Source: Pelagomonas calceolata (Eukaryota). Taken from it: a stretch of DNA of 64,000 nucleotides. How positions within the stretch are numbered: the stretch's first letter is position 1; each line of letters opens with the position of its first letter. Positions 1 to 64,000 of this stretch are shown in pieces. Under the pieces are notes generated by a model. It was not told the origin of the DNA. It made no database searches and was given only the letters and a program-made list of their open reading frames with translations. The position numbers and the translations under genes were made by a program. The stretch spans positions 4,774,001-4,838,000 of the forward strand of contig CAKKNE010000003.1 of NCBI GenBank assembly GCA_918797485.1, read 5' to 3'.

Positions 1-164
1 CGTCGAACGCGGGGACCTTCAGGACGCTGTGGGCGGAGGGCGGCGCATCGCGCTTCTTTTCCGGCTACCTCTTCCGCACGGGGCGCATGATCCTGGCGGT
101 AGGCATCATGAACGAGTGCAAGCTCCGCCTCTCGCCGCTCCTCTTTCCGCACCACTTCGCGTAG
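1..164 (+). CDS. 3' end of a probable mitochondrial carrier (SLC25) family gene, 5'-truncated by the window
   Basis: The frame from nt 3 reads SNAGTFRTLWAEGGASRFFSGYLFRTGRMILAVGIMNECK...FA* (TAG 162-164), matching the carrier-repeat ending (E-G-x3-F-x2-G...R + hydrophobic helix). Not in the ORF track. Confidence 0.6.
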   Translation, partial: SNAGTFRTLWAEGGASRFFSGYLFRTGRMILAVGIMNECKLRLSPLLFPHHFA

Positions 165-1243
165 AGCGCCACTACCGGGCGCGGTCGGATGCCCGCGGTA
201 TTAAAGATTAGGAAGCTTCGATTAAGGGGAGCCAGGCGCACTGGGGCTGAGCCTGAGGCCCTCTCGCCAGCCAACACGGTCCCGACACGGCCGGGGAGGG
301 ATGCTGGTTGCCCTAGCTGGGGTGTCGCCCTTGGGAAGCCTGGTGAAGACCCTACTTAAGGAGCGCATCAGTTGCGGACATTGCTCGTGCCCGGGTCTTC
401 AAGTTCTTTCCGTGGTGTAAAAACTAGCACGTGCTCCGTCGCGGGGGGCCGGCTCGGCGAGGGGGGTACCCCGCGCGCGCGGTAGTTTCGGAGGACTCGG
501 AATCAGTACCAATTGTTCACTGTTAGTACACCGTGACCTTTTGAATAATACTATGGAATTAGAAGCTATAATCTTATTGACAGAGAGACACTAGTTACTC
601 GGTTTTGGGGACGCTAGCCTAGTCCCGGGGGGATGGACGCCTAGAGCCAGGCCTCTAAAGGTCCGAATCCAGCGTCACGTCTTCACCGTCGGGTCTGGGA
701 GCAGGGCCTGCCTGGGGGGGCACTGGAGGATTGTAATCGTCTGCCACATGCCCAGGCCGAGTCGTGTCACCGCCACCTGTATGAGTAAAGAGAGGACTAT
801 GAGCTTATTGACACAAGCGTAGGAAACCCGCAGAGGCACATTCCAGGGCGCAACACGCTATTGAACACGGCATTTTGCTTACGCCGCAGCGCTGGCGCCC
901 CCCGTGCCAACCGCAGACAGCTGTCGGCGCCAACCAGCCAGTTTTACGGCGCGCCACGTGGCGTTTTATAGAATTGTTTATAGACCGTCTAGAGGATTAG
1001 CTATAGTCAATTCGGGTTGCGGGGGCGCGCGCCTAGAAGGCTGACGGGGGAGCTATCTCCCGCGAGCGTGTACGTAAGCTATAGACCGTCTAGCTAGCTG
1101 CAGCTAGCCGACCGATTGCGACGACGACGGTTTTTTAGCCCCCCACCCCGCACGAAACGGGGATTGCAAAAAAATACGGGTTTTGCTTTGCAAAAAACCC
1201 GGGCTAGCTGGACCAAACGCGCAGTCAGCTGCAAGCAGGAGAC

Positions 1244-4200
1244 ATGGGCAACGCCGCGCCGCGCGCGGCGGCCGCGACGACGCCGGACGCGCCGGAGCGC
1301 CGGCTGGCCGAGGACCTGCGCCATGCCGTCGTCGTCGCGCGGCTCGGGCGCGGCCGCGTCCTCACGTCCCTGCGGTGCCGCGCGGGGGGCGCGGCGCTCG
1401 TTTTAAAGGTCCACCTCCCGCGCGCGCGCACGAAGGCGCTCGACGCCGCGAGGGACGAGGTCGCAAGGGTCCGGCGGCGGCTCGCGGACCACCCGGCGCT
1501 CGCGCCGGCCGTCGCGTTCTTCGGCAAGGTCGCGCCGCCGCGCGTCACAGGTGCCTTCGACCCGGAACGATCGCGAGCCGTCGTCGGCACGCCATCGCCG
1601 GGGCTCACACTCGCCACGCGCAGGCCGCGCCGAAGGCGGCGGCGGCGGCGTACCTCGCGAGACGGCACTTCTCGGCGTCGCTCGCCGACCGGCTCCAGCG
1701 AAGGCCGTTCCTCGTCGGGGTCGAGCGGCTCTGGCTGATATATCAGCTCCTCGACGCGCTCGCGCACGCCCACGCGCGGGGCGTGGTCCACGGCGACGTG
1801 AGAAGTGAAAACATCATGGTCGCCGAGTGGTGCTTCTGCGTTTTGGTCGACTTCGCCGCCCACAAACCCGCGACGCTGCGCGACGACGGCCCCGCGGTTT
1901 TGGAGCACTTCGCGGCGGGCGACGGCGCGCAGCGCGCGGCGCGCTGCTACGTGGCGCCCGAGCGCCTCGTGCGGGACCTCTCCCCCGAAACCGGCGGGTT
2001 TCTCCGCCCGCCGGCCGACGTCTTCGCCGCCGGCTGCGTCGCCGCGGAGATCCTCAACGGCGGCGCGCCGACGCTGGACGTCGCCGCCGCCCTGGCGCTC
2101 GCGCGCGCGACGGTGGACCGGGCGCGGCCGCCGCCGCCGGCCGTCCTCGCGCTGCGGCCGGCGGCGGCGCGGGCGGCCGTCGCGGCGATGCTCGCGCGCG
2201 ACCCGGACGCGCGCGGCGGCGCGGCGGACCACGCGGCGGCCGTCGCGGTCGTCGCCGCGGGCGCGTGCGGCGCGCCGGCGGACGCGTTCCCCGCCGCCGC
2301 GCGCCTCGGCCGCGCCGCGCTGGCGCGGCCGACGCCCGACGCGCGCGTCGCGCTCGCGTGCCGCGCGTATGGTGGGCTCGCGCGCGCGCTCGGCGGCGCG
2401 TCGGACGCCGACGGCGCCGCGGCGCTCGCGGCGGCCGGCGCCGCGCTCGACGGCGACGGCGCGACGGAGGCTCCGCTCGCGCGGCCCGGCGCGGCGGCGG
2501 CGGCGGCCGCCGCCGCTGATGACGGCGGCGCGCCGGCGGCCGGCGGCGCGCTGCCGCTCGCGGCGCAGCTCGTCTGCGCGGCGCTGCGCCACTGCCGCGC
2601 CCCGGCGGCGCGCCTCGCGGGCCTCGCGCTCCTCGGCCGCCTCGGCCGCCGCCTCGACGACGAGGCGCGGCTCCAGACCCTGCTGCCGCACGCCCTGCGC
2701 GCGCTCGACGACCCGACGCCGGGCGTGCGCGCCGCGGCGTGCCGCGTCGCCGCGGGGCTCTGCCGGCGCGTGGCGACGTGGCCGTCGTCCGACGCGGCGC
2801 TGTTCCCGGCGTACGTCTTCCCCCGCGTCGCGCCGCTCGCGCGCGACGCCGAGCCCGTCGTCGCGGCGGCGTTCGCCGGCGCGTGCGGCGCGCTGCTCGC
2901 GGCGGCGCGGCGCTTCGACGCCGCCGCCGACGGCGGCGACGCGCTCCGGGCGACCGCGGCGCGCTGGGTCGCCGAGCTCGCGACCGGCCGCGCCGGCGCC
3001 GTGCGCGCCGACGCCGTCGCGGCGCTGCGCGACGTGTTCCGGGCGCTCGGCGGCGACGCGGCGGCGCGCGACGCCGTGCTGCCGCACGCGCTCGCGGCGC
3101 TGAACGACGCGACCGCGACCGCGAGGCGCGCCGCGTGCGGCGTCGCGGCGGCGCTCGCCGCGGGCGACGACGTCGCCTCGTCGCTCGTCGCGCCGTGCCT
3201 CCGCCAGGCGCTCGGCGACCCGGCGCCGTCCGCCCGCGCCGCCGCGCGCCGGGCGCTCGCGGCGCTCGGCGACGCGGGCGGCGCCGAGGACGCGCCGCGC
3301 GCGCGCCGCGGGCCGGTGGACGCGACGCGCGGCGGTCCCCGCGTCGGCGGCGTCGCGGCCGCGCCGGTCGCGCCGCCGGGCGCCGCGCGCGCGCTCCTCG
3401 CGCCGGACCAGCGCTTCGCCGGCCTCGCGGTCCGGCCGCCCGCCGGCGCCGGCGCCGGCGACGGCGACGACGGCGACGACGCCGTCCGGCGGCGCCACGG
3501 CGTCGTCGACGGCCGCCGGCCGCGCGGCGGCGCGGCCGGCGCGCGGCCCGCGCGGCCCGGCCGGGGCGACGCGCCGCTCGCGCGCCGCGTCGCCGCGCTC
3601 GGCGTGCCGCCGCTGCCGCCGGCGGGCCTCCGGCCGCTGCGCCAGCCGTCGGACGGCCGCGCGTTCAGCTGGTACGCGGCGCCGCTCGAGGTCGACGAAC
3701 GGACGCGCGACCGGCGCGCGGACTGGCGGCCGCAGCACCCCGGCCGGTGCGTGGCGACGCTCGACGAGCACGCGGCCGCCGTGCGGCGCCTCGCGGTCGG
3801 CCAGGACCAGAGCTTCGTGGCGACGGCGTCCGACGACGGCTCGTGTCGCGTCTGGGCGACGGCGCGGCTGCTGGACGGGGACGCGCCGCCCTCGGCCGCG
3901 CGCTACGACGGCCACGGCGGGCCGGTGCTCGACTGCTGCCACGTCGACAACGCGCGGTGCGTAGTTAGCGGAGGCGCCGACGGCGCCGCGCACGTCTGGT
4001 CCGTGGAGCTCGCCGGCGCCGGGCCGGGGGCGGCGGCGACGCCGCGCGTCCGCGCGCCGCTCCGGCCGCCGCGCGACGAGGGCCCGTGCGCGTGCGTCGC
4101 GCACTTCGGCACGGACGCCGCGTCGTGCGTCGCGTACGCGACGGCGCGCGCGGTCCGGTTCGCGGACCTGCGCGCGCGGCGCGACGAGGCGCTCGCCGCC

Positions 4201-4998
4201 GCGGTCCCGGCCGAGCTCGGGCCGCTGTCGGCCGTCGCGCTGGGGCCCGGTGGCCGCTGGTTCGTCGCGGGCACGGGCGCCGGGCACGTGTGCGCGTGGG
4301 ACGCGCGCAGGCCGGACCTCGTCGCGAGCGCCTGGCGCCACTCCTCGGGCCAACGGGTCCGCCGCCTCGCGACGTGCGCCCGGCTGCCGCCCGCGCCGGC
4401 CGACGAGGCGCGGCCGCTGGCGTTCGTCGCGTGCGGCGACAACGAGGTCGGCGTGTGGGACGTGCGCGAGGGCGGGGCGCCGCTGCGGTGCTTTCGGGCG
4501 CGGCGCGCGCTCGGGGGCGCGGACGCGTCGCCGGAGGCGCGCTGGGCGCTTCCCACCCTGGACCCCGTCCCCCTGCGGCCGCACCCGCGCGCCCGCTGCG
4601 GCGCCGCGGCCACGGTCCCCCGCGGCGGCCCGGCGCCGGGCGTCCGCGCGCTCATGGGCCGCGTCTCGCAGCGCGGCGCCTCGTACCTCGTCACGGGCGG
4701 CGACGACGCGCACGTCCGGTACTGGGACCTGGCGACGCCCGCGAACTCGTACACGGTGTCGGGACCCGCGGCCGGCGCGCCGCGTCCGACGTACGCCGCG
4801 CCGCCCGCCGACGCGACGCTCGTCGTGTGTCGCGACTTCGCCGCGCCGCCGGCCGAGGCGCGCGCCGCCGCGCCCGCGCCGCCGCCGCCGTCGTCGCTGG
4901 CCCACCGCGACGCCGTCCTCGACTTGAAGTCGGTGGACCTGCCGGCCAAGCTCATGCTCTCCGCGTCGCGCGACGGCGTCGTCAAGTGCTGGCGGTGA
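1244..4998 (+). CDS. VPS15: VPS15/PIK3R4-like protein (kinase + HEAT + WD40); exons 1244-1528 and 1624-4998
   Basis: MGN myristoylation-type start, then SLADRLQRRPFL, HGDVRSENIMV, VDFA..KP, RCYVAPER, HEAT-like LLPHAL/LFPAYVFP and C-terminal WD40 repeats. Removing a phase-0 GT-AG intron at 1529-1623 joins the two ORF frames. Confidence 0.88.
1529..1623 (+). mobile_element. 95-nt GT-AG intron, probably Introner-derived
   Basis: The intron start gtcgcgccg matches the next exon start gccgcgccg (8/9). Inner ends ccgcgcgt...acgcgcag are an imperfect inverted repeat, and there is a ctcac branch-like motif. Confidence 0.65.
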
Positions 4999-5404
4999 CG
5001 CCGACCTATCTCCCTCCTTCGGAGGAGGATGCATTTCCATAAATGTCCGTTGTGTGCTAGTACTCATGGAGCGTTCGACTGAGCGGTAGGGAGACTCCCT
5101 TAGGCTCACTGGTCGCAGCAGGCCTGGGCCGCTCGATCCCGCGAGACTCGAGCCTGGGAGGTTTGCCTCCGGCGAACTTTAACCGCCGGCTGGGATTCCA
5201 GTTTATTCTCCGCCACCGCCGTCACGGCGTGACGTCGAGGCGTTTGTGGGTTCGGACTGGTCACGGGTCAAGATACCTTTCGGTACCTAAAAAAGATACC
5301 TCATGCGATACTCAGCAGCGGAGCGCCAAGCAGGAACGCTGCGAGCCGCGGGCAACCTTGACCGGGGCACGCAGAAGGCCGCGCAAAAACCCAACGGCGA
5401 GAGC

Positions 5405-7859
5405 ATGGGCAAGACCATCAAGGTGTGCGTTCGGACGCGGCCGACGGCCCAGTTCGCGGCGGGCCACATCGCCATCGACGCGGACCGCAACGCCATCACG
5501 ATCGACAAGGGCCACGAGGCGAGTCCCGACGGCGTCTGCAACAACGCCCAGTCGCGCTTCGACTTCCGGTTCCACCACGTGCTCCACAACGCGAGCCAGG
5601 ACACGGTCTACGAGACGCTCGCGCGCGACGTCGTGCAGGACGTGGTGGACGGCATCAACGGCACGATCATGACGTACGGCCAGACGGGCTCGGGCAAGAC
5701 CTTCACGATGCTCGGCGACATGAACAACTACGTCCACCGCGGCGTCGCGCCGCGGGCCCTCGCGCACGTCTTCGCCGACGTGGCCGCGCGCATCGAGACG
5801 CAGTACACGGTCGTGTGCACGTACATGGAGATCTACAACGAGCGCATCTTCGACCTGCTCAAGGCGCTCGGCGACGAGGACGCGCGGAACGACTACCAGA
5901 TCGTCGAGGAGAAGGGGGGGCGGGGCGTGTTCGTGCGGGGCCTGACGGAGGTCGAGGTCGCGTCCGAGGCCGAGGCGCTCAACCTGCTCTACTCGGGCCA
6001 GCTCGCGCGGACGACGGCGCAGCACAAGCTGAACCGCAACTCGAACCGGTCGCACTCCATCTTCACCGTGACGCTGCGGCAGCAGAGCCGGTCGGGCGTG
6101 AGCGAGAAGGTCGTGACGTCCAAGCTCAATTTGGTGGACCTGGCGGGCTCGGAGCGCCTCAAGAAGACCATGGAGGGCGCCGACGGAACGGCGTACGACG
6201 TCGACGCGACGATGAAGAAGGAGTCCATGTACATCAACCAGAGCCTCACGTACCTGGAGCAGTGCGTCGTCGGCCTCTCGAAGCGCGCCCCGCAGCACGT
6301 CGCCTACCGCCAGACGAAGCTGACGGGCGTCCTGAAGGACTCGCTCGGCGGGAACTGCGCCACGCTGCTCTTCGCGTGCATGTGGGCCGAGTCGGCGCAC
6401 CTCGAGGAGACCGTGTCCACGCTGCGCCTGGCGCAGCGCATGATGCGCGTCCAGAACACGGCCGAGAAGGTCCAGACCACGGACCCCGCGCGCCTCGCAC
6501 GGAAGCAGGAGCGGCTCATCCGCGACCTGCGGCAGGAACTGCTGATGCACGACGCGCTGGCGGACCGCAGCGGCGTCAAGTACGACCCGTACACGCCGGA
6601 GGAGCAGGCCATCATCGCGGCCCAGTGCAGGCGCTACGCGGACGCGGACGAGGCGCGCGCCGCGGACCTGCTCGAGTTCGACAGCGTGCGGCAGATGCGG
6701 GAGATGTGCGCGCAGTTCAAGAAGTTGTTGCGGGACGCCGAGGCCAAGGCCGTGCGCGCGCGGACGGCGATGACGTCGGCGGGCGGCGTGCCGACCGGGC
6801 TCTTCGCGGGCGACGAGGTGGGCATGGGCGAGGACGGCGGCGACGCCGAGGCGGCCGGCGTCGGCGACGCCGAGGCGGGCCGCGGCCTGTCCCTGGGCCG
6901 CGCGCCGGACGCGTCGCGGCCCCTCGTCGTCGTGGACGCGCGGTCGCCCGAGCGCGCGTCGCTCGCCGAGCGGAGCGTCGGCCTCGGCGCCGAGCGGCGC
7001 GGAAAAATAAATCGAACGTTCGCAGCCCCCTCCCATCGGGGCGCCGTGTGCGGCCGGCGCGTCGCTCGTTCGTGTGCGGCCGGCGCGTCGCTCGTTTCTT
7101 CAAAGGCCGCCGCCGCGTTCCGCCCGTCCGAGGAGAAGCCGCGGCCGAGCGCGGTTCCACGCAGGCGCCGAGTCGCCGTCCGTCGACGCGTTCTCGGCCG
7201 AACTCGCGGGGAGCCCCCTGTCCAAAATGGGCGACGGGGACATCGTCAACGACCGCAGCCGCGCGTTCGAGCACTACAAGCGCCAGGCGGGACGCGCGAC
7301 GCACGAGAAGCTCCAGCGCGCCAAGCGCGCGCGGTCCGACGCCAAGTCCCAAATCCGCGACGCCGCGGCGCGCGCGGACGCGGCGAAGCGCGACATCGCG
7401 GACGTCGACGAGAGGCTCGAGGAGACGCGCCGGCGCCGCCGCGAGAAGATCCGGGCGGCGGGGCGCGACGACGACGACGTCGTCGACGACGAGGAGTTCG
7501 TCTTGATGCGCGCGGGCCGCGACGCGAAGCGGGACTACCGGGACGCGCACGGCGCGTGGCTCGCGGCGCGGCGCGACCACGCGGCGGCGGCGCTGGACGT
7601 CGACGCGACGAAGGCCCAACTCGTCGACGACTTCCAGCAGTTCTTCGCGCAGCTGCAGCGGCGCGCCGGCCTGGCGGAGGAGGCGGGCCCCGGCGACAAG
7701 CTCGACGACCAGGAGGCCTTCGACAAGCTCGAGATGGAGCGCGTCGCCGCCCAGGACCCCGACGCGCTCGCGTTCTTCCGGGCGCAGAAGACGCGGCGCG
7801 CGACCGCCACGCAGAATCGGTCGCACCTCCGGCAGCTCCACCGCAACAAGCGGACGTAG
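5405..7859 (+). CDS. KIF9: Kinesin-9 family (KIF9-like) motor; exons 5405-6986 and 7165-7859
   Basis: VCVRTRP, YGQTGSGKTFTM P-loop, NSNRSHSIF, LVDLAGSER and a KIF9-like tail (LRQELLMHDALA..YDPYT). A phase-1 intron joins the motor frame to the coiled-coil ORF 7074-7859. Confidence 0.85.
6987..7164 (+). mobile_element. Introner element, 178-nt GC-AG intron
   Basis: Perfect 8-bp TSD gcgccgag at 6987-6994 and 7165-7172. Element ends are cggcgcggaa...ttccacgcag. Splicing from the TSD GC to the terminal AG restores the frame exactly. Contains an internal ~25-bp tandem duplication (gtgtgcggccggcgcgtcgctcgtt). Confidence 0.88.
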
Positions 7860-8218
7860 GCCCTCTTCCCTCCCCCAAACTCCCGTTAGCTATCCTGACC
7901 GTGACTGAGCAAGGAGCTAAGCTCTTACTAGTAGGGCTAAGGCCGGCGGGAGCCTGAGGTTTTTCAACTTTAAAACCTTTTTGAAAACTTGAACCAGACG
8001 GATTCAAGTTCGGTCCAGAATACTAGTGCCAGTGAATATCAGACCGTAATTCCCGCTCTGCCACCGAGCGCCTTCGAGCGGTGAACTCCACGTAGGAGGT
8101 GCTCTACGACGAGTCGTCGCGGCGCGCCTACGACGCCGCGTCCGAGTCCGGGCTCGACTAGATAATAAGTCGACTCGGATAGTGACTCCAGACGAGTCAA
8201 ATATATCTATATGTCTAC

Positions 8219-11200
8219 TTACTTTTCCACGAGAAGCGCCTCGAGCCGCGCGACGCGCCGTTCGAGGCCGTCGTGCTTCGCCGCGAGCGCCGCGAGCGCC
8301 GCCGCGAGGACGGGCGCGGCGCGGCCGTACGCGACGTGCTTGAAGCCGTCGGCGTCGTCGTAGACGAGCGACGGGAACGCCTCCTCGACGCGCTGGGCCA
8401 CGAAGCCGACGTCGCGGCGCGCGGGGAAGTTCCGCGCCGGGAACTCGTCCCTTTTGTAGGAGAACGCGTACGCGCCGAGGCTCCCGTTGCGGAGCGCGCC
8501 GAGGCACGCGGCGCCATCCAATACCGCCAGGTCGCGCTTGAAGCGCGCGTCGGACGAGTCGATGTACGCGCCGGAGCCCATGACCGTCCCCCCGACCACG
8601 ACCGACCCTCCGACGAAGGCGTCGCTCTTCACGTCCAGCGCGCCGCCCACGTTGACGTTCCGGGGCGCGTGCACGGCCGCGTCCGCGTCCACGTAAAGGC
8701 CGTCCTCGGCCTCGAGCGCGCCGCCGTCGCCCGCGACGACGAGCGCGCGCCGACTCGCGTCGAGGGACCCGACCAGCACGACGTCGGCGGCGACGAACTC
8801 CAGGCCCGCGGCGCCGCCGCCCTCGAACTGCCCGTCGCGGATGACGTGGCCGCGCGCGTCGACGTCGCCCGCGAGCGCGCCGACGGCGAGCCGCGGGATG
8901 GCGACGGCGTGGTCGGCGCCGGCCGCGCACCAGGCCTCCGCGGCAACCAGGGCCCCGTCTTCCCCGAAGACGGCCGCGGCGCCGCGCGCGGGCGCGTCGA
9001 CGTACGTCAGCTCCTCGACGGCGAGCTTCTCGAGCCCCTCGACCGAGCCGCCCTCGATCCTCGCGTTCTTCAGGCGCGCGTTGTTCGCGAAGTCGAGGTC
9101 CCCCACGATGGTCGCGGCGCCGAGACGTTCGACGTGCAGCGTGCGGTCGCGGTAGTACAGCTCGGGCGTCGCGCCGAGCGCGCCGCCCGGCCCGACCAGG
9201 ACCGGGCGCTCGAAGCCCTCCGGGGGATTGCTCTTGGTCCCGGGGGCGTGGTCCAGCCGCAGCACCTGCGCGGCGACCTGGGCCAGGCCCGTCGCGGAGC
9301 CGCCCTCGATGCGCGCGTCCTTGATCGCGTGGCCGCCCATGTGCAGGGGCGCGTCGACCGAGGTCGTGACCATGAGCCGCCTGCGTGCAAATGAGCCAGT
9401 GAGCCGCATGCTGACTCGCGGGCGGACGCACGGCAGTCGACATGTCGCGACGAGGGCGCGCAGCGAACGTCGAGGCGTACGCCCATGCGAAGGCGCCGCC
9501 GCGAAAGTTGACGCCCGCACCGGGAGCCGCCCGACGCGCAGCCGCAGCGACGGCGACTCTTTGGGACCGCCCTTGACCCGGTCGACGGAGATAAAGTCCG
9601 CGTCGGCGTCGAGGAACCCCTTGGGGCCGTAGAAGACGACGCCGCTTTGTTGGGAGTCGCCGGTCCGGCTCGACAGCCGGCCCGCGCGGACGGCGTGCGG
9701 CCCGACGTCCAAGTCGGCCGCCGCGTCGAGCCGCGAAACGCCGACGAACTCCGTCACCGACGACCGCGTCACCGCCGCGCCGGCCGCTGCGACCGCGCCG
9801 GCCGCGTCGCCGCCGATCGCCGCCCAGCGGCGATCGCCGCCCTGGTAGAAGACGCGCGTGCTCCCCGCGGGGACGACGTGGCCGTCGAGCGTCGCCGCGT
9901 CGCCGTCCGAGTTCCGCACGACGAGCTGCCGCGCGTCCGGCCCGCCGTCGCCCTCGACCGACATCGCGTTGCCGCTGCCCCGCCGCCCGTCCTCCAGGAT
10001 CTCGACGTACGACGCGCCGGCCGGGACGGCCACGCGCGCCCCGGCCTTCGCCTCCGTCCGCTGGAGCCTCACCGCGCCGCCGACCGCCAGGTCGCCGCCG
10101 AAGACCGCGCCGCCGGCCGACCGGACGCCGCCCCGGGCGACGAGCGCGCCGGACGCGTCGACGCTGAAGACCGACTGGCCCTTGACGACGCCATCGACGA
10201 GGCGCGCCGCGCCGCGCGCGAACGGCGTCGGCGGAGCCAGCGCCGGCGCCTCGAGCGTCAGCACGCTGCCGCCGAACTGCGCGTGCGTCGCCGAGGCCCG
10301 GAGGGGCGCGCCGCCGGCGGCCCTCGAGGCCGCCTCGACGCCGCCGTCCTCGAGCGCGAGCCCGCCCCTGAGCGTCAAGGCGCCGCTCCGGACCTCGAGG
10401 CCGCCGTCGACGCGGAGCCCGCCGGCGCCCACGTCCACGCCGCCGCCGTGGACGCGGAGCCCGCCCGCCGTGACGCGCACGCCGCCCGCGAGCACGTCGA
10501 GGGCGCCGTCGCCGCGGACCGCGAAGACCTCGTTCGTCCCGCGGAACGCCGCGACGATGGGGCCGTCGCCGTCGCGCCGCTCGAGCCGGAGCGCCGGCGC
10601 GGCGCCGGCGCCGCGCGCCGTCGCGCCGGCCGTCGCGACGAGCGCGTCGGCCGTCGCGACGCCGCCCTCGAGCGTCACGCCGGCCGCGGCGACCGCGCCG
10701 GCGACCGTGAGCGAGCCGAACGACCCCGGCCCCTCGCTCGCGAGGCCGGCCCGGCCGACCGCGACCGGCTGGTCTTTGGCGACGCGCAGCGCGGGCGCGT
10801 CCGCCGGGCCCGCGACCAGGAGGTCGCCCTTTGCGCTCGCGAACGCGGCGCCGCCCGAGAACGTCGCCGGGCCGCGCGCGTCGAGCGCGCCGGCGACGGC
10901 CACGCCGCCGTCGAACGCCGCGGCCCCGGCCGCGCGGATGTGCCCGTCGCCGCGCACGGCGAGCACGTCGCCGCCCCGCCCGCCGGCGCCCACGCGCAGG
11001 TAGTGGAAGTCCGGCGACGCCGCGCGCTTCGCCTCCAGGCCCAAAATCGTGCCCGAGTAGAACGGGCCTTCACTCCGATACAATTGAAGCGTGTCCGCGT
11101 CCTTGTTGTCGTCGCAGGCGTCCCGCCGCCAGCCCGCGCGGCACCGGCACTTTCCCGTCGCCAGGTCGCAGTCGCCGTGGTTCGAGCACGGCGCGTGCTC

Positions 11201-11764
11201 CCGGACGTTGGACGCGACCGCGTCCTTCAAGGTGCACTGTGGCACGTCCCAGGCGTCGCCCGGGAGCGTGGACTCGCACTCGAACGTCCCGAGGGCGGGG
11301 TTGCCGCCGTGCGGCGCGTGCGCGTCGACCGGCGCCGGCGCCCACTCGTCGAAGGTGACGAGCCACCCGTCGGTCGTCTGGGAGCAGGACGCCTTCTGGA
11401 CCGTCGGGAGCGAGCTGATCGCGCGGCCGCACGTCGCGGCGTCGAGCACCGCCGGCAGCAGCACGCTCTCGCCGAGGAACCCGAAGCGCAGCCGGCCGTC
11501 GACCTCGCCGCCCGTCGGCGCCGTGACGGTCAGCGCGATCGCGCGCGACACCTGGTTCTGCGTCAGCGGGTCGTCGCCGCGCGGGCAGTGGATCTGCTCG
11601 CAGGCGGCGCCCGTCACGCCCGGCTGGCAGATGCAGAACGAGGTGGAGAGGGTGGCGTCGGGCGCCGAGCAGTAGCCCCGGAAGTTGCAGTGGGCCGGGC
11701 AGGCCGCGCGCACGGCCGCGCCGAGGCCGACGGCGACGAAGGCGAAGGCGCGGCGCCGCCCCAT
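8219..11764 (-). CDS. Secreted EGF-like/mastigoneme-like protein with Gly-rich beta repeats and a C-terminal peptidase S74 (intramolecular chaperone) domain; intron 9381-9530
   Basis: Signal peptide MGRRRAFAFVAVGLGAAVRA; EGF motifs (CPAHCNFRGYC, CPRGDDPL, CSNHGDCDLATGKCRC); SDARFKRDL...GFVAQRVEEAFPSLV...VAY followed by a terminal coiled coil. Confidence 0.8.
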   Translation of the reverse strand: MGRRRAFAFVAVGLGAAVRAACPAHCNFRGYCSAPDATLSTSFCICQPGVTGAACEQIHCPRGDDPLTQNQVSRAIALTVTAPTGGEVDGRLRFGFLGESVLLPAVLDAATCGRAISSLPTVQKASCSQTTDGWLVTFDEWAPAPVDAHAPHGGNPALGTFECESTLPGDAWDVPQCTLKDAVASNVREHAPCSNHGDCDLATGKCRCRAGWRRDACDDNKDADTLQLYRSEGPFYSGTILGLEAKRAASPDFHYLRVGAGGRGGDVLAVRGDGHIRAAGAAAFDGGVAVAGALDARGPATFSGGAAFASAKGDLLVAGPADAPALRVAKDQPVAVGRAGLASEGPGSFGSLTVAGAVAAAGVTLEGGVATADALVATAGATARGAGAAPALRLERRDGDGPIVAAFRGTNEVFAVRGDGALDVLAGGVRVTAGGLRVHGGGVDVGAGGLRVDGGLEVRSGALTLRGGLALEDGGVEAASRAAGGAPLRASATHAQFGGSVLTLEAPALAPPTPFARGAARLVDGVVKGQSVFSVDASGALVARGGVRSAGGAVFGGDLAVGGAVRLQRTEAKAGARVAVPAGASYVEILEDGRRGSGNAMSVEGDGGPDARQLVVRNSDGDAATLDGHVVPAGSTRVFYQGGDRRWAAIGGDAAGAVAAAGAAVTRSSVTEFVGVSRLDAAADLDVGPHAVRAGRLSSRTGDSQQSGVVFYGPKGFLDADADFISVDRVKGGPKESPSLRLRVGRLPVRASTFAAAPSHGRTPRRSLRALVATCRLPCVRPRVSMRLTGSFARRRLMVTTSVDAPLHMGGHAIKDARIEGGSATGLAQVAAQVLRLDHAPGTKSNPPEGFERPVLVGPGGALGATPELYYRDRTLHVERLGAATIVGDLDFANNARLKNARIEGGSVEGLEKLAVEELTYVDAPARGAAAVFGEDGALVAAEAWCAAGADHAVAIPRLAVGALAGDVDARGHVIRDGQFEGGGAAGLEFVAADVVLVGSLDASRRALVVAGDGGALEAEDGLYVDADAAVHAPRNVNVGGALDVKSDAFVGGSVVVGGTVMGSGAYIDSSDARFKRDLAVLDGAACLGALRNGSLGAYAFSYKRDEFPARNFPARRDVGFVAQRVEEAFPSLVYDDADGFKHVAYGRAAPVLAAALAALAAKHDGLERRVARLEALLVEK
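9381..9530 (-). mobile_element. Introner element, 150-nt in-frame GC-AG intron
   Basis: Minus strand reads TSD gcggctcc, then cggtgcgggcgtcaac...ctcactggctcatttgcacgcag, then TSD gcggctca (7/8). Length is a multiple of 3, so it is hidden inside the ORF. Confidence 0.85.
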
Positions 11765-12125
11765 CCGGCCTCTCCTTCTTGGCCGCAGTGGCGGGGGTGG
11801 GCGTGGCAGCCCCCTTTTTTGACGATTTGGGAGCTGGTGTCTCGGTCGCACCAGGGGGAAGCCCTCCTGTTTTGGTCTAGCTCATCAGGCTGGCTTTGGT
11901 GAGACAACCAAACTTGTATGGTACCTCTATGACATTGGTACAGTAAGCACTCGGATGTTCGTCCGCTAGATGAGTGGAGGTACAGTAGCTGTCCGTATAG
12001 GGAGGTATGAGAACCTGACCGTATAGGTCATAGATTAGGGGTCTGGACCGTAAGATACGTATCTCATCTCGCTCCGTATCTCCTCTCCGTGCCTGGTGCC
12101 GGACTGGCCCGCATTTGATATCGGC

Positions 12126-13095
12126 ATGGAACGCCCCTCGACACAGAGCCGGGCGCGGACGCCCCCGAATCCGGAGAACCTCGACGCTTTTAGCGGCAGG
12201 CGACCAGTGTTCAGCTTGTCTCCAAACCGACCTCACTCACCCGGTCGATACGCGCGCAGGCGGGTGCGGACCTCCGTCCTTCAGCAGCTTCTCCCACATC
12301 GGCGAGGAGGTCCAAAGCTTGACCTTTGCCGTGGGGCTCCGCGAAGATGCGGCGAATGCCGAGTACTACGTGAAGAAGATCTTACCGATGTCGTTCTACG
12401 AGCCCGGGAAGCCCGTCGAGAAGCGGGCTCGGGCACCCCCGAAGGACGCGCCGCCCGTCGAGGCGCTGGACGTGCCCGAGCTCGTGGAGATGCGGCAGCG
12501 CCTCCGAGACGTCCTGCGGGGCTGCGAGAAGATGGAGCGCGAGGAAAAGCAGTGCGCCGCCGAGCTGCAGGCCGCGACGGACCGGCTCGCCACGGTCGAG
12601 AAGCGATCCGCGCAGCTCGACGACCAGCTCGACCAGTACGACGAGCAGCTAGCCGAGGAGCGGAACCGGACCCTGGCGGCGTCGATGGACGCGGAGCAGA
12701 CGCGGGCCCAGCACGCGGAGCTGCTCGAGCAAGTTGAGCGCGGCGAGAGGGCGGTCGCGCGGCTCGAGGCCGAGCTCGCCGACAAGGAGGCGCAGCTCCG
12801 GGCCCTCGAGGCGTGCTCGGACCTCGAGCTCGTCTTCGGGCGGCGCGACGACGAGCCGGACGGCGCGGAGCTCGTCCTGCGCGACGAGGTCTCCGGGCTC
12901 GACGCCTGGCGGCAGCCGCCGGCGAAGCTCGCGAAGCGGCACCTCCAGATGGCGGCGAACGCGTCGCGCCCTCCCGCGGCGGCCGGCGGCGCGACGTACG
13001 CGGCCCGGATGACCTCATTCAAGCGCAGGCTCCGCGCCGGCCGGCGGCCCCGCGGCGCCGAGGCGGCCGGCTCCGTCGCGTCCGGGGCCGCGTAA
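12126..13095 (+). CDS. Coiled-coil protein of unknown function; tentative first exon 12126-12147 and GC-AG intron 12148-12259 (alternative start ATG 12388)
   Basis: Strong GC3 bias and a heptad-rich E/L/A/Q sequence. Acceptor-like ctcac...gcgcgcag ends at 12259. The putative donor gccgggcgcggac resembles the exon start gcgggtgcggac. Confidence 0.55.
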
Positions 13096-13892
13096 GCGCG
13101 CCGGTACTCCTAGTGCGAGTTATAGACGATAGTATGAATGAAGGTGCGTTGTACCGCTATCCCGTTGCTATTTCGACGCTCCGGTTGGTCGTCCTGGTTG
13201 GGAGTTGTATAAATAAATAAATGCGCCACCGACGCGGATCTAGTACTCCGGTGTCCAGCCTTAACTCTAGTCTACAATAGCGATTACCGCAGTACCTCCT
13301 CGATTCGTGGTGGAACCGGCGACCGAGGAGCAGGCGTTGGCGCGCATCCATCGTCGTCTAGAGACCGTGCACGTGCGTGCGATGCAGTCACGGTGGCCAG
13401 CTCGGCGTTGCTCTTGGCCGGGTGCCATAGGAGCCAGTGACAAATTGCACATCCCGATAGAAGGGCATATCGGAGTCCCTTCTCGAGCCTGAGAAGAAAA
13501 ACGAGGTCGGAGGTGCGACCGTGACCACCTTACTCTGTCCTTACGGCGGAAGGGGCAAAATAAAACAACCCGAAGCCTTAGCCAGGCCATATGCCCCGCT
13601 CGCGGGGGATAGCTCCCCCAACAACCCCAAAACCCGAATTAACTAGTTATGCTTCAACAGTGGCAGGGTTGAGCTTGGCTTTCGCCGCTAGCCCCTTGCT
13701 GAGCCACTGCCACGGGCCCTGCGGCATCACCAATACTGCTCCGCAGCGAGGCTTGCAAAAAGCTCGCGGTGCGTTCAAGCACAACATCGCAGTTGCCTGC
13801 AGCGTCACCAAGACTGCTGCCCTCGCCTGGAGAGCGACATACTTAGCGAAGCCGGCCCTGCGAGTCGTTTGAACACTGCCAAGGTAAAGAAA

Positions 13893-14810
13893 ATGCGCTA
13901 CATCCTCCCCCTCGCCAGCGCAGCTGCGGCGTGGCAGCCGGCGTGCGCGCCGCTCCATCGTCGCGCCACGCGCCGCTCCGCCTCGGCACCGCTGCCCGTC
14001 GACGACCCGCCGACGCTCGAGGAGCAGCTGGAGCTCGCCGAGGGCGAGAACGCGTATTTGCGGAGGCGCCTCGCCCAGCTCGAGAGCCGGCTGCGCGAGC
14101 AACCGCACCCGCCGCTCTGGGCGCTCGAGGACTGGGCGAGCATCGACGGCGTGGAGGGCTGCCGCGAGCTGGGGCGGGACCGGCTGGGGACGGCGCTCCA
14201 GCTCTACAACGCCGCACACCCGAAGAAAACGCCGCTACGCACCGACGGGTCGATGGAGCAACTCGCGCGGGAGGTCGTCGCCGTGCTGCCGGCGCTCAAG
14301 CAGGCCGTGGTGACGAAGCGCAAGCACGCCCAGTCCAAGCGCGTGCTCCAGGCGGCAACCAAGAGCGGCCACATCAGGCCGGGGCACGTCGTCGAGGGCG
14401 TCGTCGCGGCCGTCCGGGCCGTCGGCGTGCTGGTGGACATCCCCACGCCTTTCGGCACGTACCGCGCCCAGCTGAAGCCGGACCAGGTCACGGGCGTCAC
14501 GCGGACGCCGCTCCAGTCGTTCGTGGCCGAAGCGTTCCCGGTCGGGTCGCACGTCCTGGCGGAGGTTCTGGACGTGGACGCGGCGTCGGAGGTCACGGCG
14601 TGCCACCTCTCGACGAGGAACCTGGAGGAGGCCCTCGGCGAGATGTCGACCGACCGCGACGCCTTGTTCGCGCGGGCGCGCGCGAGGCGCGCGGCGCAGC
14701 CGCCGCCGCGGTCGCGCGCGGAGCGGCGCGAGGTCGCGAAGGCCGCCGAGCACGGGCTCGCCGAGCCGTACATCGAGGCGCTCGAACACCACCACGTCAG
14801 GGCGGGGTGA
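13893..14810 (+). CDS. S1 RNA-binding domain protein, probably plastid-targeted
   Basis: N-terminal MRYILPLASAAAAW-QP bipartite-like leader. S1 pattern PGHVVEGVVAAVRAVGVLVDI...VGSHVLAEVLDVD...LSTRNLE. Confidence 0.65.
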   Translation: MRYILPLASAAAAWQPACAPLHRRATRRSASAPLPVDDPPTLEEQLELAEGENAYLRRRLAQLESRLREQPHPPLWALEDWASIDGVEGCRELGRDRLGTALQLYNAAHPKKTPLRTDGSMEQLAREVVAVLPALKQAVVTKRKHAQSKRVLQAATKSGHIRPGHVVEGVVAAVRAVGVLVDIPTPFGTYRAQLKPDQVTGVTRTPLQSFVAEAFPVGSHVLAEVLDVDAASEVTACHLSTRNLEEALGEMSTDRDALFARARARRAAQPPPRSRAERREVAKAAEHGLAEPYIEALEHHHVRAG

Positions 14811-15082
14811 TGATGGTGCCGCCCCTAAATTTATTTCATGGGTAGTAATGGTAGTAGGCCCAGAATGCCGGCAGGGTGGAATTGACGAACCGGCTGGCTG
14901 AGAGTCATCGTCGCTTTTGCCCCCGGCGCAACAACGCAGTGACACACTTAGTGACACGTGGGGGGGAGAGAGAGGCCTCGCAAACCCTAATTGAAAATTA
15001 CTTGATAACCAGCTAGCGGCCTTAAGACACTAGCAAGCTTAGCTCGACGAGCCGGCCACAGGTAGGGTACAAGTTGTACAGC

Positions 15083-16615
15083 ATGAAGTTCGGCGCGGAC
15101 CTCAAAAACAGCGTCGTGCCGGAGTGGGCGCCGGGCTACATCGCCTACGACGCGCTCAAGGCGCAGATCAAGGCCATCAGCGGCGCCGAGGCGGACGAGC
15201 GGGACGCGCTCGAGGAGACCTTCTTCGCGACGCTGGAGGAGGAGCTGGAGAAGGTGAACCGGTTCTACCTGCAGAAGATCGGCGAGTTCGACGCGGCGCT
15301 CGCCGCGCTCGAGGCGCGCAAGCCGCGGAGCGCGTCGGGCGACGCGCTCGGCACGCCCGCGACGTCGGACCACCGGCGCAACGCCATCAACTTGCACGCC
15401 CAGATCGGGCAGCTGCAGGCGTTCGTCTGGCTGAACACGCAGGGCTTCGAGAAGATCGTGAAGAAGTACGACAAGTTCTCCGGCCTGCGCCACACGCCGC
15501 AGGCCAAGGCCCCGGACTTCGAGGCGCGGCTCCGGGGCGAGGTCTTCAAGTCCGAGCGGCTGGACGCGTGCCTGGAACGGTTCAAGATGGCGCGCGTCGT
15601 GGACAGCGAGACGCCGCACCATCTCGAGATGAAGCTCGTGTCGGGGTCCGCGAACAAGCCCCTCGCCGAGGAGATCGCGGCGCGGCTGGGCGTGCCCCTC
15701 TCGCCGGCGAAGGTGCGCCGCTTCAACGACGGCGAGGTCAACATCCAGCTCTGCGACAGCGTGCGCGGCGCGAACGTCTACATCCTGCAGCCGACGTGCC
15801 CCCCGGTGAACGACCACCTGGTCGAGCTGCTCCTCCTGGTGTCGGCGGCGCGGCGCGCGTCGGCGGCCACCGTGACCGCGGTGGTGCCGTACTACGGGTA
15901 CGCGCGCCAGGACCGCAAGGACCGGAGCCGCGTGCCCATCTCGGCGGCCGACGTCGCGCGGATGATGGAGGCCATGGGCGTCGACCGCGTCGTGTGCGTG
16001 GACCTGCACTGCGCCCAGATCCAGGGCTTCTTCGGGCCCCGGACGCCCGTGGACAACCTGTTCGCCGCGCCGATCGCCGTGACCTATTTCAACATGAAGG
16101 ACCTGGTCAAGCCCGTCGTGGTCAGCCCGGACGCGGGCGGCGTCGCGCGCGCCAAGGCGTTCATGGAGGGCTTCGGCCGCCTGCCGGACCCGCCGCAGGT
16201 CTCGCTCGCCGTCATCCTGAAGCAGCGGGCGGAGGCGGGCGTCGTCGGCACGATGCACCTCGTCGGCTCGGTGGAGGGCTGCGACTGCGTCATCGTCGAC
16301 GACATGATCGACACGGCGGGCACGCTGACCGCGGCCGCGAACGAGCTGCGCGCGTTCGGCGCGCGGCGCGTCTTCGCGTTCGCGACGCACGGCCTCTTCA
16401 GCGGGCCCGCGGCGGACCGCATCGAGCAGTGCGTGCTCGAGGAGTGCGTGGTGGCGAACACGGTGCCGCTAGCCGCGGCCGTGCGCGAGAAGACGCGCAA
16501 GATCCGCCAGGTCAGCGTCGGCAAGCTCGTCGAGGGCGCCATCCGCGGCATCCAGTGCGGCACGTCCGTGAGCGCCCTCTTCACCCAGGACATGGCGGCG
16601 GACCTCCTATCCTAG
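15083..16615 (+). CDS. SPX domain - ribose-phosphate pyrophosphokinase (PRPP synthetase) fusion
   Basis: SPX part: MKFG...PEW..GYIAYDALK, ELEKVNRFY, LNTQGFEKIVKKYDK. PRPS part: RFNDGE, VPYYGYARQDRK, DLHCAQIQGFF, VSPDAGG, VDDMIDTAGT, ATHGLFS. Confidence 0.92.
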   Translation: MKFGADLKNSVVPEWAPGYIAYDALKAQIKAISGAEADERDALEETFFATLEEELEKVNRFYLQKIGEFDAALAALEARKPRSASGDALGTPATSDHRRNAINLHAQIGQLQAFVWLNTQGFEKIVKKYDKFSGLRHTPQAKAPDFEARLRGEVFKSERLDACLERFKMARVVDSETPHHLEMKLVSGSANKPLAEEIAARLGVPLSPAKVRRFNDGEVNIQLCDSVRGANVYILQPTCPPVNDHLVELLLLVSAARRASAATVTAVVPYYGYARQDRKDRSRVPISAADVARMMEAMGVDRVVCVDLHCAQIQGFFGPRTPVDNLFAAPIAVTYFNMKDLVKPVVVSPDAGGVARAKAFMEGFGRLPDPPQVSLAVILKQRAEAGVVGTMHLVGSVEGCDCVIVDDMIDTAGTLTAAANELRAFGARRVFAFATHGLFSGPAADRIEQCVLEECVVANTVPLAAAVREKTRKIRQVSVGKLVEGAIRGIQCGTSVSALFTQDMAADLLS

Positions 16616-16863
16616 CCGCGGCCGGCGCCGCCGCCGCGTGAGGGCACGATTTCGCGACTAACTTGAATTGAGACTTCGTTTCCCGAGGACTCGGAGGGAA
16701 GCGCGACCGCCACGGGTGGCTCCGAGGACGGCGAGCGAGCCTCGTTGTTCCTGCTAGTGCAGCGAATCCTAGAAGGGTGGCCCGGGAACGCAAGACCTTC
16801 AAGTTTTGGTGAGTGTTTGGTGAGTATTTCGGCCCGAATCTAGGTGTCTGACATACCTTGAAT

Positions 16864-17053
16864 TGCGATAAATAGGGCGAATACCCCCCCTACTATACCC
16901 TTCCTTAAGTCTACACTTAGACACACCACACACGCAACGCGCAATCAAACACCGCAAACCAAAACTAGTTAGTGTATTTTAAGGTAGCTCCTCGGCAGAC
17001 TATCTCAGCCGCCGTAGTACTCCCAAACTTGAAGGTGCGTACTCCTCTGGTCT
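16864..17053 (+). mobile_element. Degenerate solo LTR, same family as 59607-59823
   Basis: Aligns by eye, in inverted orientation, with 59626-59823 (ataaatagggcgaataccccccc...aaggtagctcc...ggtgcgtactcctctggtct). Begins with TG. Confidence 0.7.
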
Positions 17054-17383
17054 GAAGTGTTTGGACGAAATTCTAAGTGTTTGGACTGGCCCGGCCCGGG
17101 CCCCGGGGGCTCTAGTGTGGATTCTACTACTAGTAGTAGGTCCAAGCCGACTACTTTTATTTCAGAATATTTCTCAGTTGAGAAACGAAAAGGACATGGC
17201 AGATCGCAATAAAGCTTTCAAGTTTGGTAAGAGCAGTATCGAAGCCCGTAAAAGATGGGGTCGTTGATGATGCCGGCAGCCTGTACAGGTAAGATACTAG
17301 CAAAGAGGTCACCTAGGCTAGACGCATAGACAAGCTCACGTAGGCTTCAACGAGTAAAAACGCTACGCGGAGCAGTGCCAAAG

Positions 17384-18793
17384 ATGATGCACAGCCGCCG
17401 TGGCGCGCGGACCTTTGCCGGCCTGGCCGTCTGCGCGGTCGGGGCGGCCGTCCTCCTCCTCGGGAACACGGCGCGACGGCGGCTCGGGGACGCCTCGGTG
17501 GACGAGGTGACGGGGCACAAGCGCCTCGCCCCGACGGACGCGACGGACGTCGCCGGCTTTGTCTGCGCCGCGCTGGGTCTCGTCATCGCGGCGGGCGGCG
17601 GGATCGGCGGCGGGGGCATGCTGGTGCCGATCTACGTGCTGGTGATGGGCTTCAAGCCGAAGTTTGCGATCCCGCTCTCGAACATGACGGTGCTGGGCGG
17701 CGCCATCGCGAACGTGGCCATGAACGCGCGGAAGCGCCACCCGCTGGCCGACCGCGCGCTCGTGGACTGGGACCTGCTGGTGCTGATGGAGCCGCTGACG
17801 CTCGCCGGCGCGCTGGCCGGCGGCTTCGCGAACAAAATCGCGCCGGAGCTGGTCATTACGGTGCTCTTGGTGGTCCTGCTCTACCTGACCTCCGAGCGGA
17901 CCGTCAAGAAGGGCCTGAAGCTCTACGCGAAGGAGTCCGCGGCGTTCTCGGCCATGGCGGACGCGCGCGTCGCGCTGGACGACGCGGAGCGGCAGGAGGA
18001 GACCAAGGGGCTGCTCGACGACGACGGCGGCGAGCCGAAGGGCGTCGACGACGAGAAACGGGCGGCGCTGGGCCGGATCCTCGCGGAGGAGCGACGCGCG
18101 TTCCCGCCCGACAAGGTCGCCGTCCTGGCGGGCATGTTCGTCCTGACGGTCGCGATGAACCTGGCGAAGGGCGGCGGCGCCTTCCCGTCGCCGTTCGGGA
18201 TCGAGTGCGGCACGGCGTCCTACTGGGCCCTGACGGCGGCGATGTTCGGCGCGCTCGTCGCGATCTCGCTCGCCGTCCGGGCCTATTTAGTGAAGCGGAC
18301 GGAGACCAAGGACGCGTGCGGCTATGCGTACGTCGAGGGCGACTTTCACTGGGACTCGTCTACGACCCTCAAGTACCCCTGCGTCTGCTTCTTCGCCGGC
18401 GTCTGCGCGGGGCTCTTCGGGATCGGCGGCGGGATCGTCAACGGCCCCCTCATGCTCGAGCTCGGCGTCCTGCCGCCCGTCGCGGGGGCCACGACGGCGT
18501 GCATGATCCTGCTCACGTCGACGACGGCGGCGACGACGTTCCTGACGTTCGGGCTCGTGCAGCTCGACTACGCCAAGAGGCTGTTCTGGGTCGGCGTCGG
18601 CGCGACGGCCGTCGGCCAGTTACTCATGACCCGCCTGGTGAAAAAGACGGGTCGCCAGTCCTACGTCGCATTTTCCATTGGCGCGGTCGTGTCTTTGTCG
18701 ACGGTGCTCATGGGCTTCCACGGCCTCGTGTCCCTCGCGTCGGACGCTTCCGAGGAGGAGCGCGCCGGCGCCATCTGCGGCAAAGGCGACTAG
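17384..18793 (+). CDS. Sulfite exporter TauE/SafE family membrane protein
   Basis: GGGIGGGGMLVP, AIPLS, RHP...LVDWDL..LMEP, GLFGIGGGIVNGPLMLELG; multiple TM helices. Confidence 0.9.
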   Translation: MMHSRRGARTFAGLAVCAVGAAVLLLGNTARRRLGDASVDEVTGHKRLAPTDATDVAGFVCAALGLVIAAGGGIGGGGMLVPIYVLVMGFKPKFAIPLSNMTVLGGAIANVAMNARKRHPLADRALVDWDLLVLMEPLTLAGALAGGFANKIAPELVITVLLVVLLYLTSERTVKKGLKLYAKESAAFSAMADARVALDDAERQEETKGLLDDDGGEPKGVDDEKRAALGRILAEERRAFPPDKVAVLAGMFVLTVAMNLAKGGGAFPSPFGIECGTASYWALTAAMFGALVAISLAVRAYLVKRTETKDACGYAYVEGDFHWDSSTTLKYPCVCFFAGVCAGLFGIGGGIVNGPLMLELGVLPPVAGATTACMILLTSTTAATTFLTFGLVQLDYAKRLFWVGVGATAVGQLLMTRLVKKTGRQSYVAFSIGAVVSLSTVLMGFHGLVSLASDASEEERAGAICGKGD

Positions 18794-19203
18794 CAAAGAG
18801 TAGTAGTAGTATGTAGTCTTTGTTTGCGGGTAGCCTGAGTGGCGTCGTGCCGGCCTTTTTTTTTGGCCAGGTCGTCAATTCCGCCGTGCCATGTGCGAGT
18901 GCTCTGGCGGTCACCAGTGAGGTGAAAACAGTGACTACCCTAGATATATATCTTCAATATTCAAGCCTCTGTTTTCTCCCAAAAAGGACGTTAGGTATAA
19001 CTCAACTCGCTTTAGCCTACTGCGGTACCGTAGGTACCGTAGGTACCTACGGTAGTAAACTTTAGGTATTCATACCGGTACGATTCATACCATTTCAAGT
19101 GACGAGGCGCGCTCAGCACAAAAGGACCTCCTACCTCTCCGCGGCACCGGCGACCGCAAGCGCAATCACGCGGAACTTCCTGCTTGTCTCCGCGGCGACC
19201 GCA

Positions 19204-19764
19204 ATGTCGAAGCCCACGCTCTACGTGCAGCGCCTCAGCGAGGCCGCGGTGCTGCCGAAGCGCGGGAGCGCGCTCGCCGCCGGCTGGGACCTCGCCGCGG
19301 CCAAGGCCTGCGTCGTGCCCGCCAAGGGCCGCGCGATCGTGGCGACGGACCTCAGCATCGCGACGCCGGAGGACTGCTACGCACGCATCGCGCCGCGGTC
19401 CGGCCTCGCGGTCAAGAAGTTCATCGACGTCGGCGCGGGCGTCGTCGACGCGGACTACCGCGGCGCCGTCGGCGTCGTGCTGTTCAACCACGGCGAGGAG
19501 GACTTCGCCGTCGCCGCCGGCGACCGCGTCGCGCAGCTGATTCTCGAGCGCGTCCACCTCGACGCCCAGCTCGAGGAGGTTTCGGCGCTTCCGGAGACCG
19601 CGCGCGGCGCTGGCGGCTTCGGCTCGACCGGCGTGCAAGGCGAGGCCAACGCCGCCAAGATCCGCGCGGTCTCGCCGCCGGCGCCGCCCGCGGACGTCGC
19701 CTCCCTCAAGGCGGCGCACGACGCGCTCGCGGCGCGCGTCGCCGCGCTCGAGGCCAAGCCCTGA
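19204..19764 (+). CDS. DUT: Trimeric dUTP diphosphatase with a C-terminal coiled-coil extension
   Basis: All five dUTPase motifs: [34 protein letters not shown]. Confidence 0.95.
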
Positions 19765-20299
19765 GGCCAGCGGAGACGGGAGCATTCAGAAGCACGTAGC
19801 CCGCCAGCCACCGCCCCGCAAGCACACTAATATACTATAGATGATGACACCGCCGTGACTGTTCAAGTTTAGGGCATCATGATCCTGACCTGCAGGAGAA
19901 ATAGGGATGTGGCACTTGACCGACCCCCCAGAGGGGAGATTAAGGTTTGAACTTCACTATTCGGGGGGTCAGCCGGAGAGGTTTGTTTTCAAAAGCCATT
20001 TCGCCTAGGCCTGCATATATTTATATGTATGTATGTTATATGTATAAATAAACGGGTTTTCTCCCAATGGCAGGTGCGATTCGCAGATACGCCTCCACAG
20101 CGTGGAATAAACCGCTTCCGAATTCACTGGCAGAACTCATTATAGCCGAGACCAGCCGTCACACGTACCGTCACCGGCTACTTCGTGTCGGATCGAGTCG
20201 GAGTCGGAGTCGGGGCCTTCCGGAGCCTGAGGTCTGTACCGGAGCCTTGGGGAGGGGAGTGGAGAAGAGGGGCAGCCTTGCGACTAAAATGCGCTATTA

Positions 20300-20926
20300 T
20301 TAGTCCTCCTTCTTCTTGTCAGCGTCGTCGTCCGCGAGGTTGTGCTCCTGCGGGATGAGCGCGCCGACGACGACAAGGAGGACGGCGAAGGCGGTGAGCC
20401 CCGTGGACAGCATGCGGTAGTCGACGACGAGGAAGAACTCGTCGAGCGCGTCGGTGAGCGGCGAGTACCACGTCGGGCCGCGCGGAATGTAGAGGCCGAC
20501 GTCGCGCCCGCCGTTCTCGAGCGTCTCGTTGCGCGGCCGCCGCGTGAAGTTTCGCAGGAAGTCGCTCGTGGTGTTGGTTTCGTTCGAGGTGAAGTCGTAC
20601 ATCCGCCCCCGAACGAAGAGGAGGTTTCTGGCGGCGGCGACGGCGAACCGCTTTTTGAGTTCGGGGTTCTTCTCGCACTCGACCATGGCGACGTTGATCC
20701 AGTTCGAGTCGTGCGCCGTCAGGTTCCTGTCGAGGGTCTTGAGTTTGCCGACCCACTTGTCGTCGCACCGGTCGCCGGGGCAGAAGCGCACGAACCAGTC
20801 GCCCGTCGTCGCGCCGGTCGTGCACTGCGTCTCGTGCTCGAAGTTCTCGTCGTGGAGGTCGACGACCGCCCCCAAGGTTGACGCCGCCGCGCCGGCGAGC
20901 AGCAACCCCGCGAGCGCCCGCGGCAT
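20300..20926 (-). CDS. Thioredoxin-like ER membrane protein (TMX-like) with a non-canonical active site
   Basis: Signal peptide, VVDLHDENFEHETQ..TGATTGDWFVRF, VAMVEC...LKKRF, a C-terminal TM helix and a KKED di-lysine end. Confidence 0.7.
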   Translation of the reverse strand: MPRALAGLLLAGAAASTLGAVVDLHDENFEHETQCTTGATTGDWFVRFCPGDRCDDKWVGKLKTLDRNLTAHDSNWINVAMVECEKNPELKKRFAVAAARNLLFVRGRMYDFTSNETNTTSDFLRNFTRRPRNETLENGGRDVGLYIPRGPTWYSPLTDALDEFFLVVDYRMLSTGLTAFAVLLVVVGALIPQEHNLADDDADKKKED

Positions 20927-21705
20927 GATGCGCGTCCGCGGTCCTCCCTGGCGAGCCTAGCGGCAGCGACTGCGGCACTTGATCGGTGCGCTGCGCGCAC
21001 ACTGGTTCCCTAAAATGACGACGCCCTCTGTGCGGAGCGACTGCGCGTACGCAGCCCAGGCTGTACCTGGATAGGACTGAATAGGGGGCAAAAACAAACC
21101 TGAGTTTGTGCGCGTTTGACACTAGAGCAATATGCAAGAGACGTATACTGGCGTCCCCCGTCTCCGGCCTCGCGTATTTAGCTTGGGTACTTGTGCTAAA
21201 ATTACTACGACGTGATTTTGCCAAGGAGCGCGCCGGCGGCGCCGGCAGTGCTCCGGCCTGGTTACCTGAGTGCCAGACGACCCCGTGGTACTAATCACGG
21301 AGGGGGGGTGTTGCTCATACGCGTCCTTTAGTGTTCAGAAGGGAAGAGGGACTAGTGAGAAGGGGATACTAGGGGTATACCGTGACCGTGACTATCATTA
21401 TTTCTCGCACTCCGAGTCCCGGGCCCCCACTTGCTCAAGTCTCGGATGCTTCTGAGACGAGAGTAATGAGAATTGGCTTTCCGTTTTCCGAGTCCTTGAA
21501 TAGTCCCACTGTCCACCAGCGTCCACGCGCTCGCCTCAGAGCCACCTGCCCGGCCCCGGGCCGGCTCCCCGTGAGACCTCCCCAACTTTCGGTAATTCCA
21601 CGGGTAGTTTTCCCATGAAAATTTCCCGGGAATTTGCCAATTATAGCCGAAACGACTCGGAAACTTACAGGGGTATCTGGCGACCGGCGGACAAACGGGC
21701 TGTAT

Positions 21706-22317
21706 CTACGAGGCCTCCATGTCCATGTGCGCGCGGCCGCGGCCGCGGCGACCCCCGCGTCCGCCCTTCTTGCGATCGCGGCCGCCGCGCCCCCGGCCGC
21801 GGCCGAGACCGGCGAGCGCCGTGCCGAAGAGGCCCTCGCGGACGTTGCCTGTCGGCGCCGCGCCGCCGCCGCGAGTGCCCGGCCGCGCCGTCGCCAGGCG
21901 GACCTCGAGCGCCCGACCGTCGAGCGTCTCGCCGTCGTAGCGCGTCCTCGCGGCCTGGGCCTCGCGCGGATTGGCAAAGGTTATCGTCGCGCGGCCGAGG
22001 GACCGTCCGGACGCGTCGAGCGCCATCCGACATGCTTTAATTGTTCCGCAGGCCTCGAAAAGCCGGCGGAGCTCGGACTCGAGGACGTCGTACGGCACGT
22101 TTCGCACCTCGACCGTCTTCGCGCCGTCCGCGTTTCCGAGGCGGTCGAAGATCGAGCCGCGCGCGTCGCGGGGCCGCTTGCCCGCGGTTTTCTTGCGGAC
22201 CACGGTCTTCTTTCCGCCCCTGGCCGCCGCTCGCCGCGGCTTGGCCTTGGCCGGCTTCTGCGCCGGCTTCGCCCGCCGCTTGATGATGTCCTCCAGCGAG
22301 AGGTCGAGGGCGCTCAT
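21706..22317 (-). CDS. ALYREF: ALY/REF (THO complex subunit 4)-like RRM protein
   Basis: N-terminal LDLSLEDII motif, RRM (VRNVPYDV...GRSLGRATITF) and an RGG tail. Confidence 0.75.
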   Translation of the reverse strand: MSALDLSLEDIIKRRAKPAQKPAKAKPRRAAARGGKKTVVRKKTAGKRPRDARGSIFDRLGNADGAKTVEVRNVPYDVLESELRRLFEACGTIKACRMALDASGRSLGRATITFANPREAQAARTRYDGETLDGRALEVRLATARPGTRGGGAAPTGNVREGLFGTALAGLGRGRGRGGRDRKKGGRGGRRGRGRAHMDMEAS

Positions 22318-22497
22318 CGCGATAGCTGAATGCACCGCAAAGATACAAAGCTAAGATAAATTCAGCTGCTGCTGGACGCTTACGCAACCCGCACAATTCA
22401 AGGAAAAACCCGTTTCCGAGGCTTCAAGACGCGCGGGTTTTGCTCTCGGGTGTATCGCGAGCTCGCGAGGCTCTTTGAGGCTCGAGGTGACCCTGCA

Positions 22498-23460
22498 ATG
22501 GCTGCCGCCGCTGCGCCGACGCGGCCGGAGGCCGCCGCGCCGCAGCTCCTCGACACGCAGCACGAGGACCACGTCCACGACGTGGCCTGGGACTACTACG
22601 CGCGGCGCCTGGCGACGTGCTCGTCGGACGGGACCGTGAAAATTTTCGCGGCCGACGGCGAGGCGACGGCGCACGAGGCGACGATAACGGGCCACGGGGG
22701 CCCCGTCTGGCAGGTCTGCTGGGCGCACCCCCGGTACGGCCAGGTCGTGGCGAGCTGCGGCTACGACGGCCAGGTCCTCGTCCACAAGGAGGACGCCCCG
22801 GGCCGCTGGACGGCCGTGCACGCGTGGTCGGGCGGCGAGGGGGCGTCGGTGAACGCCGTGTGCTGGGCGCCGGAGGGGGCCGGGGTGCTCCAGCTGGCTT
22901 GCGCCGCCAGCGACGGCCGGGCGACGATCCTCGCGCACGACGCGACGAGCGGCGAGTGGGCCGCGTCGTCCTTCCTGGCCTCCCCCCTCGGCCTCACGTC
23001 CTGCAGCTGGTGCCCCGTCGAAGCGACGGGGTCCGCGACGGCCGAGGGCGCGCTCGTCCCGCGCCTCGCGACCGGCGGGTGCGACGCGCTCGTCAAGGTC
23101 TGGCGCCGCGAGGACCCGAACGCGGACGCGTGGGACCTGGAGCCCGTCGCGAACGGCGGCAAGGCGCACACCGGCTGGGTGCGGGACGTGGCATTCTCGC
23201 CGTTCTACGGCGAGCCGAAGCCGTGCCTGATCTCGTGCTCGGACGACAAGTCGGTCCTCGTCTGGACGCGCAACGATCTGAACGGGCCCTGGGCGAGTCG
23301 CGTCGTGACGACCTGCGACGCCCCTGTCTGGCGCGTCGCGTGGTCCGTCGCCGGTTGCGTGCTGGCCGTGAGCTCGGGCGACGACGCCGTGAGCCTCTGG
23401 AAGGAGAGCGTCGCCGGCGACTGGCACGAGCTCGCGGAGCCCGAGGAGGCGGCCACCTAG
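22498..23460 (+). CDS. SEC13: Sec13 WD40 protein
   Basis: HEDHVHD...DYYARRLATCSSD, GHGGPVWQVCWAHP, SVNAVCWAP, HTGWVRDVA, VWRVAWS. Confidence 0.92.
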   Translation: MAAAAAPTRPEAAAPQLLDTQHEDHVHDVAWDYYARRLATCSSDGTVKIFAADGEATAHEATITGHGGPVWQVCWAHPRYGQVVASCGYDGQVLVHKEDAPGRWTAVHAWSGGEGASVNAVCWAPEGAGVLQLACAASDGRATILAHDATSGEWAASSFLASPLGLTSCSWCPVEATGSATAEGALVPRLATGGCDALVKVWRREDPNADAWDLEPVANGGKAHTGWVRDVAFSPFYGEPKPCLISCSDDKSVLVWTRNDLNGPWASRVVTTCDAPVWRVAWSVAGCVLAVSSGDDAVSLWKESVAGDWHELAEPEEAAT

Positions 23461-24034
23461 GCGAGCCCCCCGGTCGCCTCGGAAAGCGCGGGCCACGGGC
23501 GCCGCCCGCGAGGGGCTTAATGATGCGCAATCAACCATCGTGCTAAAAAGTTAGATTCGAAGCTGTGCGAAGTGAGCCTCTGCGTCCTCAGTCCTCCGGC
23601 GACTCGAGGGCCCTGAGCCCGGGGGCTACTATACGCGGTTTGGGGGCTTTCCGACGCTGCCAGTGCCCAGTACATCCTGTGACCCGTACCGTTAACGGTA
23701 CGGGTCACACAGGCCCTAGTGAGTTTTGCGCCACTAGCATTTCGACTCGACGAGTGCCGCGGTCAGGGGCGCGACGAGAGGACTAATCTACGGACAGGAA
23801 CAGTTGGCAGTCGCGCAAGTCGACCTGCGGCTTGTCTCTGCTATGGCTCGACCCCCCTACTACGCCCCCTACTAGAGGGGGCTACCCCACTACCACTACC
23901 CCCAAAACCACCTCCTGGGGAGCTTCTACAAACCTCGTCATGCTGCGGGTTGGGCCTTCCTCGCCGCCTCCGCGTACCAACGTACCAAATTTGTGCGATG
24001 CTCGGATGAAAACCGTGCTGCCGAGCCGCAACTC

Positions 24035-25273
24035 ATGCGGTGGATCCCGTTTCTCGTCGGCTGCGTCGCTGGTGACCTGCTGCAGCGGGCCCAGCAGCTC
24101 GCGAGTCTCGCCGTCGAGGAGTTTCGAACGGAGGCGCGCCCCCTCGTGCGCTGCCTCCGCTGGGCGGAGCTGCCAGCGGCGCTGGGCCGCGAGCTCGTCG
24201 ACGGTACGTCGCGCAGCGACTGGGAGACCTGCATCCCAGTCTTCCGGCCCCACGCAACGCATCCGGCGTGCGGCGCCTGGGACCGGGCCGCGCCCTTCTG
24301 CTTCGACGGCGCCGGCGCATGCCCGGTGTCACAGCCGGCTCGGGGCGGCCTCTTCGCGGGCGCCTGGCCTACGAAGGCGGCGGGCCCCGGCAGCTTCTAC
24401 GCGAAAGGGAAATGGTACAATAGCAGCGATACGCTCCCAGGCTACGCCGCGCCCTGTTACGCGGGCGCCGGCTGCTTCCCTTCGGCCATCGGCATTGGCC
24501 TTGCTAAGTCGGGGACCTCGACCCTCTTTGCGCTCTTCCCTGAGCATCAGAGGGGCAAGGAGCCAAGGTTCTGGGAACCCGCGCGCGGAATGCCCTGTCG
24601 CTTCCCGAACATGGACTGCTACCTGCGGTCAGTCCCGGCTTCACACTCGTCTCCTTTGACCATCGATGCGACCGTGCCTCTGACGTGGCATATACACGCG
24701 CCTCTCTTCCTGTCCTTTGCACAGCCGCGCACCAAATTAATAGCCACGGTCCGCGACCCCCTCGACCTCCTGGAGTCGCACTACTATTTCTCGTATCACC
24801 CCGGATCAGATAAATATATGAACGTCTCGATCTTCGGCCGCGCACTACTCAGCGACGTCGAGCTCTTCCTCGACTGCCACGCGGCGTCGGCCTGGGCCCT
24901 AGAACATCATCTGGCCTGGGACCCGGGCTGCGTGTGGACGTACGACCTCGACGCCAGTGGGCTCTTGCACTCCCCGCTGCGGGATATCCTCTACGCCGAT
25001 GGGCTCCACCTGTGGCTGGCGCGCTTCCCGCCCAACCAGATCCTGTGGCTCGACACCCGCGACATCCTCGAGTCCGCGGGCCTCATCGCGACGTTCCTCG
25101 GCGTCGACGCGGGGCGGCTCGTCGCGGTCGAGTTGCCCAAGAACAAAAACACAGGGAACACCCGCGGGCTCTTTGCAAGCCTGGGCCCCAATGTCACGCG
25201 CCTTCTTCGCCTCGTCACCGAGCCGACCGAATACCTTCTGGAGGCCATGAGGCGAAGGAAGCCGGTGCCGTAG
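24035..25273 (+). CDS. Secreted/Golgi sulfotransferase (heparan-sulfate-sulfotransferase-like fold)
   Basis: 5'-PSB loop IGLAKSGTSTL, KEPRFW, 3'-PB KLIATVRDP...SHY; short hydrophobic N-terminus. Confidence 0.75.
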   Translation: MRWIPFLVGCVAGDLLQRAQQLASLAVEEFRTEARPLVRCLRWAELPAALGRELVDGTSRSDWETCIPVFRPHATHPACGAWDRAAPFCFDGAGACPVSQPARGGLFAGAWPTKAAGPGSFYAKGKWYNSSDTLPGYAAPCYAGAGCFPSAIGIGLAKSGTSTLFALFPEHQRGKEPRFWEPARGMPCRFPNMDCYLRSVPASHSSPLTIDATVPLTWHIHAPLFLSFAQPRTKLIATVRDPLDLLESHYYFSYHPGSDKYMNVSIFGRALLSDVELFLDCHAASAWALEHHLAWDPGCVWTYDLDASGLLHSPLRDILYADGLHLWLARFPPNQILWLDTRDILESAGLIATFLGVDAGRLVAVELPKNKNTGNTRGLFASLGPNVTRLLRLVTEPTEYLLEAMRRRKPVP

Positions 25274-26235
25274 CGAACTGCGCTCGGTGTCACCACACCC
25301 CCTTCTTCTTGGCTCTGTCCTCAGCTGCAGGAAATATCCACGTGCGGGTTTGATTCAGTGTAGAAATCAAATTATTTTATGAATAGGCCTGGGATATTTC
25401 TGCTTCGTCAGATTGAAGTTCAACGTAAAGTTCAACTAGAGGGAGGGGGGGTAAATTTAGCAAAACCCGTCACCTAGGTGTTCTATATGGGGGGGGAAGC
25501 CAGACCCGGATTGCTCCATAGCGAATATAACCGGAGCCCAGTGGTCCAAGTTGCCAAGTGAAACTGGAGCAAAAAAACAATTTCGGGTCAAAAAAACACA
25601 TGCAGCTGCAGGTGCAGCTGCGGGTCCCTGCAAGTCCCATAATTACGAAAGGCATCAGGGGTTTGGTGTCTAGGCAAGTGCCCAGGATGCCCGCGTGCCG
25701 AGTTACGAGCGGATTAAACAATCCCGTTGGCCAAAGTCCAGGTCAATCAAATGATCTCCTAGTTTATTTAGACTACAAAAACCGCCGCTGGTACTGTAGG
25801 TTACATGCTAGGCCCATGGGGCTCGCTCCTAAGCGGCCTTCTTCGGCCCGAACGGCGTCCAGAGCCGCCACTAAGTCATCACCTTTGCTGCAGCACCCTT
25901 GAAGACCGTTGTAGCCACCTCGCTGAACGCATGCAGCTGCAGCCGACGCGTCGCTAAATCTACTAAACGGGTTTTTGATGACTTTGGAGCTCTCCCTCTC
26001 ATCGTCATCGACCTCCGTACGGACCCCCGACCTCGGGCGGGGCTACCGACCCCTCTCGGAGGCTTCATGCGAAAAAGCCGGTAATTTCGGATCGATTAAG
26101 ACTCGTTCAGTAGTACCTGGCGTCCCCCCCTTTTCCACATCCGAGTCCGAGTCGGGGCCGCGATCCACTGGCAGTGGCAGAGATTTTCTAGCGAGTTAAA
26201 AACCGGGGCGGAAGACAGGAAGCGTCCATCCGCGC

Positions 26236-27750
26236 CTAGCCGGCCGCGCAGAGGTCGCCGGCGACGTTCTGGACGATACCGTCGGGGACCCAGCCGGTGC
26301 CGTCGGGCGCGACGATCTGGACGGAGACGCCGTTGGGCGTGACGACGTAGAGGTTTGCCTCGTCGTCGCCGTTTCCGTTGGTCGCGGCGATGGCCTCGGC
26401 CGCAAAGTGCACGGTCGCGCCGCGCTTCGTCGCGCGGTCGAGGAGCTCGGCCATGGCGAGGCGCGTGCCCGAGATAGCGTAGTGGAAATCCAACCACTGG
26501 TTCTCGCCGTCGTAGGCGCTGCGCAGCGTCGCCGCGTGGGCCTCGTTGAGCGTCGTCTCGAAGTCGCGGACGGAGAAGGGTCCGCCCTCCGCGTGGCTCT
26601 CCACGAGCAGCACCTGGACCGTGTCGTCGACGCCGTGCGGGCCGAAGCCAAAGGCCGCCATGCGCGATTTAGGGCCCCTGTACGAGGCGATCTCCTCTGC
26701 AACCAGCACGTCTTGGTAAAACGACGACGCGGCGGCCAGGTCGGACACAAAGTGCGACACCGCCGCCGCGTAGAGCACACCGCCCGACGAGGCACCAAAG
26801 TGGGCAGCGGGCGCCGTGGTTCCGTCGCGAAAGGCGTAGCGCGGATATGCCGCGGCCGCGACGCCGGCGGCGCCCGCTCTGAGTGCCGCCTCGTCGAACG
26901 CGTCCGAGAAGACCTCGACGACCGCGCCGGCCGTGGTGCCCTGCGCGAAGGCGACCGAAGCGAAACTTCGACCGAACGCGTCGGTCCAGAGCCACAGGAA
27001 GTAGGGCTGTTCGTTCTTGAAGTAGGTGCTCATGTATTCCCTCAGGTCGCTCGAGTACAGCTTCACGTTCATGTCCATGAGCGGGTCCCACTTCTGAAAA
27101 CCGCCATAGGCCTTGCGGAAGGCGGCCTCGACCTCGGCGACACTCTTGCCATCGCCCGCGCTCCTATCCCTCGCGTCGACGTGGTGCAGGCCGAAGCCCT
27201 CGGCGAAAGAGCCGACGCCGGCCAGGTCGTCTGCCGTCAGCAGTTGGACCCTGCCAACGGCCCCGCACTCGCACTCGCACGGCGCCAGCTCGTACGTCTC
27301 CGGAAAACTGTGCGCAGCGAGCGCGTACGCGACGCAGTCGACGGGCGCCCCGCCGAGTTTTTTCAGGACGTCCCCGGGCACCGCGACGGAGCATCCGGCG
27401 TCGCCGCCCCAGGGCGCCAGCGCGACGGGCAGAGACCCGAACGCCTTGATGGCGGCGTCGACGTCGCTCGTCGCGTACGTGTGCTTGACGACGCCGTCGG
27501 GCGGCGCGCGTTCCGTCTTGCCGCGCGGGCCGGGCCTCGCAAAGAGCGACGCGTCGTTTTTGGTGGGGCGCGTCTGCCGCGCGATCGCGACCGTGCCCGC
27601 GACGGCGAGGCAGGCCGCGGCCGCGGCCGCCGCGCGCGTCGTTCGTCGCCGCAGCTTCGCGGGCAGCGGCAAAAGCTCCTCGTCGGTGGGGGTCGCCGCC
27701 CCGACGCTGCCGTAATCTGGCGCGTTCGTTCCGCGCGGCGGGCCGACCAT
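26236..27750 (-). CDS. Type II membrane protein with possible glyoxalase/VOC-like repeats
   Basis: YGSV cytosolic motif, then a hydrophobic anchor. SHFVSDLAAASSFYQDVL and NLYVVTPNGVSVQI resemble VOC elements. Strong codon bias. Confidence 0.5.
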   Translation of the reverse strand: MVGPPRGTNAPDYGSVGAATPTDEELLPLPAKLRRRTTRAAAAAAACLAVAGTVAIARQTRPTKNDASLFARPGPRGKTERAPPDGVVKHTYATSDVDAAIKAFGSLPVALAPWGGDAGCSVAVPGDVLKKLGGAPVDCVAYALAAHSFPETYELAPCECECGAVGRVQLLTADDLAGVGSFAEGFGLHHVDARDRSAGDGKSVAEVEAAFRKAYGGFQKWDPLMDMNVKLYSSDLREYMSTYFKNEQPYFLWLWTDAFGRSFASVAFAQGTTAGAVVEVFSDAFDEAALRAGAAGVAAAAYPRYAFRDGTTAPAAHFGASSGGVLYAAAVSHFVSDLAAASSFYQDVLVAEEIASYRGPKSRMAAFGFGPHGVDDTVQVLLVESHAEGGPFSVRDFETTLNEAHAATLRSAYDGENQWLDFHYAISGTRLAMAELLDRATKRGATVHFAAEAIAATNGNGDDEANLYVVTPNGVSVQIVAPDGTGWVPDGIVQNVAGDLCAAG

Positions 27751-28383
27751 GGTCCTGGCTGCCGAGCTCGCGCAGGAGCCTTGCGTGCCGCTGCGTCGAG
27801 GCGAGATGGCCCGGGGCGGCCTGTTGGCGGGCGCTTGGTGTCGCTCGGCTGCGGGCCGCGGATCGGGGCTGCCGGGCAACCTGTGACAGACCGAGCTTGG
27901 GCAGGCGCCCAGGCGAGGAAGCTGGTTCAACGTCGGCCTTCGGGCTGCCCGGGCCGCGCTCGGTCTCTACCCAGCCCTACCTTGCGTCGACGACCGCTGC
28001 AATCCGACGATAGACGGATCTTTTTCGGCGGCGTAAAAACTCGCCACTCAAAATTCCGCCGGCGCGGCGCCCGGCTGGGTTTAGACAACATCCTCGTATA
28101 CGCAAGGGCTGCCCGCGCACAGCAAGGGAGGCTGCCCGCGGACCACAGCACTCGCCTGCTACACTGATCCATATGGCTGCCGCGCACGTGGTCTGTCGCC
28201 CTGCTTAGCAGCAATATCGTCACACCTAGTGGCTCGCTGCAAGATACTTTCTTATACTTGCTCGTGTCCCATAGCGCTCCGATTGTGAGAGCGCAGGACA
28301 AAGGAGCAAGAATTTTGGCCCAGGTACCGTAGGTAACTGTACTCGGTAGCTCTCCCTGGAGCCCGAGGGTGAGCTCAGAGAGC

Positions 28384-29073
28384 ATGAGGCTCGCAGTAGT
28401 GACGCTTGTAGCGCTGCGTGCGCGCAGTCGCGCCGCCGCGCCACAGAGCAGATGGAGACCGTACCTCGACGCGGGAACGCCGATCAAGCCGAGCCAGTGC
28501 GTCCTCAGGTTTGTAAACGTCCCGGCGTCCGCCGTCGACGCGAACGCGCCGCCGTCCGCCGATGTCTACGCCAAATGGAGGGGCGACGGCGAGGTCGTCA
28601 TCGTCACGGGACGCACGTACCCGCTCCTCCAGGTAGCCGTGAACGCGGGTCTCGCGTTCCCGCGCGGCAAACTCAAGGCGCCGTACCACCAGGACACGAT
28701 GGCCGACTGCTGCCTGCTGGAGCTCGAGGACCCGGACTGGCTCGATCCCCAGCACCCGATGTACGATTTCATGCTCGAGCAGGGCGGCCGCCGCGGCCGG
28801 AGGCCCGTGCGCGCCTGCGACACGCGCGTCGAGCCGCCGCCCGGCTGCGACGAGATGGTCCTCGACTTTGCGATCCAGGCCGACGTGCTGGCCTCGGGGT
28901 TCGCCGACCCGGTCTCGCGCTTCGAGGGCGACTGGGAGGCTGAGTTCGTCGGAGGATCCGGGGGCGGTCGCCAGTATCAAAAGCGGCGACCCGGCGGACG
29001 TTTGCCGCCCGCGGGCGAGGCGGGCTTCGACTCGACCTGCGGCGTCGCGCCGTGGGACGCCGTCCAGGACTAG
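28384..29073 (+). CDS. Hypothetical protein with a signal peptide
   Basis: MRLAVVTLVALRA leader and strong GC3 bias; no recognised family. Confidence 0.6.
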   Translation: MRLAVVTLVALRARSRAAAPQSRWRPYLDAGTPIKPSQCVLRFVNVPASAVDANAPPSADVYAKWRGDGEVVIVTGRTYPLLQVAVNAGLAFPRGKLKAPYHQDTMADCCLLELEDPDWLDPQHPMYDFMLEQGGRRGRRPVRACDTRVEPPPGCDEMVLDFAIQADVLASGFADPVSRFEGDWEAEFVGGSGGGRQYQKRRPGGRLPPAGEAGFDSTCGVAPWDAVQD

Positions 29074-29212
29074 ATTTATAGCAAGGAGCGTCGTGGTCTT
29101 CGTGAGATATGCAGAGTACCGTTTACCCTACCGGGGTACATGGACGCCCTGCTGCTATTGAGTAAGTATGTAAGTTAATGAATTAATGTCAATGCATGAT
29201 TGCAAAAGTGCC

Positions 29213-29358
29213 AGTGAACTTCACTGGCAAGTTGACTAGGAACTCAGGCTTGCTTCAGGTTCACTCTCAGGCTGGTGTTTTACGGCGACCGCGACTACCT
29301 AACGCCGGGCTTGATCCAACTTGGATAAGTAAAAGGTTCATGATATGGGATATGGGGG
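29213..29358 (-). repeat. Degenerate copy of dispersed repeat A, interrupted by footprint-type words
   Basis: Matches 49473-49570 (aggttcac...ggtgttttacggcg...cgccgggcttgatcca.cttggataagta). Confidence 0.75.
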
Positions 29359-30127
29359 GCTGTGCGGCAATCAAACATAGGAATAGGAAAACCTAAGATA
29401 ATTAATACCTCTCCATACATAAAAAACTTCAAGTTGAATAGAATGTTGCTTATAAACCCCCCTACCAGGGGTCAGTTTCGATGCCCAAGGCAGCCCGGAG
29501 GGTGGCATAGGAGGGGGAGGAGTGTACTCGATGGGCCCCACCCCGGCCCCTCCCCTCGTCCGTGCAGTCCCCTTCATTTTCGAGGTAATTAAATAAATAA
29601 ATAAATAAATAATTATTTCACCGGCCGGCGTAACCGTCACGGTGACTACGGTAACCTGCGCGACTGCCCTTTGCACTGGCAACCTAGTTGACACCAAGGG
29701 CCGGATAATAGTACACCGACCCGGGAAAGATATGCAAGTACCAGACTGTCTTTCCCGAATGTATGATGTAGAGGACGGTGGACAAGAACCCACCGAACCC
29801 AACAATCTGATCTTGAACCTGACTGGAGATTTACAAGAGCCGCCAAAGATGCCTACCCTTGTACATTGACAGCAGAGACGATCTTGAGATCTATAAGTGG
29901 AAAAAGACAAAAACCTTAGAAGAAATGACCATGAGGGTCCACAGGTCCGAATTGCGATTCTACCCGTTCAGTTTGACGAATAAGAACGAGATTCCAGTGA
30001 AAATCGTTAAAGAATTGGTTACTGATGGATATGCGGTGATGTTGATTTCAACGGTAAATTAGCTGAAGACCCGGCTTGAGTTCCAGGAAGGGGGGAGTGA
30101 GGTGAAAACTCCCCTAGATATATATCC

Positions 30128-30335
30128 GCAACGCCATAGCCCCCTATCGCCGGATCTATGGCTACATTACTCAGGCTCTCGCCTATCAGCACGCTATATC
30201 AGCCGGCACGTGCCCGAGGCTGATATTTCCCTATATCCCGTATCTTCTTACTTATCCAAGTGGATCAAGCCCGGCGCTAAGTAGGCGCCGTAAAAACACC
30301 GGGGTGAACCTAAAGTAAGTTCACTTCACCAGGGT
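30128..30335 (+). repeat. Dispersed repeat A (~200 bp), probable DNA-transposon end
   Basis: Near-identical reverse complement at ~49465-49656. Both copies terminate at ccc(t/c)(g/a)gtgaagtgaac. Confidence 0.85.
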
Positions 30336-30500
30336 TTCTTCTCAGGCTATTACTGAGGCTAACGACAAAAGAGAGCTAGAGGAATGTTACTAGAAGAAAC
30401 TTCTCCCTCAGGCTAGAAGCATAAGGGCAAAAGCCAATTGCGAATAACAAAATATATGCACCACGTCACGATTGATTCCCGTCGCAAGTGCCGGTGGTGG

Positions 30501-31397
30501 TCACGTGTGGGCGCCGTAGGACGCTTGCACGGCAGCGACGAGGACATCCGCCCCGGGCCCCTCGGCCGCCGCGCCGGCGGTCTCGATCGCTCTCCCGATC
30601 GTGTCCGTGAGCTCCTTCTCGAACATGAGCAGGTTGAGCGAGAAACGGGGCGCGCGGGCGACGGCTTCGAGCCAACGCAGCGCGTCGTGCGCGCGCCGCG
30701 CCGGCGACGCATCCTCGAGCGGCGGCGGCGCCGCCGCGGCGCCCTCGCCCGTGGGCGGCGGCGGCGGCGGCGCGGCAGCGGGCACGGCCTCGACCCAGGG
30801 GCGGCAGACGGTGTCGAGGACCTCGGCGACGAGCGTCGCGTCGAGTTCCGATGCGAGGAGCGGCGCGAGGACGGTCGGTCCGTGTCTCGCGAGGTATTTT
30901 TCGCGACGGCGGCGCGTCTCGGCCAGCGCGGCAACAGCCGTCCGCTTCGGGCCGGGCCGAACGCGGCAGCGGCGCCAGTCGCGGTCGAGCTCGAGCGGCG
31001 TCGCGGGTGGTGGTCGCGTCGTCGCGTCGGGCGCGTCCTCCAGGACCGCGCGGCGCCGCGGCTCGAACGGCGCACCCGCGGCGCCCGCCGTCCGGTCTCG
31101 CCGAGTCGCGCGCGCCGCGGCCGTGTGCGCCCAGCCCGTCCTGCCCCGCTTGAGCTCCTCCATCTCGCGCGACGACACGGGCTCGAGCATGTCCTCGGCG
31201 CAGTGCACAAAGTTGCGGAACTCGTCGTAGTCGCGGGACGTGCCAATGGCCTTCTTTTTCATGTCGTCGACGCGCCGGTGCCGCTTATCTTCGAAGACGT
31301 CGCGGCTGCACTCGCGCGCGAGTTTGTCGACGTCGAGCGTGCCGTCCTTGCGCAACACCTGGCTAAACTTGTGGGACGAATAGTTGCGCCCCGCCAT
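30501..31397 (-). CDS. CCDC103: CCDC103/DNAAF19-like dynein-arm attachment factor
   Basis: N-terminal LARE...DKRHRRVDDMKKKAI...DYDEFRNFV...LEPV and RPAP3_C-like PPATPLELDRDWRR...RFSLNLLMF. Confidence 0.7.
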   Translation of the reverse strand: MAGRNYSSHKFSQVLRKDGTLDVDKLARECSRDVFEDKRHRRVDDMKKKAIGTSRDYDEFRNFVHCAEDMLEPVSSREMEELKRGRTGWAHTAAARATRRDRTAGAAGAPFEPRRRAVLEDAPDATTRPPPATPLELDRDWRRCRVRPGPKRTAVAALAETRRRREKYLARHGPTVLAPLLASELDATLVAEVLDTVCRPWVEAVPAAAPPPPPPTGEGAAAAPPPLEDASPARRAHDALRWLEAVARAPRFSLNLLMFEKELTDTIGRAIETAGAAAEGPGADVLVAAVQASYGAHT

Positions 31398-32892
31398 TGT
31401 TCGGTTTTACAACTGTCCAACAACCTCGAGCGAGACTGCCCCCGTACGTGACGCGAGTGTTGGGGATAAACACGTACAAAAAGATAATGCCAATAGGACA
31501 AAGTCGAAGGCGGTGGTGGGAAGATACCGGTACCGTGGCACCTGCTATGATATGGCCACGTATCCTTGTATTTACGTCTATGATGCTCCGGGTATTAACC
31601 CCAGCAGCCTTTGGCAGTTATGGAGCTGGAATCTTATATTCCTGAGCTGGGATTAGTCCCCAAGTTTATACGACCTGTTCGACCTGTCGCGGATCTGTAT
31701 GATTTGTTGGCGAGTTAAATTGTCTAACCAATTTGGCTCAGGCACTGCCAAAGGGGCTTATGGTAATTCCCCTAAAGGTGGGGTTTTCCCCGGAACTTCT
31801 TGTTCAATGAAAATAACGACCTTCCACAACAACTTGTTACTCAAGGGGTGCAAAGCACCGTACCGTTTAGGACGGGAGCACAGGGTATGTGAGGTTTGCA
31901 TCTTATAATTGTCTCCACTTCGACCCCCCCCCTACCATCCTGGCCTACCTAGAAAAGGCCGAATATACACTCGGGCACCCGCACGATGCGAGGATAGCCG
32001 CGCAATTGAGCCGTATCGTATACTTGAAGCAGGTGCATCACTTGGGCTGCCCGAGCGCCCGGAAATGCGGGATACTCTGCTTTTCAGCATAAAAAAAGAC
32101 GCACGTAGCGCCAAGATCCAGCTACAGTCGAATCCCCCACCTTCGTACGCACAAACTCTCGCCGGGCGTGCGCAGAAGCTGCCCTCCGCGCGGCTGCTAT
32201 CCTGGTACGACCGGGCGAAGCTACGTTCATCTTGGCGTATCGTAGTGGCCGTCTTAGCGTCGCGAGAGACCGATTCGAGGTTCTCGGCGTACGCGGCGAC
32301 ATAAATACATCGACGACTTTCGGGACTGAGGACAAGTGCAACCCTTTAGAAGCCACAATTGGAGCTGCGCTACGATACCAAACCCTGCGGAGCCTCACTG
32401 CAACCGAAATCGGGGCGGGAACCGTAAATGTGGCCAAGATGGTAAGGGGGGGGTCGTTGTGTCCCCAATAGTACATAATTTCCTTAAGACTCGGATATTG
32501 AACATCCAGCTACAGTTGATCCAACAGCACCTGCACCTGCTCCTAATTCACCTTCTCAACCTCCGAGACAATTACGACCAGGTACTATTCTTATACTGAT
32601 GGTATGGTTTGTTTTGGCGCGGGGGCGCGTGGTCCGGGGTCCCTGGGGTTGGCGCCCGTTGTGGCAACGGCCTCTTTTCCACTTATAAATCTCCCAAATT
32701 TTATCTTAGCTTCACTATCCTAGTCTCATTTATCTTGGTTAGATACCCGGATAGAATAGGCCTAGTGAATACGGTACTTGCTGGTACCTACGGTACCTAC
32801 GGTACCTACGGGACCTCTAAGTTGGCAAAAAAGTTGGCGTGAAGGCTGCCCATGCTCCGTCGCGGATCGCTCCGTGACTCTGGCGGTGGACC

Positions 32893-35307
32893 ATGCGTCG
32901 CTTGCTGGCCAGCCTCGGCCTCGTCGCCACCCGCGCGGAGACGCCCCCCCTCGCGCCGAATACCGTCCGCCTCGACCGGGTTTGCTTCGAGGCGGACCGA
33001 GGCGCCGTTCGCCTCGCCCTCTACGACGGCAGCGATAAGAGCGTGAACCAGCTCTGCGCGTCGCTCACGCGCTGCGAGGTCGCCCAGATTCACGACGCGT
33101 GCGCCCGCGGTGCGAACGCGACGGAGCTCGCGCGACTCTACGCAGACGTGCGTGTCGTCGAGCGCGTCGGTGCGCCATATCCGCCGCGCGGCGCGCGACA
33201 TGAACGCGCCGGCGCGTTTGTCATTTACGGCGACAGCGCTTCCCACAACATCCACTCGCAGCTCACGTCGGCGTTCGAACAGCGCCTCCTGCTCGAACGC
33301 AGCGGCGGCACGGGGCTCGATGTCGTCGTCGAGAAGGTGTTCGCCTGGGGACGCGGCGGTAAGAACAATGTTGGAGCTATCAAGGCTGCACTCCAGGACC
33401 CGACGCGCGACTGGAGTCGCGGCGTTGCGGCGGCCGCGTTCGACGGCGTCGACGTCCTGGCTTTGACAAAGTGCGGCGATGTCGGAGCCGCATGGGGCAG
33501 CTGCGACGACTCCGTCCCCGCGGCGCAGTCGGCGATGAAAAGTGTGCCGTTGTGCGTCGACGCGCTCTTTGTCGCAGCGCCGTTGACGGCAATCGGCGGC
33601 TTTCCCATTCGCCCATCGACGGGCGACGCGCTTCGCGAGCTCCGCGAGCGAACCAAGCGCCATTATGGTATCGCGTCGCGCGCGGAGCGAGCGGGCGATA
33701 GCAACGCGTCGACGCGGGTCACGCTCTTCACGCGTAACGACGCGGGGGCGCGCAAGCTCATTTACGCGCCGGAGGTGCTGACCGAGATGCGCGTCACGCG
33801 GGTCGTCGATACCCTTGTTTTGCCGCTCGCGGAGCAGATCCGCCTCTTCGACGAGGCCGACGTCTTCGTCGCCCCACATGGAAACAACAATGTCAATTCG
33901 CTCTGGATGCGACCCGGCTCGCTCTACGTCGAAGTCCGGCCGTCGTGCGCCGAGATGTGCGTGCTCGGCTGCGACAAGCGCTTCGCGCGCGCGCCCGTCG
34001 CCGGAAACGTGACATTCCTGGATCTCTTCGACGCGCCTCTCGGTGTGGCGTGCGGCATCGCCGGAACCCCTTTCGGTGCCGTGCTTCACCAGCGCACGGG
34101 CGTCCGCTTCCACGTCGTCTCGGCCTGCGTCGGCGGCAATCGCTGCATGCAGCGCGGCGCGGGGCCCGCAAAATTCTACCTCCCGGGTGGCCGCGTGGAC
34201 GATTCGCACAAAAGTTGGAAATACAACTGGAACCCGCAAGTTATTCAGGTCACGGCGGAGGTCGCCGCCGCGGTCCGCGCGGCAATCGACGCGTCTGACG
34301 ACGTCGATGCGCATGCACGCGCCATGCCGGCATCTGCGTCGTCGGTCCGCGCGACTCCCTTTGCCGTGACCTGTGGCCCCGCTGTCACGCCGCGCGCGCG
34401 AGCGGTTTTGCCGTCGCCGGTCAGCGCTCCCGCCGATGCGGTCGGTGCAGCGCAGCCGCGACCGCCGACGACCCCCGCCCCCGCCAGCGCCGTCGCGCGC
34501 GGCGAATTTGACTTGTACGCTCCCAAGTCGGCGCTCAAGGTCAACACCCAGTTTGCGGGCGAGGGTCTTTACGCGCTCGGCGACATCGTGCGTATCAACG
34601 ACGGTGGGCAGCGTTCGCGCGCCACGGGACACGCCGGCACGATCGGAGAGTTCTATGTTCGCCACGTGCCCGCGGGCGCGGCCCCAAACGCGAGCGTCCT
34701 GGCGGCGGCCGTCGACGCGGTCTGTCCCACGCTCGTGCCGGCGAACGAGAGCGCGCTGGCCGAAGTGGTTCTCCACGTTCGCGTGGGCGATGTGCTGTGT
34801 GTACGACCCAAGAATCCGCACCTCCACGTGCAGCGCCAGCCGCCACCCGTTGCGGAGGTCGCGCGCATCGTCCACGCAGTTGCTGGGACTTGTGTGGAAA
34901 TCAACCGGTACAGCATATCCTTCAAAGAGCTGCTCTCGGCCAATACTTTTTCGGCTACCTTTTGGACAGAGAGGGAGAGCGGGGAGGTCGTCAAGCATGT
35001 ACGAAGGGACCGTAAAATGTTGATTCCCATACAGGCGGGGACCGCGCCTTTGCGCATCATCTTTGGCTTCCACTTCAAAGTCTGCGAGGCCGAGTCCTAC
35101 GCGTACCTCCGCGCGCTCGCCACCGCGACGGGCGCGAAGCTCGCGGCAGAGGCGCACCCCGACGTCCATTTTTGTCATGCTGTCTACGCGGCGCTCTTCA
35201 TCCAGGGCAAGGGCGGCTACAGTCGGCTCGTCCGCGTCGTCCGGGACGCGAAACGGAAGCCGTCCGTTTTTGTAGCTGCCCTGGCTGATTTTGGGGAATC
35301 CTCCTAG
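32893..35307 (+). CDS. Secreted two-domain glycosyltransferase-like protein (GT61-like + HxRxGD fucosyltransferase-like); intron 34882-35034
   Basis: Signal peptide; PLAEQIRLFDEADVFVAPHGNNNVNSLWMRPGSLYVEV (GT61 signature); VLHVRVGDV and PDVHFC...FIQGKGGYSRL. Confidence 0.7.
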   Translation: MRRLLASLGLVATRAETPPLAPNTVRLDRVCFEADRGAVRLALYDGSDKSVNQLCASLTRCEVAQIHDACARGANATELARLYADVRVVERVGAPYPPRGARHERAGAFVIYGDSASHNIHSQLTSAFEQRLLLERSGGTGLDVVVEKVFAWGRGGKNNVGAIKAALQDPTRDWSRGVAAAAFDGVDVLALTKCGDVGAAWGSCDDSVPAAQSAMKSVPLCVDALFVAAPLTAIGGFPIRPSTGDALRELRERTKRHYGIASRAERAGDSNASTRVTLFTRNDAGARKLIYAPEVLTEMRVTRVVDTLVLPLAEQIRLFDEADVFVAPHGNNNVNSLWMRPGSLYVEVRPSCAEMCVLGCDKRFARAPVAGNVTFLDLFDAPLGVACGIAGTPFGAVLHQRTGVRFHVVSACVGGNRCMQRGAGPAKFYLPGGRVDDSHKSWKYNWNPQVIQVTAEVAAAVRAAIDASDDVDAHARAMPASASSVRATPFAVTCGPAVTPRARAVLPSPVSAPADAVGAAQPRPPTTPAPASAVARGEFDLYAPKSALKVNTQFAGEGLYALGDIVRINDGGQRSRATGHAGTIGEFYVRHVPAGAAPNASVLAAAVDAVCPTLVPANESALAEVVLHVRVGDVLCVRPKNPHLHVQRQPPPVAEVARIVHAVAGTCVEINRYSISFKELLSANTFSATFWTERESGEVVKHVRRDRKMLIPIQAGTAPLRIIFGFHFKVCEAESYAYLRALATATGAKLAAEAHPDVHFCHAVYAALFIQGKGGYSRLVRVVRDAKRKPSVFVAALADFGESS
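34882..35034 (+). mobile_element. Introner element, 153-nt in-frame GC-AG intron
   Basis: TSD gctgggac (34882-34889) / gcggggac (35035-35042). TIRs ttgtgtggaaatcaac...gttgattcccatacag. Locally AT-rich. Confidence 0.88.
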
Positions 35308-35645
35308 TACTTCTAGCTCAGGCTATTGCAATGGAAATACACGTCTAGTAGGATCCCAAGGTTCAACTGAGACGTATCCAAGCACAACCCGTACTTGTAT
35401 TACCCGCCTAGGCTACCGTAGGTACCGTAGGTACTTCCCATCCTAGGGTACTCCGATATCCCCTTAGTAGGGGGAAGTCGCCTCTCACTCCTAATTATTA
35501 TCATCCTGAGTCACCTTTTATTGACGGACGCAATTCCCCGTCACAAACCCCATCAAACATGGGAGAAACTATTTCGTTAGACGACTACACTACGCGGCTG
35601 CCGGGGAAGTCCGGAGCCACACACTCTATTTCCCTATGCATCGCA

Positions 35646-35658
35646 GGTTATGGGCCCA
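35646..35658 (+). mobile_element. Copia-type primer-binding site after an LTR end (CA|GGTTATGGGCCCA)
   Basis: GGTTATGGGCCCA is the tRNA-iMet half-molecule PBS of copia-type elements. It is preceded by CA, and the same junction occurs at 48866 and 59594. Confidence 0.7.
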
Positions 35659-36283
35659 CGCTCTGCGTGGTGTCTAACGGAACTGCCCAGAGGCATTGAA
35701 CAACCCTCCGGACGTTTTAAAACCTAACCTAAATCATTATAAAACATCACTAAACGTTATTCAATTACCAAACTCCACAAATTAATATATTAAACGCAAA
35801 ACTCAGAAGGCTCGCAATCTCGAAATTAACATAAGATGGCGGAACCTCCTGTACCAGCCGACGGCAACCCTTCTACGGAAGACCAGGGGGAAAACAAACC
35901 CTGGGACGAACTATTCGTCAACAATCCGGACGAATACTTCGGTAATACGAACTCACAAAAAGAATCGAGACCTAAAATTGGCGAACCAAAGGAGGTCGCC
36001 CTAGGTCGAATGACCTGGGGAGTGTCAAAACCGACACCCCCTACTCTCTCCGAGTCTATACAGCGAGTGTCTTTGACGCTACGGTGTAACAACAGTTCAC
36101 TATAAAACACTCTCGTAGTCAGGTCTATCCAGCCTTCAGCTGGTTAGCTAACACCCTGCTACTTTACATAACGCTGCGACATACTCTTGCTACCTACCTA
36201 CGGTACCGTAGGTACGGTACTATACGAGCTTATACAGCACCAGCTTGTACAACTTGTGAGCTTGTGCACCGGCTGATCTGATA

Positions 36284-39139
36284 ATGGGCACCGCAAGCCC
36301 TCCCGGCAAGTCAAGGACATTTCAAAGGTTATGCGTGCGCGTCGCGCTGCCTCTTGCGTTGGCCCGGCGCATGGGCGTGACCGAAGCACTAGAGCAACAA
36401 AGATTCCGCGCGTACAACCGGACGACCCTGCTGGCGGGCGTGGCCGAAGCTGCGTCCGCGAGTGGCGACGACGTCAAGAGATTCTGGCCGTTCGCGTTGC
36501 GCCACTTCGTGACGCCCGTCGCGGGCTACTACCTGTGCGATCGCTACGTCGGCGATGAGGTCGAGCGGTACGGATTGCCGCCGCCCGTCGGCGCGCGCCT
36601 CGAGCTCATGGCCGCCGCGGCTGCGGCCGTCGCTCCCTTCGCGTCCGTCTACGTGCAGGCGCGGTACGTCGAAGCCTTCGCAGCGAGCGTGGTTCCCCAC
36701 CTCCGCGCGCCCATCGTCCTCGTCACGGGCTCGGAGGAGCTGCCCCAGGTCGAGGCGTCGAATTGGACCGAGGCACTGCTTGAGGACCGGAGGATCGCGT
36801 TCTGGTTCTCGCAGAACCCTGTCTACTCCGGGCGTGCCCGCTACGGCGGGTTCCCCTACGGCGTGCGCACGGAGACGGTCCTCGGGTTCGCAAAGGCGCT
36901 GGTACGCTCGGGGGACGGGCCCCGGAGGCCCGGTCTCCAGCTGACGTACACGTCGCGGCATCGCATGAACGGTTGGATGCGAGCGGGCCTGCCCAACGGC
37001 CCGCGGCTCCCGGTGCACGCCTTCTACGACCTGCTGGCGACGGCTTCATTCGTGCTCTCGCCCTGCGGCGACCGCTGCGACACGTACCGTACGTACGAGG
37101 CGATTGGCCTCGGCGCCGTGCCGGTTGTAAACGCGCCGGAAGCCCTCTACAGCCCGGGCCTGCTCGCGGGCAGCGCCGTCTTTTTCGATTCGGCGCACCC
37201 CGAGCGCGCGGAGGCGATGCGCCGCGGCGGCACTCTCCCACCGTACGCGGAGCCGGACCGCGGCCTCGTCCAGCTCGACGCCTGGCGCGAGCGCATCGCC
37301 GCCGCGGCCGCGGCCGCGCGGGCGGGCGCCGCCGTCCCGGCGCCGGCGCCAGCCGCCGCCGCGCCGGCACCGCCCCGCCGCGTGCCGTACAAGGCGGAGC
37401 TCGGCTGGTGGCACTTCGAGCACCCGAGGCGCCGGCTCGGGGGTACGGGATCGTGCTACCCGGCGTGCTGGGGCCTTGGGAACGAGGTCGTCTACCAGTG
37501 CAAGTTCGGACGCATCGGCTGCCAGAACCCGCGCAACTGGCCCAGCATCGACGAGTACGCGGCGGGCTGGCGGCTCCTGGCGCCGTTTATGAAGCGTTTC
37601 CTCGCATCGCAGAATGCGACGGCCGACGCCACGTACGCGCGGACCGCGGTCGTCCACTTCCGGTGCAGCGACGTGCCGTTTTCGCGGCACGACGAGTACT
37701 TCCTACTCCCGCGGCGGTACTTCGACCGTGTGCGCGCATGGCTTGGGGCTCGACGAAGCGACTGGGACTCGGTCGTCATCTTGAGCTGCCCCGAGCTGCC
37801 GGCGGCGGGCGCGCCCGCGTCGCCGCTCGCGGCCGCGCGATGCGGCGACTTCGTCGACGTGATCGCAGGGTGGCTCGGTGGCGCGGCGACGATCTGCGAG
37901 CGCGATTCGGCGGTCGCGCTCGGCGCCATGCTCGGTGCCGCGGCCCTCGTGTCGACGGGCGGGTCCTTCTCGTTCGCCGCGGGCGTTGCGCGCGGCGACG
38001 GCGCGTTTTTCGCTCCCTCGCTCGCCGGCGTCGGAGACTTCCCAGAGGCCGCGCGCCTCGCGGCCGCGGTGCCCTGGGCCTCGACGGGCACCCACGATCG
38101 CCTCGGCCACGGCTGCGTGGACGACTACGCGACGTTTGACTACGCGGCAGCGCCCGCCGACGGCTGCGCGTCGGCGAGCGACCGGGGCTGGATGCCATCG
38201 CGCAAGTACCGCTGTGCGCTGACGGAGGAGGCACGCGTGGTCGCGCGTCAGGGATCGGCCCCGGCCCCGGCCCCGGCGGCCACTCCGGCCGCGCCCGCGC
38301 CGCCCCCCGGGTCGCGCGTCGTCGCGACTGGCGCGTCCAAGAGCCACGCGTGGCACCTCGCCGAGTTCGCGAAGCAGTTCCACTCGCTGCGGAGCGGCGT
38401 CCACCTCGTCGTCTACGACCTGGGTCTCGGGCCCACGGCCGGTGGCGCGCGGCGCGCGGTCGAGGCGGGGGGCGGCGAGTTCCGGACCATGCCCTGGGAC
38501 GCGCTGCCGGCGTGGATGGCGGTCGAGGGCGGCCCGCGCTACGCGGGCGAGTACGCCTTCAAGCCCTGGATCGTGGCGCGCCTCCTCGACGAGTTCGAGA
38601 GCGTGCTGTGGCTCGACGCCGGGAACCGCGTCGGCGACGCCGCCGCGCTCGACGCCGTCTTTGCCAACATCACGGCGCGCGGGCTCTGGACGACGTCGTC
38701 GGGCCCGTCGCTGGCGCGCTGGGTGCACCCCGGCATGGCGGCGCGCCTCGGTGCATCGGCGTTCGTCCGCGACCGCGGCGACGCCCTCATGTGCAACGGC
38801 GCCTTCGTGGGCTTTTCGCGCGCGTCGCCGACGTACGAGCAGGTTTTTAGGCCGTGGTTCGCTTGCTCCATGGACCTCGGCTGCCTCGCGCCGCCTGGCG
38901 CGGACCGCGCGAACCATAGGCAGGACCAGTCGGCCCTCTCGGTCCTCGCCTACCAGCACGGCCTCGGTGACCTCTGCAACCGTACCGCCACGCCGCTCGT
39001 TGGCAAACGCCAGCCCATCTGGGGGCACTTCTTCGACAAAGAATTTGACCGCTGGCCCCCGGCAAAAAAGGCCGCCTACCTCGATCGCTCTGCAAAGGAC
39101 CCGTACTGCGCCAGGTTCGGCTGCCGGCGGCGTCGGTAA
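36284..39139 (+). CDS. Multidomain glycosyltransferase-like protein (exostosin/GT47-like + HxRxxD fucosyltransferase-like + DUF1647-like)
   Basis: FVLSPCGDRCDTYRTYEAIGLGAVPVV; VVHFRCSDVPF...SFSFAAG; VVYDLGL...YAFKPWIV...VLWLDAG...NHRQDQSALSVL. Domains are separated by Pro/Ala linkers. Start codon uncertain. Confidence 0.72.
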   Translation: MGTASPPGKSRTFQRLCVRVALPLALARRMGVTEALEQQRFRAYNRTTLLAGVAEAASASGDDVKRFWPFALRHFVTPVAGYYLCDRYVGDEVERYGLPPPVGARLELMAAAAAAVAPFASVYVQARYVEAFAASVVPHLRAPIVLVTGSEELPQVEASNWTEALLEDRRIAFWFSQNPVYSGRARYGGFPYGVRTETVLGFAKALVRSGDGPRRPGLQLTYTSRHRMNGWMRAGLPNGPRLPVHAFYDLLATASFVLSPCGDRCDTYRTYEAIGLGAVPVVNAPEALYSPGLLAGSAVFFDSAHPERAEAMRRGGTLPPYAEPDRGLVQLDAWRERIAAAAAAARAGAAVPAPAPAAAAPAPPRRVPYKAELGWWHFEHPRRRLGGTGSCYPACWGLGNEVVYQCKFGRIGCQNPRNWPSIDEYAAGWRLLAPFMKRFLASQNATADATYARTAVVHFRCSDVPFSRHDEYFLLPRRYFDRVRAWLGARRSDWDSVVILSCPELPAAGAPASPLAAARCGDFVDVIAGWLGGAATICERDSAVALGAMLGAAALVSTGGSFSFAAGVARGDGAFFAPSLAGVGDFPEAARLAAAVPWASTGTHDRLGHGCVDDYATFDYAAAPADGCASASDRGWMPSRKYRCALTEEARVVARQGSAPAPAPAATPAAPAPPPGSRVVATGASKSHAWHLAEFAKQFHSLRSGVHLVVYDLGLGPTAGGARRAVEAGGGEFRTMPWDALPAWMAVEGGPRYAGEYAFKPWIVARLLDEFESVLWLDAGNRVGDAAALDAVFANITARGLWTTSSGPSLARWVHPGMAARLGASAFVRDRGDALMCNGAFVGFSRASPTYEQVFRPWFACSMDLGCLAPPGADRANHRQDQSALSVLAYQHGLGDLCNRTATPLVGKRQPIWGHFFDKEFDRWPPAKKAAYLDRSAKDPYCARFGCRRRR

Positions 39140-39632
39140 CGCAGAGCGGCGCGGCTTATTAGCTAGGGCGCCGACCACTCGTTGCCAGAGCCTGAGACGA
39201 CGTTGCACGAGCTGCACGAGCCTTAATCGATCCAAAGACAATGATGGTCATCTCGTTGAGGCCACTTTTACACCATTTCAGGGCTTTCTCTTGGGACTTC
39301 GCGAAAATCCGTTCGAGGAGCGTCCAAGGGAATACCAAATCCCCTTTTGCCGTCCCGTTCCGTCCGATATGCCCAAACTGACTCCAATTTTTATATTTTT
39401 ATATACAGTGACTCGGATCATGTGATAATTGAGTGGGCCTGAGCCAAGTGGGTTAGTTGCAATAATTAGCCCCCACTGCCAGCGCTTGCCGCCGCGATAT
39501 CAATATGTGAATTTATATGAGTGAGTGAGTGAGTCAATCAGTTCAAAAATTGCTATTGCCGATCGCGCTCATAGCACGGCCCCGGGTATATGGTTATATG
39601 TTAGTGATCATAAATTGACACAATGCCGGATG

Positions 39633-39670
39633 TTTTTAGGTCTTCCTTCAAGTTAATTTATTTATTTATT
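39633..39670 (+). mobile_element. Extreme 3' fragment of the LINE family at 59440-59490
   Basis: tttttaggtcttcctt followed by a (TTTA)n tail, with a CAAGTT insertion. Confidence 0.65.
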
Positions 39671-39950
39671 ACCATGATAGCTGATAGGTTCCCACTTTAG
39701 ACTGAGTGAGAGCACGAGGGTTAGACACGAGGGTTACTCTCTCTATCATGATTGCGCGGCCGGGGCCGTGCCCGGCAGCCCCCACCATCCGTTGCTTCCG
39801 ACTCTAAGTTTCCGTCAGAGTGCGTCACGCGCCGACCGAGGGTTCCTCGAGCACACGTGGACTTTTCATTTTCTAGGGACTTAGGGACTGCCCCCGGGCC
39901 TCAAGGAACACAGGCGCCGCCTCAGCCTCTCTGACACTGCCGCCGCAAAT

Positions 39951-40928
39951 ATGCAGCGAGCTCTTGCAGTCGTCTCGCTGGCGTTCGCATTCTCGGCGAG
40001 GGCGCTGAACCGGCCCGTGACTGCAGCCGCGGCGAGGGTCAAGCGGCTGTCGCGTGACGAGGAGATAAAGCTGGCCGACATAGCACAGCGCGCGTCGCGC
40101 CAAAAAGTAAAACGCGATGCCTTAGCGGCAGAACTGGGTCGACCGCCGACGGCGGAGGAGTGGGCCGGGCGAGTCAAAGAGCACAAATGCGCCCTCGCGC
40201 GCGCGCAGCGCAACGGCCGGCGCGCGCGCGCGGCGCTCGTCGCCGCGAACGGTGGGTTGGCGGTCGCTTTGGCCCGCGCGTACGCCAACCCGCCGTATGC
40301 GACCGCGGACGACCTCGCCCAGGAGGCCTATCTTGGCCTGGCGCGCGCGGCCGAGCGGTTCGACGGGACCCGCGGCGTGCGATTCTCGACCTACGCGACG
40401 CCGTGGGTCCGTGCCGCGTGCGCCGCGTGGCTGCGGCGGACCGCATATTCGACGCGCGTGCCCGAACGCGTCGCTACGCTCGCGGCGCGGGCGCGCCGCG
40501 CGTCGACGCGCCTCGAGGCCGCCGGCGGCGTCGCGCCGTCGCTCGACGACATCGCGCTCGCCGTGAATTCCTCCGCCGCGTCCGTCGACGCGGCGCTCGC
40601 AGCGGCCGCGCGGTCGACGGGCGCCGAACTGGACGCCCCCGCGATCGGCGACGTGAGCCTCGGCGCGACGCTCGCCGACGCAACGGAGCTGGGGGGAGGG
40701 GACCTCAGGTCGGACCTCGGCGCGGCGCTGGCCGCGGCGCTCGGCGACGACGAGCTCCGCGTCGTGCGCCTGCGGTACGGCCTCGACGACGGGATTGTCC
40801 GGTCCACGCGCGACTGCGCCCAGGTCCTGGGCGTCGGCCGCGAGACCGTGCGTCAGACGTGCCTCCGCGCGTTTCGACGCCTCCGCGGCACGCACGCCGG
40901 CGAGGCGCTCCTCGATTACGTAGACTAG
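39951..40928 (+). CDS. Nucleus-encoded, plastid-targeted sigma-70 factor
   Basis: Signal peptide; LSRDEEIKLA, DDLAQEAYLGLARAAERFD.TRGVRFSTYATPWVR; region 4 VRLRYGL...GVGRETVRQ. Confidence 0.88.
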   Translation: MQRALAVVSLAFAFSARALNRPVTAAAARVKRLSRDEEIKLADIAQRASRQKVKRDALAAELGRPPTAEEWAGRVKEHKCALARAQRNGRRARAALVAANGGLAVALARAYANPPYATADDLAQEAYLGLARAAERFDGTRGVRFSTYATPWVRAACAAWLRRTAYSTRVPERVATLAARARRASTRLEAAGGVAPSLDDIALAVNSSAASVDAALAAAARSTGAELDAPAIGDVSLGATLADATELGGGDLRSDLGAALAAALGDDELRVVRLRYGLDDGIVRSTRDCAQVLGVGRETVRQTCLRAFRRLRGTHAGEALLDYVD

Positions 40929-41210
40929 CCTCCTTGTGTAACCTGTTGTTTCCGAGCGTCGATGTCCGGTCTCCGTAGACGGTCTCCGACTTTTTACCGA
41001 CTACAAGACAACTACATGGAGCCCTGAGGGCGAATGATGGGCATTGAATGAACTTGAATTCCCCGCGACACTGACGACGTCTGTATTTGGCCCGAACCAA
41101 GGCTGACGACGGGCCTAAACCCGCGCACGCTATTGGAAGCTAGGCCCGTAAGACACTAGCAAGCAAGCGGGGAGCGGCCGCGGCGCGCCATAGGCCGAAG
41201 CCCTCTGAAT

Positions 41211-43670
41211 ATGGCGGCGCCGGAGGCGGCCGACGCGGCGCCCGAGGCGCCCGCAGCCAAGGAGGCGCCGCCCGGGGAGGCGCTCGCGCCGACGGACGAG
41301 GTCGTCGAGAAGTCGCCGCGCGAGCGGTACCTGCGCTTCAAGGAGTTAATCGGCAAGGGCAGCTACAAGGAGGTCTGGCGCGCGTACGATAGCGTCGAGG
41401 GCATCGAGGTCGCCTGGAACGTCGTCAACCTCAAGAACATGCCGGCGCACGAGAAGGCGCGCGTGATCAACGAAGTGAGGCTGCTGGACCGGCTGGATCA
41501 CGAGAATATCATCGATTTTCACGGGTCCTGGGTGAACCGCGATCGGGGGGAAGTGTGCTTTATCACCGAGATCTTGTCCTCGGGCTCGCTCAAGCGCTTC
41601 ATTCAACGGGTGCAGGTCGTGAGGTGGAAGATCATCAAGCGGTGGATGCGGCAGATTCTGAAAGCTCTCGCGTACTTGCACTCGAGGGACCCCAAGATCA
41701 TCCACCGCGACATCAAGTGCGACAACATCTTCATCAACGGCGCTTCCGGGGATTTGAGGGTCGGCGACCTGGGCTTGTCCACAGCTCGAGCCGCCGACGA
41801 CGCGGCGAGCAAGGGACGTAGCGTGTTGGGCACGCCCGAGTTCATGGCGCCGGAGTTGTACGACGAGGCCTACGACGAAAAGGTGGACGTCTACGCGTTC
41901 GGCATGTGCGCGCTCGAGATGATCACGAAGCAGCTCCCCTACGCGGAATGCCGCAACGCGACGCAGATCTACAAGAAGGTCCAGGCCGACGTGCCGCCCG
42001 ACGCCCTCGCCTTGGTGCCCGACGAGCGCGCGGCGGCGTTCGTGCGGCTGTGCGTTCGGCGAGACCCGGCGGCTCGGCCGTCCGCCTCCGAACTCCTCGC
42101 GCACCCGTTCCTGGTGCCCGACCCGGCCTTCGGCGAGACCGAGGTCAAGCTGCTCGCGCCGCCCAGGACGCTCGCGCCCGTCGCCGAGCGCGCGGGCGCG
42201 TCGGGCGCGCCGTCTTTGGACTCGGCGGGCTCCGAGGACCGCAGCAGCCCCGGCCGCGGTCCGGACGGCGACAGGACGGCGCCGGCGCCGCCGCCGCCGC
42301 CGCCGCGCCCCGCTTCGCACGGCGCCGCGCCGCCGCCGCCGCCTCATCGGTCCGAGTCGGCGCAGTCGCTCGCCTCGTCGGCCGCGCTCGACTCGCCCGC
42401 GCGGCCCGCGTCGCCGCGGCCGCCGCACGACGAGGAGGCCGACGACGACGCGTTCATCGCCAACATGCCGTCGAGCGAGACGTCGATGAAGGACGTCGAG
42501 AACCGCGTCCGCGAGGGCCGCCGCCGCCGCGAGGACGACGCCGACGCGGCCGCCGCGGCCGCGGCCACCGCGCGCGAGGGCCGCGACGCGAAGCCGCGGC
42601 GCGCGCGGGACGCGTCGTCCGACTCGGCGCGATCGCGCGCGTCGGACCGCGCGCCGCCCAAGGCGTCGACCGCCGGCGGCGGCCTCTCGCGCGCGTCGTC
42701 GGCGGTGTCGCTCGACGGCGCGGCCGTCGCGACCGACATGGGCCCGCCGGCGCCGCGCGCGCCGCGCGGCGGTTCGAGCGACCCGGGCGGGCCGCCGCCG
42801 CGCGCCGACTCGGAGACGAGCTCGTCGTCGCGGCCGCCGACGCCGCGCGTCGACGCCGCGGGACCCGACGCGTCGCTCGCGTCGAGCCGCGCGCCGTCGC
42901 CCGTCGCCGGTCGGCCGGACCGGCCCCTGGCGGGGGCGCCGCCGCCGCGGTTCCGCATGCGGCCGTCGACGAAGCCCGTCGGCGCGCTCAGCGACGGCGC
43001 CGTCAGCGTCAACATCCTCTACGCGTTCGACGGCGTGAACCACAGCGTGGACTTTGAGTACGACGTCTCCGAGGCCCCGGAGACCGTCGCCGTCGAGTTC
43101 GCGCGCGAGTGCGGGTACCCGGCCGAGGAGGTCGCGGCCGACGTCGCCGAGTTCCTCGAGAGGGTCCGGCGCGACGTCGCGAGCCGCGTCGACGACGGCG
43201 CCGCCGGCGCCGGCGCCGACGACCCGGAGGCGGCGGAGGCGCTGCGCGAGTACGAGCGGCTGACGCGGCGAACGCAGCACATCCACGAGGACCGACTCGG
43301 CAAGCTGAAAAGTTCGCGGGACGCGTGCGCCGCGGCGCAGCGCGAGGCGCTGTCGAAGATCGACCGCGACGCGAAGGACCTCGAGCGGCGCGAGCGGGAC
43401 CTCGAGAACGCGCGCGCGGCGCACGCCGCGGACGCCGAGCGCCTCGCGCGCAAGTTCGAGAAGGACATGCTCGACTTCGAGCACAAGGAGCGCATCGAGC
43501 TCGCGAACCACCGGCGGCGCCTCGACGACTTCGCCGCGCGGTACCGGGCCGCCGGGGCCGCGCGCCGCGCCGACCGCGACCGGCGGGCCGCCGCCGACGC
43601 GGTGCGGGGGGACGCCGCGCCGCCCGAGGCGCCGCCCGAGCCGTCCGCGCCACCGTTGTCCCCGGCCTAG
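41211..43670 (+). CDS. WNK: WNK-family Ser/Thr kinase
   Basis: IGKGSYKEV (Lys in the glycine loop), EVAWN, IIHRDIKCDNIFING, GDLGL, GTPEFMAPE; autoinhibitory-like VDFEYD and a coiled coil. Confidence 0.92.
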   Translation: MAAPEAADAAPEAPAAKEAPPGEALAPTDEVVEKSPRERYLRFKELIGKGSYKEVWRAYDSVEGIEVAWNVVNLKNMPAHEKARVINEVRLLDRLDHENIIDFHGSWVNRDRGEVCFITEILSSGSLKRFIQRVQVVRWKIIKRWMRQILKALAYLHSRDPKIIHRDIKCDNIFINGASGDLRVGDLGLSTARAADDAASKGRSVLGTPEFMAPELYDEAYDEKVDVYAFGMCALEMITKQLPYAECRNATQIYKKVQADVPPDALALVPDERAAAFVRLCVRRDPAARPSASELLAHPFLVPDPAFGETEVKLLAPPRTLAPVAERAGASGAPSLDSAGSEDRSSPGRGPDGDRTAPAPPPPPPRPASHGAAPPPPPHRSESAQSLASSAALDSPARPASPRPPHDEEADDDAFIANMPSSETSMKDVENRVREGRRRREDDADAAAAAAATAREGRDAKPRRARDASSDSARSRASDRAPPKASTAGGGLSRASSAVSLDGAAVATDMGPPAPRAPRGGSSDPGGPPPRADSETSSSSRPPTPRVDAAGPDASLASSRAPSPVAGRPDRPLAGAPPPRFRMRPSTKPVGALSDGAVSVNILYAFDGVNHSVDFEYDVSEAPETVAVEFARECGYPAEEVAADVAEFLERVRRDVASRVDDGAAGAGADDPEAAEALREYERLTRRTQHIHEDRLGKLKSSRDACAAAQREALSKIDRDAKDLERRERDLENARAAHAADAERLARKFEKDMLDFEHKERIELANHRRRLDDFAARYRAAGAARRADRDRRAAADAVRGDAAPPEAPPEPSAPPLSPA

Positions 43671-43773
43671 AGCCCCGTTTCTTGTGTGCTTTTCTCGTGT
43701 CTACCCAGTGAGGTCCCATTCTCTCGCCCGGCGCCCGGGAGTGCTTGCCAGAGCGGGAATGAAGGCCAGTTTG

Positions 43774-43790
43774 ACTATTCTGGCATAGTA
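43774..43790 (+). repeat. Dispersed repeat E (second copy at 45248-45264)
   Basis: actattctggcatagta is identical in both copies, followed by related tttgaaa...cag(c/g)gctcc(c/g)ggggct. Confidence 0.6.
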
Positions 43791-44474
43791 CTAAACTCTA
43801 GAAAGAAGTTCGGAAATCTCCGAAAAACCCAGGCAGATTTTTGAAACCAGCGCTCCCGGGGCTAGTGCCCGCGCGAGTGCTTTTGTTTCTTGAGTGTGCG
43901 AGTGATGCGTAGAGTCGAGACGGTCCGTAATAATTCACGTGGCCGCTTTGTCGAAAAGCTTGATACTGACCACTCCATTGACCCCCGGCCCCAGGACGAT
44001 GTCCGCGGGGACACAAAATTAAAAACACAAAACGGGTTTTCCTCCCGACTTTTTTTTACCCTTGTGGGCATCCGTTGGCCGCCGCGGACCCCCTCGACGC
44101 CCTCGCCGGGGGCTGAAGGGAGAGGATCGTTTTAGGCAGATTAGCTGCAGATTAGCTGCAATCAAGCCACTGCGGCAAACACGTCTCTCAGCGGCGCCCT
44201 GAACAACCCGAGACGCGAAGTCAGCTATGTCTGTCGACGTCGCCAGAAAGCCGCGAGACGGCGCCGGCGGACGCAGCCCGGTCGCTGAGCGTCAGTCGCT
44301 GCCATGCGGCTCCAGCGGAGCGGGCGGCGGCGGCGCTCACTCAGCTCGGCCCTTCCAACGGCTCTGCTACGAGGCGCCGCCCCGAAGAAGAGGGCACGAG
44401 AGAGAAGGCGGGGCGCCGGCGTCGGCCCCGCGCGCGGCGCGATTCTCCCCCGCGGCGAACGCAGGCGTCCCAAC

Positions 44475-45017
44475 ATGCAGAAAGTCCTGATCGCCCTGTT
44501 CGCGACCGGCGCGGCGGCACTCGCGCCGGCGCCGGCCACGGGCGTCGCGGCGAACCGGCGCGCGGCGCTCCAGAAGGTCGCCGGCGCCGTCGCGGGCGCG
44601 CTCGCGCTGCCGCAGGTCGCGTCGGCCGACGGTGCCGTGTCGACGGCGACGGTCGCGCGGTCGCGCGGCATCTACGGCGGCCGGATCGCGGCGCTCTCGG
44701 GCGCGGTCTCCAAGGGCGACTTCGCGGCCGTCGCCGACGAGAAGAACGCGTTCATCCTGTTCAACTCGGGCGCGTACCAGCTCAAGACGCCCGCGGCCAA
44801 GGCGGCCAAGGCCGTCGCCCAGGAGGGCACGGCCGATATCTTCGCCGCCGTCGACGCCAAGGACGCCGGCAAGCTGAAGGCCGCGTACGCGGCTTACACG
44901 AAGAACGCCGGCATCGACCTCTCGCCCGCCAAGGAGTCTGTCATGGGCGGCCAGGGCTTCGGGAGCGACTACGACTGGAAGAACCGCACGCCGAAGGGCA
45001 CGGTGTACCAGCGCTAG
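44475..45017 (+). CDS. psb31: Photosystem II extrinsic protein Psb31
   Basis: Signal peptide + RR + AxA lumenal leader; mature DGAVS.AT..RSRGIYGGRIAAL...EKNAFILFNSGAY. Confidence 0.85.
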   Translation: MQKVLIALFATGAAALAPAPATGVAANRRAALQKVAGAVAGALALPQVASADGAVSTATVARSRGIYGGRIAALSGAVSKGDFAAVADEKNAFILFNSGAYQLKTPAAKAAKAVAQEGTADIFAAVDAKDAGKLKAAYAAYTKNAGIDLSPAKESVMGGQGFGSDYDWKNRTPKGTVYQR

Positions 45018-45643
45018 GCCGAGCCCCGCCGGAGGGAACGGGCACGCGCTAGACTGTAACTGCGCCAGTGACTCTATAAAGGCAGTGTGGGGATAGATCA
45101 TCAGACCGAACTATCCATGGAGAGCAGAGGAGGCGTGTCCTTGAGTTTCAGGCTCAGTTTCTACCTAGTACCTCCGAGTCCACCTCTAGTCTGAGTCTAG
45201 AGTACCTACGGTACCTCAGAGCAGAGCGGAAATTAAGGGAGATTTAACTATTCTGGCATAGTAAATTTTTGAAAAGCTTTTCAAAACCGGGGAGGTTTTT
45301 TGAAAAAACCCAGGGCTCCGGGGGCTTGCACTCCCTCCTATAACGCGCGGTCGCGCGGCGGCGCGGCGGCGATGAATCCGTGGCCGGGGCCCACCGGGTT
45401 CTTCGAGGTCGATTGGCGCATTTGAGGGACATTGCTCTTGTGTTAGCTGATTTGGAGAAGAATGGCATAACAGCGGAGCCATCAAAAATCGTTCTTCGCA
45501 ATGCAGAGACTGCGAGTTATAAGAAGGACAGACAGCTGCACAGCTTGAACAGGCCCGGGCGTTTGGAGGAGAGGAACAAATAATAGATGATAAAGAAGAT
45601 AACAATGGCATTCAAGTGCGACAAAAAAGTGTTAGAACAGGCC

Positions 45644-47266
45644 TCACCACATGGGCGGCGCACGAGACCACCACGCAGGCGGCGGCGATCCGGGACGGTC
45701 CGGCGCCATGAAGGCTAGCCACTCTGAGTCGGGCGGGGGAGGGCGCAAGTCGCGAAGAGGGATCGCGCCAGTGCTGCTCCGCGAAAACGAGAAAGGCGGA
45801 TCCGGCTCCCGAGAAGCCACCGCCTCGGCCTCGAAGCGCCGCAAAAACGAGCCAATGTCGGCGGTGGCATCACCGTCGCTGTCGCCGCCGCCATCGACCA
45901 TCGACGCAAGGAATTCTCTCTCGACGTCGGGTACTGCGTCCGGCAACCGCAGGGCAAACCGGACGGCAGCTGCAATTGCTTGGCGGCGCTGTACGACGGT
46001 GTTCAGCGAGTCCTCGTGGACGATCTGTCGGACGTTCGCAAGCGCAGCGCGTGGAGACGCGTGCCGCAGCGTCGCTGGGCTCCCGTCGCGCGGCGAGCGG
46101 TACTCGAACAGCAGTGGTGGCCGCGGCGTCGTCACGCGGCCAGTGGAGACCACTGCAGCGCGTTCGAACCACGCTCGTGCTGCGGCGCTGTGGAACTTCA
46201 GCGGGTGGATGAGGATGCTCTCGGTCGTTGGTGGTGCGCTGTTCCGGCTGGTGCTTAGTGGCCCGTTATGGGCCCTACGAAACGGCAGGACCGCCAGCAA
46301 GAGGCGCGCGCCCGGCGCGAGGCACCGTCGCCAGAAATGGCCCGACAGCGCGTCGCCACCGGGCGCAAAGGCCGCCTTGTGGCGCAGGGCCTCACGCGTC
46401 GCCAGCACGGGCGCAGCTGCGACCGCCTCGACGTGGCGTTTTACAAAATCTGTCGCATATCTGCACGCAGCGACTGCTTTTGCGAGAGGAGCAGATAAAA
46501 TCTCGCCCGACACCAGGAATGGAAAGATTGTGGGGGCAGCCTCAATGCTTCTTTGGTAAATACAGTTTTTCTTGGAAAAGTGGATTTCCAAGGCACCGAG
46601 GTACGATGCGTTCAGCAACCTACCATGAGGAAATGCCAGGTTCGGTCCGCGGTAGCAGCCCCCGTCCATGCGCTTCCAGAAGTGCTTGGTTTGAATCATT
46701 TCCACGCTCCCGAACCGCGCGACGAGCGCCGGCGTGGCGACGTCGAACGTGCGGTTCCAAAAGCGGACTGCGTCGTACTGGAGCCAAGCGAGGGACCCGT
46801 ACGCAACGTATTCGGCGCGCGCGCGCCCTGCGAGGTTCCGGAGGTCGAACGCGAGGCTTCCAATTGCCACCCAGTGGTCGTCCTCGAGCTTACCGTACCA
46901 GAGCGCCGGGGGTAGATCTCTTAAAGCGGCGGAATACCACGCGCGCACCTTGCACGCCAATACCGCCTGCTTGAAAGGACCGCCGCCCTCGGGACACGCG
47001 ACGCCGAGCAGGTCGCCGCGCGTCGCGTTCTCCTGCCGGATCGCGGGCGCGCGCGTGGCCTCCGCGCCGAGAACGAAGCGCAGCGCGACGTGTTCTTTCC
47101 CGGCCACCGGCGCGACGTGCAACCGCGCAGCGTCGCGGTACGCTTGGTTGTCGGGCGCGCACGTGATGCCGAGCGCGAGTAGCAGCTCCGGCGGCTCCCG
47201 CTGTGGCGCCTGGTGTGCGCTACTGCAGATGAGGGCGAGGGCGGCTGCGCATCGGCGCCACGCCAT
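45644..47266 (-). CDS. GT31 (galactosyltransferase)-like secreted protein
   Basis: Signal peptide; RDAAR...LRFVLG...ENATRGDLL...KVRAWY...YGKLEDDHWV. Confidence 0.6.
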   Translation of the reverse strand: MAWRRCAAALALICSSAHQAPQREPPELLLALGITCAPDNQAYRDAARLHVAPVAGKEHVALRFVLGAEATRAPAIRQENATRGDLLGVACPEGGGPFKQAVLACKVRAWYSAALRDLPPALWYGKLEDDHWVAIGSLAFDLRNLAGRARAEYVAYGSLAWLQYDAVRFWNRTFDVATPALVARFGSVEMIQTKHFWKRMDGGCYRGPNLAFPHGRLLNASYLGALEIHFSKKNCIYQRSIEAAPTIFPFLVSGEILSAPLAKAVAACRYATDFVKRHVEAVAAAPVLATREALRHKAAFAPGGDALSGHFWRRCLAPGARLLLAVLPFRRAHNGPLSTSRNSAPPTTESILIHPLKFHSAAARAWFERAAVVSTGRVTTPRPPLLFEYRSPRDGSPATLRHASPRAALANVRQIVHEDSLNTVVQRRQAIAAAVRFALRLPDAVPDVEREFLASMVDGGGDSDGDATADIGSFLRRFEAEAVASREPDPPFSFSRSSTGAIPLRDLRPPPPDSEWLAFMAPDRPGSPPPAWWSRAPPMW

Positions 47267-48865
47267 GCTTCTGGGCAGCCGAGTTATCTCCTCATTTTTT
47301 TGTGCATGGGTCGTGTCGATGGCGTCGATCTTCGAACATGTTCCTGCGTGCTTGCATGCATACAGGTGCCTATATAGAGGGAGAAACCTCTAGCCCTTCT
47401 AACTACGCCACTCTCGTAGTGGGTTGCTAAGCGCCATCTCTAGTTATGTACAACTTGTATTAGGGATGCCTACCGCAGTACCGTACCGTAGGTACCAGGA
47501 TTAGACATAGTAACCGTAGTTAGCCCCACTGGCGCTTCAACTCATACTAGCTATATCCCCTTTTTACGCCAGCGGGGAGAAGCGTCCACCGGCGGATGCC
47601 TCGGTACAAGCATGGCGTCCAACGGACTAAATATAGCAGAGTTTCGAGGCTTAGTGTACTGATAGTCTCGGACAGAGTAGTCGTAATCGAGGAATTAGGG
47701 GTGCCTAGCGTGGTCTCTGGCTACTGCGGGCCCACGGGGGTTGCGGAACAGTGCCGCCCGTCGAAGCAGCACTCTCGGAATCGGCTCTAGACGACGCACG
47801 AACACCACCGCGGAGCTCTAGCCCGGCCGCCCACGACTTCAAGGCAACGCGTCCCATCACGACAAAAGAGGGCAGTTTTGGAGCCCCAGTAATTCACCTC
47901 GTGTGTGCGGACCAGGAGGCTGGCAAACGACGCAAGTTTTGGCTTAGTTTTGAGGTAGCGGTACAGCTCTTCTCGACCTGGAACTCCTAACTCACATTTC
48001 GCCACATCCTTCCAAGTTCTGGCGCCATGGACATGCTTATGGATGATATCGCAGGCATCTGGCCGTCCGGTCGCCTTCCACACCACGATTTAGTGCTCCG
48101 TCGAGGCTGTCGAGGCCTTATCCGCGGGCTGCCGCCAGAGCAGTAACAAGCGTCAAGACCTACCCGAAAAGCACGCGGACATCGAGCTAGTGACCCGTAT
48201 GCATTGTCGGAGCGGTCGCACGGAGCTTACCACTGCACCATAAGTCTATGTGGGGCCGCTCTACGACGGCTGTCCGAGAGTGTCCGCGTGTTGACGTCAG
48301 ACCGTCGTGTTCATCAGCGGCGTCATGTTGGCGTCGATACCAGGTGGGTGGAGGCGTCGTAGGACGCCCGCGCTGGTACTTTGGGCAGCCGCAATACCGC
48401 TGCCCCGGTGCGCGCGACTATGGCTTCGCAGAGGCGCGACTATGCTCTCGCAACCTTCGCCGGGCTGTAACTCGGCACGATGGAGGAGTTAGAAGACGAT
48501 CCAAGTAGCGAAATGCTCGCAATCGAGCTGTACAGGCCGGCCGTTTACGCCGCTCGTACCTTTGATCTACTTTATGTAGGCTAGCTGCGTATGTACGTGT
48601 ACTATGCCGTTTCATAGTCCCCCCCCCTACTGTGTCTAATCCAAGTACCGCAGTAGGACCCTGCCGTACCGTAGGTACCTACGGTACCGTGCTAGAAAAA
48701 TACCCCTATCCTTACCCTAGTAGTCCCTATTCCCTCCTAGACTATTAAGAACGCGTATGAGCACAACCTCTCTCCGTATTTTAGTACCACGGGGTCTGGC
48801 AACTAGGGAATCAGTGCAAAGCACTGCCGTGCTCCTAGGCACCTCACTGCCTAGTATTTTTAGCA

Positions 48866-49400
48866 GGTTATGGGCCCACGGCCGTTCAACTTTGCGTTGA
48901 TACCCTGTTAGACTCCAACACTCAGAAACCCCTCCACCAGGTCGGTCACGGTTGACTCTTGCGGTACGGGAGTCGACGCTCTGCCTGAACTTGGCACCGT
49001 CTCCCTACTGGTTGATTGGTTTCGAAAACGACCTACATAACAGCAGATATACATCGCTGTAAGCACACAAGCAGATGAGGAAAGAGCTGACGTATTTTCA
49101 AAGTACGATGGATGGGCTTTCTATGATGAACAACACATCTCGAACCCCCCAATAGACTACAGAAAATTCCAAGAACTTGCCAAACAAATGCTAGTATCTG
49201 TGGACCACTCAAGTGAGTCAGCACCAGAAGAGTCAAAGACCCCAAAACACATCTTCGACCTGAGATCTAAGGACAAATACAATGGCTTCCCCATCGCAAA
49301 AGAAGCTGATGTTATCCCCGTTTTGTATGTACTACTTTGCAACATAGACTACCTACCTGGGATAATCAAGTACCTGAAAGAAAGCAGATCATTAAAGAGC
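48866..49400 (+). mobile_element. LTR-retrotransposon remnant: copia-type PBS followed by decayed AT-rich coding sequence
   Basis: CA|GGTTATGGGCCCA at 48866-48878. A frameshifted KVRWMGF chromodomain-like trace lies near 49100. Confidence 0.5.
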
Positions 49401-49464
49401 TTCTGGGTGCCCAGGGTATTCTCACTTGCCAGTGGGCTTTGTAGGGTCGTTTCCCGCTGTTCCC

Positions 49465-49656
49465 CCCAGTGAAGTGAACTTACTTTAGGTTCACCCCGGT
49501 GTTTTTACGGCGCCTACTTAGCGCCGGGCTTGATCCACTTGGATAAGTAGAAAGATACGGGATATAGGGAAATATCAGCTCCGAGCCGTCGGCTGACGCG
49601 CGTGCTGATAGGCGAGTAATGTAGCCCAGATCCGGCGATAGGGGCTATGGCGTTGC
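49465..49656 (-). repeat. Dispersed repeat A, inverted copy
   Basis: Reverse complement of 30128-30335. Confidence 0.85.
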
Positions 49657-49973
49657 AGACGATGCCCAGGGAGTTTTGCCTCGCGTTAGTAAAACGCCGA
49701 AACTCAAATACAATACGACCAAAATCCGTGGTTCTTTGCGGTCGATTCTCGTCACGGGCCCCTTTCGTAAGCCACAAACTCGTGACAAAGGCCAATTCGT
49801 CATCCAAAGAGCTCTAGGGCAGCCTGAGTTGAAAATCCCACTAATGATTTGGGTTCCGGGCCCTCAGGCTGGCCGTAGCGCAGCAAATAGGGCTTAATAC
49901 GCCGGCCTCTACTAGTCAAATCTGGAAAATCGCCGAGTAGAAAATGTGGCTACAACATCTGGTTTTCAAGTTC

Positions 49974-51783
49974 CTACCCGTACCCGTCTTCGCGAGGGAT
50001 CCCGCAGTGGCGTGCGCGCGTTGCGCGAGGTTTCAGCACGCCGGTTGCGGGGTCGACGCAGCCCGGCGAATAGCGCATACTCCTGACAAACTTGGGAAGT
50101 ACTTCGCGCGCGAGGTCGCTTTCGGCCGCCGGCCTATACGGAGCCGCATCGCACAGGCGCGCCTCGGCGGCAAGCGGCAGCAGAAGAAATTCTAGCAGGT
50201 AAAGATACGCACCACCGCCAAGATGAATATCAAGAGGCCGCCAGCCGCCATTGCAGTGTCGCCTCGTTTCGTCGGCGTCGGCGCGTGGTACCTTGGCATA
50301 CGACCGGTGGGAAAACCGCCTGCGTTTTAATGATCCACCAGTGAGGTATACTCCCCTGTGGAAACTCCTCACAGTTATCCAAACTGGTAGCGTCCATTTC
50401 GAACATCCACGCAAGGTCACCAGGGACTGTGAACTTGATTTCTGCACTGGAAACTGCGTCGAAAGGCCACAGGCATCGACGGCCGCGATCTGTGCTAGGG
50501 GTGCGGTAGAGATTAGCCCTGTGTAGAAATGAACCAGTGAGTTAGGAATTGGCAAAAACGTAGCTGCTTTGAGTTTTGGTAGAAGCGATGGCGGTGGCGA
50601 CCTTCGAGGGCGTTGCATGGGCCCATTCCCCACCAAGAACACTCACTCCCATTCAAAAGGCACCTTGACTGTCGATTCCTGCACCGGCCGTGTCGTCGGA
50701 CCTCCGGAGGCAGAAGGGCGATTGTCTCTCTTATGTGTTCGTACGTCGCCGTCTCGGACCGCCAGCTACTTCTAAACTCGTTCTGAGTAGGAGCAAGCGG
50801 TTTGAGCCATCCGTAAAACGGATTATGCGTTGGCGTGACGACGACCAAATGCGTGCCGTTGGTAGCGAGATGGGGCGCCGTCACATCCAACCACGCGTCG
50901 AATGCCCTGGATACGCCACCGTCGTCGTGGTCCTTGTACCCCAGGCCCGAGTCCACGGCGAGCAGGTCCGGTGCCAAGCCCATTTCGACCGCCTTCTGTA
51001 GGAAGTCGCGCGTCTGTGTCCACGCGGCACCGGCCATGTATTGTGCAATACAGACATCACCTCTCTTCAGACTGCTCCGAAGCCGGTCGTCGGCGAATTC
51101 CAAGCGGTCGGCCGGTGGCGCGGTCCACGCGACGCATCCCTCACCGGGCCTTGCGTCCGCATTTAGGGGCGCCGTGGAAAATGGCTCCAGCGACACAGCG
51201 GGACAGCAAACAACATGGTCCATATGATATGTCTTGCCGTTGAATTGCGTCCCGCGCAACACGGCTGCACTGCCGCGCGCCAGGGTCTGCACCTGTGGAA
51301 ATCAAATTTCAGGCTCACCACGCCGTCGGTGCGATGTTGTCTCCGTTATTGCGTCTGCTCGATGGCGTGGAGGATCGCAAGGTTCCGCAAATAAGTAGCG
51401 GTAACTCCCTGGTTGATTCCCACACCGGCCTGCACGAGGCGCTGCCAGGCGATGCGCATGAACGAGTCACCGACGAACGCAACGAGCGCTCCTTTTCTCG
51501 CGCCGCGCCTTGCCACCTTAGCCAGCGCCGCAACCGCATTCGGCGCCGCGAGCGGCGTATTGCAGGCAGTTTCTGGTGTCGTGCCGTTCGCGGCTCGGAC
51601 ATCATCCCAATACCGAAAAATAGCATCGAACGACGCGTCCTTCCCGTCCGTGTGATCAACGTAAAATTTCGCATCAGGCAGCCGAAATGCGACGCTGCGC
51701 GGCACGCGAAGGTTGTCATAGTCGCAGGGGAGGCACGTCTCGTCTGCTCGCGACGCCGCTAGAAGGACGAGCAGCGTCCGCAT
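49974..51783 (-). CDS. Secreted SGNH/GDS(L)-like protein (polysaccharide O-acyltransferase/esterase-like) with three Introner-type introns
   Basis: MRTLLVLLAASRA leader, VAFVGDSFMR, DSGLGY and a C-terminal PLDIH. Three ORF pieces are joined by introns 51293-51435, ~50519-50688 (boundaries uncertain) and 50320-50457. Confidence 0.65.
50320..50457 (-). mobile_element. Introner element, 138-nt in-frame GC-AG intron
   Basis: Minus strand reads TSD gcagtttc, then cagtgcagaaatcaa...ctcactggtggatcattaaaacgcag, then gcggtttt (6/8). Confidence 0.72.
50519..50686 (-). mobile_element. Introner-family element without a recognisable TSD
   Basis: Minus-strand ends are cggtgcaggaatcgac...ctaactcactggttcatttctacacag. 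It sits at the frame change between ORFs 50513-51292 and 49974-50642. Confidence 0.7.
51293..51435 (-). mobile_element. Introner element, 143-nt GT-AG intron
   Basis: Minus strand reads TSD gtgcaggc, then cggtgtgggaatcaa...ttgatttccacag, then gtgcagac (7/8). Splicing gives in-frame QRL|VQTL. Confidence 0.9.
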
Positions 51784-51959
51784 GGGGGACAGCTTATTAC
51801 GCGCGAGAGCGGGGTTGCGATTGTCGGGCTCGCAGCATGCAACCACCGTACCTACCCACCAGCTTCGAACGCCCGTGAACCAATATTATATGCCCACTGC
51901 CGGCATACGGTACCGACCCCGCGGCCTAGACCGACCGGTATGCAATCCCTTGTCCGACG

Positions 51960-53273
51960 ATGCTCCTCCTCCTGATTGCCCCGGTCGCGGTGGTACGCGC
52001 GAGGAACGGCCCCTACTCTGGTCCGGTCCCGCCCACGTACGGCTACGATGCGACGAGCGCCGTCTTGCAGCGCCCCGCCTGGGCCAAGCCGCGGCGCGAC
52101 GCCGCCGCGGCCAGCGCGTTCGGCGACGCGCAGCCCGAGTGCGACGTGCCAATCTACTCGCTGACCGCCTGGAAACGCGCGCACGGCCGAGACTTCCCGG
52201 ACCATCCATGCATTTTTGCCGCGGACGCGTCCACGGCGACGCGCGGCTTCGCTGCGTTCCCGGATATGGACCGGTTCCTTGCACTCTTCGGGAACGAGAC
52301 CGTCGAGGCTCTCCCGGGCTACGCGCAGGCGGGCGGGCAGTACTGCGCCATCAACGTGGGGTGCCGCGTAAAAATAAGAGCGACGCTCTCGGACCTCGCG
52401 TCGCAATGGACAGGCGCGTTAGCGGGGTTCTACGTGTCGCAATTTGGCTGTGGGCCGCTGTGTGAGCGCGTTCTTCCTTACCTCGGCGTGCCCGAGCTCT
52501 TCGCCGATGCGCAGCCGAGGACGATGAACCTACTTGTCGGCCCGGCGCGGACGGGCCTGCCGTTCCATTACCACCAGCGGACGTGGCAGGCGCTCAGCTT
52601 CGGGCGGAAGGCGTGGTTTCTCGTGCCGCCGGGTCGAATGTCGGACGACCTCGCGCGCGTCGTCGGGCCGCGGATCTGGCCCGGCGACGGCTTCGTCGCG
52701 GCAACGCGGGGGGTTCCGCCGGGCCAACGGCCGCTCCGGTGCGTCCAATACCCCGGCGAGATTATATGGCTGCCCGAGAACTGGTGGCACGCGACGCTCA
52801 ATCTCGATGCGTCCGTCGCGTACGGCCAGAAGCCGCTCCTTCCGGAACCGGGGCGCCTTGCCCATACTCCTGACGTACGCACACCACTGCTCGCTGCCTT
52901 CGCCACACCGCAGGCCACTCTTCCGTGGTTTGAGCTTATCGAGATTCGCGCGTCGATGCAGCGTTCCGGCTGGGACGCAAACCGAGGCCTCGCGCTTCTG
53001 GAACGGACGGCAGCTGCCTTACACGATGCTGCGGCGTCGGCGGTGTCCCTGGGCAGCGATGTGGCCGTTATACACGCTGCGGCAGCGTTCGGTCTCTGCG
53101 TCCTCGCCGGTAGTGCCGACAATTCGCGCGCGAAGCATGGGTGGCCCGCCTCGCAAGTGGCGACGCACACAGCCAAGTGGCGCCGCGCCGCCAGCACACT
53201 CGACAACGCCACGTGCTCCCTCCAGTGCGCCGAGAACTGCCCGGCGAGAGAGATAGGGGGGCACTGGCACTAG
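51960..53273 (+). CDS. Secreted JmjC-domain protein (JMJD8-like HxH...H)
   Basis: Signal peptide; GPARTGLPFHYH...GRKAWFLVPP...CVQYPGEIIWLPENWWHATLNL. Confidence 0.8.
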   Translation: MLLLLIAPVAVVRARNGPYSGPVPPTYGYDATSAVLQRPAWAKPRRDAAAASAFGDAQPECDVPIYSLTAWKRAHGRDFPDHPCIFAADASTATRGFAAFPDMDRFLALFGNETVEALPGYAQAGGQYCAINVGCRVKIRATLSDLASQWTGALAGFYVSQFGCGPLCERVLPYLGVPELFADAQPRTMNLLVGPARTGLPFHYHQRTWQALSFGRKAWFLVPPGRMSDDLARVVGPRIWPGDGFVAATRGVPPGQRPLRCVQYPGEIIWLPENWWHATLNLDASVAYGQKPLLPEPGRLAHTPDVRTPLLAAFATPQATLPWFELIEIRASMQRSGWDANRGLALLERTAAALHDAAASAVSLGSDVAVIHAAAAFGLCVLAGSADNSRAKHGWPASQVATHTAKWRRAASTLDNATCSLQCAENCPAREIGGHWH

Positions 53274-53759
53274 AAGCCCAATGATTCGCGTTGCTCGATT
53301 GGCTTCTAGAGCGGAATCTGCCCAATAATAATTTATGATTTATAATAGATTAATTGCAAGACCCAAAAAAAGGAGCAACTTGAACTTGGGCCAATGCCAG
53401 TGCCAGTGACTCGGACTCGTAGTCTGCAGATGGCCCCCGCGGGATGCATTTGGTCATGATGACACCCGAGAGACCTAGCTACCATAGCTGCATTGTGGAC
53501 TTATGGCACCCAGCTCATCAGATCCAAGCAAGCCTGACGATCTAGCCTGACGACGTAAACCAGTTATTAAAACAACACTCTCGTACCAGTACCGTAGGTA
53601 CAAGTGTGGGTTACCGCAGTAGGCCAAAAATATTTGCTGGAGAGCAGCTAGGACCCCTGCTACTTTACAAAACGCTGAGACATACTCTTGCTACGCTGCG
53701 ACATCCTCTCGCTATTCGGTATAACCTAGGTAAGAATTAAGTACCATTGGCACCTCGTC

Positions 53760-54776
53760 ATGGTGTCGAAAGTTGCATGGATACTGTGCATCTATATCTC
53801 CGGCTATTGTCAATCGTCACGTGCTATCGCGAGGGAACCGGCTGGGCGGGTGCTGCTTTTCGTAACCACGCACCTGACCCCATTACACCTACGATTCCTT
53901 GAGAAGTGCTGGCCATCGGCAACGCGCGCCTCGCCGTTCATTCAGAGCGCCGATGTGCTCGTCTTCGTGACCGGTGAACTCGACGACGCCAAGCGACGCG
54001 TTCTGGACATCGCATTCCCACCCTGGACGAATAGGTCGATCATCCATACGACATTGCCGAACGCTGGTTACAACCGGGGCGCAATGGATGCGCTCGCGCA
54101 GGCGGATGCACACGGCTGGTTTTGGAACTACGATTGGGTCGTGCGCCTCAATGCAGACGTTATTATTCGTGATGATCGCTTCCTGTCTGCCATTGTGGCG
54201 CGACACGACGTCGATGCCGTCTTCGTGGACTGTTACGCCGGGCAGCGGCCGGACAAAGTGCACGTACAGACAGACTTCATCATGTTCCGTCCAAACAAGG
54301 TTGCACGGGGGAGCTTTCGTATCCCCAAAAAATGGAGCCCGGTGTACTGCGGGGAACAGCGGGAATATTGGACATTGCAAAAAGATATGTCTGTGTGTGA
54401 ACCAGAGCACGTCGCGTCGCATGCGCTCGAGAGTATCATTCGGAGCAAGCGCTGGGCACTTCTTCCTGGCGTTCGCATTTTGGTACCCCATTGTCGAGTG
54501 AGAGGTGAGACGTCGCCAGTGGTCCATGACCACGCATACGTTGACCAATGTGCCAGCAATGCTGGCAGTCCTCATGATGTTGCCAGTGCCGTTGCTGCTG
54601 ATGTTCTTCAGTGCAACGAATGGCGCATGATGCACAAGGCTATGCCTGGAACTGCCTTGGATGCGCTTCCAGCAGGCCTACGAAAGAATTGGACAGCCCG
54701 GAACTGCGATGGTCTGATGCACGCGCCTGAGAATCCAGGGAAGAATGGCCGCAAACGGCGGCGGCGAAGATACTGA
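53760..54776 (+). CDS. Secreted hypothetical protein, glycosyltransferase-like
   Basis: Hydrophobic N-terminus and YDWVVRLNADVII. Visibly lower GC than the core genes. Confidence 0.55.
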   Translation: MVSKVAWILCIYISGYCQSSRAIAREPAGRVLLFVTTHLTPLHLRFLEKCWPSATRASPFIQSADVLVFVTGELDDAKRRVLDIAFPPWTNRSIIHTTLPNAGYNRGAMDALAQADAHGWFWNYDWVVRLNADVIIRDDRFLSAIVARHDVDAVFVDCYAGQRPDKVHVQTDFIMFRPNKVARGSFRIPKKWSPVYCGEQREYWTLQKDMSVCEPEHVASHALESIIRSKRWALLPGVRILVPHCRVRGETSPVVHDHAYVDQCASNAGSPHDVASAVAADVLQCNEWRMMHKAMPGTALDALPAGLRKNWTARNCDGLMHAPENPGKNGRKRRRRRY

Positions 54777-54809
54777 GCCTTCTGCCAGTGCGCTTCGACT
54801 TTCTTGTGT

Positions 54810-55000
54810 AATGCAGCATCGTCTATCTGCGTCTTCTATGATGCCATGCTTATATAGATCATCAGCATAATCATGTAAGAATTTTTGTTTCCCTGGACTC
54901 TGGTGGTATGCTTTGACGTACCATTCCGGATTCTTAGGGTTAGTTGGTATTGGGTGCTCATGGATGCTGCCTTTTTGATTTTGATTTTGCCGCAATGCGC
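54810..55000 (-). mobile_element. Ty3/gypsy-like pol fragment
   Basis: HEHPIPT...KAYHQSPGKQKFLHDYADDLYKHGIIE resembles the segment just N-terminal to gypsy RT (HxI...PYR.S......L..GII). Confidence 0.5.
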
Positions 55001-55391
55001 GCAGCGGCACAGCCACGCGGCGACCGAATGGCGGGAATTTTTTGCTGAGACGTAGGTTCCGTATATTCTGAAATTCATAGCCGCCGGGGCCAGTTTTACT
55101 TTTGATGAACTTTTGCATTACTTCTTGGCCTTCAAGTTCCCGGGCCCGGGCCCGGGCCGACTCGGAGTCCTCAGGCTAAGTGAGATAGTAGATTCAAGTT
55201 GATTTTTTATTGTATATAACATCGCATGCATTCACATATGATCTTCAGTGAAATATGTCTGATTGGAACGCGGCTCAAGAAGTAGGGACGCAGGGTAGGA
55301 AGGGCTAGAGGGTTTCTCTCTCTCAGGGCTATATATCCTTCAGGCTCTATATATATCCTAGGATAGGTTTCGCTCAGAGTCTCTGGATGAA

Positions 55392-57446
55392 GTGCTTATG
55401 ATGTCGCGGGCGCGGCCCTGGATGCGCATACCGACGATGTATTTATGTCTCCTCATGATGGTCCTGTCTGACGGCCAGGGCGAGACGCTGATTGCGGCGC
55501 GGCAGAGGATCATGGGATGGCGGATGAATCTGCGGTTGGGAGAACAAAACATACGCGTGGAGCTAAATGCCTCGAGCAATGCGCTGGCAAAGCACATTCT
55601 GCGGGAACGCTGCTTGGGCAACGCGACGTTCGGAGTGACATGCAGCCTCAAATGGTTAATGCACCACGTCAGAGTGACAGTGGCACGGCATTTGGCAGAC
55701 GACGATGCTGCTCGGTTTGCGTGGGAAATGGACGACGCCTCGGCCGTGACACGCTTGCTCCGCGGGCAGTCCGGGCTGTTCCCGAGGCGGCGCAGAAACG
55801 CTGCAGCTCGGGCTGGGCTCTTCATGAGCGTGCGATCCCCTATCGTAGCGCAGATGATGGCGGCAGCGCTGCGCGATGCCTTCCCCGAGAGTGCAGTCCG
55901 ACGTGGCGAGATCCTGCGGCTACACGCTGCTTGCGGTACAGCACATATCCTCGGTTGTACGCCCGAGTTTTGGGCCGAGCTTCTTGGTTCGGAGGCAATG
56001 GGGCTCCTCGGGGGCATCCATCTCACCGCGGGTGGACGATGGACGCATGTTGCGAAAGTCGTGGCCCTCGCTGCTTACGAATACGCGTGTCGAGTCGCGG
56101 ATGACTTCGTTGCGCCTCCTGGGACGTTACGCGCCCTATCAGCGGTCATGGGCACGGCATATGTCTTCGACTTTGGTTCGGGTCCCTACGTAAACAAAGG
56201 CTGTGACGTCCTAGTCCTCGGACCGCCTCTTGCGTTGAGTCATCTCCCCGAGCGTTGGACGACCCTTCATCCTGCTAAGGTCCTCCCTGTACCTATGGTT
56301 GTCAATGATTCGTCCAATGTGCTCCGATGGACTAACAAGAGTGGCATCATCATGACCCGCGCCAACGCTTCCCTCGACTCGCCCAGGAGACGTGGTGAAA
56401 GAGACACCGTTTGCCTCGGGGGCGTGGCGTCGTTTCGTGTGCCGAATAATGACGACCAGCAGGCAATCCACCAAACCTTTAAAGCCCTTGGTATCCGCCG
56501 GAGTACTGCGGCCTGTGCGGATCAGGCCCACGGCGGCGTGACCTTACTCACGACGATTCCAAGGATTACCATGGAGCCGATGGCAACAGATCACATAAGT
56601 GAGACGCTACTCGCCATTGGAGAGAACGCGTATCGGCCTGATGTTGCTTCGATCGTCGTAATGGTCGATCAATGTGGCCTCGGCGATGACGCGCTCTGCA
56701 CTCGTGCTCTCCGAAGCACCATCGCGGAGCTGAGAGTCACTCATGCTGCACGCCTTGAAGATACACAAGCGACAGTGGGTGCGCTGGAAAAGATCGTCGC
56801 CGAGGCCTTTGGGCGCCAACCAACCTATGCCGACATGTTCCGTCGTGCCGACCGGCTCCAGGGCGTGGTTGTTCTTACCAACGCCGACATTGTTTTCCGA
56901 GATCTCGACAGACTCAATGCGTCAGCACTCGCAAAGGAAAAGCTCGTCCTTGTCTTCTCTGTCTGGGTTCCGCCGTTGGGCTCTCTCTATCGCGCACATT
57001 GTCCAGATCCGGTGGTATTCGAGCGTGCGCACCACCGTGTTCATGTCGACCGCCTTCTCAATGTCTGTCCAAGGGACGGCACCAGTTGGTCCTGGGACAG
57101 TTTCGCCTTCCACGCACCGCTCAGCAGGGGAGGCAGTGACCTGAGCTACGAGACACTAGAGGAACTCAGACCGACGCCAGTATACATGAACCAGATGGGC
57201 GCAGAGCATCGTGCCGGCTACTTTGTCCGTGCAAATGGATTTTCCTTGTCCAATGCCTGTAATCTCGTTGGTGCCGAGCACTGGCACTGCCTCGGCGCTA
57301 AAACGCATCCCTGGCAGCCTAGAGAAAAGCATGTTGACTTTGAATTGCTCCGCATGATAGGTTACAATGAGTGGGTAGTCCAAGTTGGCGACAGCGGTGT
57401 CCTTGATGGTTTTTGCGACACGAGGGGACGTGTTGCGTCGAACTGA
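55392..57446 (+). CDS. Hypothetical secreted protein with a GT-A-like C-terminal domain
   Basis: 684-codon ORF in lower-GC DNA, with a hydrophobic leader and PTYADMF...VVVLTNADIVF...SWDSFAF. Start uncertain. Confidence 0.55.
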   Translation: MLMMSRARPWMRIPTMYLCLLMMVLSDGQGETLIAARQRIMGWRMNLRLGEQNIRVELNASSNALAKHILRERCLGNATFGVTCSLKWLMHHVRVTVARHLADDDAARFAWEMDDASAVTRLLRGQSGLFPRRRRNAAARAGLFMSVRSPIVAQMMAAALRDAFPESAVRRGEILRLHAACGTAHILGCTPEFWAELLGSEAMGLLGGIHLTAGGRWTHVAKVVALAAYEYACRVADDFVAPPGTLRALSAVMGTAYVFDFGSGPYVNKGCDVLVLGPPLALSHLPERWTTLHPAKVLPVPMVVNDSSNVLRWTNKSGIIMTRANASLDSPRRRGERDTVCLGGVASFRVPNNDDQQAIHQTFKALGIRRSTAACADQAHGGVTLLTTIPRITMEPMATDHISETLLAIGENAYRPDVASIVVMVDQCGLGDDALCTRALRSTIAELRVTHAARLEDTQATVGALEKIVAEAFGRQPTYADMFRRADRLQGVVVLTNADIVFRDLDRLNASALAKEKLVLVFSVWVPPLGSLYRAHCPDPVVFERAHHRVHVDRLLNVCPRDGTSWSWDSFAFHAPLSRGGSDLSYETLEELRPTPVYMNQMGAEHRAGYFVRANGFSLSNACNLVGAEHWHCLGAKTHPWQPREKHVDFELLRMIGYNEWVVQVGDSGVLDGFCDTRGRVASN

Positions 57447-57968
57447 ATGTTTTACTCTGGTCAGGCAGGCCCGGCAGGGGTCCAAACCAGCGAATATTAG
57501 CGTAGAAGTACGGTGTACACCCCGCTTTTAGCTTACATCGAAGTGGGCTCAAAGGGACACTGAGGGATGGCGTTGAATTATTAATGGCGGAGTTGAGGAT
57601 TAATCTACGTTAACGGGCGGTCAGGGGATGGCCGGGCGGCTTCCAGGCTCGCGGGGGACCGAACCTCGATCGTGGATCTCAGGCTAATTACCGATGGTGC
57701 CAGTGCGGTTCCTAATTTGACCCAGACAAGTGGACGGGGGGTCTCACCACGGCCCGGGGCTCTCCTAATCTGAGAATCAGTGAGATTCGAGTTCCCAGCC
57801 ACTCGCCCGGCGGCGATTTTGACTACGGGGCCCCAAAAGAGTCCTTAACACACTAGCGTCCTAGCGACAATCGCTAAGCGCACCCGGGCTGCCCCCAGCC
57901 CGTTTAGTCCACTCGCCCCCCATAGGGCGACCGCCACAGCAAAAAACAGCAGCAAAATCGCACCAGAA

Positions 57969-59490
57969 ATGGGCAAGAAAAGCAAAATTACCGGTAAGGT
58001 GGATAACGGCCTCAAGGAGAGGCTCCGGGCCAATATGAAGGCCAAGAAGAAGGGTAACCCCTGCTACGCCTTCGGTATGGCCCTAAATCCCAAGATGAGG
58101 TCGGTTCTGGGGGAGGAGCACCGCGCGCTCCTGGTCGTAAAGTCGGGGGACCCGGACATTGACTTGTACATCCGCTCGTTGTTCGCGACGGGAGGCTGTG
58201 GCCAGTATTCGAAGGACTCCGTCGAGGATGGAGAGGATTATATTATGAAGATGGCCGCATTAAAAAAAGTGGTCCCCCCGCTCCGGGCGTCCGAGATTTT
58301 GAAGGTGGATAGCGCCACCCTCATGGCCGCGTGTGAGGACACCGAGGGGTCGCAGAAATCGCCGTCGGGTGCGGCGCCGGCGGCCGCGGCGTCGCCGGCG
58401 CCGGCGCCGTCGACGGAAAGCAAGGCCCCCGAGAGCCCGATCCCTATTGATCAGTCGCCGCTGCAAGCGCCGGCGCCGGCGCCGTCGAGCCCCCTATCGT
58501 CGGCGAAGCTCGTCGACCAGAAGAAGTGGGGTGATCGGTGCGCGACGGGGGCGTCGGACGACGACGAGTATGAAATCGGGCGCCTGCCCGACGCTGATCA
58601 AAAAGCCAATATCATGACATCGAGGTCGCGTTGAATGTCATTTATCGGCGCCTGCTCGGCGTGGAAGCGAAAACGGCTTCGGTCGCCGTCAGGCACGAAC
58701 TGGGTGTCGCGTCCGTCGCAACTCGTATAGACGCCGCGGCGCTGAAATTCCGCAACAACATCTTGTCGTTGGACCCTCGGGATTTCCTCGTTCGCCGGGT
58801 ATACGACGGCCTGATGAACGATTCTAAAGGTCGCGGATCGTCGAGGAACGGGGCTTTGTTCCTGGATAAGCTTGCGTTAGAAGCGAATTGGCCTGGGCCT
58901 CTGAAAAAACCGGCCGCGAAAAAGTTCGTCAATGAATTCGTCGCATCGCGCCGAGTTTCCGAGCTCGTCGATGGCTTCAAGAGAATGACGACTCTCCGCA
59001 ACATGAGCGATTGGGTCGAGAAGGAACGTTTCGGCTTGCCGGAATATTTACTCAGAACGTGCCCCTCGTCTCTTCGGGAAGGGCGGAGGTTGAAGACGAA
59101 GTTCCGATTGGGTTGCCACGATCTCCGGAGCTCGAGCTCCCGAACGCAGCTTGTCCGCAACGCGCAATGTCCCTGTTGCAAATCCCGCGAGTCGGAAACG
59201 ATTCAACATGCCCTACTTGAATGCTCGGCTTTTACGAAAGAACGTGACACGTTCCTTGAACGGTTCTACGAGTTGCACCCTATCGCGCGTGGCTTGAGCC
59301 CCGAAGGTCTTTGCGACGTCCTAATGAGTGACGACTTACCTCACGAGACTGAGAATACTATGTATAGATACCTTATTGCTATTTCGAGGCTCCGGTTGGG
59401 CATCCTGACCGAGCGGGGAGAAGGCTCCTAGGAGCTTGTTCCTTTTTTTAGGTCTTCCTTAATTTATTTATTTATTTATTTATTTATTTT
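57969..59490 (+). mobile_element. Internally deleted non-LTR retrotransposon (ORF1-like piece + ORF2 C-terminus + (TTTA)n tail)
   Basis: ORF 58631-59431 has RRLLGV...AVRHELG, KFRLGCHDL and the CCHC finger CPCC...ETIQHALLEC. The 3' UTR and (TTTA)n at 59463-59490 are shared with 61176-61458. Assignment of ORF 57969-58634 to the element is an inference. Confidence 0.78.
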
Positions 59491-59593
59491 GTACGCCCTG
59501 AGGCCGGGCTGGGGGGCTGGGGTCACTTTTGCGGCGAGACGCGGTCGCGAAATTGCCCTGAACGGCAATACGGCGGAGTATCTCTTAGGACAG

Positions 59594-59823
59594 TGGGCCC
59601 ATAACCTGCGAACTAGAATAATGCAAGACCAGAGGAGTACGCACCTTTGGGAGTACCGCGACGGCGGCGGCTGAGAAGTCTGCCGCGGAGCTACCTTAAA
59701 CTTGAAATACACTAAGTAGTTTTGGTTTTACGCCGGTGTTTATTGCGCGTGGCGTGTTGTGTGTGATGTAAGTGTATATAGAAGGGTATAGGATAAGGGG
59801 GGGTATTCGCCCTATTTATTGCA
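59594..59823 (-). mobile_element. Copia-type LTR (59607-59823, TG...CA) plus PBS (59594-59606)
   Basis: Minus strand tgcaataaat...ttcgca is directly followed by ggttatgggccca. A related solo copy lies at 16864. Confidence 0.75.
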
Positions 59824-59893
59824 GGAGGGTGGGCGGGAGATATAGCGGATACCCGGATAAGTGGGTTGCAAAGTGTGTGACGTGAAATGAATT

Positions 59894-60898
59894 ATGGGCA
59901 ATATGGGCAATAGCGTCCTCGCCGCCGTCGCGGCATCTCTCGCCCCGCTTCGCGCCGCGGCCGCCACTGCCTACGTACAGCTCGTCGTCGCGACGTACGA
60001 CGAGGACCTGTCGTGGATCGAGCCGACGTTGCGCACCGTGCCCCGGTCCGAGGCTGTCGTTTACTGCAAGGGCCCCGTCCAGCCTGACGCGCGTTGCACA
60101 GCGCGCCTGGCGAACTGGGGGGCGGAAAACTACGCGTACGTACACCATGTCTACAAGAATTACGACAATCTAGCGCCCATCACCGCGTTTGCCATGGGGA
60201 GTATATTGAAAAGCGAATGGCAGTACCTCCTATGCAGGAAGCTCTTCGGAGTTCTCGGCGCGCTCTCGTCCGTCGCGAAGCAGGACGCGCTCCGACACTT
60301 TATCAGTCCCCGGGGCATGCACAACCACCTCGTGCCCTTCGAGTCGGACTCCAACATTTCCGTTTACCGGCCGAAGCGTGGCCTGCCACCCCAAATTATG
60401 TGTCCGGCGTCCGCGGCGACGAACGGCGCGTTCTACAGCAAATTTGCGCCGAACCGGTCCGTCGGCGACGCGCTTCGCCACGGCTCGTCGCTGAACGGCA
60501 TTGCAGCGGCACCGCGCCACGTGCTGCGAGGCGTTCCGCGCAATGCCTGGGGCCGTCTCCTCGACGAACTCGCGAAGAAAAGCTGCTGCGAAGGCGCTGC
60601 GCTCCAGGCCGATCACTACGCAGAGCGCTTGTGGCGCCCATTGCTCCTGGGCACAGCACCCGCCGACGCGAGTCCGCAGGTCCCACTCGCTGCATGTCCG
60701 CCGTTTATCTTCCCGCTCGTCCCCGAGCGGCTCCGGCACGTCGACGGCGACACGCGCAAAGCCGCGGAGGCCTGGCGGCGCGCTGGCTCTCCGCCACCGC
60801 CGCCCCGAAGCTGGCGCGCCGCCTGTGCGCCTGGTTGGACCCCGGGCGGTGCGCCCCCGCACGGCAGTTCCCGTCGCGGCGGTCATTCTGCCTCGTGA
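59894..60898 (+). CDS. DUF3431-like (putative glycosyltransferase-related) protein
   Basis: LVVATYDEDLSW...VYCKG...LANWGAENYAYVHHVYKNYDNLAPITAF...ERLW. Confidence 0.7.
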   Translation: MGNMGNSVLAAVAASLAPLRAAAATAYVQLVVATYDEDLSWIEPTLRTVPRSEAVVYCKGPVQPDARCTARLANWGAENYAYVHHVYKNYDNLAPITAFAMGSILKSEWQYLLCRKLFGVLGALSSVAKQDALRHFISPRGMHNHLVPFESDSNISVYRPKRGLPPQIMCPASAATNGAFYSKFAPNRSVGDALRHGSSLNGIAAAPRHVLRGVPRNAWGRLLDELAKKSCCEGAALQADHYAERLWRPLLLGTAPADASPQVPLAACPPFIFPLVPERLRHVDGDTRKAAEAWRRAGSPPPPPRSWRAACAPGWTPGGAPPHGSSRRGGHSAS

Positions 60899-61175
60899 GC
60901 TGGCACCGTCCTTGCTCTCCGCGTTCGTCGCAGAACGCGTCGCTACCCGGGGGCAGCGCGCGGGCAGATTCCGTTCTTCGATGCAGCCGCAACGCTTTCT
61001 ACGCCGGGCTGGTCGTCGTGCGTCTACTAAACGTACAAGAGGCACAGTGCGGTTCCGACTCACACCTCTCTACCCACAGGCTGCCAGTGCCAGTGTCTGG
61101 CGAGCACCATGACTGGTAGAATCCTACTTCTAGTACTATTAAAAGTTCAAATTAGCCAAGAACCTTTGTTTCACG

Positions 61176-61424
61176 TTGTTTGAATGCACGGCCTTTGAGG
61201 AAGAACGCGAGGTATTTCTTTCGAGATTATACTCGGTTTGCCCCCTCGCACGGCAATTGAATGATGAGTACCGTTGTCGGCTGGTCATGGGGGACAAGCT
61301 ACCCCGGGAGATTGAAAATCCGTTGTATCGGTATCTTATTGCTATTTCGAAGCTCCGGTTGGGTATCCTGACCGAGCAGGGAGAAGGCTCTTAGGAGCTT
61401 GTTCCTTTTTTTTTAGGTCTTCCT

Positions 61425-61455
<31 letters not shown>

Positions 61456-61458
61456 TTT
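61176..61458 (+). mobile_element. 5'-truncated LINE copy with a (TTTA)n tail
   Basis: FECTAFEEER...YRYLIAISKLRLGILTEQGEGS* and the 3' UTR are nearly identical to 59216-59490. Confidence 0.85.
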
Positions 61459-62066
61459 TCAAGTTCCTAGCGGGAAACGACCCTACAAAGCCCAAGTGAG
61501 GCTAAACTTGAACCGTGACCGGGCCCCATAAGTAACCTACATGTCTAGCAACCTAGATAACCGTACCTCGAGCGTGAGGGACATAGCGACGCTATTCCCG
61601 GAAGGAAAGCGGTTCGGCACAAAGCCGAGCGACTTGGTAAGCGGAGCAGCACTGAACTTGAATGTACAAATTACAGTACAATACCACACTTGGCAGGAGG
61701 ATGGCGGGGGGGGACTACTCCCGGCGCCATGACACTACCTACCACACCTCTTCAGGGGTCCCTGGTAAAAAATGGGGTTAGCTTCTTCAATTCAAGTTCA
61801 AGTTTAGACTACAAACCTCGGCATGGTGCTACCCTGGCTTTTTTTGCTATCCTCTTGACAGGGGGGGGGGCAGGGTGTTAAGTGTGAGTGTGAGACGCGT
61901 GAGACGCGTAGGTGTGGATGTGAGGACGGATTCTCACACCCTGGCTCCCCCCCCCTCTTGACACTAGGACAGTGTAAAGCTACCACTTGCTCATCATTTT
62001 TTTGACACAAGAGCACCCGGGACGCGGACCAGCCTGCGCGAGGTGAGTGCGGCCGCCGGGCAGCCC

Positions 62067-64000
62067 ATGCGGCGCTCCTCCTCATCCAGCGGGCAGATCG
62101 CCCGAGCCTACGCAGTCCCACGGACGGAATCTCGGCGGCGAGGCACCGCGGTCGTCGCGGCGGCAACGCTCGCGGCGCTCGGTGCCGCGCACGTCGCGAT
62201 TTCGCTGTCGCGCGGGTCCGGCAGCCCGGGCGCGGGCGGGCACCCGTTCGACGCCCTCCCGGAGGCGGGCGGCGGCGCGGACGCGCTCGTGGCGCGGGGC
62301 GGCGCGGACGCGCTCGTGGCGGTGTTGGGCGGCAACGCATCGGCGGCGGCGGCGGTGGCGAGCGCGACATCAGACTACGACGTCGTTATGGTGCTCGACG
62401 GTGCCGCGGCCGCGGCCGCGGCGCGTGAACAGCTCGAGGGGCGCGCGAGGGTCGCCGTCTGGCCCGAGCTGCTCGCGGGCCGCGGCGACCGTGCAATCTT
62501 CGGTGCGTGGTCCGAGGTCGTGCGCGCCGCGGCGGCGGCGGGGTACGCCCGCGCGGTCGTGGTCGAGCGCGGCGCGGCGGCGTCGCGCGAGAGCGTCGCG
62601 GGCGTCGTCGCGGCCTTGAGGGCCGGCGCCGCCGTCGCGGTCCCCGCCGCCGTGAACACCCGCGCGGCGCCGCGCGCCGCGGCGCCGCACGCGGCGCCGG
62701 TGCGCGGCGCTTCGCTCATCGCGGACATCTTGGCCCTGCAGCCTGCCGCGGCCGCGGCGGACGGCGGCGCGGTCATCGCGCCGACTTATCCCTCGGTTCC
62801 GACGATGTCGTCGTGTGTCGTCGGCTTCAGCCTGGACCGGGCGCGGCGCTTCGGGTTCTCGACGCCGCGCGCGGCCATGGGAGGGCCGCTCGGGGGGCGC
62901 GCCCCGCGCATCGTCGCACACCTCGAAGACGGCCGCGTGGGCGCGGCGGCGACTGAAGGCGCCGCGACGTGCGCCGCGGACTCCGCGTGGGCGCGCGCGA
63001 ACGTGACGGTCACGGACCTGGCGCGCCCCTTCTCGCCGCTCGTCCACGACGCCATGCGTCGCATGCGAAAGGCCGTGCGCAGGCCGCCGCCGAGCCTCGA
63101 TTGGACGCTCAGCGCCAGCGAGTCGGTCTTTGGCTGCGACTTCAAACGGAACGTGCGCCAGCCATCGACGGTCGCCGCGTGCGAGCTCGCGTGCGCCGAT
63201 TCCCGCAAGTGCCGGGCGTTTACGTTCATCGCGGGCGAACAGATATGCGTCCTGAAGAATTGCGCGCGGCTCTCGCCCGCGAAGGGCCACGACACCTACA
63301 TCCGCGGTCCGAAGATTCCGGGGCCGCGGCGCTACGCGCGGCTCCCCGGCGTCGCCGTGGGCGGCTGCGACTTCGAACGAAGCGAGCTCCGCGACGCGAC
63401 CCTGGACGTGTGCCAACGAGCGTGCACGCTCGAACGGCGATGCAGAGCGTTCTCGCACCTGAGAGATCTGAACATCTGCTACCTCAAGTCCTGCGCCTCG
63501 ACGCCGACGACCCACCCGGCCTTCGACACGTACGTCAAGCCCGACACGTGCGTCGCGGCGCCCCCCCCCCAGCCGCTCGCCGCGCCGAAGAAGGTCGCCG
63601 TCGTCATTACCGTCCACGACGCGGCCGAGTGGGTCGAGCGGACGCTTACCTCGCTCTGGGCCCACGCGGACTCCCCGGCGGGCCGCGCGCTGCCCGACGC
63701 GGGCGACGCCATCTTCCTCGTGAACGACGCGTCGGGCGCCGAGACCCTTCGGAGGCTGCGCGAGGTTGCCGAGGCGCGGGGCAGGGCCCGGCGCCTCGCG
63801 GTGCGCCTGGTCAACTGGGACGGCGGGCATCGACTCGACGGCTACACGCGCGCCGCGAACCTCGGGATCCGGGCCGCGCTCCGCGAGGCGCCCTACGCCG
63901 CGTTCTGCCTCCTGAACAGCGACGTGGAGGTCGTCGACCCGCGCTGGCTCGAGACGCTCAAGCGCCACGCGTTCTCGGATCCAACGATCGGCGTCGTCGG
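62067..64000 (+). CDS. Type II membrane protein with two PAN/Apple domains and a GT2 glycosyltransferase domain; 3'-truncated by the window
   Basis: Open frame from ATG 62067, not in the ORF track: TM anchor; GCDF...CELACADSRKCRAFTF...CVLK and a second similar unit; VAVVITVHD...LVNDAS...GYTRAANLGI...LLNSDVEV. Confidence 0.8.
   Translation, partial: MRRSSSSSGQIARAYAVPRTESRRRGTAVVAAATLAALGAAHVAISLSRGSGSPGAGGHPFDALPEAGGGADALVARGGADALVAVLGGNASAAAAVASATSDYDVVMVLDGAAAAAAAREQLEGRARVAVWPELLAGRGDRAIFGAWSEVVRAAAAAGYARAVVVERGAAASRESVAGVVAALRAGAAVAVPAAVNTRAAPRAAAPHAAPVRGASLIADILALQPAAAAADGGAVIAPTYPSVPTMSSCVVGFSLDRARRFGFSTPRAAMGGPLGGRAPRIVAHLEDGRVGAAATEGAATCAADSAWARANVTVTDLARPFSPLVHDAMRRMRKAVRRPPPSLDWTLSASESVFGCDFKRNVRQPSTVAACELACADSRKCRAFTFIAGEQICVLKNCARLSPAKGHDTYIRGPKIPGPRRYARLPGVAVGGCDFERSELRDATLDVCQRACTLERRCRAFSHLRDLNICYLKSCASTPTTHPAFDTYVKPDTCVAAPPPQPLAAPKKVAVVITVHDAAEWVERTLTSLWAHADSPAGRALPDAGDAIFLVNDASGAETLRRLREVAEARGRARRLAVRLVNWDGGHRLDGYTRAANLGIRAALREAPYAAFCLLNSDVEVVDPRWLETLKRHAFSDPTIGVV

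What the first reader, a model, noticed from the sequence alone, without database searches (positions are those of the whole stretch)
6987..51435. Nearly every detectable intron is an Introner: the 8-bp TSD supplies the donor and the TIR supplies the acceptor
Seen: introns at 6987-7164, 9381-9530, 34882-35034, 50320-50457 and 51293-51435 (probably also 1529-1623 and 12148-12259) start with a copy of the first 8 nt of the next exon (GC or GT donor). They continue with a TIR like C(A/G)GTGTGGAAATCAA and end ...CACAG/CGCAG. Splicing restores the pre-insertion frame exactly. Established: this mechanism was described for Introner elements in the pelagophyte Aureococcus. Inference: the 8-bp TSD and CAGTG start suggest a hAT-derived MITE whose terminal CTG became CAG. 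Interiors differ greatly, implying several subfamilies or an old burst.
Basis: partly seen in the sequence, partly recalled or inferred. Interest (0 to 1): 0.72.

Follow-up and report, generated by a model that had tools for sequence, protein, structure and literature searches.

The report
Transposon-made introns in a Pelagomonas alga
Six of the eight introns found here are worn copies of one short mobile DNA element and are cut out of the RNA, with the cut's start likely supplied by the eight letters duplicated on landing and its end by the element itself, a route of intron gain already described in these algae.

Summary
The five main introns are real: RNA reads skip exactly these lengths. 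Each carries a 15-bp inverted end starting at intron base 9. Reads reveal a sixth copy, 50519-50694, with a GA donor and no intact duplication. The 8-nt duplication is exact in only 1 of 5 (6-7/8 in the rest). The two 'probable' introns lack the inverted end, and the 12148 donor is wrong (reads use 12196). So 6 of 8, not nearly all.

The host is Pelagomonas calceolata or a very close relative. In 109 metagenome copies the duplication is 8 bp (56 exact), and 66 of 66 oriented copies start GT/GC. Both ends read CTG...CAG, so either orientation gives an acceptor.

The mechanism is published for Aureococcus, and 956 putative introners are published for this species. Additions: a likely presence/absence polymorphism at 34882, a hAT-like target bias, and the GA donor. 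No transposase was found. The scan had no look-alike stretch; it has introner notes on other genomes.

The parts
6987..7164 (+). Introner intron, GC..AG, phase 1, in a KIF6/9-like kinesin gene (5405-7859). Duplication 6987-6994 / 7165-7172 (8/8); element 6995-7164, ends 9/15 and 9/15; subfamily not assignable
9381..9530 (-). Introner intron, GC..AG, phase 2, 150 nt and stop-free in frame, in an EGF / Peptidase_S74-domain gene (8219-11764). Duplication 9523-9530 / 9373-9380 (7/8); element 9381-9522, CCAGTG end last
34882..35034 (+). Introner intron, GC..AG, phase 0, 153 nt and stop-free in frame, subfamily A, in a GT61-domain gene (32893-35307). Duplication 34882-34889 / 35035-35042 (7/8); ends 14/15 and 13/15; likely polymorphic
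50320..50457 (-). Introner intron, GC..AG, phase 2, 138 nt and stop-free in frame; third intron of an unnamed 450-aa gene (49974-51783). Duplication 50450-50457 / 50312-50319 (6/8); element 50320-50449, CCAGTG end last
50519..50694 (-). Element 50519-50686 (ends 10/15, 13/15), subfamily B, CCAGTG end last; duplication not intact (3/8)
51293..51435 (-). Introner intron, GT..AG, phase 0, first intron of the same gene; subfamily B (profile E 8e-25). Duplication 51428-51435 / 51285-51292 (7/8); 3' end motif 2 nt short
12196..12259 (+). 64-nt GC..AG coding intron in a coiled-coil gene (12126-13095); corrected donor; no 5' end motif, not filed as an Introner
1529..1623 (+). 95-nt GT..AG intron in VPS15 (1244-4998), inferred from the frame; 7/8 repeat but no end motifs; origin open
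25356..25370 (+). Single intergenic end motif starting CAG (13/15); no partner of 11/15 or better nearby
29360..29374 (+). Single intergenic end motif (13/15); no partner found; may be chance or a remnant

Best explanation
Six introns in this window are decayed copies of a short element with 15-bp inverted ends that RNA reads show spliced out, and they likely arose when a DNA transposase inserted the element into exons and duplicated 8 bp. Shown: the intron starts at the first base of the upstream duplicate (GT or GC, once GA) and ends at the CAG that closes the element, so one duplicate stays in the mRNA and the protein lines up with intron-free relatives without a gap. Shown in relatives: both ends read CTGTGTGGAAATCAA, so an acceptor exists in either orientation, and both orientations are used. 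Inferred: the mobiliser was an Ac-type hAT transposase whose target bias (T at 2, A at 7) raised the share of landings that begin with GT; the burst is old, copies shrank from about 203 bp by separate deletions, and only the splice signals are kept by selection. Inferred: the copy at 34882 is not fixed in wild populations.
For: RNA joints for 6 of 6. End motif at offset 8 in 6 of 8 introns; blind scan 5 vs 0.07 expected. Metagenome copies: of 121 loci 3 duplicates and 9 with short flanks or altered ends were dropped; in the other 109 the 8-mers match exactly in 56 (mean identity 0.85 vs 0.37 for random pairs) and no other length from 2 to 12 exceeds chance. In the 66 of 109 that a codon model orients with confidence, 45 start GT and 21 GC (background 0.17 per site), orientations 36 and 30. 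The A of the acceptor AG is changed in 0 of 94, the mirror base at the 5' end in 8 of 94 (Fisher p 0.007). Position 7 of the exon copy is A in 24 of 63 vs 11.8 expected from phase- and donor-matched flanks (p 2e-4; one of six patterns tested). Spliced protein is gap-free against homologues at 9381, 6987 and 34882; three 450-aa database proteins carry all three junctions of the 51783 gene. Kinesin: 8 of 8 members of a 97%-identical sister cluster are intron-free on contigs up to 24.5 kb, 36 of 37 window-type proteins read into the intron.
Against: 2 of 8 introns lack the end motifs. 50519 has no intact duplication and a GA donor. Only 51293 has an interior that clearly matches the family; 6987 rests on the duplication and 9/15 ends. 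8 of 109 metagenome copies match at 3/8 or less (two are 1-nt shifts). No transposase domain among 104 window frames scanned and no whole genome to search. The metagenome pattern selected intact ends and introns of at most about 203 nt, and the host of those contigs was not determined. Absence of the introns in relatives rests on predicted proteins whose source (DNA or RNA) was not seen. Phase shows no bias beyond donor availability (p 0.40).
Confidence: 0.9

Rival explanations
1. The introns are old ordinary introns; the similar ends are the species' splice-site consensus and the 8-nt repeats are chance in GC-rich DNA.
For: 3' ends such as CGCAG are shared with the two introns that lack the motif; interiors of 5 of 6 do not match the family above controls; a 5/8 or better repeat occurs by chance at 15%.
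Against: The 5' motif sits at offset 8, outside any donor consensus, in 6 of 6; 51293 matches the family at E 8e-25; the family duplication is sharply 8 bp; close relatives appear to lack two of the introns. This reading is the more likely one for 12196 and about even for 1529.
Confidence: 0.03
2. The family spread as introns through RNA (reverse splicing or intron copying), not by a DNA transposase.
For: No transposase found; all 66 oriented copies are splice-ready.
Against: Insertion in both orientations, site-specific 8-bp duplications and perfect inverted ends are not expected from reverse splicing (established knowledge).
Confidence: 0.04
3. A DNA transposon, but of another superfamily with 8-bp duplications (for example P-like or Merlin-like; recalled), not hAT. 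This rivals only the hAT step.
For: Ends begin CTG, not CAG, in 115 of 121; no transposase seen.
Against: 15-bp ends, 8-bp duplication and A at position 7 fit the Ac-type pattern nTnnnnAn; one metagenome copy and one solo window motif begin CAG.
Confidence: 0.25

Closest known systems
Putative introner elements of Pelagomonas calceolata (Guerin et al. 2022, PMC9481584: passages, supplementary file 2 part 1 and searches of the supplements; its preprint: passages)
   Same: Same species label; GT and GC donors, AG acceptor, conserved TIR; 956 putative elements; length peak near 210 bp, and subfamily A reconstructs to 203 + 8 = 211 nt. Very likely the same family.
   Different: The text read gives no duplication analysis, no orientation, no GA donor and no polymorphism; the TIR logo is a picture I could not see, so sequence identity is untested. 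Window copies are shorter (138-178 nt) and worn, and may fall below that paper's repeat-overlap rule.
Introner elements of Aureococcus anophagefferens (Huff, Zilberman and Roy 2016: not held, not read; known through passages of bioRxiv 10.1101/2020.10.14.339549, PMC7789003 and PMC9860276, and from recall)
   Same: One splice site in the element, the other from the duplication; 8-nt cut; introns in either orientation; about 200 nt with TSD and TIR (family 4, 1744 copies).
   Different: Other genus. Donors in that family are 96% GT, 2.8% GC, 0.3% GA; here 21 of 66 GC in metagenome copies and 4 GC, 1 GT, 1 GA in the window. Copies here are older and deleted.
Dinoflagellate introners of Symbiodinium and Polarella (bioRxiv 10.1101/2020.10.14.339549: passages)
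   Same: Polarella classes 6, 8 and 10 have 8-nt duplications, either orientation, and GA/GC/GT donors.
   Different: Unrelated host; GA donors are common there and one case here.
hAT MITEs (PMC3517528 and PMC2803484: passages)
   Same: 8-bp duplication, ends of 5-27 bp, no coding capacity; Ac-type target nTnnnnAn partly matched.
   Different: Ends begin CTG; no cognate transposase identified.

Membership tests
Aureococcus-type Introner | Removed from mRNA as an intron | tested here: met
   RNA joints for 6 of 6 motif-bearing introns
Aureococcus-type Introner | Repeated family at unrelated sites | tested here: met
   118 distinct sites among 121 metagenome loci; window copy 51293 E 8e-25, 34882 E 5e-5, 50519 E 1e-3; 6987, 9381 and 50320 by ends only
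Aureococcus-type Introner | 8-bp target-site duplication | tested here: met
   56 of 109 exact, other lengths at chance; window 5 of 6 at 6/8 or better, 50519 fails with 3/8
Aureococcus-type Introner | Terminal inverted repeats that carry the acceptor AG | tested here: met
   15-bp ends; 94 of 94 oriented copies end in AG (copies were pre-filtered for a final G on one strand)
Aureococcus-type Introner | Donor taken from the start of the upstream duplicate | tested here: met
   66 of 66 GT/GC; window offset 8 in 6 of 6, one with GA
Aureococcus-type Introner | Intron formed in either orientation | tested here: met
   36 vs 30; window 2 forward, 3 reverse, 1 unassigned
Aureococcus-type Introner | No change in mRNA length against the empty site | tested here: met
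   Protein level, no gap at the junction for 6987, 9381, 34882; no distant homologue for the 51783 gene
Aureococcus-type Introner | Intron absent at the orthologous site in DNA | tested here: inconclusive
   Indirect only: intron-free proteins on long contigs or tied to one haplotype; DNA not seen
Aureococcus-type Introner | Insertion in nucleosome linkers | not testable with these tools
   No chromatin data
Aureococcus-type Introner (introns 1529 and 12196) | End motif at offset 8 | tested here: not met
   2 of 15 in both; not filed as members
hAT MITE | 8-bp duplication, ends of 5-27 bp, under 4 kb (PMC3517528) | tested here: met
hAT MITE, Ac type | Target pattern nTnnnnAn (PMC2803484) | tested here: inconclusive
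   A at 7 in 24 of 63 vs 11.8 expected; T at 2 is confounded with donor selection
hAT MITE, Buster type | Target pattern nnnTAnnn (PMC3517528) | tested here: not met
   T at 4 in 10 of 66, A at 5 in 14 of 66
hAT MITE | Ends beginning CAG (as in Mar, PMC3517528; general rule recalled) | tested here: not met
   CTG in 115 of 121, CAG in 1
hAT MITE | Autonomous hAT transposase between the same ends | not testable with these tools
   No genome held; none among 104 window frames; 21-nt end pattern gave 0 viral loci and 1 short, cut contig among prokaryote genomes

The most novel reading that the evidence does not exclude
The element is splice-ready by design: a palindromic hAT target bias supplies a GT donor on either strand while symmetric CTG...CAG ends supply the acceptor, and some insertions (34882) still segregate as present or absent in wild Pelagomonas populations, with the spliceosome even accepting a GA donor once the duplicate has decayed. 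Intron gain could then be measured as an allele-frequency process in one of the most abundant ocean algae.
Probability: 0.4. Interest if true: 0.55.

Novelty: already known. Interest (0 to 1): 0.32.

Why it matters
The mechanism is a textbook case of intron gain by transposons and is reported for this algal class and, in outline, for this species, so a specialist would not be surprised. The value is practical. Worn GC- and GA-donor copies are missed: one public model invents another intron at 6987 (P0099) and one reads through 34882 (P0175), so published counts are likely too low. A segregating copy would let selection on a new intron be tested with existing ocean metagenomes. The end sequence and target bias give a handle to find the missing transposase.

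Tried and rejected
Whole genome: not held. Huff 2016: not held under three ids. End patterns in viral contigs: 0; in prokaryote genome contigs: 1 cut copy at the end of a 2.7-kb contig, likely stray eukaryote DNA. Generic repeat search was swamped by GC-rich repeats and did not list the elements. RNA folding of 5 introns: no better than shuffles (z -0.01 to -0.86), so no structural role is claimed. Donor 12148: rejected by reads. Idea that 50320 and 50519 lie in the 3' UTR: rejected, the frame runs through both. Phase bias: not seen. Length-mod-3 bias in 109 copies: not seen (p 0.54). Read-through proteins cannot tell GA from GT or GC at 50694 because all give Arg. Run X20 held the 51293 intron but no informative empty site. 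Spliced VPS15 homologues were not found. Exon 1 of VPS15 alone gave no PDB hit of note. PMC11282704 (passages) adds nothing on pelagophytes. Paper searches for prior reports; none listed a Pelagomonas introner polymorphism, but subscription papers are not covered and Figure S3 and Data 3 of PMC9481584 were not seen.
Full report
Observation. The five main segments lie at the stated coordinates. Raw poly-A reads of one sample skip 178, 150, 153, 138 and 143 nt there, and contigs of two other samples show the first two. Because the flanks repeat, reads leave 1-9 letters of slack; the GY..AG ends fix the cut. The first 8 intron letters match the next exon at 8, 7, 7, 6 and 7 of 8 (chance for 7 or better 0.9%, for 6 or better 4%). 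The 1529-1623 intron was not among the joints shown, at low depth, but the VPS15 kinase needs it: exon 1 has 95 codons and exon 2 matches solved VPS15 from residue 96 at its sixth residue. Reads add a sixth element, 50519-50694 on the minus strand, GA..AG, 214 reads. RNA covered 40 of 64 kb and joint tables were cut, so the census of eight is a minimum.

Host. A protein labelled Pelagomonas calceolata is 100% identical over the aligned 72% of the kinesin query; Aureococcus proteins are 51-58%. I take the host to be that species or a very close relative.

The family. It selects intact ends and introns up to about 203 nt; the hosts of these contigs were not determined. After dropping 3 duplicate sites and 9 with short flanks or altered ends, 109 remain. 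The 8-mers on both sides are identical in 56 and 85% alike on average against 37% for random pairs; lengths 2-7 and 9-12 sit at chance. The ends are CTGTGTGGAAATCAA on both sides: CTG in 115 of 121 left ends and 109 of 121 right ends, CAG in one. A codon model trained on 13 window genes oriented 66 of 109 with confidence; all 66 begin GT (45) or GC (21), in both element orientations (36 and 30). Changes in the second base of the end fall only on the 5' side (8 of 94 vs 0 of 94, p 0.007), as expected if the acceptor is under selection. Subterminal sequence splits the copies into A (69), B (29) and 11 others; 28 of 29 B interiors hit an A interior, best hits are 90% alike at the median, and 65 of 69 A copies have their own gap pattern. 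The union of A is 203 bp, an intron of 211 nt, which fits the 210-bp peak published for this species.

Window copies. Six of eight introns have their best end match at offset 8 (9-14 of 15). 51293 is clear subfamily B, 34882 has an A end, 50519 a B end, 9381 and 50320 have the CCAGTG end last, 6987 cannot be assigned. 1529 and 12196 score 2 of 15 and are not filed as members; 1529 keeps a 7/8 repeat and a weak interior hit (3 of 300 controls), and a 94%-identical relative seems to hold an intron at the same site (P0230), so it may be a much older copy or an ordinary intron.

Empty sites. At 9381 the spliced protein aligns without a gap to homologues of 37-45% identity, which have nothing in place of the 50 inserted residues. 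For the kinesin, 36 of 37 window-type database proteins read into the intron, while 8 of 8 members of a 97%-identical sister cluster are contiguous, on contigs up to 24.5 kb. For the 34882 gene, of 14 listed members that span the site (cluster of 394), 11 read through the intron and have RIVHA, 3 lack it and have RVVSA, with 8-20 other differences against 5-14 among intron-bearing ones. Spliced RNA of the window type would be RIVHA, so this points to an intron-free allele in the same gene pool. The DNA was not seen, so both cases are inference.

Mechanism. Shown: cut sites, ends, duplication, both orientations, restored frames. Inferred: insertion by a DNA transposase; Ac-type hAT identity from the 8-bp duplication, 15-bp ends and A at position 7 (24 of 63 vs 11.8; AC at 7-8 in 11 vs 4.1, p 0.002), a position that splicing does not need; against it, ends begin CTG and no transposase was found among 104 window frames. 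The GA donor is read from the window DNA; no difference at that base was among the 40 of 173 rows shown, and junction counts along the gene (203, 91, 54 and 295, 123, 57 from the 3' end) show no dip at this intron, but retention was not measured.

Known work. PMC9481584 (passages, supplement file 2 part 1) reports 956 putative elements with GT and GC donors, AG acceptor and TIR in this species. bioRxiv 10.1101/2020.10.14.339549 (passages) describes the Aureococcus pattern as one site carried, one recruited, 8-nt cut, either orientation. PMC9860276 (passages, supplement rows) lists Aureococcus, Pelagococcus and Pelagomonas families with donor shares. Huff 2016 was not held and is recalled only. 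The finding is therefore a correct re-detection of a known system, with small additions: the symmetric end, the target bias, one GA donor, a likely polymorphism and two faulty public gene models.

Noticed in passing
window 9381-9530, 34882-35034, 50320-50457: All three introns of 3n length are stop-free in frame (shuffle chances 0.50, 0.06, 0.08), while 15 of 15 oriented 3n metagenome copies hold a stop. Post hoc and small; may mean weak GC donors are tolerated through read-through.
   Followed up: partly
window 6995, 9522, 50686, 51427 (5' end motifs): Four of six window copies begin CGG where intact copies begin CTG (CGG in 2 of 94). An older subfamily or a shared pressure; unexplained.
   Followed up: partly
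L008 and L022 (element at about 610-780 and 875-1015): Elements with a GT donor at offset 8 and a good frame but no duplicate in the exon (1/8). Possibly insertion at the donor of an older intron that was later lost; L022 looks like an ARF gene (recalled motif).
   Followed up: partly
window 6987-7164 and 34882-35034: Public models miss both GC-donor introns: P0099 uses another intron and keeps most of this one, P0175 reads through.
   Followed up: yes
window 15083-16615: Single-exon fusion of an SPX domain with a PRPP synthetase, expressed: a possible phosphate-sensing enzyme.
   Followed up: no
window 8219-11764: Expressed gene that joins EGF domains to a C-terminal Peptidase_S74 (phage endosialidase chaperone-like) domain; many homologues.
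   Followed up: partly
window 58600-59490 and 61140-61460: Two related fragments (84% over 126 nt) ending in (TTTA)n tails, retroposon-like; no Pfam hit.
   Followed up: partly
window 30212-30334 and 49464-49586: Inverted 123-nt repeat, 94% alike, 19 kb apart, in intergenic DNA whose RNA reads differ from the window, so a dispersed repeat.
   Followed up: no
window 50000-52000 and 36000-37300: Strong opposite-strand transcription over coding genes; unspliced antisense RNA may explain read-through proteins in transcriptome sets.
   Followed up: no
L122 2653-2675: The element end occurs at the edge of a 2.7-kb contig filed under a proteobacterial MAG, likely algal contamination.
   Followed up: partly

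Follow-up and report, generated by a model that had tools for sequence, protein, structure and literature searches.

The 64,000-nucleotide stretch of DNA from the pelagophyte Pelagomonas calceolata analysed here (the window) has a G+C content of 65% and carries algal genes, among them genes for a kinesin/KIF9, a VPS15-like kinase, Psb31, a sigma factor and a dynein attachment factor. The best named matches of its PRPP synthetase are Aureococcus anophagefferens proteins (82-90% identity); the enzyme is encoded at 15074-16615 in fusion with an SPX domain, an arrangement common to many algal homologues. About three quarters of the sequence words of the window as a whole are found in marine metagenomes. 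A 1,210-codon open reading frame at 8219-11851 encodes a protein with EGF-like repeats and, at its C terminus, a Peptidase_S74 (endosialidase chaperone) domain. This gene and the kinesin gene are convergent, and their stop codons enclose a short spacer (Table 1) in which octamers of unrelated appearance follow one rule: a dinucleotide XY, a C, the reverse complement of the dinucleotide, a G, and XY once more. Put differently, C-rc(XY)-G-XY is added behind XY, a 6-bp insertion that gives the word XY-C-rc(XY)-G-XY. The 16 words that the rule permits form a closed set, the reverse complement of each being another member. Exact words are here called scars.

A sequence-only reading of this DNA had reported eight such words in the spacer, as well as ATCATGAT at 19876 and 39745, and all of them are found where it placed them. 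Their excess in the spacer also stands, with eight words against a mean of 0.107 under a first-order Markov model and a maximum of 3 in 20,000 resamples; exact scars make up 13% of this spacer. In the ORF-defined intergenic DNA of the window (20,440 bp), the 14 words other than those with XY = CG or GC occur 93 times against 4.8±1.9 expected, a 19-fold excess, whereas in coding DNA (43,560 bp) the same 14 words occur 11 times against 8.7±3.0. The predicted enrichment over a Markov background in intergenic but not in coding DNA is thus borne out for the window. For low-CpG DNA (16,747 bp), Markov models of orders 1-3 predict 4.2-5.0 words, and 78 are present; 14 of the 16 words are represented, and the CG and GC words are at 0. 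These two words abound in coding DNA because of its composition (101 vs 70) but are scarce in intergenic DNA (4 against 2.0 by chance), which sits poorly with the excision origin favoured below. The use of XY otherwise roughly tracks dinucleotide frequency, except that TA is low too: TA, the target of Tc1/mariner elements, accounts for 7 of 227 scars. A polymorphic CG scar is present in the metagenome locus L003, although CG, GC and TA scars are under-represented in the intergenic DNA of the window.

The rule is specific in its spacer bases and in the length of its repeated unit. Among control octamers with the other 15 pairs of spacer bases, twelve pairs give counts of 1-7, while CC and GG give 19 each and GC gives 23; the last and highest is a cyclic permutation of the rule, made by tandem copies. 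When the repeated unit is 2 nt long the ratio of observed to expected words is 14, when it is 1 nt long the ratio is about 1, and words with units of 3-4 nt are too few (0-3) for a verdict. Near-variants of the rule are weakly enriched (ratios 1.1-2.1), and words with one mismatch show an excess of about 57 in intergenic DNA. The words are also arranged non-randomly, with seven period-6 tandems against 0.0 expected, 31 neighbours within 30 bp against 11.6 at random, and 13 of 95 scars that become visible only after others are removed, a nesting that occurs 0 times in simulations. However, the notion that the words saturate non-coding DNA was overstated, as 95 exact scars of 6 bp each amount to about 2.8% of the intergenic DNA.

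Could the words be transcription-factor sites or other cis-regulatory elements? Their confinement to non-coding DNA would fit such a role. However, fourteen dissimilar words are tied together by an internal symmetry rule, and they occur as polymorphic insertions within LTR and LINE remnants. Moreover, on approximate gene calls, word density is 0.5/kb in the 4 head-to-head spacers (1 word in 2,056 bp), 7.1/kb in the 5 tail-to-tail spacers (25 in 3,528 bp) and 4.6/kb in the 19 tandem spacers. The transcription-factor alternative that the sequence-only reading had kept in reserve thus fails, since its own spacer is bounded by the 3' ends of two genes and words are all but absent from head-to-head spacers; we regard a regulatory reading as largely refuted and highly improbable.

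The comparison of homologous copies draws on the window and on 16 metagenome loci (L001-L016, about 63 kb), gathered by a pattern scan of metagenome contigs, which together make up about 127 kb of related DNA; words are present in 15 of the 16 loci. An LTR roughly 230 bp long occurs in the window at 30098-30329 and 49469-49682, as fragments at 18916 and 29249, and in L001-L016; its termini are TG...(C/T)A, it contains a polypurine tract, and its 4-bp target-site duplications (TSDs) end in AG. The repeat at 30097-30329 was considered as a donor of the scars and discarded, as its polypurine tract and 4-bp TSD mark it as an LTR, and it served instead as a neutral substrate. LINE-like 3' ends with (TTTA)n tails and a weak zf-RVT match lie at 57969-59489 and 61180-61460, and L015 holds a short LINE-like copy with a 6-bp TSD. 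A perfect 32-bp palindrome followed by CTAG (window 23678-23722; L002 544-609) resembles a Helitron 3' end, and the region around it (23592-24255) has a summed contig depth far above single-copy in three metagenomes. A further repeat family, with several scars, is found in L001 as an 80-bp inverted pair (560-639 and 2574-2648), in L008 and L010, and in the window at 36052-36150.

A census of 163 de-duplicated indels across 212 alignments of homologous copies, from which alignments under 40 bp, short CpG-rich ones and short TA-array ones were left out, shows a peak at 6 bp (18 events, against 3 at 5 bp and 0 at 7 bp). The sequence-only reading had proposed that 6-bp indels should follow the rule, and 12 of the 18 carry an exact word, against a null of 5.1% exact matches from the same 11-offset scan at random positions; 3 of the others have one mismatch and 3 have two or more, and 2 of the 18 derive from GC-rich coding self-alignments. 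Longer indels are compounds of the same unit: a 12-bp indel that L006 and L011 share consists of a scar within a scar, and another of 18 bp is made up of three scars, the last with one mismatch. In a looser comparison (80% likeness over 20 kb), both of the 6-bp indels among the 12 listed of 337 fit the rule, one exactly and one with a mismatch, both in multi-copy repeats and against heavy GC-rich noise. The multi-copy LTR gives the direction of change. Each scar is found in one copy and is missing from the others, and the L006 copy holds up to five scars in about 230 bp; the scar is therefore the derived state and the change an insertion. L002, which is 95.6% identical over 2.4 kb, likewise lacks the scars at 18832, about 18926, 19862 and 19876. 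The words are thus derived, polymorphic 6-bp insertions that obey the rule, and in the 12 indels and the LTR copies they show what a flank-hairpin footprint should show, a derived insertion with an inverted copy of the flank.

The same process is visible in the spacer itself. Compared with assembled contigs (not reads) of four metagenome runs, it shows six indels, of which the only 6-bp one, after 7994, produces CA-C-TG-G-CA, and a loose end of one contig of run X5 has an AC scar nested in an AA scar. Wild contigs therefore show new scars inside the spacer.

Table 1. Positions in the window of the spacer and its scars, of sites that differ between copies, and of element E1.
Feature	Position	Strand	Remarks
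Spacer	7860..8218		Between 3' ends of kinesin gene (+) and EGF/Peptidase_S74 gene (-); 8 exact scars
Scar, XY=AC	7898..7905		Exact word
Scar, XY=TA	7926..7933		Exact word
Scar, XY=AG	7951..7958		Exact word
TT without scar in window	7969..7970		Loose ends of 2 contigs of run X5 continue TT-C-AA-G-TT
Scar, XY=AA	7986..7993		Exact word
CA without scar in window	7995..7996		One contig of run X9 (depth 6.6) has the insertion, giving CA-C-TG-G-CA
Scar, XY=TT	8003..8010		Exact word
Scar, XY=TG	8027..8034		Exact word
Scar, XY=TC	8141..8148		Exact word
Scar, XY=GA	8172..8179		Exact word
Scar, AA	17026..17033		Missing in paralogous repeat copy 59626-59823
Scar, AG	18832..18839		Missing in homologous locus L002
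Decayed scar, AC, one mismatch	18926..18933		In LTR fragment; missing in L002 and wild contigs
Two scars, TT at 19862 and AT at 19876	19862..19883		Missing in L002; first gap 7 bp in alignment
TG scar, then triple nest	29209..29236		CA in TT in AA scar; last base of AA scar changed
Scar, CT, in LTR copy	30170..30177		Missing in other LTR copies
E1 left target-site duplication, TC	31914..31915	+	Read from the sequence; empty site in L001
Element E1	31916..32461		546 bp, intact, non-coding, CAC...GTG termini; candidate CACTA/EnSpm-like MITE
E1 terminal inverted repeats	31916-31945 and 32432-32461		30 bp, 26/30 identical
E1 right target-site duplication, TC	32462..32463	+	Read from the sequence; empty site in L001
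Scar, TT	39647..39654		Missing in paralogous LINE tail 59445-59480
Hot spot	55131..55200		8 stacked, tandem or nested scars in about 70 bp
Scar, AA/TT	59699..59706		Missing in paralogous copy 16864-17053 (reciprocal case)

If the insertions are excision footprints, an element with C...G ends and a 2-bp TSD should exist, as the sequence-only reading had predicted, and E1 is a candidate for this donor type. Its terminal inverted repeats (TIRs), identical at 21 of 24 positions, rank first among the 121,550 CAC..GTG pairs that the window and loci contain, and its true ends had been masked in the TIR scan by two mismatches near the tips. L001 contains a paralogous empty site of E1 with a single TC and, since TC stands on both sides of E1, insertion duplicated XY. 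CA..TG ends with 2-5-bp TSDs mark the CMCT clade (PMC12730594), and CMC TSDs are given as 2-4 bp in bioRxiv 2026.08.26.747230. With its CAC...GTG termini, short TIR and 2-bp TSD with an empty site, E1 resembles the non-autonomous CACTA/EnSpm (CMC/CMCT) elements described in these two sources; a 3-bp TCC duplication can formally be read at its junction, at the cost of terminal TIR symmetry. Plant CACTA elements, in contrast, have CACTA/G ends and 3-bp TSDs (PMC4423477; PMC3193017), whereas E1 ends in CACTT and CACAA and lacks the strict CACTA/CACTG pentamer. TIR and TSD alone should not override transposase homology, as the same bioRxiv text warns, and E1 is best described as CACTA/EnSpm-like.

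E1 has relatives in L012 and L014. In L014 a second left end of the family begins with CAC (when a TA scar is discounted) and lies at the empty site of another repeat, while the right end, in L012, is decayed and its TSD is not readable; one LTR copy is inserted in the E1-family element of L012. One complete element thus faces about 95 scars. The scar form of E1's own site was found in 0 of the 16 metagenome loci, and no site with both element and scar alleles was seen. Pfam searches detected no transposase among 65 ORFs of the window and 70 further ORFs of the related DNA, and three long unannotated ORFs of L006 and L016 look like host genes. Patterns for the E1 ends, the E1 interior, the LTR and the hairpin gave nothing in the viral contigs or genome contigs scanned. 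The single viral match, L017, proved to be a tandem that arose by chance in a gene resembling that of a polymerase; scar words are not enriched in it (4, with controls at 4-35), and it has no match to PF02992. An Rfam search returned 0 matches.

We come back to excision as the origin of the words. That part of the earlier interpretation is strengthened by polymorphic insertions that follow the rule and by a C...G element with a 2-bp duplication and an empty site, but its corollary that much of the intergenic DNA was written by insert-and-excise cycles is too strong, with exact scars at about 3%. Judged from these sequence features, the words were quite probably left behind by the excision of CACTA/EnSpm-like elements, from a family that has C...G ends and a 2-bp TSD and is of the kind that E1 represents. 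Insertion would first duplicate XY, as the empty paralogous site shows for E1. On excision, the transposase would nick one base into the element on its non-transferred strand, and flank hairpins tipped by the terminal C would form; we infer this hairpin chemistry because the C and G are fixed whatever flanks them and the middle two bases copy the flank in inverted orientation. Opened by a host nuclease at two bases from the tip, each hairpin would leave a 3' tail of the form XY-C-rc(XY); the last two bases of the two tails would pair exactly, and gap filling and ligation would yield XY-C-rc(XY)-G-XY. Since the length of the TSD equals the opening distance, the two tails would always share their microhomology, and the uniformity of the product would follow. 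Renewed insertion and excision at one spot would build up tandem and nested scars, seen as the 12- and 18-bp indels. Artemis opens hairpins two bases beyond the tip. With scars removed, odd palindromes with arms of 5 or more are centred on C/G in 25 cases and on A/T in 9, and this surplus is compatible with occasional hairpin opening further out but may include decayed nests. Several long C/G-centred palindromes were considered as long P-nucleotides and turned out to be nested scars.

That excision passes through flank hairpins is established for hAT, Transib, RAG and Muta1, and it is host enzymes that open them (PMC5499845). The scars share with the products of these transposases (hAT Ac/Ds and Hermes; Transib/RAG; the MULE Muta1) an inverted flank copy and joining by microhomology (PMC5873905, PMC5499845). 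However, the palindrome of Ac/Ds footprints centres on the complement of the adjacent flank base rather than on an element base, and these footprints are heterogeneous, with 28 types in 128 clones in Candida (PMC5873905), whereas the scars centre on an invariant C/G that matches the element ends, keep both TSD copies intact and have one dominant 6-bp product. The proposed nick one base inside the element would thus be a departure, in a different register. A hAT-type 3-4-3 footprint, in which an inverted TSD stands between two TSD copies that each lack one base and which would be C..G-flanked, was rejected, as only 21 of 227 scars are so flanked and the flanking bases are near background and unconstrained. 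Tc1/mariner footprints (TA, 2-3 element bases, TA) resemble the scars in having a 2-bp TSD on both sides and in keeping terminal element bases (PMC4561436), but here the TSD is variable, one base is kept per end and the middle two bases invert the flank. This inverted copy indicates that the scars were not made by Tc1/mariner cutting.

A second family of scars does have TA as its target. In the window and loci, TA-CCG/CGG-TA accounts for 71 of 314 TA-N3-TA, TA-CC/GG-TA for 80 of 338 TA-N2-TA and TA-CCGTAGG-TA for 44 of 325 TA-N7-TA. These scars stack into arrays with 4-, 5- and 9-bp indels (window 19018-19055, 32780-32810, 35415-35435, 36195-36220, 47470-47495 and 48640-48690; L008, L010 and L012) and look like Tc1/mariner footprints of a putative CCG...CGG-ended element.

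It is possible, if unlikely, that the XY scars stem from excision of a C...G-ended element with a 2-bp TSD that either belongs to a family other than E1 or forms no covalent hairpin. In the latter variant, staggered cuts would leave unpaired one-base C overhangs, and polymerase-theta-like templated end joining would copy the flank in inverted orientation. E1 is tied to the scars only by its end bases and the length of its TSD; a C at the start is shared by many elements, among them the putative Tc1-like family that would have left the TA scars, and Tc1/mariner footprints keep element bases as well (PMC4561436). However, E1 is the only well-formed C...G element with a variable 2-bp TSD found in the window and loci. 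Templated end joining is usually heterogeneous, whereas here one product dominates and near-variants are only weakly enriched, and folding back with a one-base loop would be hard without a covalent link.

A transposon-independent origin appears more doubtful still. Repair at breaks with a 2-nt stagger (e.g. of the Spo11/topoisomerase type), where the C would be added and the end folded by an enzyme of the host, would accommodate scars that far outnumber intact elements, cluster and use almost any dinucleotide. However, no host enzyme is known to us that would place the same C at both ends every time, and the window does contain an element whose ends and TSD are as required. Moreover, the co-occurring TA-specific scars of Tc1/mariner form indicate that footprints do accumulate in this genome.

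No text describing such a footprint for the CMC/CMCT clade was found in the literature searched, outside which most of the older work on plant CACTA footprints falls. Nor did this literature, which misses most subscription papers, yield a description of the word pattern, and main-text passages of the Pelagomonas genome paper (PMC9481584) do not mention it. We give about even chances to the more far-reaching proposal that a CACTA-like pelagophyte transposase nicks one base inside its own end, seals a C-tipped flank hairpin and in this way is the main source of multi-base indels in non-coding DNA. If so, its cleavage register would be unlike that of hAT or RAG/Transib, the 2-bp TSD would make repair almost deterministic, and a globally abundant alga would keep a countable ledger of past jumps in which scars far outnumber surviving elements. 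The geometry of the scar also offers a sharp prediction for the position at which a CACTA-like transposase cuts. There is a caution in this as well, in that the most enriched intergenic octamers of this alga would be scars of mutation and not motifs of regulation. Excision as a rule leaves no trace or a messy one, while here each event would leave a self-verifying octamer, so that one genome may suffice to count, map and date past transposition, and the scars may serve as near-homoplasy-free markers in ocean metagenomes.

What the first reader, a model, noticed from the sequence alone, without database searches (positions are those of the whole stretch)
15083..16615. SPX domain fused to PRPP synthetase
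Seen: one uninterrupted ORF joins an SPX domain (MKFG, YxxYxxLK and the KIVKKYDK lysine cluster) to an apparently intact PRPS. Established: SPX domains bind inositol pyrophosphates to report phosphate status and are usually fused to transporters, VTC, RING or GDPD domains; class I PRPS is phosphate-activated. Inference: direct InsP-dependent gating of PRPP/nucleotide synthesis, plausible for a phytoplankter facing P limitation. I do not recall a characterised SPX-PRPS fusion.
Basis: partly seen in the sequence, partly recalled or inferred. Interest (0 to 1): 0.78.

Follow-up and report, generated by a model that had tools for sequence, protein, structure and literature searches.

The report
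Phosphate sensor fused to PRPP synthetase
This marine alga's gene joins a phosphate-signal sensor domain to an enzyme with intact catalytic motifs that makes the starting material for nucleotides, likely tying nucleotide supply to phosphate status; a similar fusion is already known from trypanosomes but probably arose separately.

Summary
One intronless 510-aa ORF joins an SPX domain, with all six inositol-pyrophosphate-binding residues, to a class I PRPP synthetase with intact catalytic motifs. The fusion is conserved in pelagophytes, dictyochophytes, haptophytes and Telonema, and occurs in transcriptome-derived proteins, so it is not an artefact.

The architecture is in print: T. cruzi PRPS4 was pulled down on 5-IP7 beads, called unique to kinetoplastids, and not assayed in the parts read. 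This protein is not that family. Its enzyme half is class I subclass 2. The euglenozoan fusion is subclass 3, and one clade for the two enzyme halves is rejected (AU p 2e-7). The kinetoplastid proteins I take to be PRPS4 orthologues are tabulated as pseudoenzymes. The SPX half cannot separate one origin from two (p 0.23).

Best reading: a probably independent, catalytically intact SPX-PRPS whose activity is licensed by inositol pyrophosphates when phosphate is ample. Regulation is inferred and untested. Verdict: new variant of a known kind.

The parts
15083..16615 (+). Single-exon ORF, 510 aa, SPX-PRPS fusion
   Evidence: exact protein in eight sources including MMETSP
15083..15604 (+). SPX domain, aa 1-174, long helical bundle with a variable loop at about 79-92
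   Evidence: Pfam PF03105; PDB SPX chains 5ijj E 1.9e-13 and 5ijp E 1.8e-12; AF2 helices, block pLDDT mostly 80-98 outside the loop
15146..15160 (+). Y22 and K26 of the phosphate-binding cluster
   Evidence: align with Y22/K26 of 5ijp; kept in 43 and 41 of 44
15452..15475 (+). K124, K127, K128, K131: lysine surface cluster plus the third phosphate-binding-cluster lysine
   Evidence: same spacing as Vtc4 K129/K132/K133/K136 (PMC9911596); each kept in 44 of 44
15605..15628 (+). Short linker, aa 175-182
   Evidence: pLDDT 55 for block 171-180; junction segment 16-38 aa across 44 homologues, poorly conserved
15629..16585 (+). Class I PRPP synthetase, aa 183-501
   Evidence: Foldseek best hit E. 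coli PRPS 7xmu, TM 0.89 by target length
15899..15931 (+). Regulatory flexible loop, Y273-R283
   Evidence: R275, D277, R278, K279, R283 in 44 of 44
16220..16228 (+). Catalytic-loop K380 and R382
   Evidence: present here; both kept in 32 of 44 homologues
16298..16324 (+). Ribose-5-phosphate binding loop, D406-T414
   Evidence: equals E. coli D220/D221/T225/T228; D406, D407, D410, T414 in 44 of 44
16520..16582 (+). C-terminal helix with family-specific G480, K481, G493; G489 in place of the E. coli filament arginine R302
   Evidence: E. coli R302 role from PMC9232217

Best explanation
This gene encodes an SPX domain fused to a class I PRPP synthetase with all catalytic motifs present, and the SPX domain likely binds inositol pyrophosphates and would license enzyme activity when phosphate is ample. 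Shown: the fusion, the motifs, their conservation, transcript-derived copies. Inferred step 1: the protein is cytosolic (it starts at MKFG with no targeting peptide) and assembles as the usual class I hexamer. Inferred step 2: SPX binds InsP7/InsP8, whose levels fall in phosphate scarcity in yeast. Inferred step 3: the tethered SPX contacts the helix-1/C-terminal-helix face of the enzyme, restrains it when empty and releases it when ligand is bound. This would throttle the phosphate-costly entry step to nucleotide synthesis on top of the ordinary Pi/ADP site. The direction (activation, about 2:1 over inhibition) is by analogy with VTC.
For: All six ligand residues are kept in 41 of 44 homologues whose overall identity to this protein is 51-84%, while the SPX loops drift freely. 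The enzyme motifs are intact. Among PRPS-bearing proteins over 520 aa, the 43 best hits all carry SPX, and they form one clade on the enzyme half alone (18 of 18 sampled rows, 100/99). Family-specific invariants sit on both halves: SPX W116 in 44 of 44 against 0 of 65 other SPX proteins; PRPS G480 35 of 35, K481 34 of 35, G493 35 of 35 against 1-7% of 72 non-SPX PRPS. A 2026 survey lists this gene (KAJ1452879.1 = P0036) as the class I PRPS of Pelagophyceae CCMP2097 with no second locus noted. PP-InsPs fall with Pi scarcity in yeast and stimulate VTC (PMC10294617).
Against: No binding or activity data exist for any SPX-PRPS in what I read. Human PRPS1 binds PP-InsP reagents without SPX and its activity was unchanged by the ligands. 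The monomer model has pTM 0.58 and a low-confidence linker, so it gives no confident domain docking. The linker varies from 16 to 38 aa. In 12 of 44 homologues K380 is lost while the SPX ligand residues stay, so the domain can be retained where own-chain catalysis is probably impaired. Family-specific residues may reflect shared descent only. PP-InsP dynamics in pelagophytes were not found in the papers read. No P1BS or PSR-type motif (recalled patterns) lies in the 272-base upstream gap.
Confidence: 0.45

Rival explanations
1. SPX binds the ligand but controls assembly, location, partners or turnover of the enzyme (hexamer stacking, mixing with pseudoenzyme subunits, degradation) rather than its intrinsic rate.
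For: The E. coli filament residues Y24, E298 and R302 are replaced here by G203, G485 and G489. At 489 the four commonest residues in the family are C, G, S and A (30 of 35), against R in 14 of 20 sister-group rows. 12 of 44 members lack the catalytic lysine yet keep SPX. Haptophytes also encode separate subclass 2 pseudoenzymes.
Against: The pelagophyte, dictyochophyte, pavlovophyte and Telonema members keep K380 and R382. Filament interfaces differ between organisms, so residue loss is weak evidence.
Confidence: 0.27
2. The fusion is a signalling device read the other way: the enzyme half reports Pi, ADP or PRPP and the SPX half passes that to a PHR/PSR-type transcription factor or another SPX protein.
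For: Stand-alone SPX proteins repress PHR in plants and, by knockout, act upstream of it in a diatom (PMC8233357). Members with a damaged catalytic loop keep the nucleotide- and R5P-binding motifs.
Against: No partner evidence. The family SPX forms its own branch, apart from the other SPX proteins sampled. It appears to be the only listed class I PRPS in pelagophytes, so catalysis is probably its main job.
Confidence: 0.1
3. SPX acts as a general anion-binding or stabilising module (InsP6, polyphosphate or Pi) with no dynamic control by phosphate status.
For: SPX domains also bind InsP6, and Pi weakly (PMC8644344). The InsP6-responsive VTC structure shows the same residues at work.
Against: Full conservation of a signalling surface across several supergroups, and probable repeated recruitment to the same enzyme, are hard to explain by stability alone.
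Confidence: 0.16
4. The ORF is an assembly or gene-calling artefact joining two neighbouring genes.
For: One database protein (P0002) looks chimeric inside the PRPS half, so such artefacts occur in these collections.
Against: Single reading frame with uniform codon use; identical protein from eight sources; 44 of 44 aligned homologues carry both domains, several from complete transcriptome ORFs.
Confidence: 0.01

Closest known systems
Trypanosoma cruzi PRPS4 and the euglenozoan SPX-PRPS family (Mantilla et al., 10.1101/2020.01.09.900860)
   Same: Same domain order, N-terminal SPX then PRPS; same proposed link to 5-IP7. Euglenid members found here (Rhabdomonas P0147, Entosiphon P0175, unnamed P0150) keep the catalytic residues.
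   Different: Different enzyme paralogue: euglenid members nest among euglenozoan PRPS and are 44% identical to this enzyme half. Six kinetoplastid proteins of 586-945 aa with SPX-like N-termini (my reading by eye) are tabulated as subclass 3 pseudoenzymes. PRPS4 has an 85-aa C-terminal extra that this protein lacks. The TcPRPS4 sequence itself was not retrieved.
Class I PRPP synthetase, eukaryotic subclass 2 (Karki et al., 10.64898/2026.06.01.728777)
   Same: The survey lists orthologues (Aureococcus 507 aa, Pelagophyceae CCMP2097 529 aa, haptophytes 514-568 aa, Telonema 513 aa) as class I subclass 2.
   Different: The survey never mentions SPX (0 hits in the main text and in 9 supplements held as text). 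Sister subclass 2 enzymes of diatoms and apicomplexans have N-terminal extensions without SPX.
SPX-enzyme fusions of fungi and other eukaryotes: VTC4 (SPX-polyP polymerase), Gde1 (SPX-ANK-GDPD), Pho81
   Same: Same ligand-binding residues; SPX sits at the N-terminus of the regulated unit. These are the next-best SPX relatives after the family itself.
   Different: Those handle phosphate storage, release or signalling; this one sits on a central biosynthetic enzyme that consumes phosphate. Its SPX is not nested in the VTC clade.
Human PRPS1 as a PP-InsP-binding protein (PMC13237142; PMC8644344)
   Same: A class I PRPS retained by PP-InsP affinity reagents.
   Different: No SPX domain; activity not altered by InsP6 or PP-InsPs.

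Membership tests
SPX domain (PF03105) | Profile match above the curated cut-off, at the N-terminus | tested here: met
   82.5 bits against 27.8; starts at residue 1
SPX domain (PF03105) | Phosphate-binding cluster (Y22, K26, K) and lysine surface cluster (K, K, K) | tested here: met
   Y22, K26, K128 and K124, K127, K131; definition from PMC9911596; alignments
SPX domain (PF03105) | Long helical bundle fold | tested here: met
   AF2 helices 2-10, 22-34, 37-78, 93-132, 143-150, 159-174; no separate fold search of the domain was run
SPX domain (PF03105) | Binds InsP6/PP-InsP | not testable with these tools
   needs ITC or fluorescence binding
Class I PRPP synthetase | Full-length two-domain PRPS sequence and fold | tested here: met
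   TIGR01251 1-309 of 309; TM 0.89 to 7xmu
Class I PRPP synthetase | Catalytic and substrate residues (E. coli F35, D37, R99, H131, D170, D220, D221, T225, T228; FLAG glutamate and RF-loop R96) | tested here: met
   F214, D216, E218, R275, R278, H309, D350, D406, D407, T411, T414; not the STMER/TTMER loop of classes IV and II
Class I PRPP synthetase | Regulatory Pi/ADP site residues | tested here: inconclusive
   R228, R283, Q312, D324, N325, S495, F500 are invariant in 44 of 44, but their assignment to site 1 is recalled, not read; site 2 residues E133, S149, R178 are A311, A329, K358 here
Class I PRPP synthetase | Pi activation, ADP inhibition, ATP specificity, hexamer | not testable with these tools
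   definition from PMC9232217 and PMC5395218; needs enzymology
Kinetoplastid PRPS4 / euglenozoan SPX-PRPS | SPX followed by PRPS | tested here: met
   Atlas first hit is a Euglenozoa cluster of this architecture, score 0.92
Kinetoplastid PRPS4 / euglenozoan SPX-PRPS | Enzyme half in one clade with the euglenozoan fusions | tested here: not met
   AU p 2.4e-7 against three euglenid fusions, 48 rows, LG+G4; subclass 2 versus 3; kinetoplastid sequences themselves not in my tree
Kinetoplastid PRPS4 / euglenozoan SPX-PRPS | SPX half in one clade with the euglenozoan fusions | tested here: inconclusive
   AU p 0.226; long branches; 12 of 64 intended rows dropped by my cutting rule
Kinetoplastid PRPS4 / euglenozoan SPX-PRPS | 85-aa C-terminal extension | tested here: not met
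   protein ends 9 residues after the PRPS domain

The most novel reading that the evidence does not exclude
Eukaryotes wired the inositol-pyrophosphate phosphate signal directly onto PRPP synthesis at least twice, on two different pre-LECA class I paralogues. In pelagophytes the SPX-bearing enzyme is the only class I PRPS and is switched on by InsP7/InsP8 through an SPX docked on the face that other PRPS use for filament stacking. In both lineages some descendants (kinetoplastids, many prymnesiophytes) then lost catalysis and became ligand-sensing regulatory subunits.
Probability: 0.25. Interest if true: 0.78.

Novelty: new variant of a known kind. Interest (0 to 1): 0.57.

Why it matters
PRPP synthesis commits phosphate and ATP to nucleotides, NAD, histidine and tryptophan. 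How eukaryotes match that demand to phosphate supply is open: PRPS keeps turning up on inositol-pyrophosphate beads, but the human enzyme was not regulated in vitro. A soluble, single-chain, catalytically intact SPX-PRPS makes the question directly testable, unlike the kinetoplastid proteins, which look like pseudoenzymes. It would extend SPX control from phosphate transport and storage to a biosynthetic consumer, in widespread marine plankton, and correct the printed claim that the fusion is unique to kinetoplastids.

Tried and rejected
Artefact or split gene: rejected.

Orthology to TcPRPS4: rejected on the enzyme half, using euglenid stand-ins. The kinetoplastid sequences did not appear in the listed hits.

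VTC origin of the SPX: suggested by a long match to 5ijp, not supported by the tree.

SPX-PRPS contact: the complex predictor was not available, so there is no verdict.

Raw reads over the junction and expression under phosphate limitation: not obtained. No whole genome is held, so other PRPS or InsP-kinase genes of this organism were not checked.

Gene neighbourhood: TauE, dUTPase, kinesin, WD40, kinase and others, with no second SPX or PRPS hit in the window and no phosphate cluster.

Aureococcus low-P paper: lists two 'PHO81-like (SPX)' contigs that cannot be tied to this gene.

Earlier scan findings: none. A second Atlas query did not complete. One review id recalled from memory was not held.

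Full report
OBSERVATION. The window holds a single reading frame at 15083-16615 (+), 510 aa, with an in-frame stop upstream at 15023. Pfam gives SPX (82.5 bits, cut-off 27.8), Pribosyltran_N at 183-299 and Pribosyl_synth at 390-500; NCBIfam TIGR01251 is matched over its whole length. GC3 is 0.92-1.0 throughout and codon use of the halves correlates at 0.96. The exact protein is held by eight sources including MMETSP, a collection of culture transcriptomes (description in PMC8233357). The host is a pelagophyte by its nearest named relatives: Aureococcus models and Pelagophyceae CCMP2097.

ANATOMY. The six ligand residues defined for Vtc4 (PMC9911596) map to Y22, K26, K124, K127, K128 and K131. 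All six are kept in 41 of 44 aligned homologues; two have N at 26 and one is truncated. The enzyme half keeps the E. coli active-site residues F35, D37, R99, H131, D170, D220, D221, T225 and T228, the class I FLAG glutamate and RF-loop arginine, and the catalytic-loop K380 and R382 (their catalytic role is recalled from B. subtilis work). AlphaFold2 gives mean pLDDT 81, pTM 0.58, a helical SPX bundle, a low-confidence linker and a PRPS fold matching 7xmu at TM 0.89. The pTM is about what a well-placed enzyme half alone would give, so domain docking is undecided.

DISTRIBUTION. Searching the enzyme half among proteins over 520 aa, the 43 best of 120 listed hits all carry SPX, and one more (P0147) appears far down; the length filter favours fusions. 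Named members are Aureococcus, Pelagophyceae CCMP2097, a dictyochophyte (name cut to 'Rhizo', MMETSP1173), Pavlova, Diacronema, Pavlovales, Chrysochromulina, Prymnesium, Scyphosphaera and Telonema subtile. An SPX-only search of 1.84 billion representatives returned 610 hits; of 147 new proteins among the best 150, 11 carried PRPS sequence, and they are fragments of this family. I scanned 60 of the 147 with Pfam; outside the family the partners were ankyrin/GDE1, VTC, EXS, transporters and one RING-DUF2608 protein.

WHAT IS IN PRINT. Mantilla et al. (10.1101/2020.01.09.900860; abstract, 12 passages and the Discussion read; supplements closed, journal version not seen) report TcPRPS4, an SPX-PRPS enriched on 5-IP7 beads, call it unique to Kinetoplastida, and give only a putative activity. 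Karki et al. 2026 (10.64898/2026.06.01.728777 = PMC13252144; abstract, section 5 part 1 of 2, sections 7 and 8, passages, supplement 1 part 1 of 5, supplement 9 part 6 of 7, searches in all nine text supplements) include orthologues of this gene as class I subclass 2, with 0 mentions of SPX. In their tree listing the haptophyte, dictyochophyte, pelagophyte, Picozoa and Telonemida rows stand together and are mostly 500-570 aa long; I read this from a text rendering and could not check Picozoa for SPX. Seven searches found no paper describing the algal fusion; the library lacks most subscription journals, and figures were not seen.

ONE ORIGIN OR TWO. A second set of fusions occurs in euglenids (Rhabdomonas P0147, Entosiphon P0175, P0150). 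On the enzyme half they nest among euglenozoan PRPS, while this family (100/99) is sister to SPX-less diatom, apicomplexan and Mesostigma enzymes (97/95); forcing the two together costs 182 log units, AU p 2.4e-7 (48 of 111 rows, LG+G4 without mixture). Short subclass 2 enzymes were not sampled. On the SPX half the tree is unresolved and union is not rejected (p 0.226; 52 rows, 12 dropped by my cutting rule). So two fusions is the simplest reading, but one fusion followed by replacement of the enzyme half is not excluded. The survey's pseudoenzyme table lists six kinetoplastid subclass 3 proteins of 586-945 aa. By eye they begin with SPX-like sequence and share an RLLSE motif with the euglenid fusions, and in the three rows where it was visible the RF loop is degenerate. 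I take them to be PRPS4 orthologues; T. cruzi's own protein was not among the rows seen. The Atlas first hit, an 843-aa Euglenozoa cluster with SPX in 31% of members, fits this. The pelagophyte/dictyochophyte-haptophyte pairing echoes the gene-sharing signal in PMC5462543 (abstract only), but Telonema's presence leaves the direction open.

MECHANISM. In yeast, PP-InsPs fall with phosphate scarcity and stimulate VTC (PMC10294617, passages). Class I PRPS is a Pi-activated, ADP-inhibited hexamer (PMC9232217 passages and section 7; PMC5395218 passages). The most likely function is that ligand-bound SPX licenses PRPP synthesis when phosphate is ample (0.45 for direct control of activity). Suggestive support: family-specific invariants on SPX (W116, 44 of 44 versus 0 of 65 other SPX; 65 of 68 matched my pattern) and on the enzyme's first and last helices (E197, R201, G480, K481, G493), with loss of the E. 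coli filament residues Y24, E298 and R302. These may be mere shared descent. Against: human PRPS1 binds PP-InsP reagents without SPX and was not regulated (PMC13237142, passages; PMC8644344, passages); the linker varies from 16 to 38 aa; and 12 of 44 members, prymnesiophytes where named, lack K380 but keep SPX, which favours control of assembly or partner subunits (0.27). No expression data could be tied to this gene (PMC4109616 and PMC5513979, passages).

VERDICT. Real, conserved and transcribed in relatives as one unit. The architecture is known from one kinetoplastid pull-down study; this family is a probably independent, catalytically intact version that I did not find described. Function is untested. 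New variant of a known kind; interest 0.57.

Noticed in passing
proteins P0053, P0054, P0058, P0060-P0063, P0065, P0066, P0068, P0069, P0072: 12 of 44 family members, including Chrysochromulina, Scyphosphaera and Prymnesium, replace the catalytic-loop lysine (P, Q or R) and 9 also the arginine, yet keep all six SPX ligand residues: possible ligand-sensing pseudoenzymes.
   Followed up: partly
proteins P0147, P0150, P0175: Euglenids carry an SPX-PRPS with intact catalytic residues, extending the 'kinetoplastid-only' PRPS4 architecture; the 2026 survey's tree file lists only shorter Rhabdomonas PRPS.
   Followed up: partly
protein P0392 (888 aa, Logan): SPX + RING + DUF2608 architecture, an SPX-RING with an extra domain of unknown function.
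   Followed up: no
window 8219-11764 (-): 1181-aa ORF with EGF/teneurin-like repeats at the N-terminus and a Peptidase_S74 (endosialidase chaperone) domain at the C-terminus.
   Followed up: no
window 39951-40928 (+): Sigma-70 regions 2, 3 and 4; probably a nucleus-encoded plastid sigma factor.
   Followed up: no
L001 1401-1584: The Aureococcus-type orthologue has an interruption of about 180 bases near codon 432-437, inside the enzyme half and not at the SPX junction. NCBI Aureococcus models P0008, P0009, P0018 and P0020 have internal deletions that look like mis-splicing.
   Followed up: partly
protein P0002: Nearly identical to the window protein up to about residue 358, then switches to a haptophyte-type C-terminus: likely an assembly chimera.
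   Followed up: no
L002 2501-3460, L003 2501-3454: Sister-type PRPS (59-60% identical) preceded by presequence-like N-termini rather than SPX, suggesting the sister group is organelle-targeted.
   Followed up: partly

Follow-up and report, generated by a model that had tools for sequence, protein, structure and literature searches.

Non-coding DNA throughout the window, the whole 64,000-nucleotide stretch of Pelagomonas calceolata DNA analyzed here, carries short insertions that obey a single rule, by which a dinucleotide XY becomes XY-C-revcomp(XY)-G-XY with a net gain of 6 nt. Such gains, and the rule that they follow, are observed in the window, in related loci and between alleles. These scars very probably derive from a transposon, whether or not a hairpin intermediate was involved in making them. 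Transposon footprints have usually been known a few at a time, from laboratory revertants and in variable form, whereas here one exact rule applies, and the scars still separate nearly identical alleles.

Reciprocal insertions in a long terminal repeat

According to the earlier note, two copies of a long terminal repeat (LTR) in the window differ by reciprocal insertions of the same word (Table 1). AACTTGAA is indeed present at both sites, and BLAST aligns 16864-17053 with 59823-59626 at 78.6% identity (E 2e-35), with the 6-nt gaps arranged reciprocally as described. The identification of the repeat as an LTR is borne out by a solo relative in locus L013, which has TG...CA ends inside a 5-bp TCCTG duplication. 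Polarity was read from 11 LTR sequences representing 6 independent loci, namely the two window copies and copies from metagenomes; when metagenomes were scanned for an 18-nt motif of the LTR, 17 loci matched, nine of them real LTR copies and eight of them chance matches that served as controls. The site-1 word is found in one of the 11 sequences (window copy 1), and the site-2 word in two, window copy 2 and its allele L011, which together constitute a single locus. As to whether both words could belong to the family consensus, as deletion would imply, each is confined to one of the six LTR loci, and both are therefore gains.

What stands of the original proposal is thus a pair of independent net +6 gains at AA/TT sites, with their polarity set by the six loci. 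The notion of a fixed word inserted in a chosen orientation does not stand, because the middle four letters depend on the target dinucleotide. Likewise, the opposite orientations that had been put forward as a separate property merely reflect an AA as opposed to a TT target, which is to say one scar viewed on either strand.

Table 1. Positions of scars, host repeats and the candidate donor element in the window
Feature	Position	Strand	Remark
LTR copy 1, starts TGCGAT, ~20 terminal nt missing	16864..17053	+	bystander
+6 scar, AA target (AA-C-TT-G-AA), LTR copy 1	17026..17033	+	absent in other 10 LTR sequences
LTR copy 2, TG...CA, then putative primer-binding site	59607..59823	-	bystander
+6 scar, AA/TT target, LTR copy 2	59699..59706	+	also in allele L011; absent in 5 other loci
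Third filled site, same word in (ATTT)n-tailed repeat	39647..39654	-	plain AA in copy 59445-59480
CT-target scar (CT-C-AG-G-CT), second LTR family	30170..30177	+	empty in L004/L012
Field of 96 XY-C-revcomp(XY)-G-XY matches, non-coding DNA	250..61804	.	~9 by chance
Example hotspot, nine overlapping/adjacent matches (TT, CC/GG, GA, CT targets)	55131..55200	.	rule matches
Candidate donor, 536-bp non-coding element, 25-bp inverted repeats (2 mismatches), start CGACCCCC, C...G ends, TT/TT flanks	31921..32456	.	inverted-repeat search

One rule for many words

AACTTGAA is one case of the rule, the one that an AA target always produces, just as a TT target always yields TTCAAGTT. It occurs 21 times in the window, always outside the gene calls, where 0.64 occurrences are expected from dinucleotide shuffling of the non-coding DNA, none of 200 such shuffles having more than 4. 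Across the 23,947 bases of non-coding DNA in the window, the general rule has 96 matches, a density of about 4 rule sites per kilobase; 8.8 are expected, and the highest count in any of 200 dinucleotide shuffles is 16. A similar excess is present in the related loci, with 124 matches in 36,258 non-redundant bases and 9.4 expected (maximum 16 of 50 shuffles). In 11 unrelated loci, rule counts fall inside the shuffle range, and the 1.7-kb locus L016 displays no enrichment; three bacterial chance matches from a scan of genome contigs were used as negative controls. All ten dinucleotide classes occur, six of them strongly enriched over the window and the related loci, with TA a minor class. The top enriched non-coding 8-mers, AACTTGAA (21), AGCCTGAG, GACTCGGA and CCCGGGCC (15 each), CACTGGCA (14) and ACCGTGAC (8), all fit the rule.

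The spacer bases can be examined in the same manner. Among the 16 possible spacer pairs, the 12 that include A or T never exceed their shuffle maxima. The classes C..C, G..G and G..C are, along with C..G, above chance (29, 47 and 31, respectively, versus about 9), an excess that comes partly from GC-only repeats and nested scars; among 46 words of these three classes that contain A or T, 17 share bases with a canonical scar, and the other 29 are free of such overlap. When one-base spacers are combined with units of 1, 3 or 4 nt, the C..G class is at chance, its count for 3-nt units being 4 against 0.6 expected, equal to the shuffle maximum. Other spacer lengths give moderate excesses under a cruder null, and the 3-nt-unit geometries that were checked (4 of 10) consist mostly of TACCGTAGG arrays and common palindromes. 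The bases adjoining 76 scars on both sides are near random (A32, C40, G48, T32) and the empty sites lack the C and G of the scar, so these two bases are not host bases.

Scars among alleles and around genes

In 12 pairwise alignments of alleles and repeat copies, 95 distinct indels remained after de-duplication by context, although some non-canonical events may have been counted twice. Among their sizes, 6 nt is second in frequency only to 1 nt. Exact collapse by the rule is seen for 15 of the 20 distinct 6-nt indels and for 2 of the 4 12-nt indels, most of which are not polarized individually; by comparison, a random 6-nt deletion would collapse by the rule at 193 of 8,883 positions (2.2%), and at 85 of 900 (9.4%) in the densest hotspot. 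Loci L006 and L002 differ over 5,321 bases by 9 substitutions and 5 indels, three of which are scars (four events). Several scars are private to one of four alleles. Between the window and L011, over 2,432 mostly coding bases with 67 substitutions, there are no canonical indels.

Open reading frames (ORFs) are poor in scars, with 6 in 13,235 bases versus 89 in 23,023 bases outside them, and around genes the scars are concentrated on the 3′ side, where there are 58 in 12,403 bases as compared with 14 in 10,225 bases on the 5′ side. Scars are clustered in their pairwise spacing, which shows a weak rise at about 140 bases but nothing that is clearly a nucleosome period. In use, motif finders would take the scars for regulatory elements.

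Two further kinds of variation are found in the same DNA. There are 15 occurrences in the window of the word TA-CCGTAGG-TA (19024-19047, 32783-32816, 35410-35431 and elsewhere), which is also found at approximately 4470-4540 of L012; it forms 9-bp tandem arrays, with marked differences from one allele to another, and may represent the scar of a TA-targeting element that re-entered its own scar. In addition, a 10-nt indel relative to L011 at about 57770 contains a short internal inverted repeat with a 5-nt duplication and is possibly the scar of another element.

Repeats that host the scars

The LTR in which the two reciprocal words were noticed is a bystander, because scars are found, too, within a second family of LTRs and the candidate donor element, as well as in unique intergenic DNA. 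Its copies in L004 and L012 sit behind a purine tract. The CA end of copy 2 is followed by a 12-nt motif, which may be a copia primer-binding site, and the same motif follows CA at 35646 and 48866. The second LTR family is represented in the window at 29823-30330, 29200-29330 and 49465-49660 and in L012 at 6080-6303, behind a purine tract, and is preceded by a protein fragment, presumably the C-terminus of a gypsy integrase, that is 81-89% identical to three unnamed proteins. The apparent long inverted repeat at 29200-30330 is better described as two inverted copies of the second LTR behind this integrase-like fragment, and it is therefore rejected as the donor.

A 1.64-kb stretch at approximately 57846-59487 contains two ORFs without a Pfam family, ends in an (ATTT)n tail, lies within a T run and is missing from allele L011. 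It looks like a recent insertion of a non-LTR retroelement-like sequence. Further copies of its 3′ end are present at 61287-61454, 39633-39670 and about 13147-13230, and its ORFs belong to unnamed protein clusters with a weak lead to zf-RVT (40% of members).

Genomic setting

Genes in the window include those for kinesin, Sec13, Psb31, a sigma-70 factor and dUTPase, and the DNA is nuclear, from a GC-rich and intron-poor alga. Sec13 is 57% identical to a cluster with Aureococcus anophagefferens and 54% identical to Chrysophaeum taylorii, which points to a pelagophyte host; its own protein cluster has 128 members. Given that the genes are algal nuclear genes and that the word is one of a family, a reading of the word as a viral early promoter was rejected. 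Scans of viral contigs with the inverted-repeat end, the LTR and the element interior returned nothing.

GC content drops from about 70% to 53-62% at 48000-62000 of the window, which resembles the edge of a P. calceolata low-GC region. Such regions are described for the chromosomes of this species, with Dcc1 among their contents (10.1101/2021.10.25.465678). Locus L007 encodes Dcc1 and some related loci have lower-GC genes; these loci may come from a low-GC region or from a sister species. Elsewhere in the window, an SPX domain is fused to ribose-phosphate pyrophosphokinase (15083-16615), a domain arrangement that suggests phosphate-sensing control of PRPP synthesis. There is also a protein at 8219-11764 that has EGF-like repeats and, at its C-terminus, a Peptidase_S74 (endosialidase chaperone) domain, and a perfect 32-bp palindrome in intergenic DNA at 23678-23709.

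A candidate donor element

Among non-tandem inverted-repeat pairs in the window, the best is formed by the terminal repeats of the 536-bp element in Table 1; were this element excised according to the rule, TTCAAGTT would remain. In L007 there is a second, partial copy with one end only, which begins with the same C after CA and carries two scars. The evidence for this donor comprises one complete copy, and a 2-bp flank match arises by chance about once in 16 cases. Judged from these sequence features, the element might be a non-autonomous member of the donor family and so be linked to the scars, a proposition for and against which the balance is roughly even. Another element of 447 bp, at approximately 11500-11960 of L007, has a 20-nt imperfect inverted repeat and a CA duplication, with G...C rather than C...G ends. 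A Pfam scan of 80 ORFs (about 100 kb) turned up no transposase, and no allele in the 12 pairwise alignments holds an element at a scar site.

Proposed mechanism and alternatives

The scars display a net insertion at an empty site with a duplicated target, as well as an inverted copy of the flank at the joint. A duplicated target, an inverted middle copy and two constant bases together are the product expected from hairpins on the flanks. The scars are probably what a cut-and-paste transposon, one that duplicates 2 bp of target and has C...G ends, leaves behind on excision by way of flank hairpins. In the steps that we infer, the element would enter nearly any dinucleotide and duplicate it. When the element leaves, the transposase would place its nicks one base in from the two 5′ ends of the element and would seal each flank as a hairpin with the terminal C of the element at its tip. 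Both hairpins would then be opened by a host nuclease at a point two bases beyond the tip, leaving overhangs that end in complementary dinucleotides, and annealing, fill-in and ligation of these would produce the identical +6 scar at each site. In an enumeration over the number of element bases at the tip (0-2), the opening offset (0-3) and the length of pairing (0-3), the scar was obtained only with one element base, in two registers: opening 2 nt past the tip with 2-nt pairing, and opening 1 nt past the tip with no pairing. Within this model the first register would be preferred, because pairing explains the uniformity of the scar.

The same product could arise from a transposon that makes no hairpin, if a staggered cut left 1-nt C overhangs and a host polymerase wrote the inverted dinucleotide by fold-back or cross-junction synthesis. 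Sequence alone cannot reveal the intermediate, and the enumeration covered hairpin registers only. This route is nonetheless unlikely, since the terminal C would have no fixed priming partner among neighboring bases that are near random, and since inverted pieces of differing length would be expected from such synthesis; in the enriched class, however, the piece measures 2 nt, and the C..G class with 3-nt units is at chance.

Quite unlikely, too, is a host process that involves no transposon, in which break repair, a topoisomerase- or Spo11-like cut (Spo11 cuts with a 2-nt stagger) or template switching would generate a micro inverted triplication. The disproportion between about 200 scars and a single complete candidate element would be in keeping with such a process, as would the clustering of scars in hotspots near gene 3′ ends. 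However, template switching copies local sequence, and the constant C and G are missing from both the empty sites and the flanks, while a 2-nt staggered cut accounts for the duplication only.

The reading implied by the earlier note, that of several Tc1/mariner-like families with their own target dinucleotides or of a reverse transcriptase that writes fixed words, is very unlikely. Each word does resemble a 2-bp duplication around four fixed letters, but one formula fits all ten dinucleotide classes, the middle being the reverse complement of the target, and the alternative word AACAAGAA occurs once as against 21 times; the single rule thus largely refutes this reading. Scarcely credible is the view of the words as ancestral or regulatory motifs that differ through slippage deletions between 2-nt repeats, which would suit their restriction to non-coding DNA but is refuted at both LTR sites by the presence of each word at one locus in six, and is at odds with words private to one of four alleles and with their being fewer at gene 5′ than 3′ ends.

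If the scars are excision footprints formed through flank hairpins, the constant C at the center of the palindrome predicts a specific cleavage position for the donor transposase. The genome would moreover become a countable map of past transposition, from which the rate relative to substitutions, the choice of target, the hotspots and the scarcity in ORFs and at gene 5′ ends could be read. Conceivably, the donor belongs to a new transposon lineage whose ends are CGACC and whose 2-bp duplications are almost untargeted, and which, in a register different from that of hAT, nicks one base inside its own end before it hairpins the flank and, through near-deterministic host repair, leaves frame-neutral +6 scars at close to the point-mutation rate; we offer this fuller picture tentatively, as somewhat doubtful. 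Were it true, the passage of transposons would rank among the main sources of mutation in the non-coding sequence of a marine alga that is widespread.

Comparison with known systems

A literature search of limited coverage found no published description of a scar with this 2-bp rule. Tc1/mariner footprints consist of a 2-bp TA duplication with a few element bases between, at TA targets only, whereas the scars in the window occur at all ten dinucleotide classes and include an inverted copy of the target. In hAT elements the target duplication is 8 bp, in contrast to the 2 bp duplicated in the scars. The two are alike in the palindromic bases at the joint, which are accounted for by hairpins on the flanks and by their opening and subsequent joining, often via microhomology. 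In hAT (Hermes) and RAG systems, the non-transferred strand is nicked and the hairpin forms on the flank (PMC6900584), and Ac/Ds footprints have palindromic bases at the joint, often with microhomology (PMC5873905). The center of the Ac/Ds palindrome is the complement of the host base beside the element, and 128 revertants yielded 28 different footprints (PMC5873905); in the window, on the other hand, the center is a constant C and not derived from a host base, and one product dominates.

Within the pelagophytes, the introner elements of Aureococcus are non-autonomous DNA transposons that make an 8-bp duplication and are retained as introns (PMC9860276). The likeness lies in non-autonomous pelagophyte DNA transposons with target duplications, and the difference in that the scars of the window avoid ORFs and the element is gone.

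The CMCT clade, comprising EnSpm/CACTA, Mirage, Chapaev, Transib, Plavaka, ESTA, as well as Lanisha, makes 2-5 bp duplications, and the ends of its members usually start with C, mostly as CA..TG (PMC12730594). Its catalytic motifs are common to RAG1, a maker of flank hairpins (PMC12730594). The DDE transposases of the clade bear C(2)C and H(3-4)H motifs. For CACTA footprints, lengths of 4 and 0 bp are given (PMC4015899), and their sequences are presented as a figure in PMC3193017. The 2-bp duplication indicated by the geometry of the scar, and by the TT/TT flanks of the single complete candidate, is shared with this clade. The candidate differs in starting with CGACC rather than CA; of the end sequence, the scar itself determines the initial C and no more.
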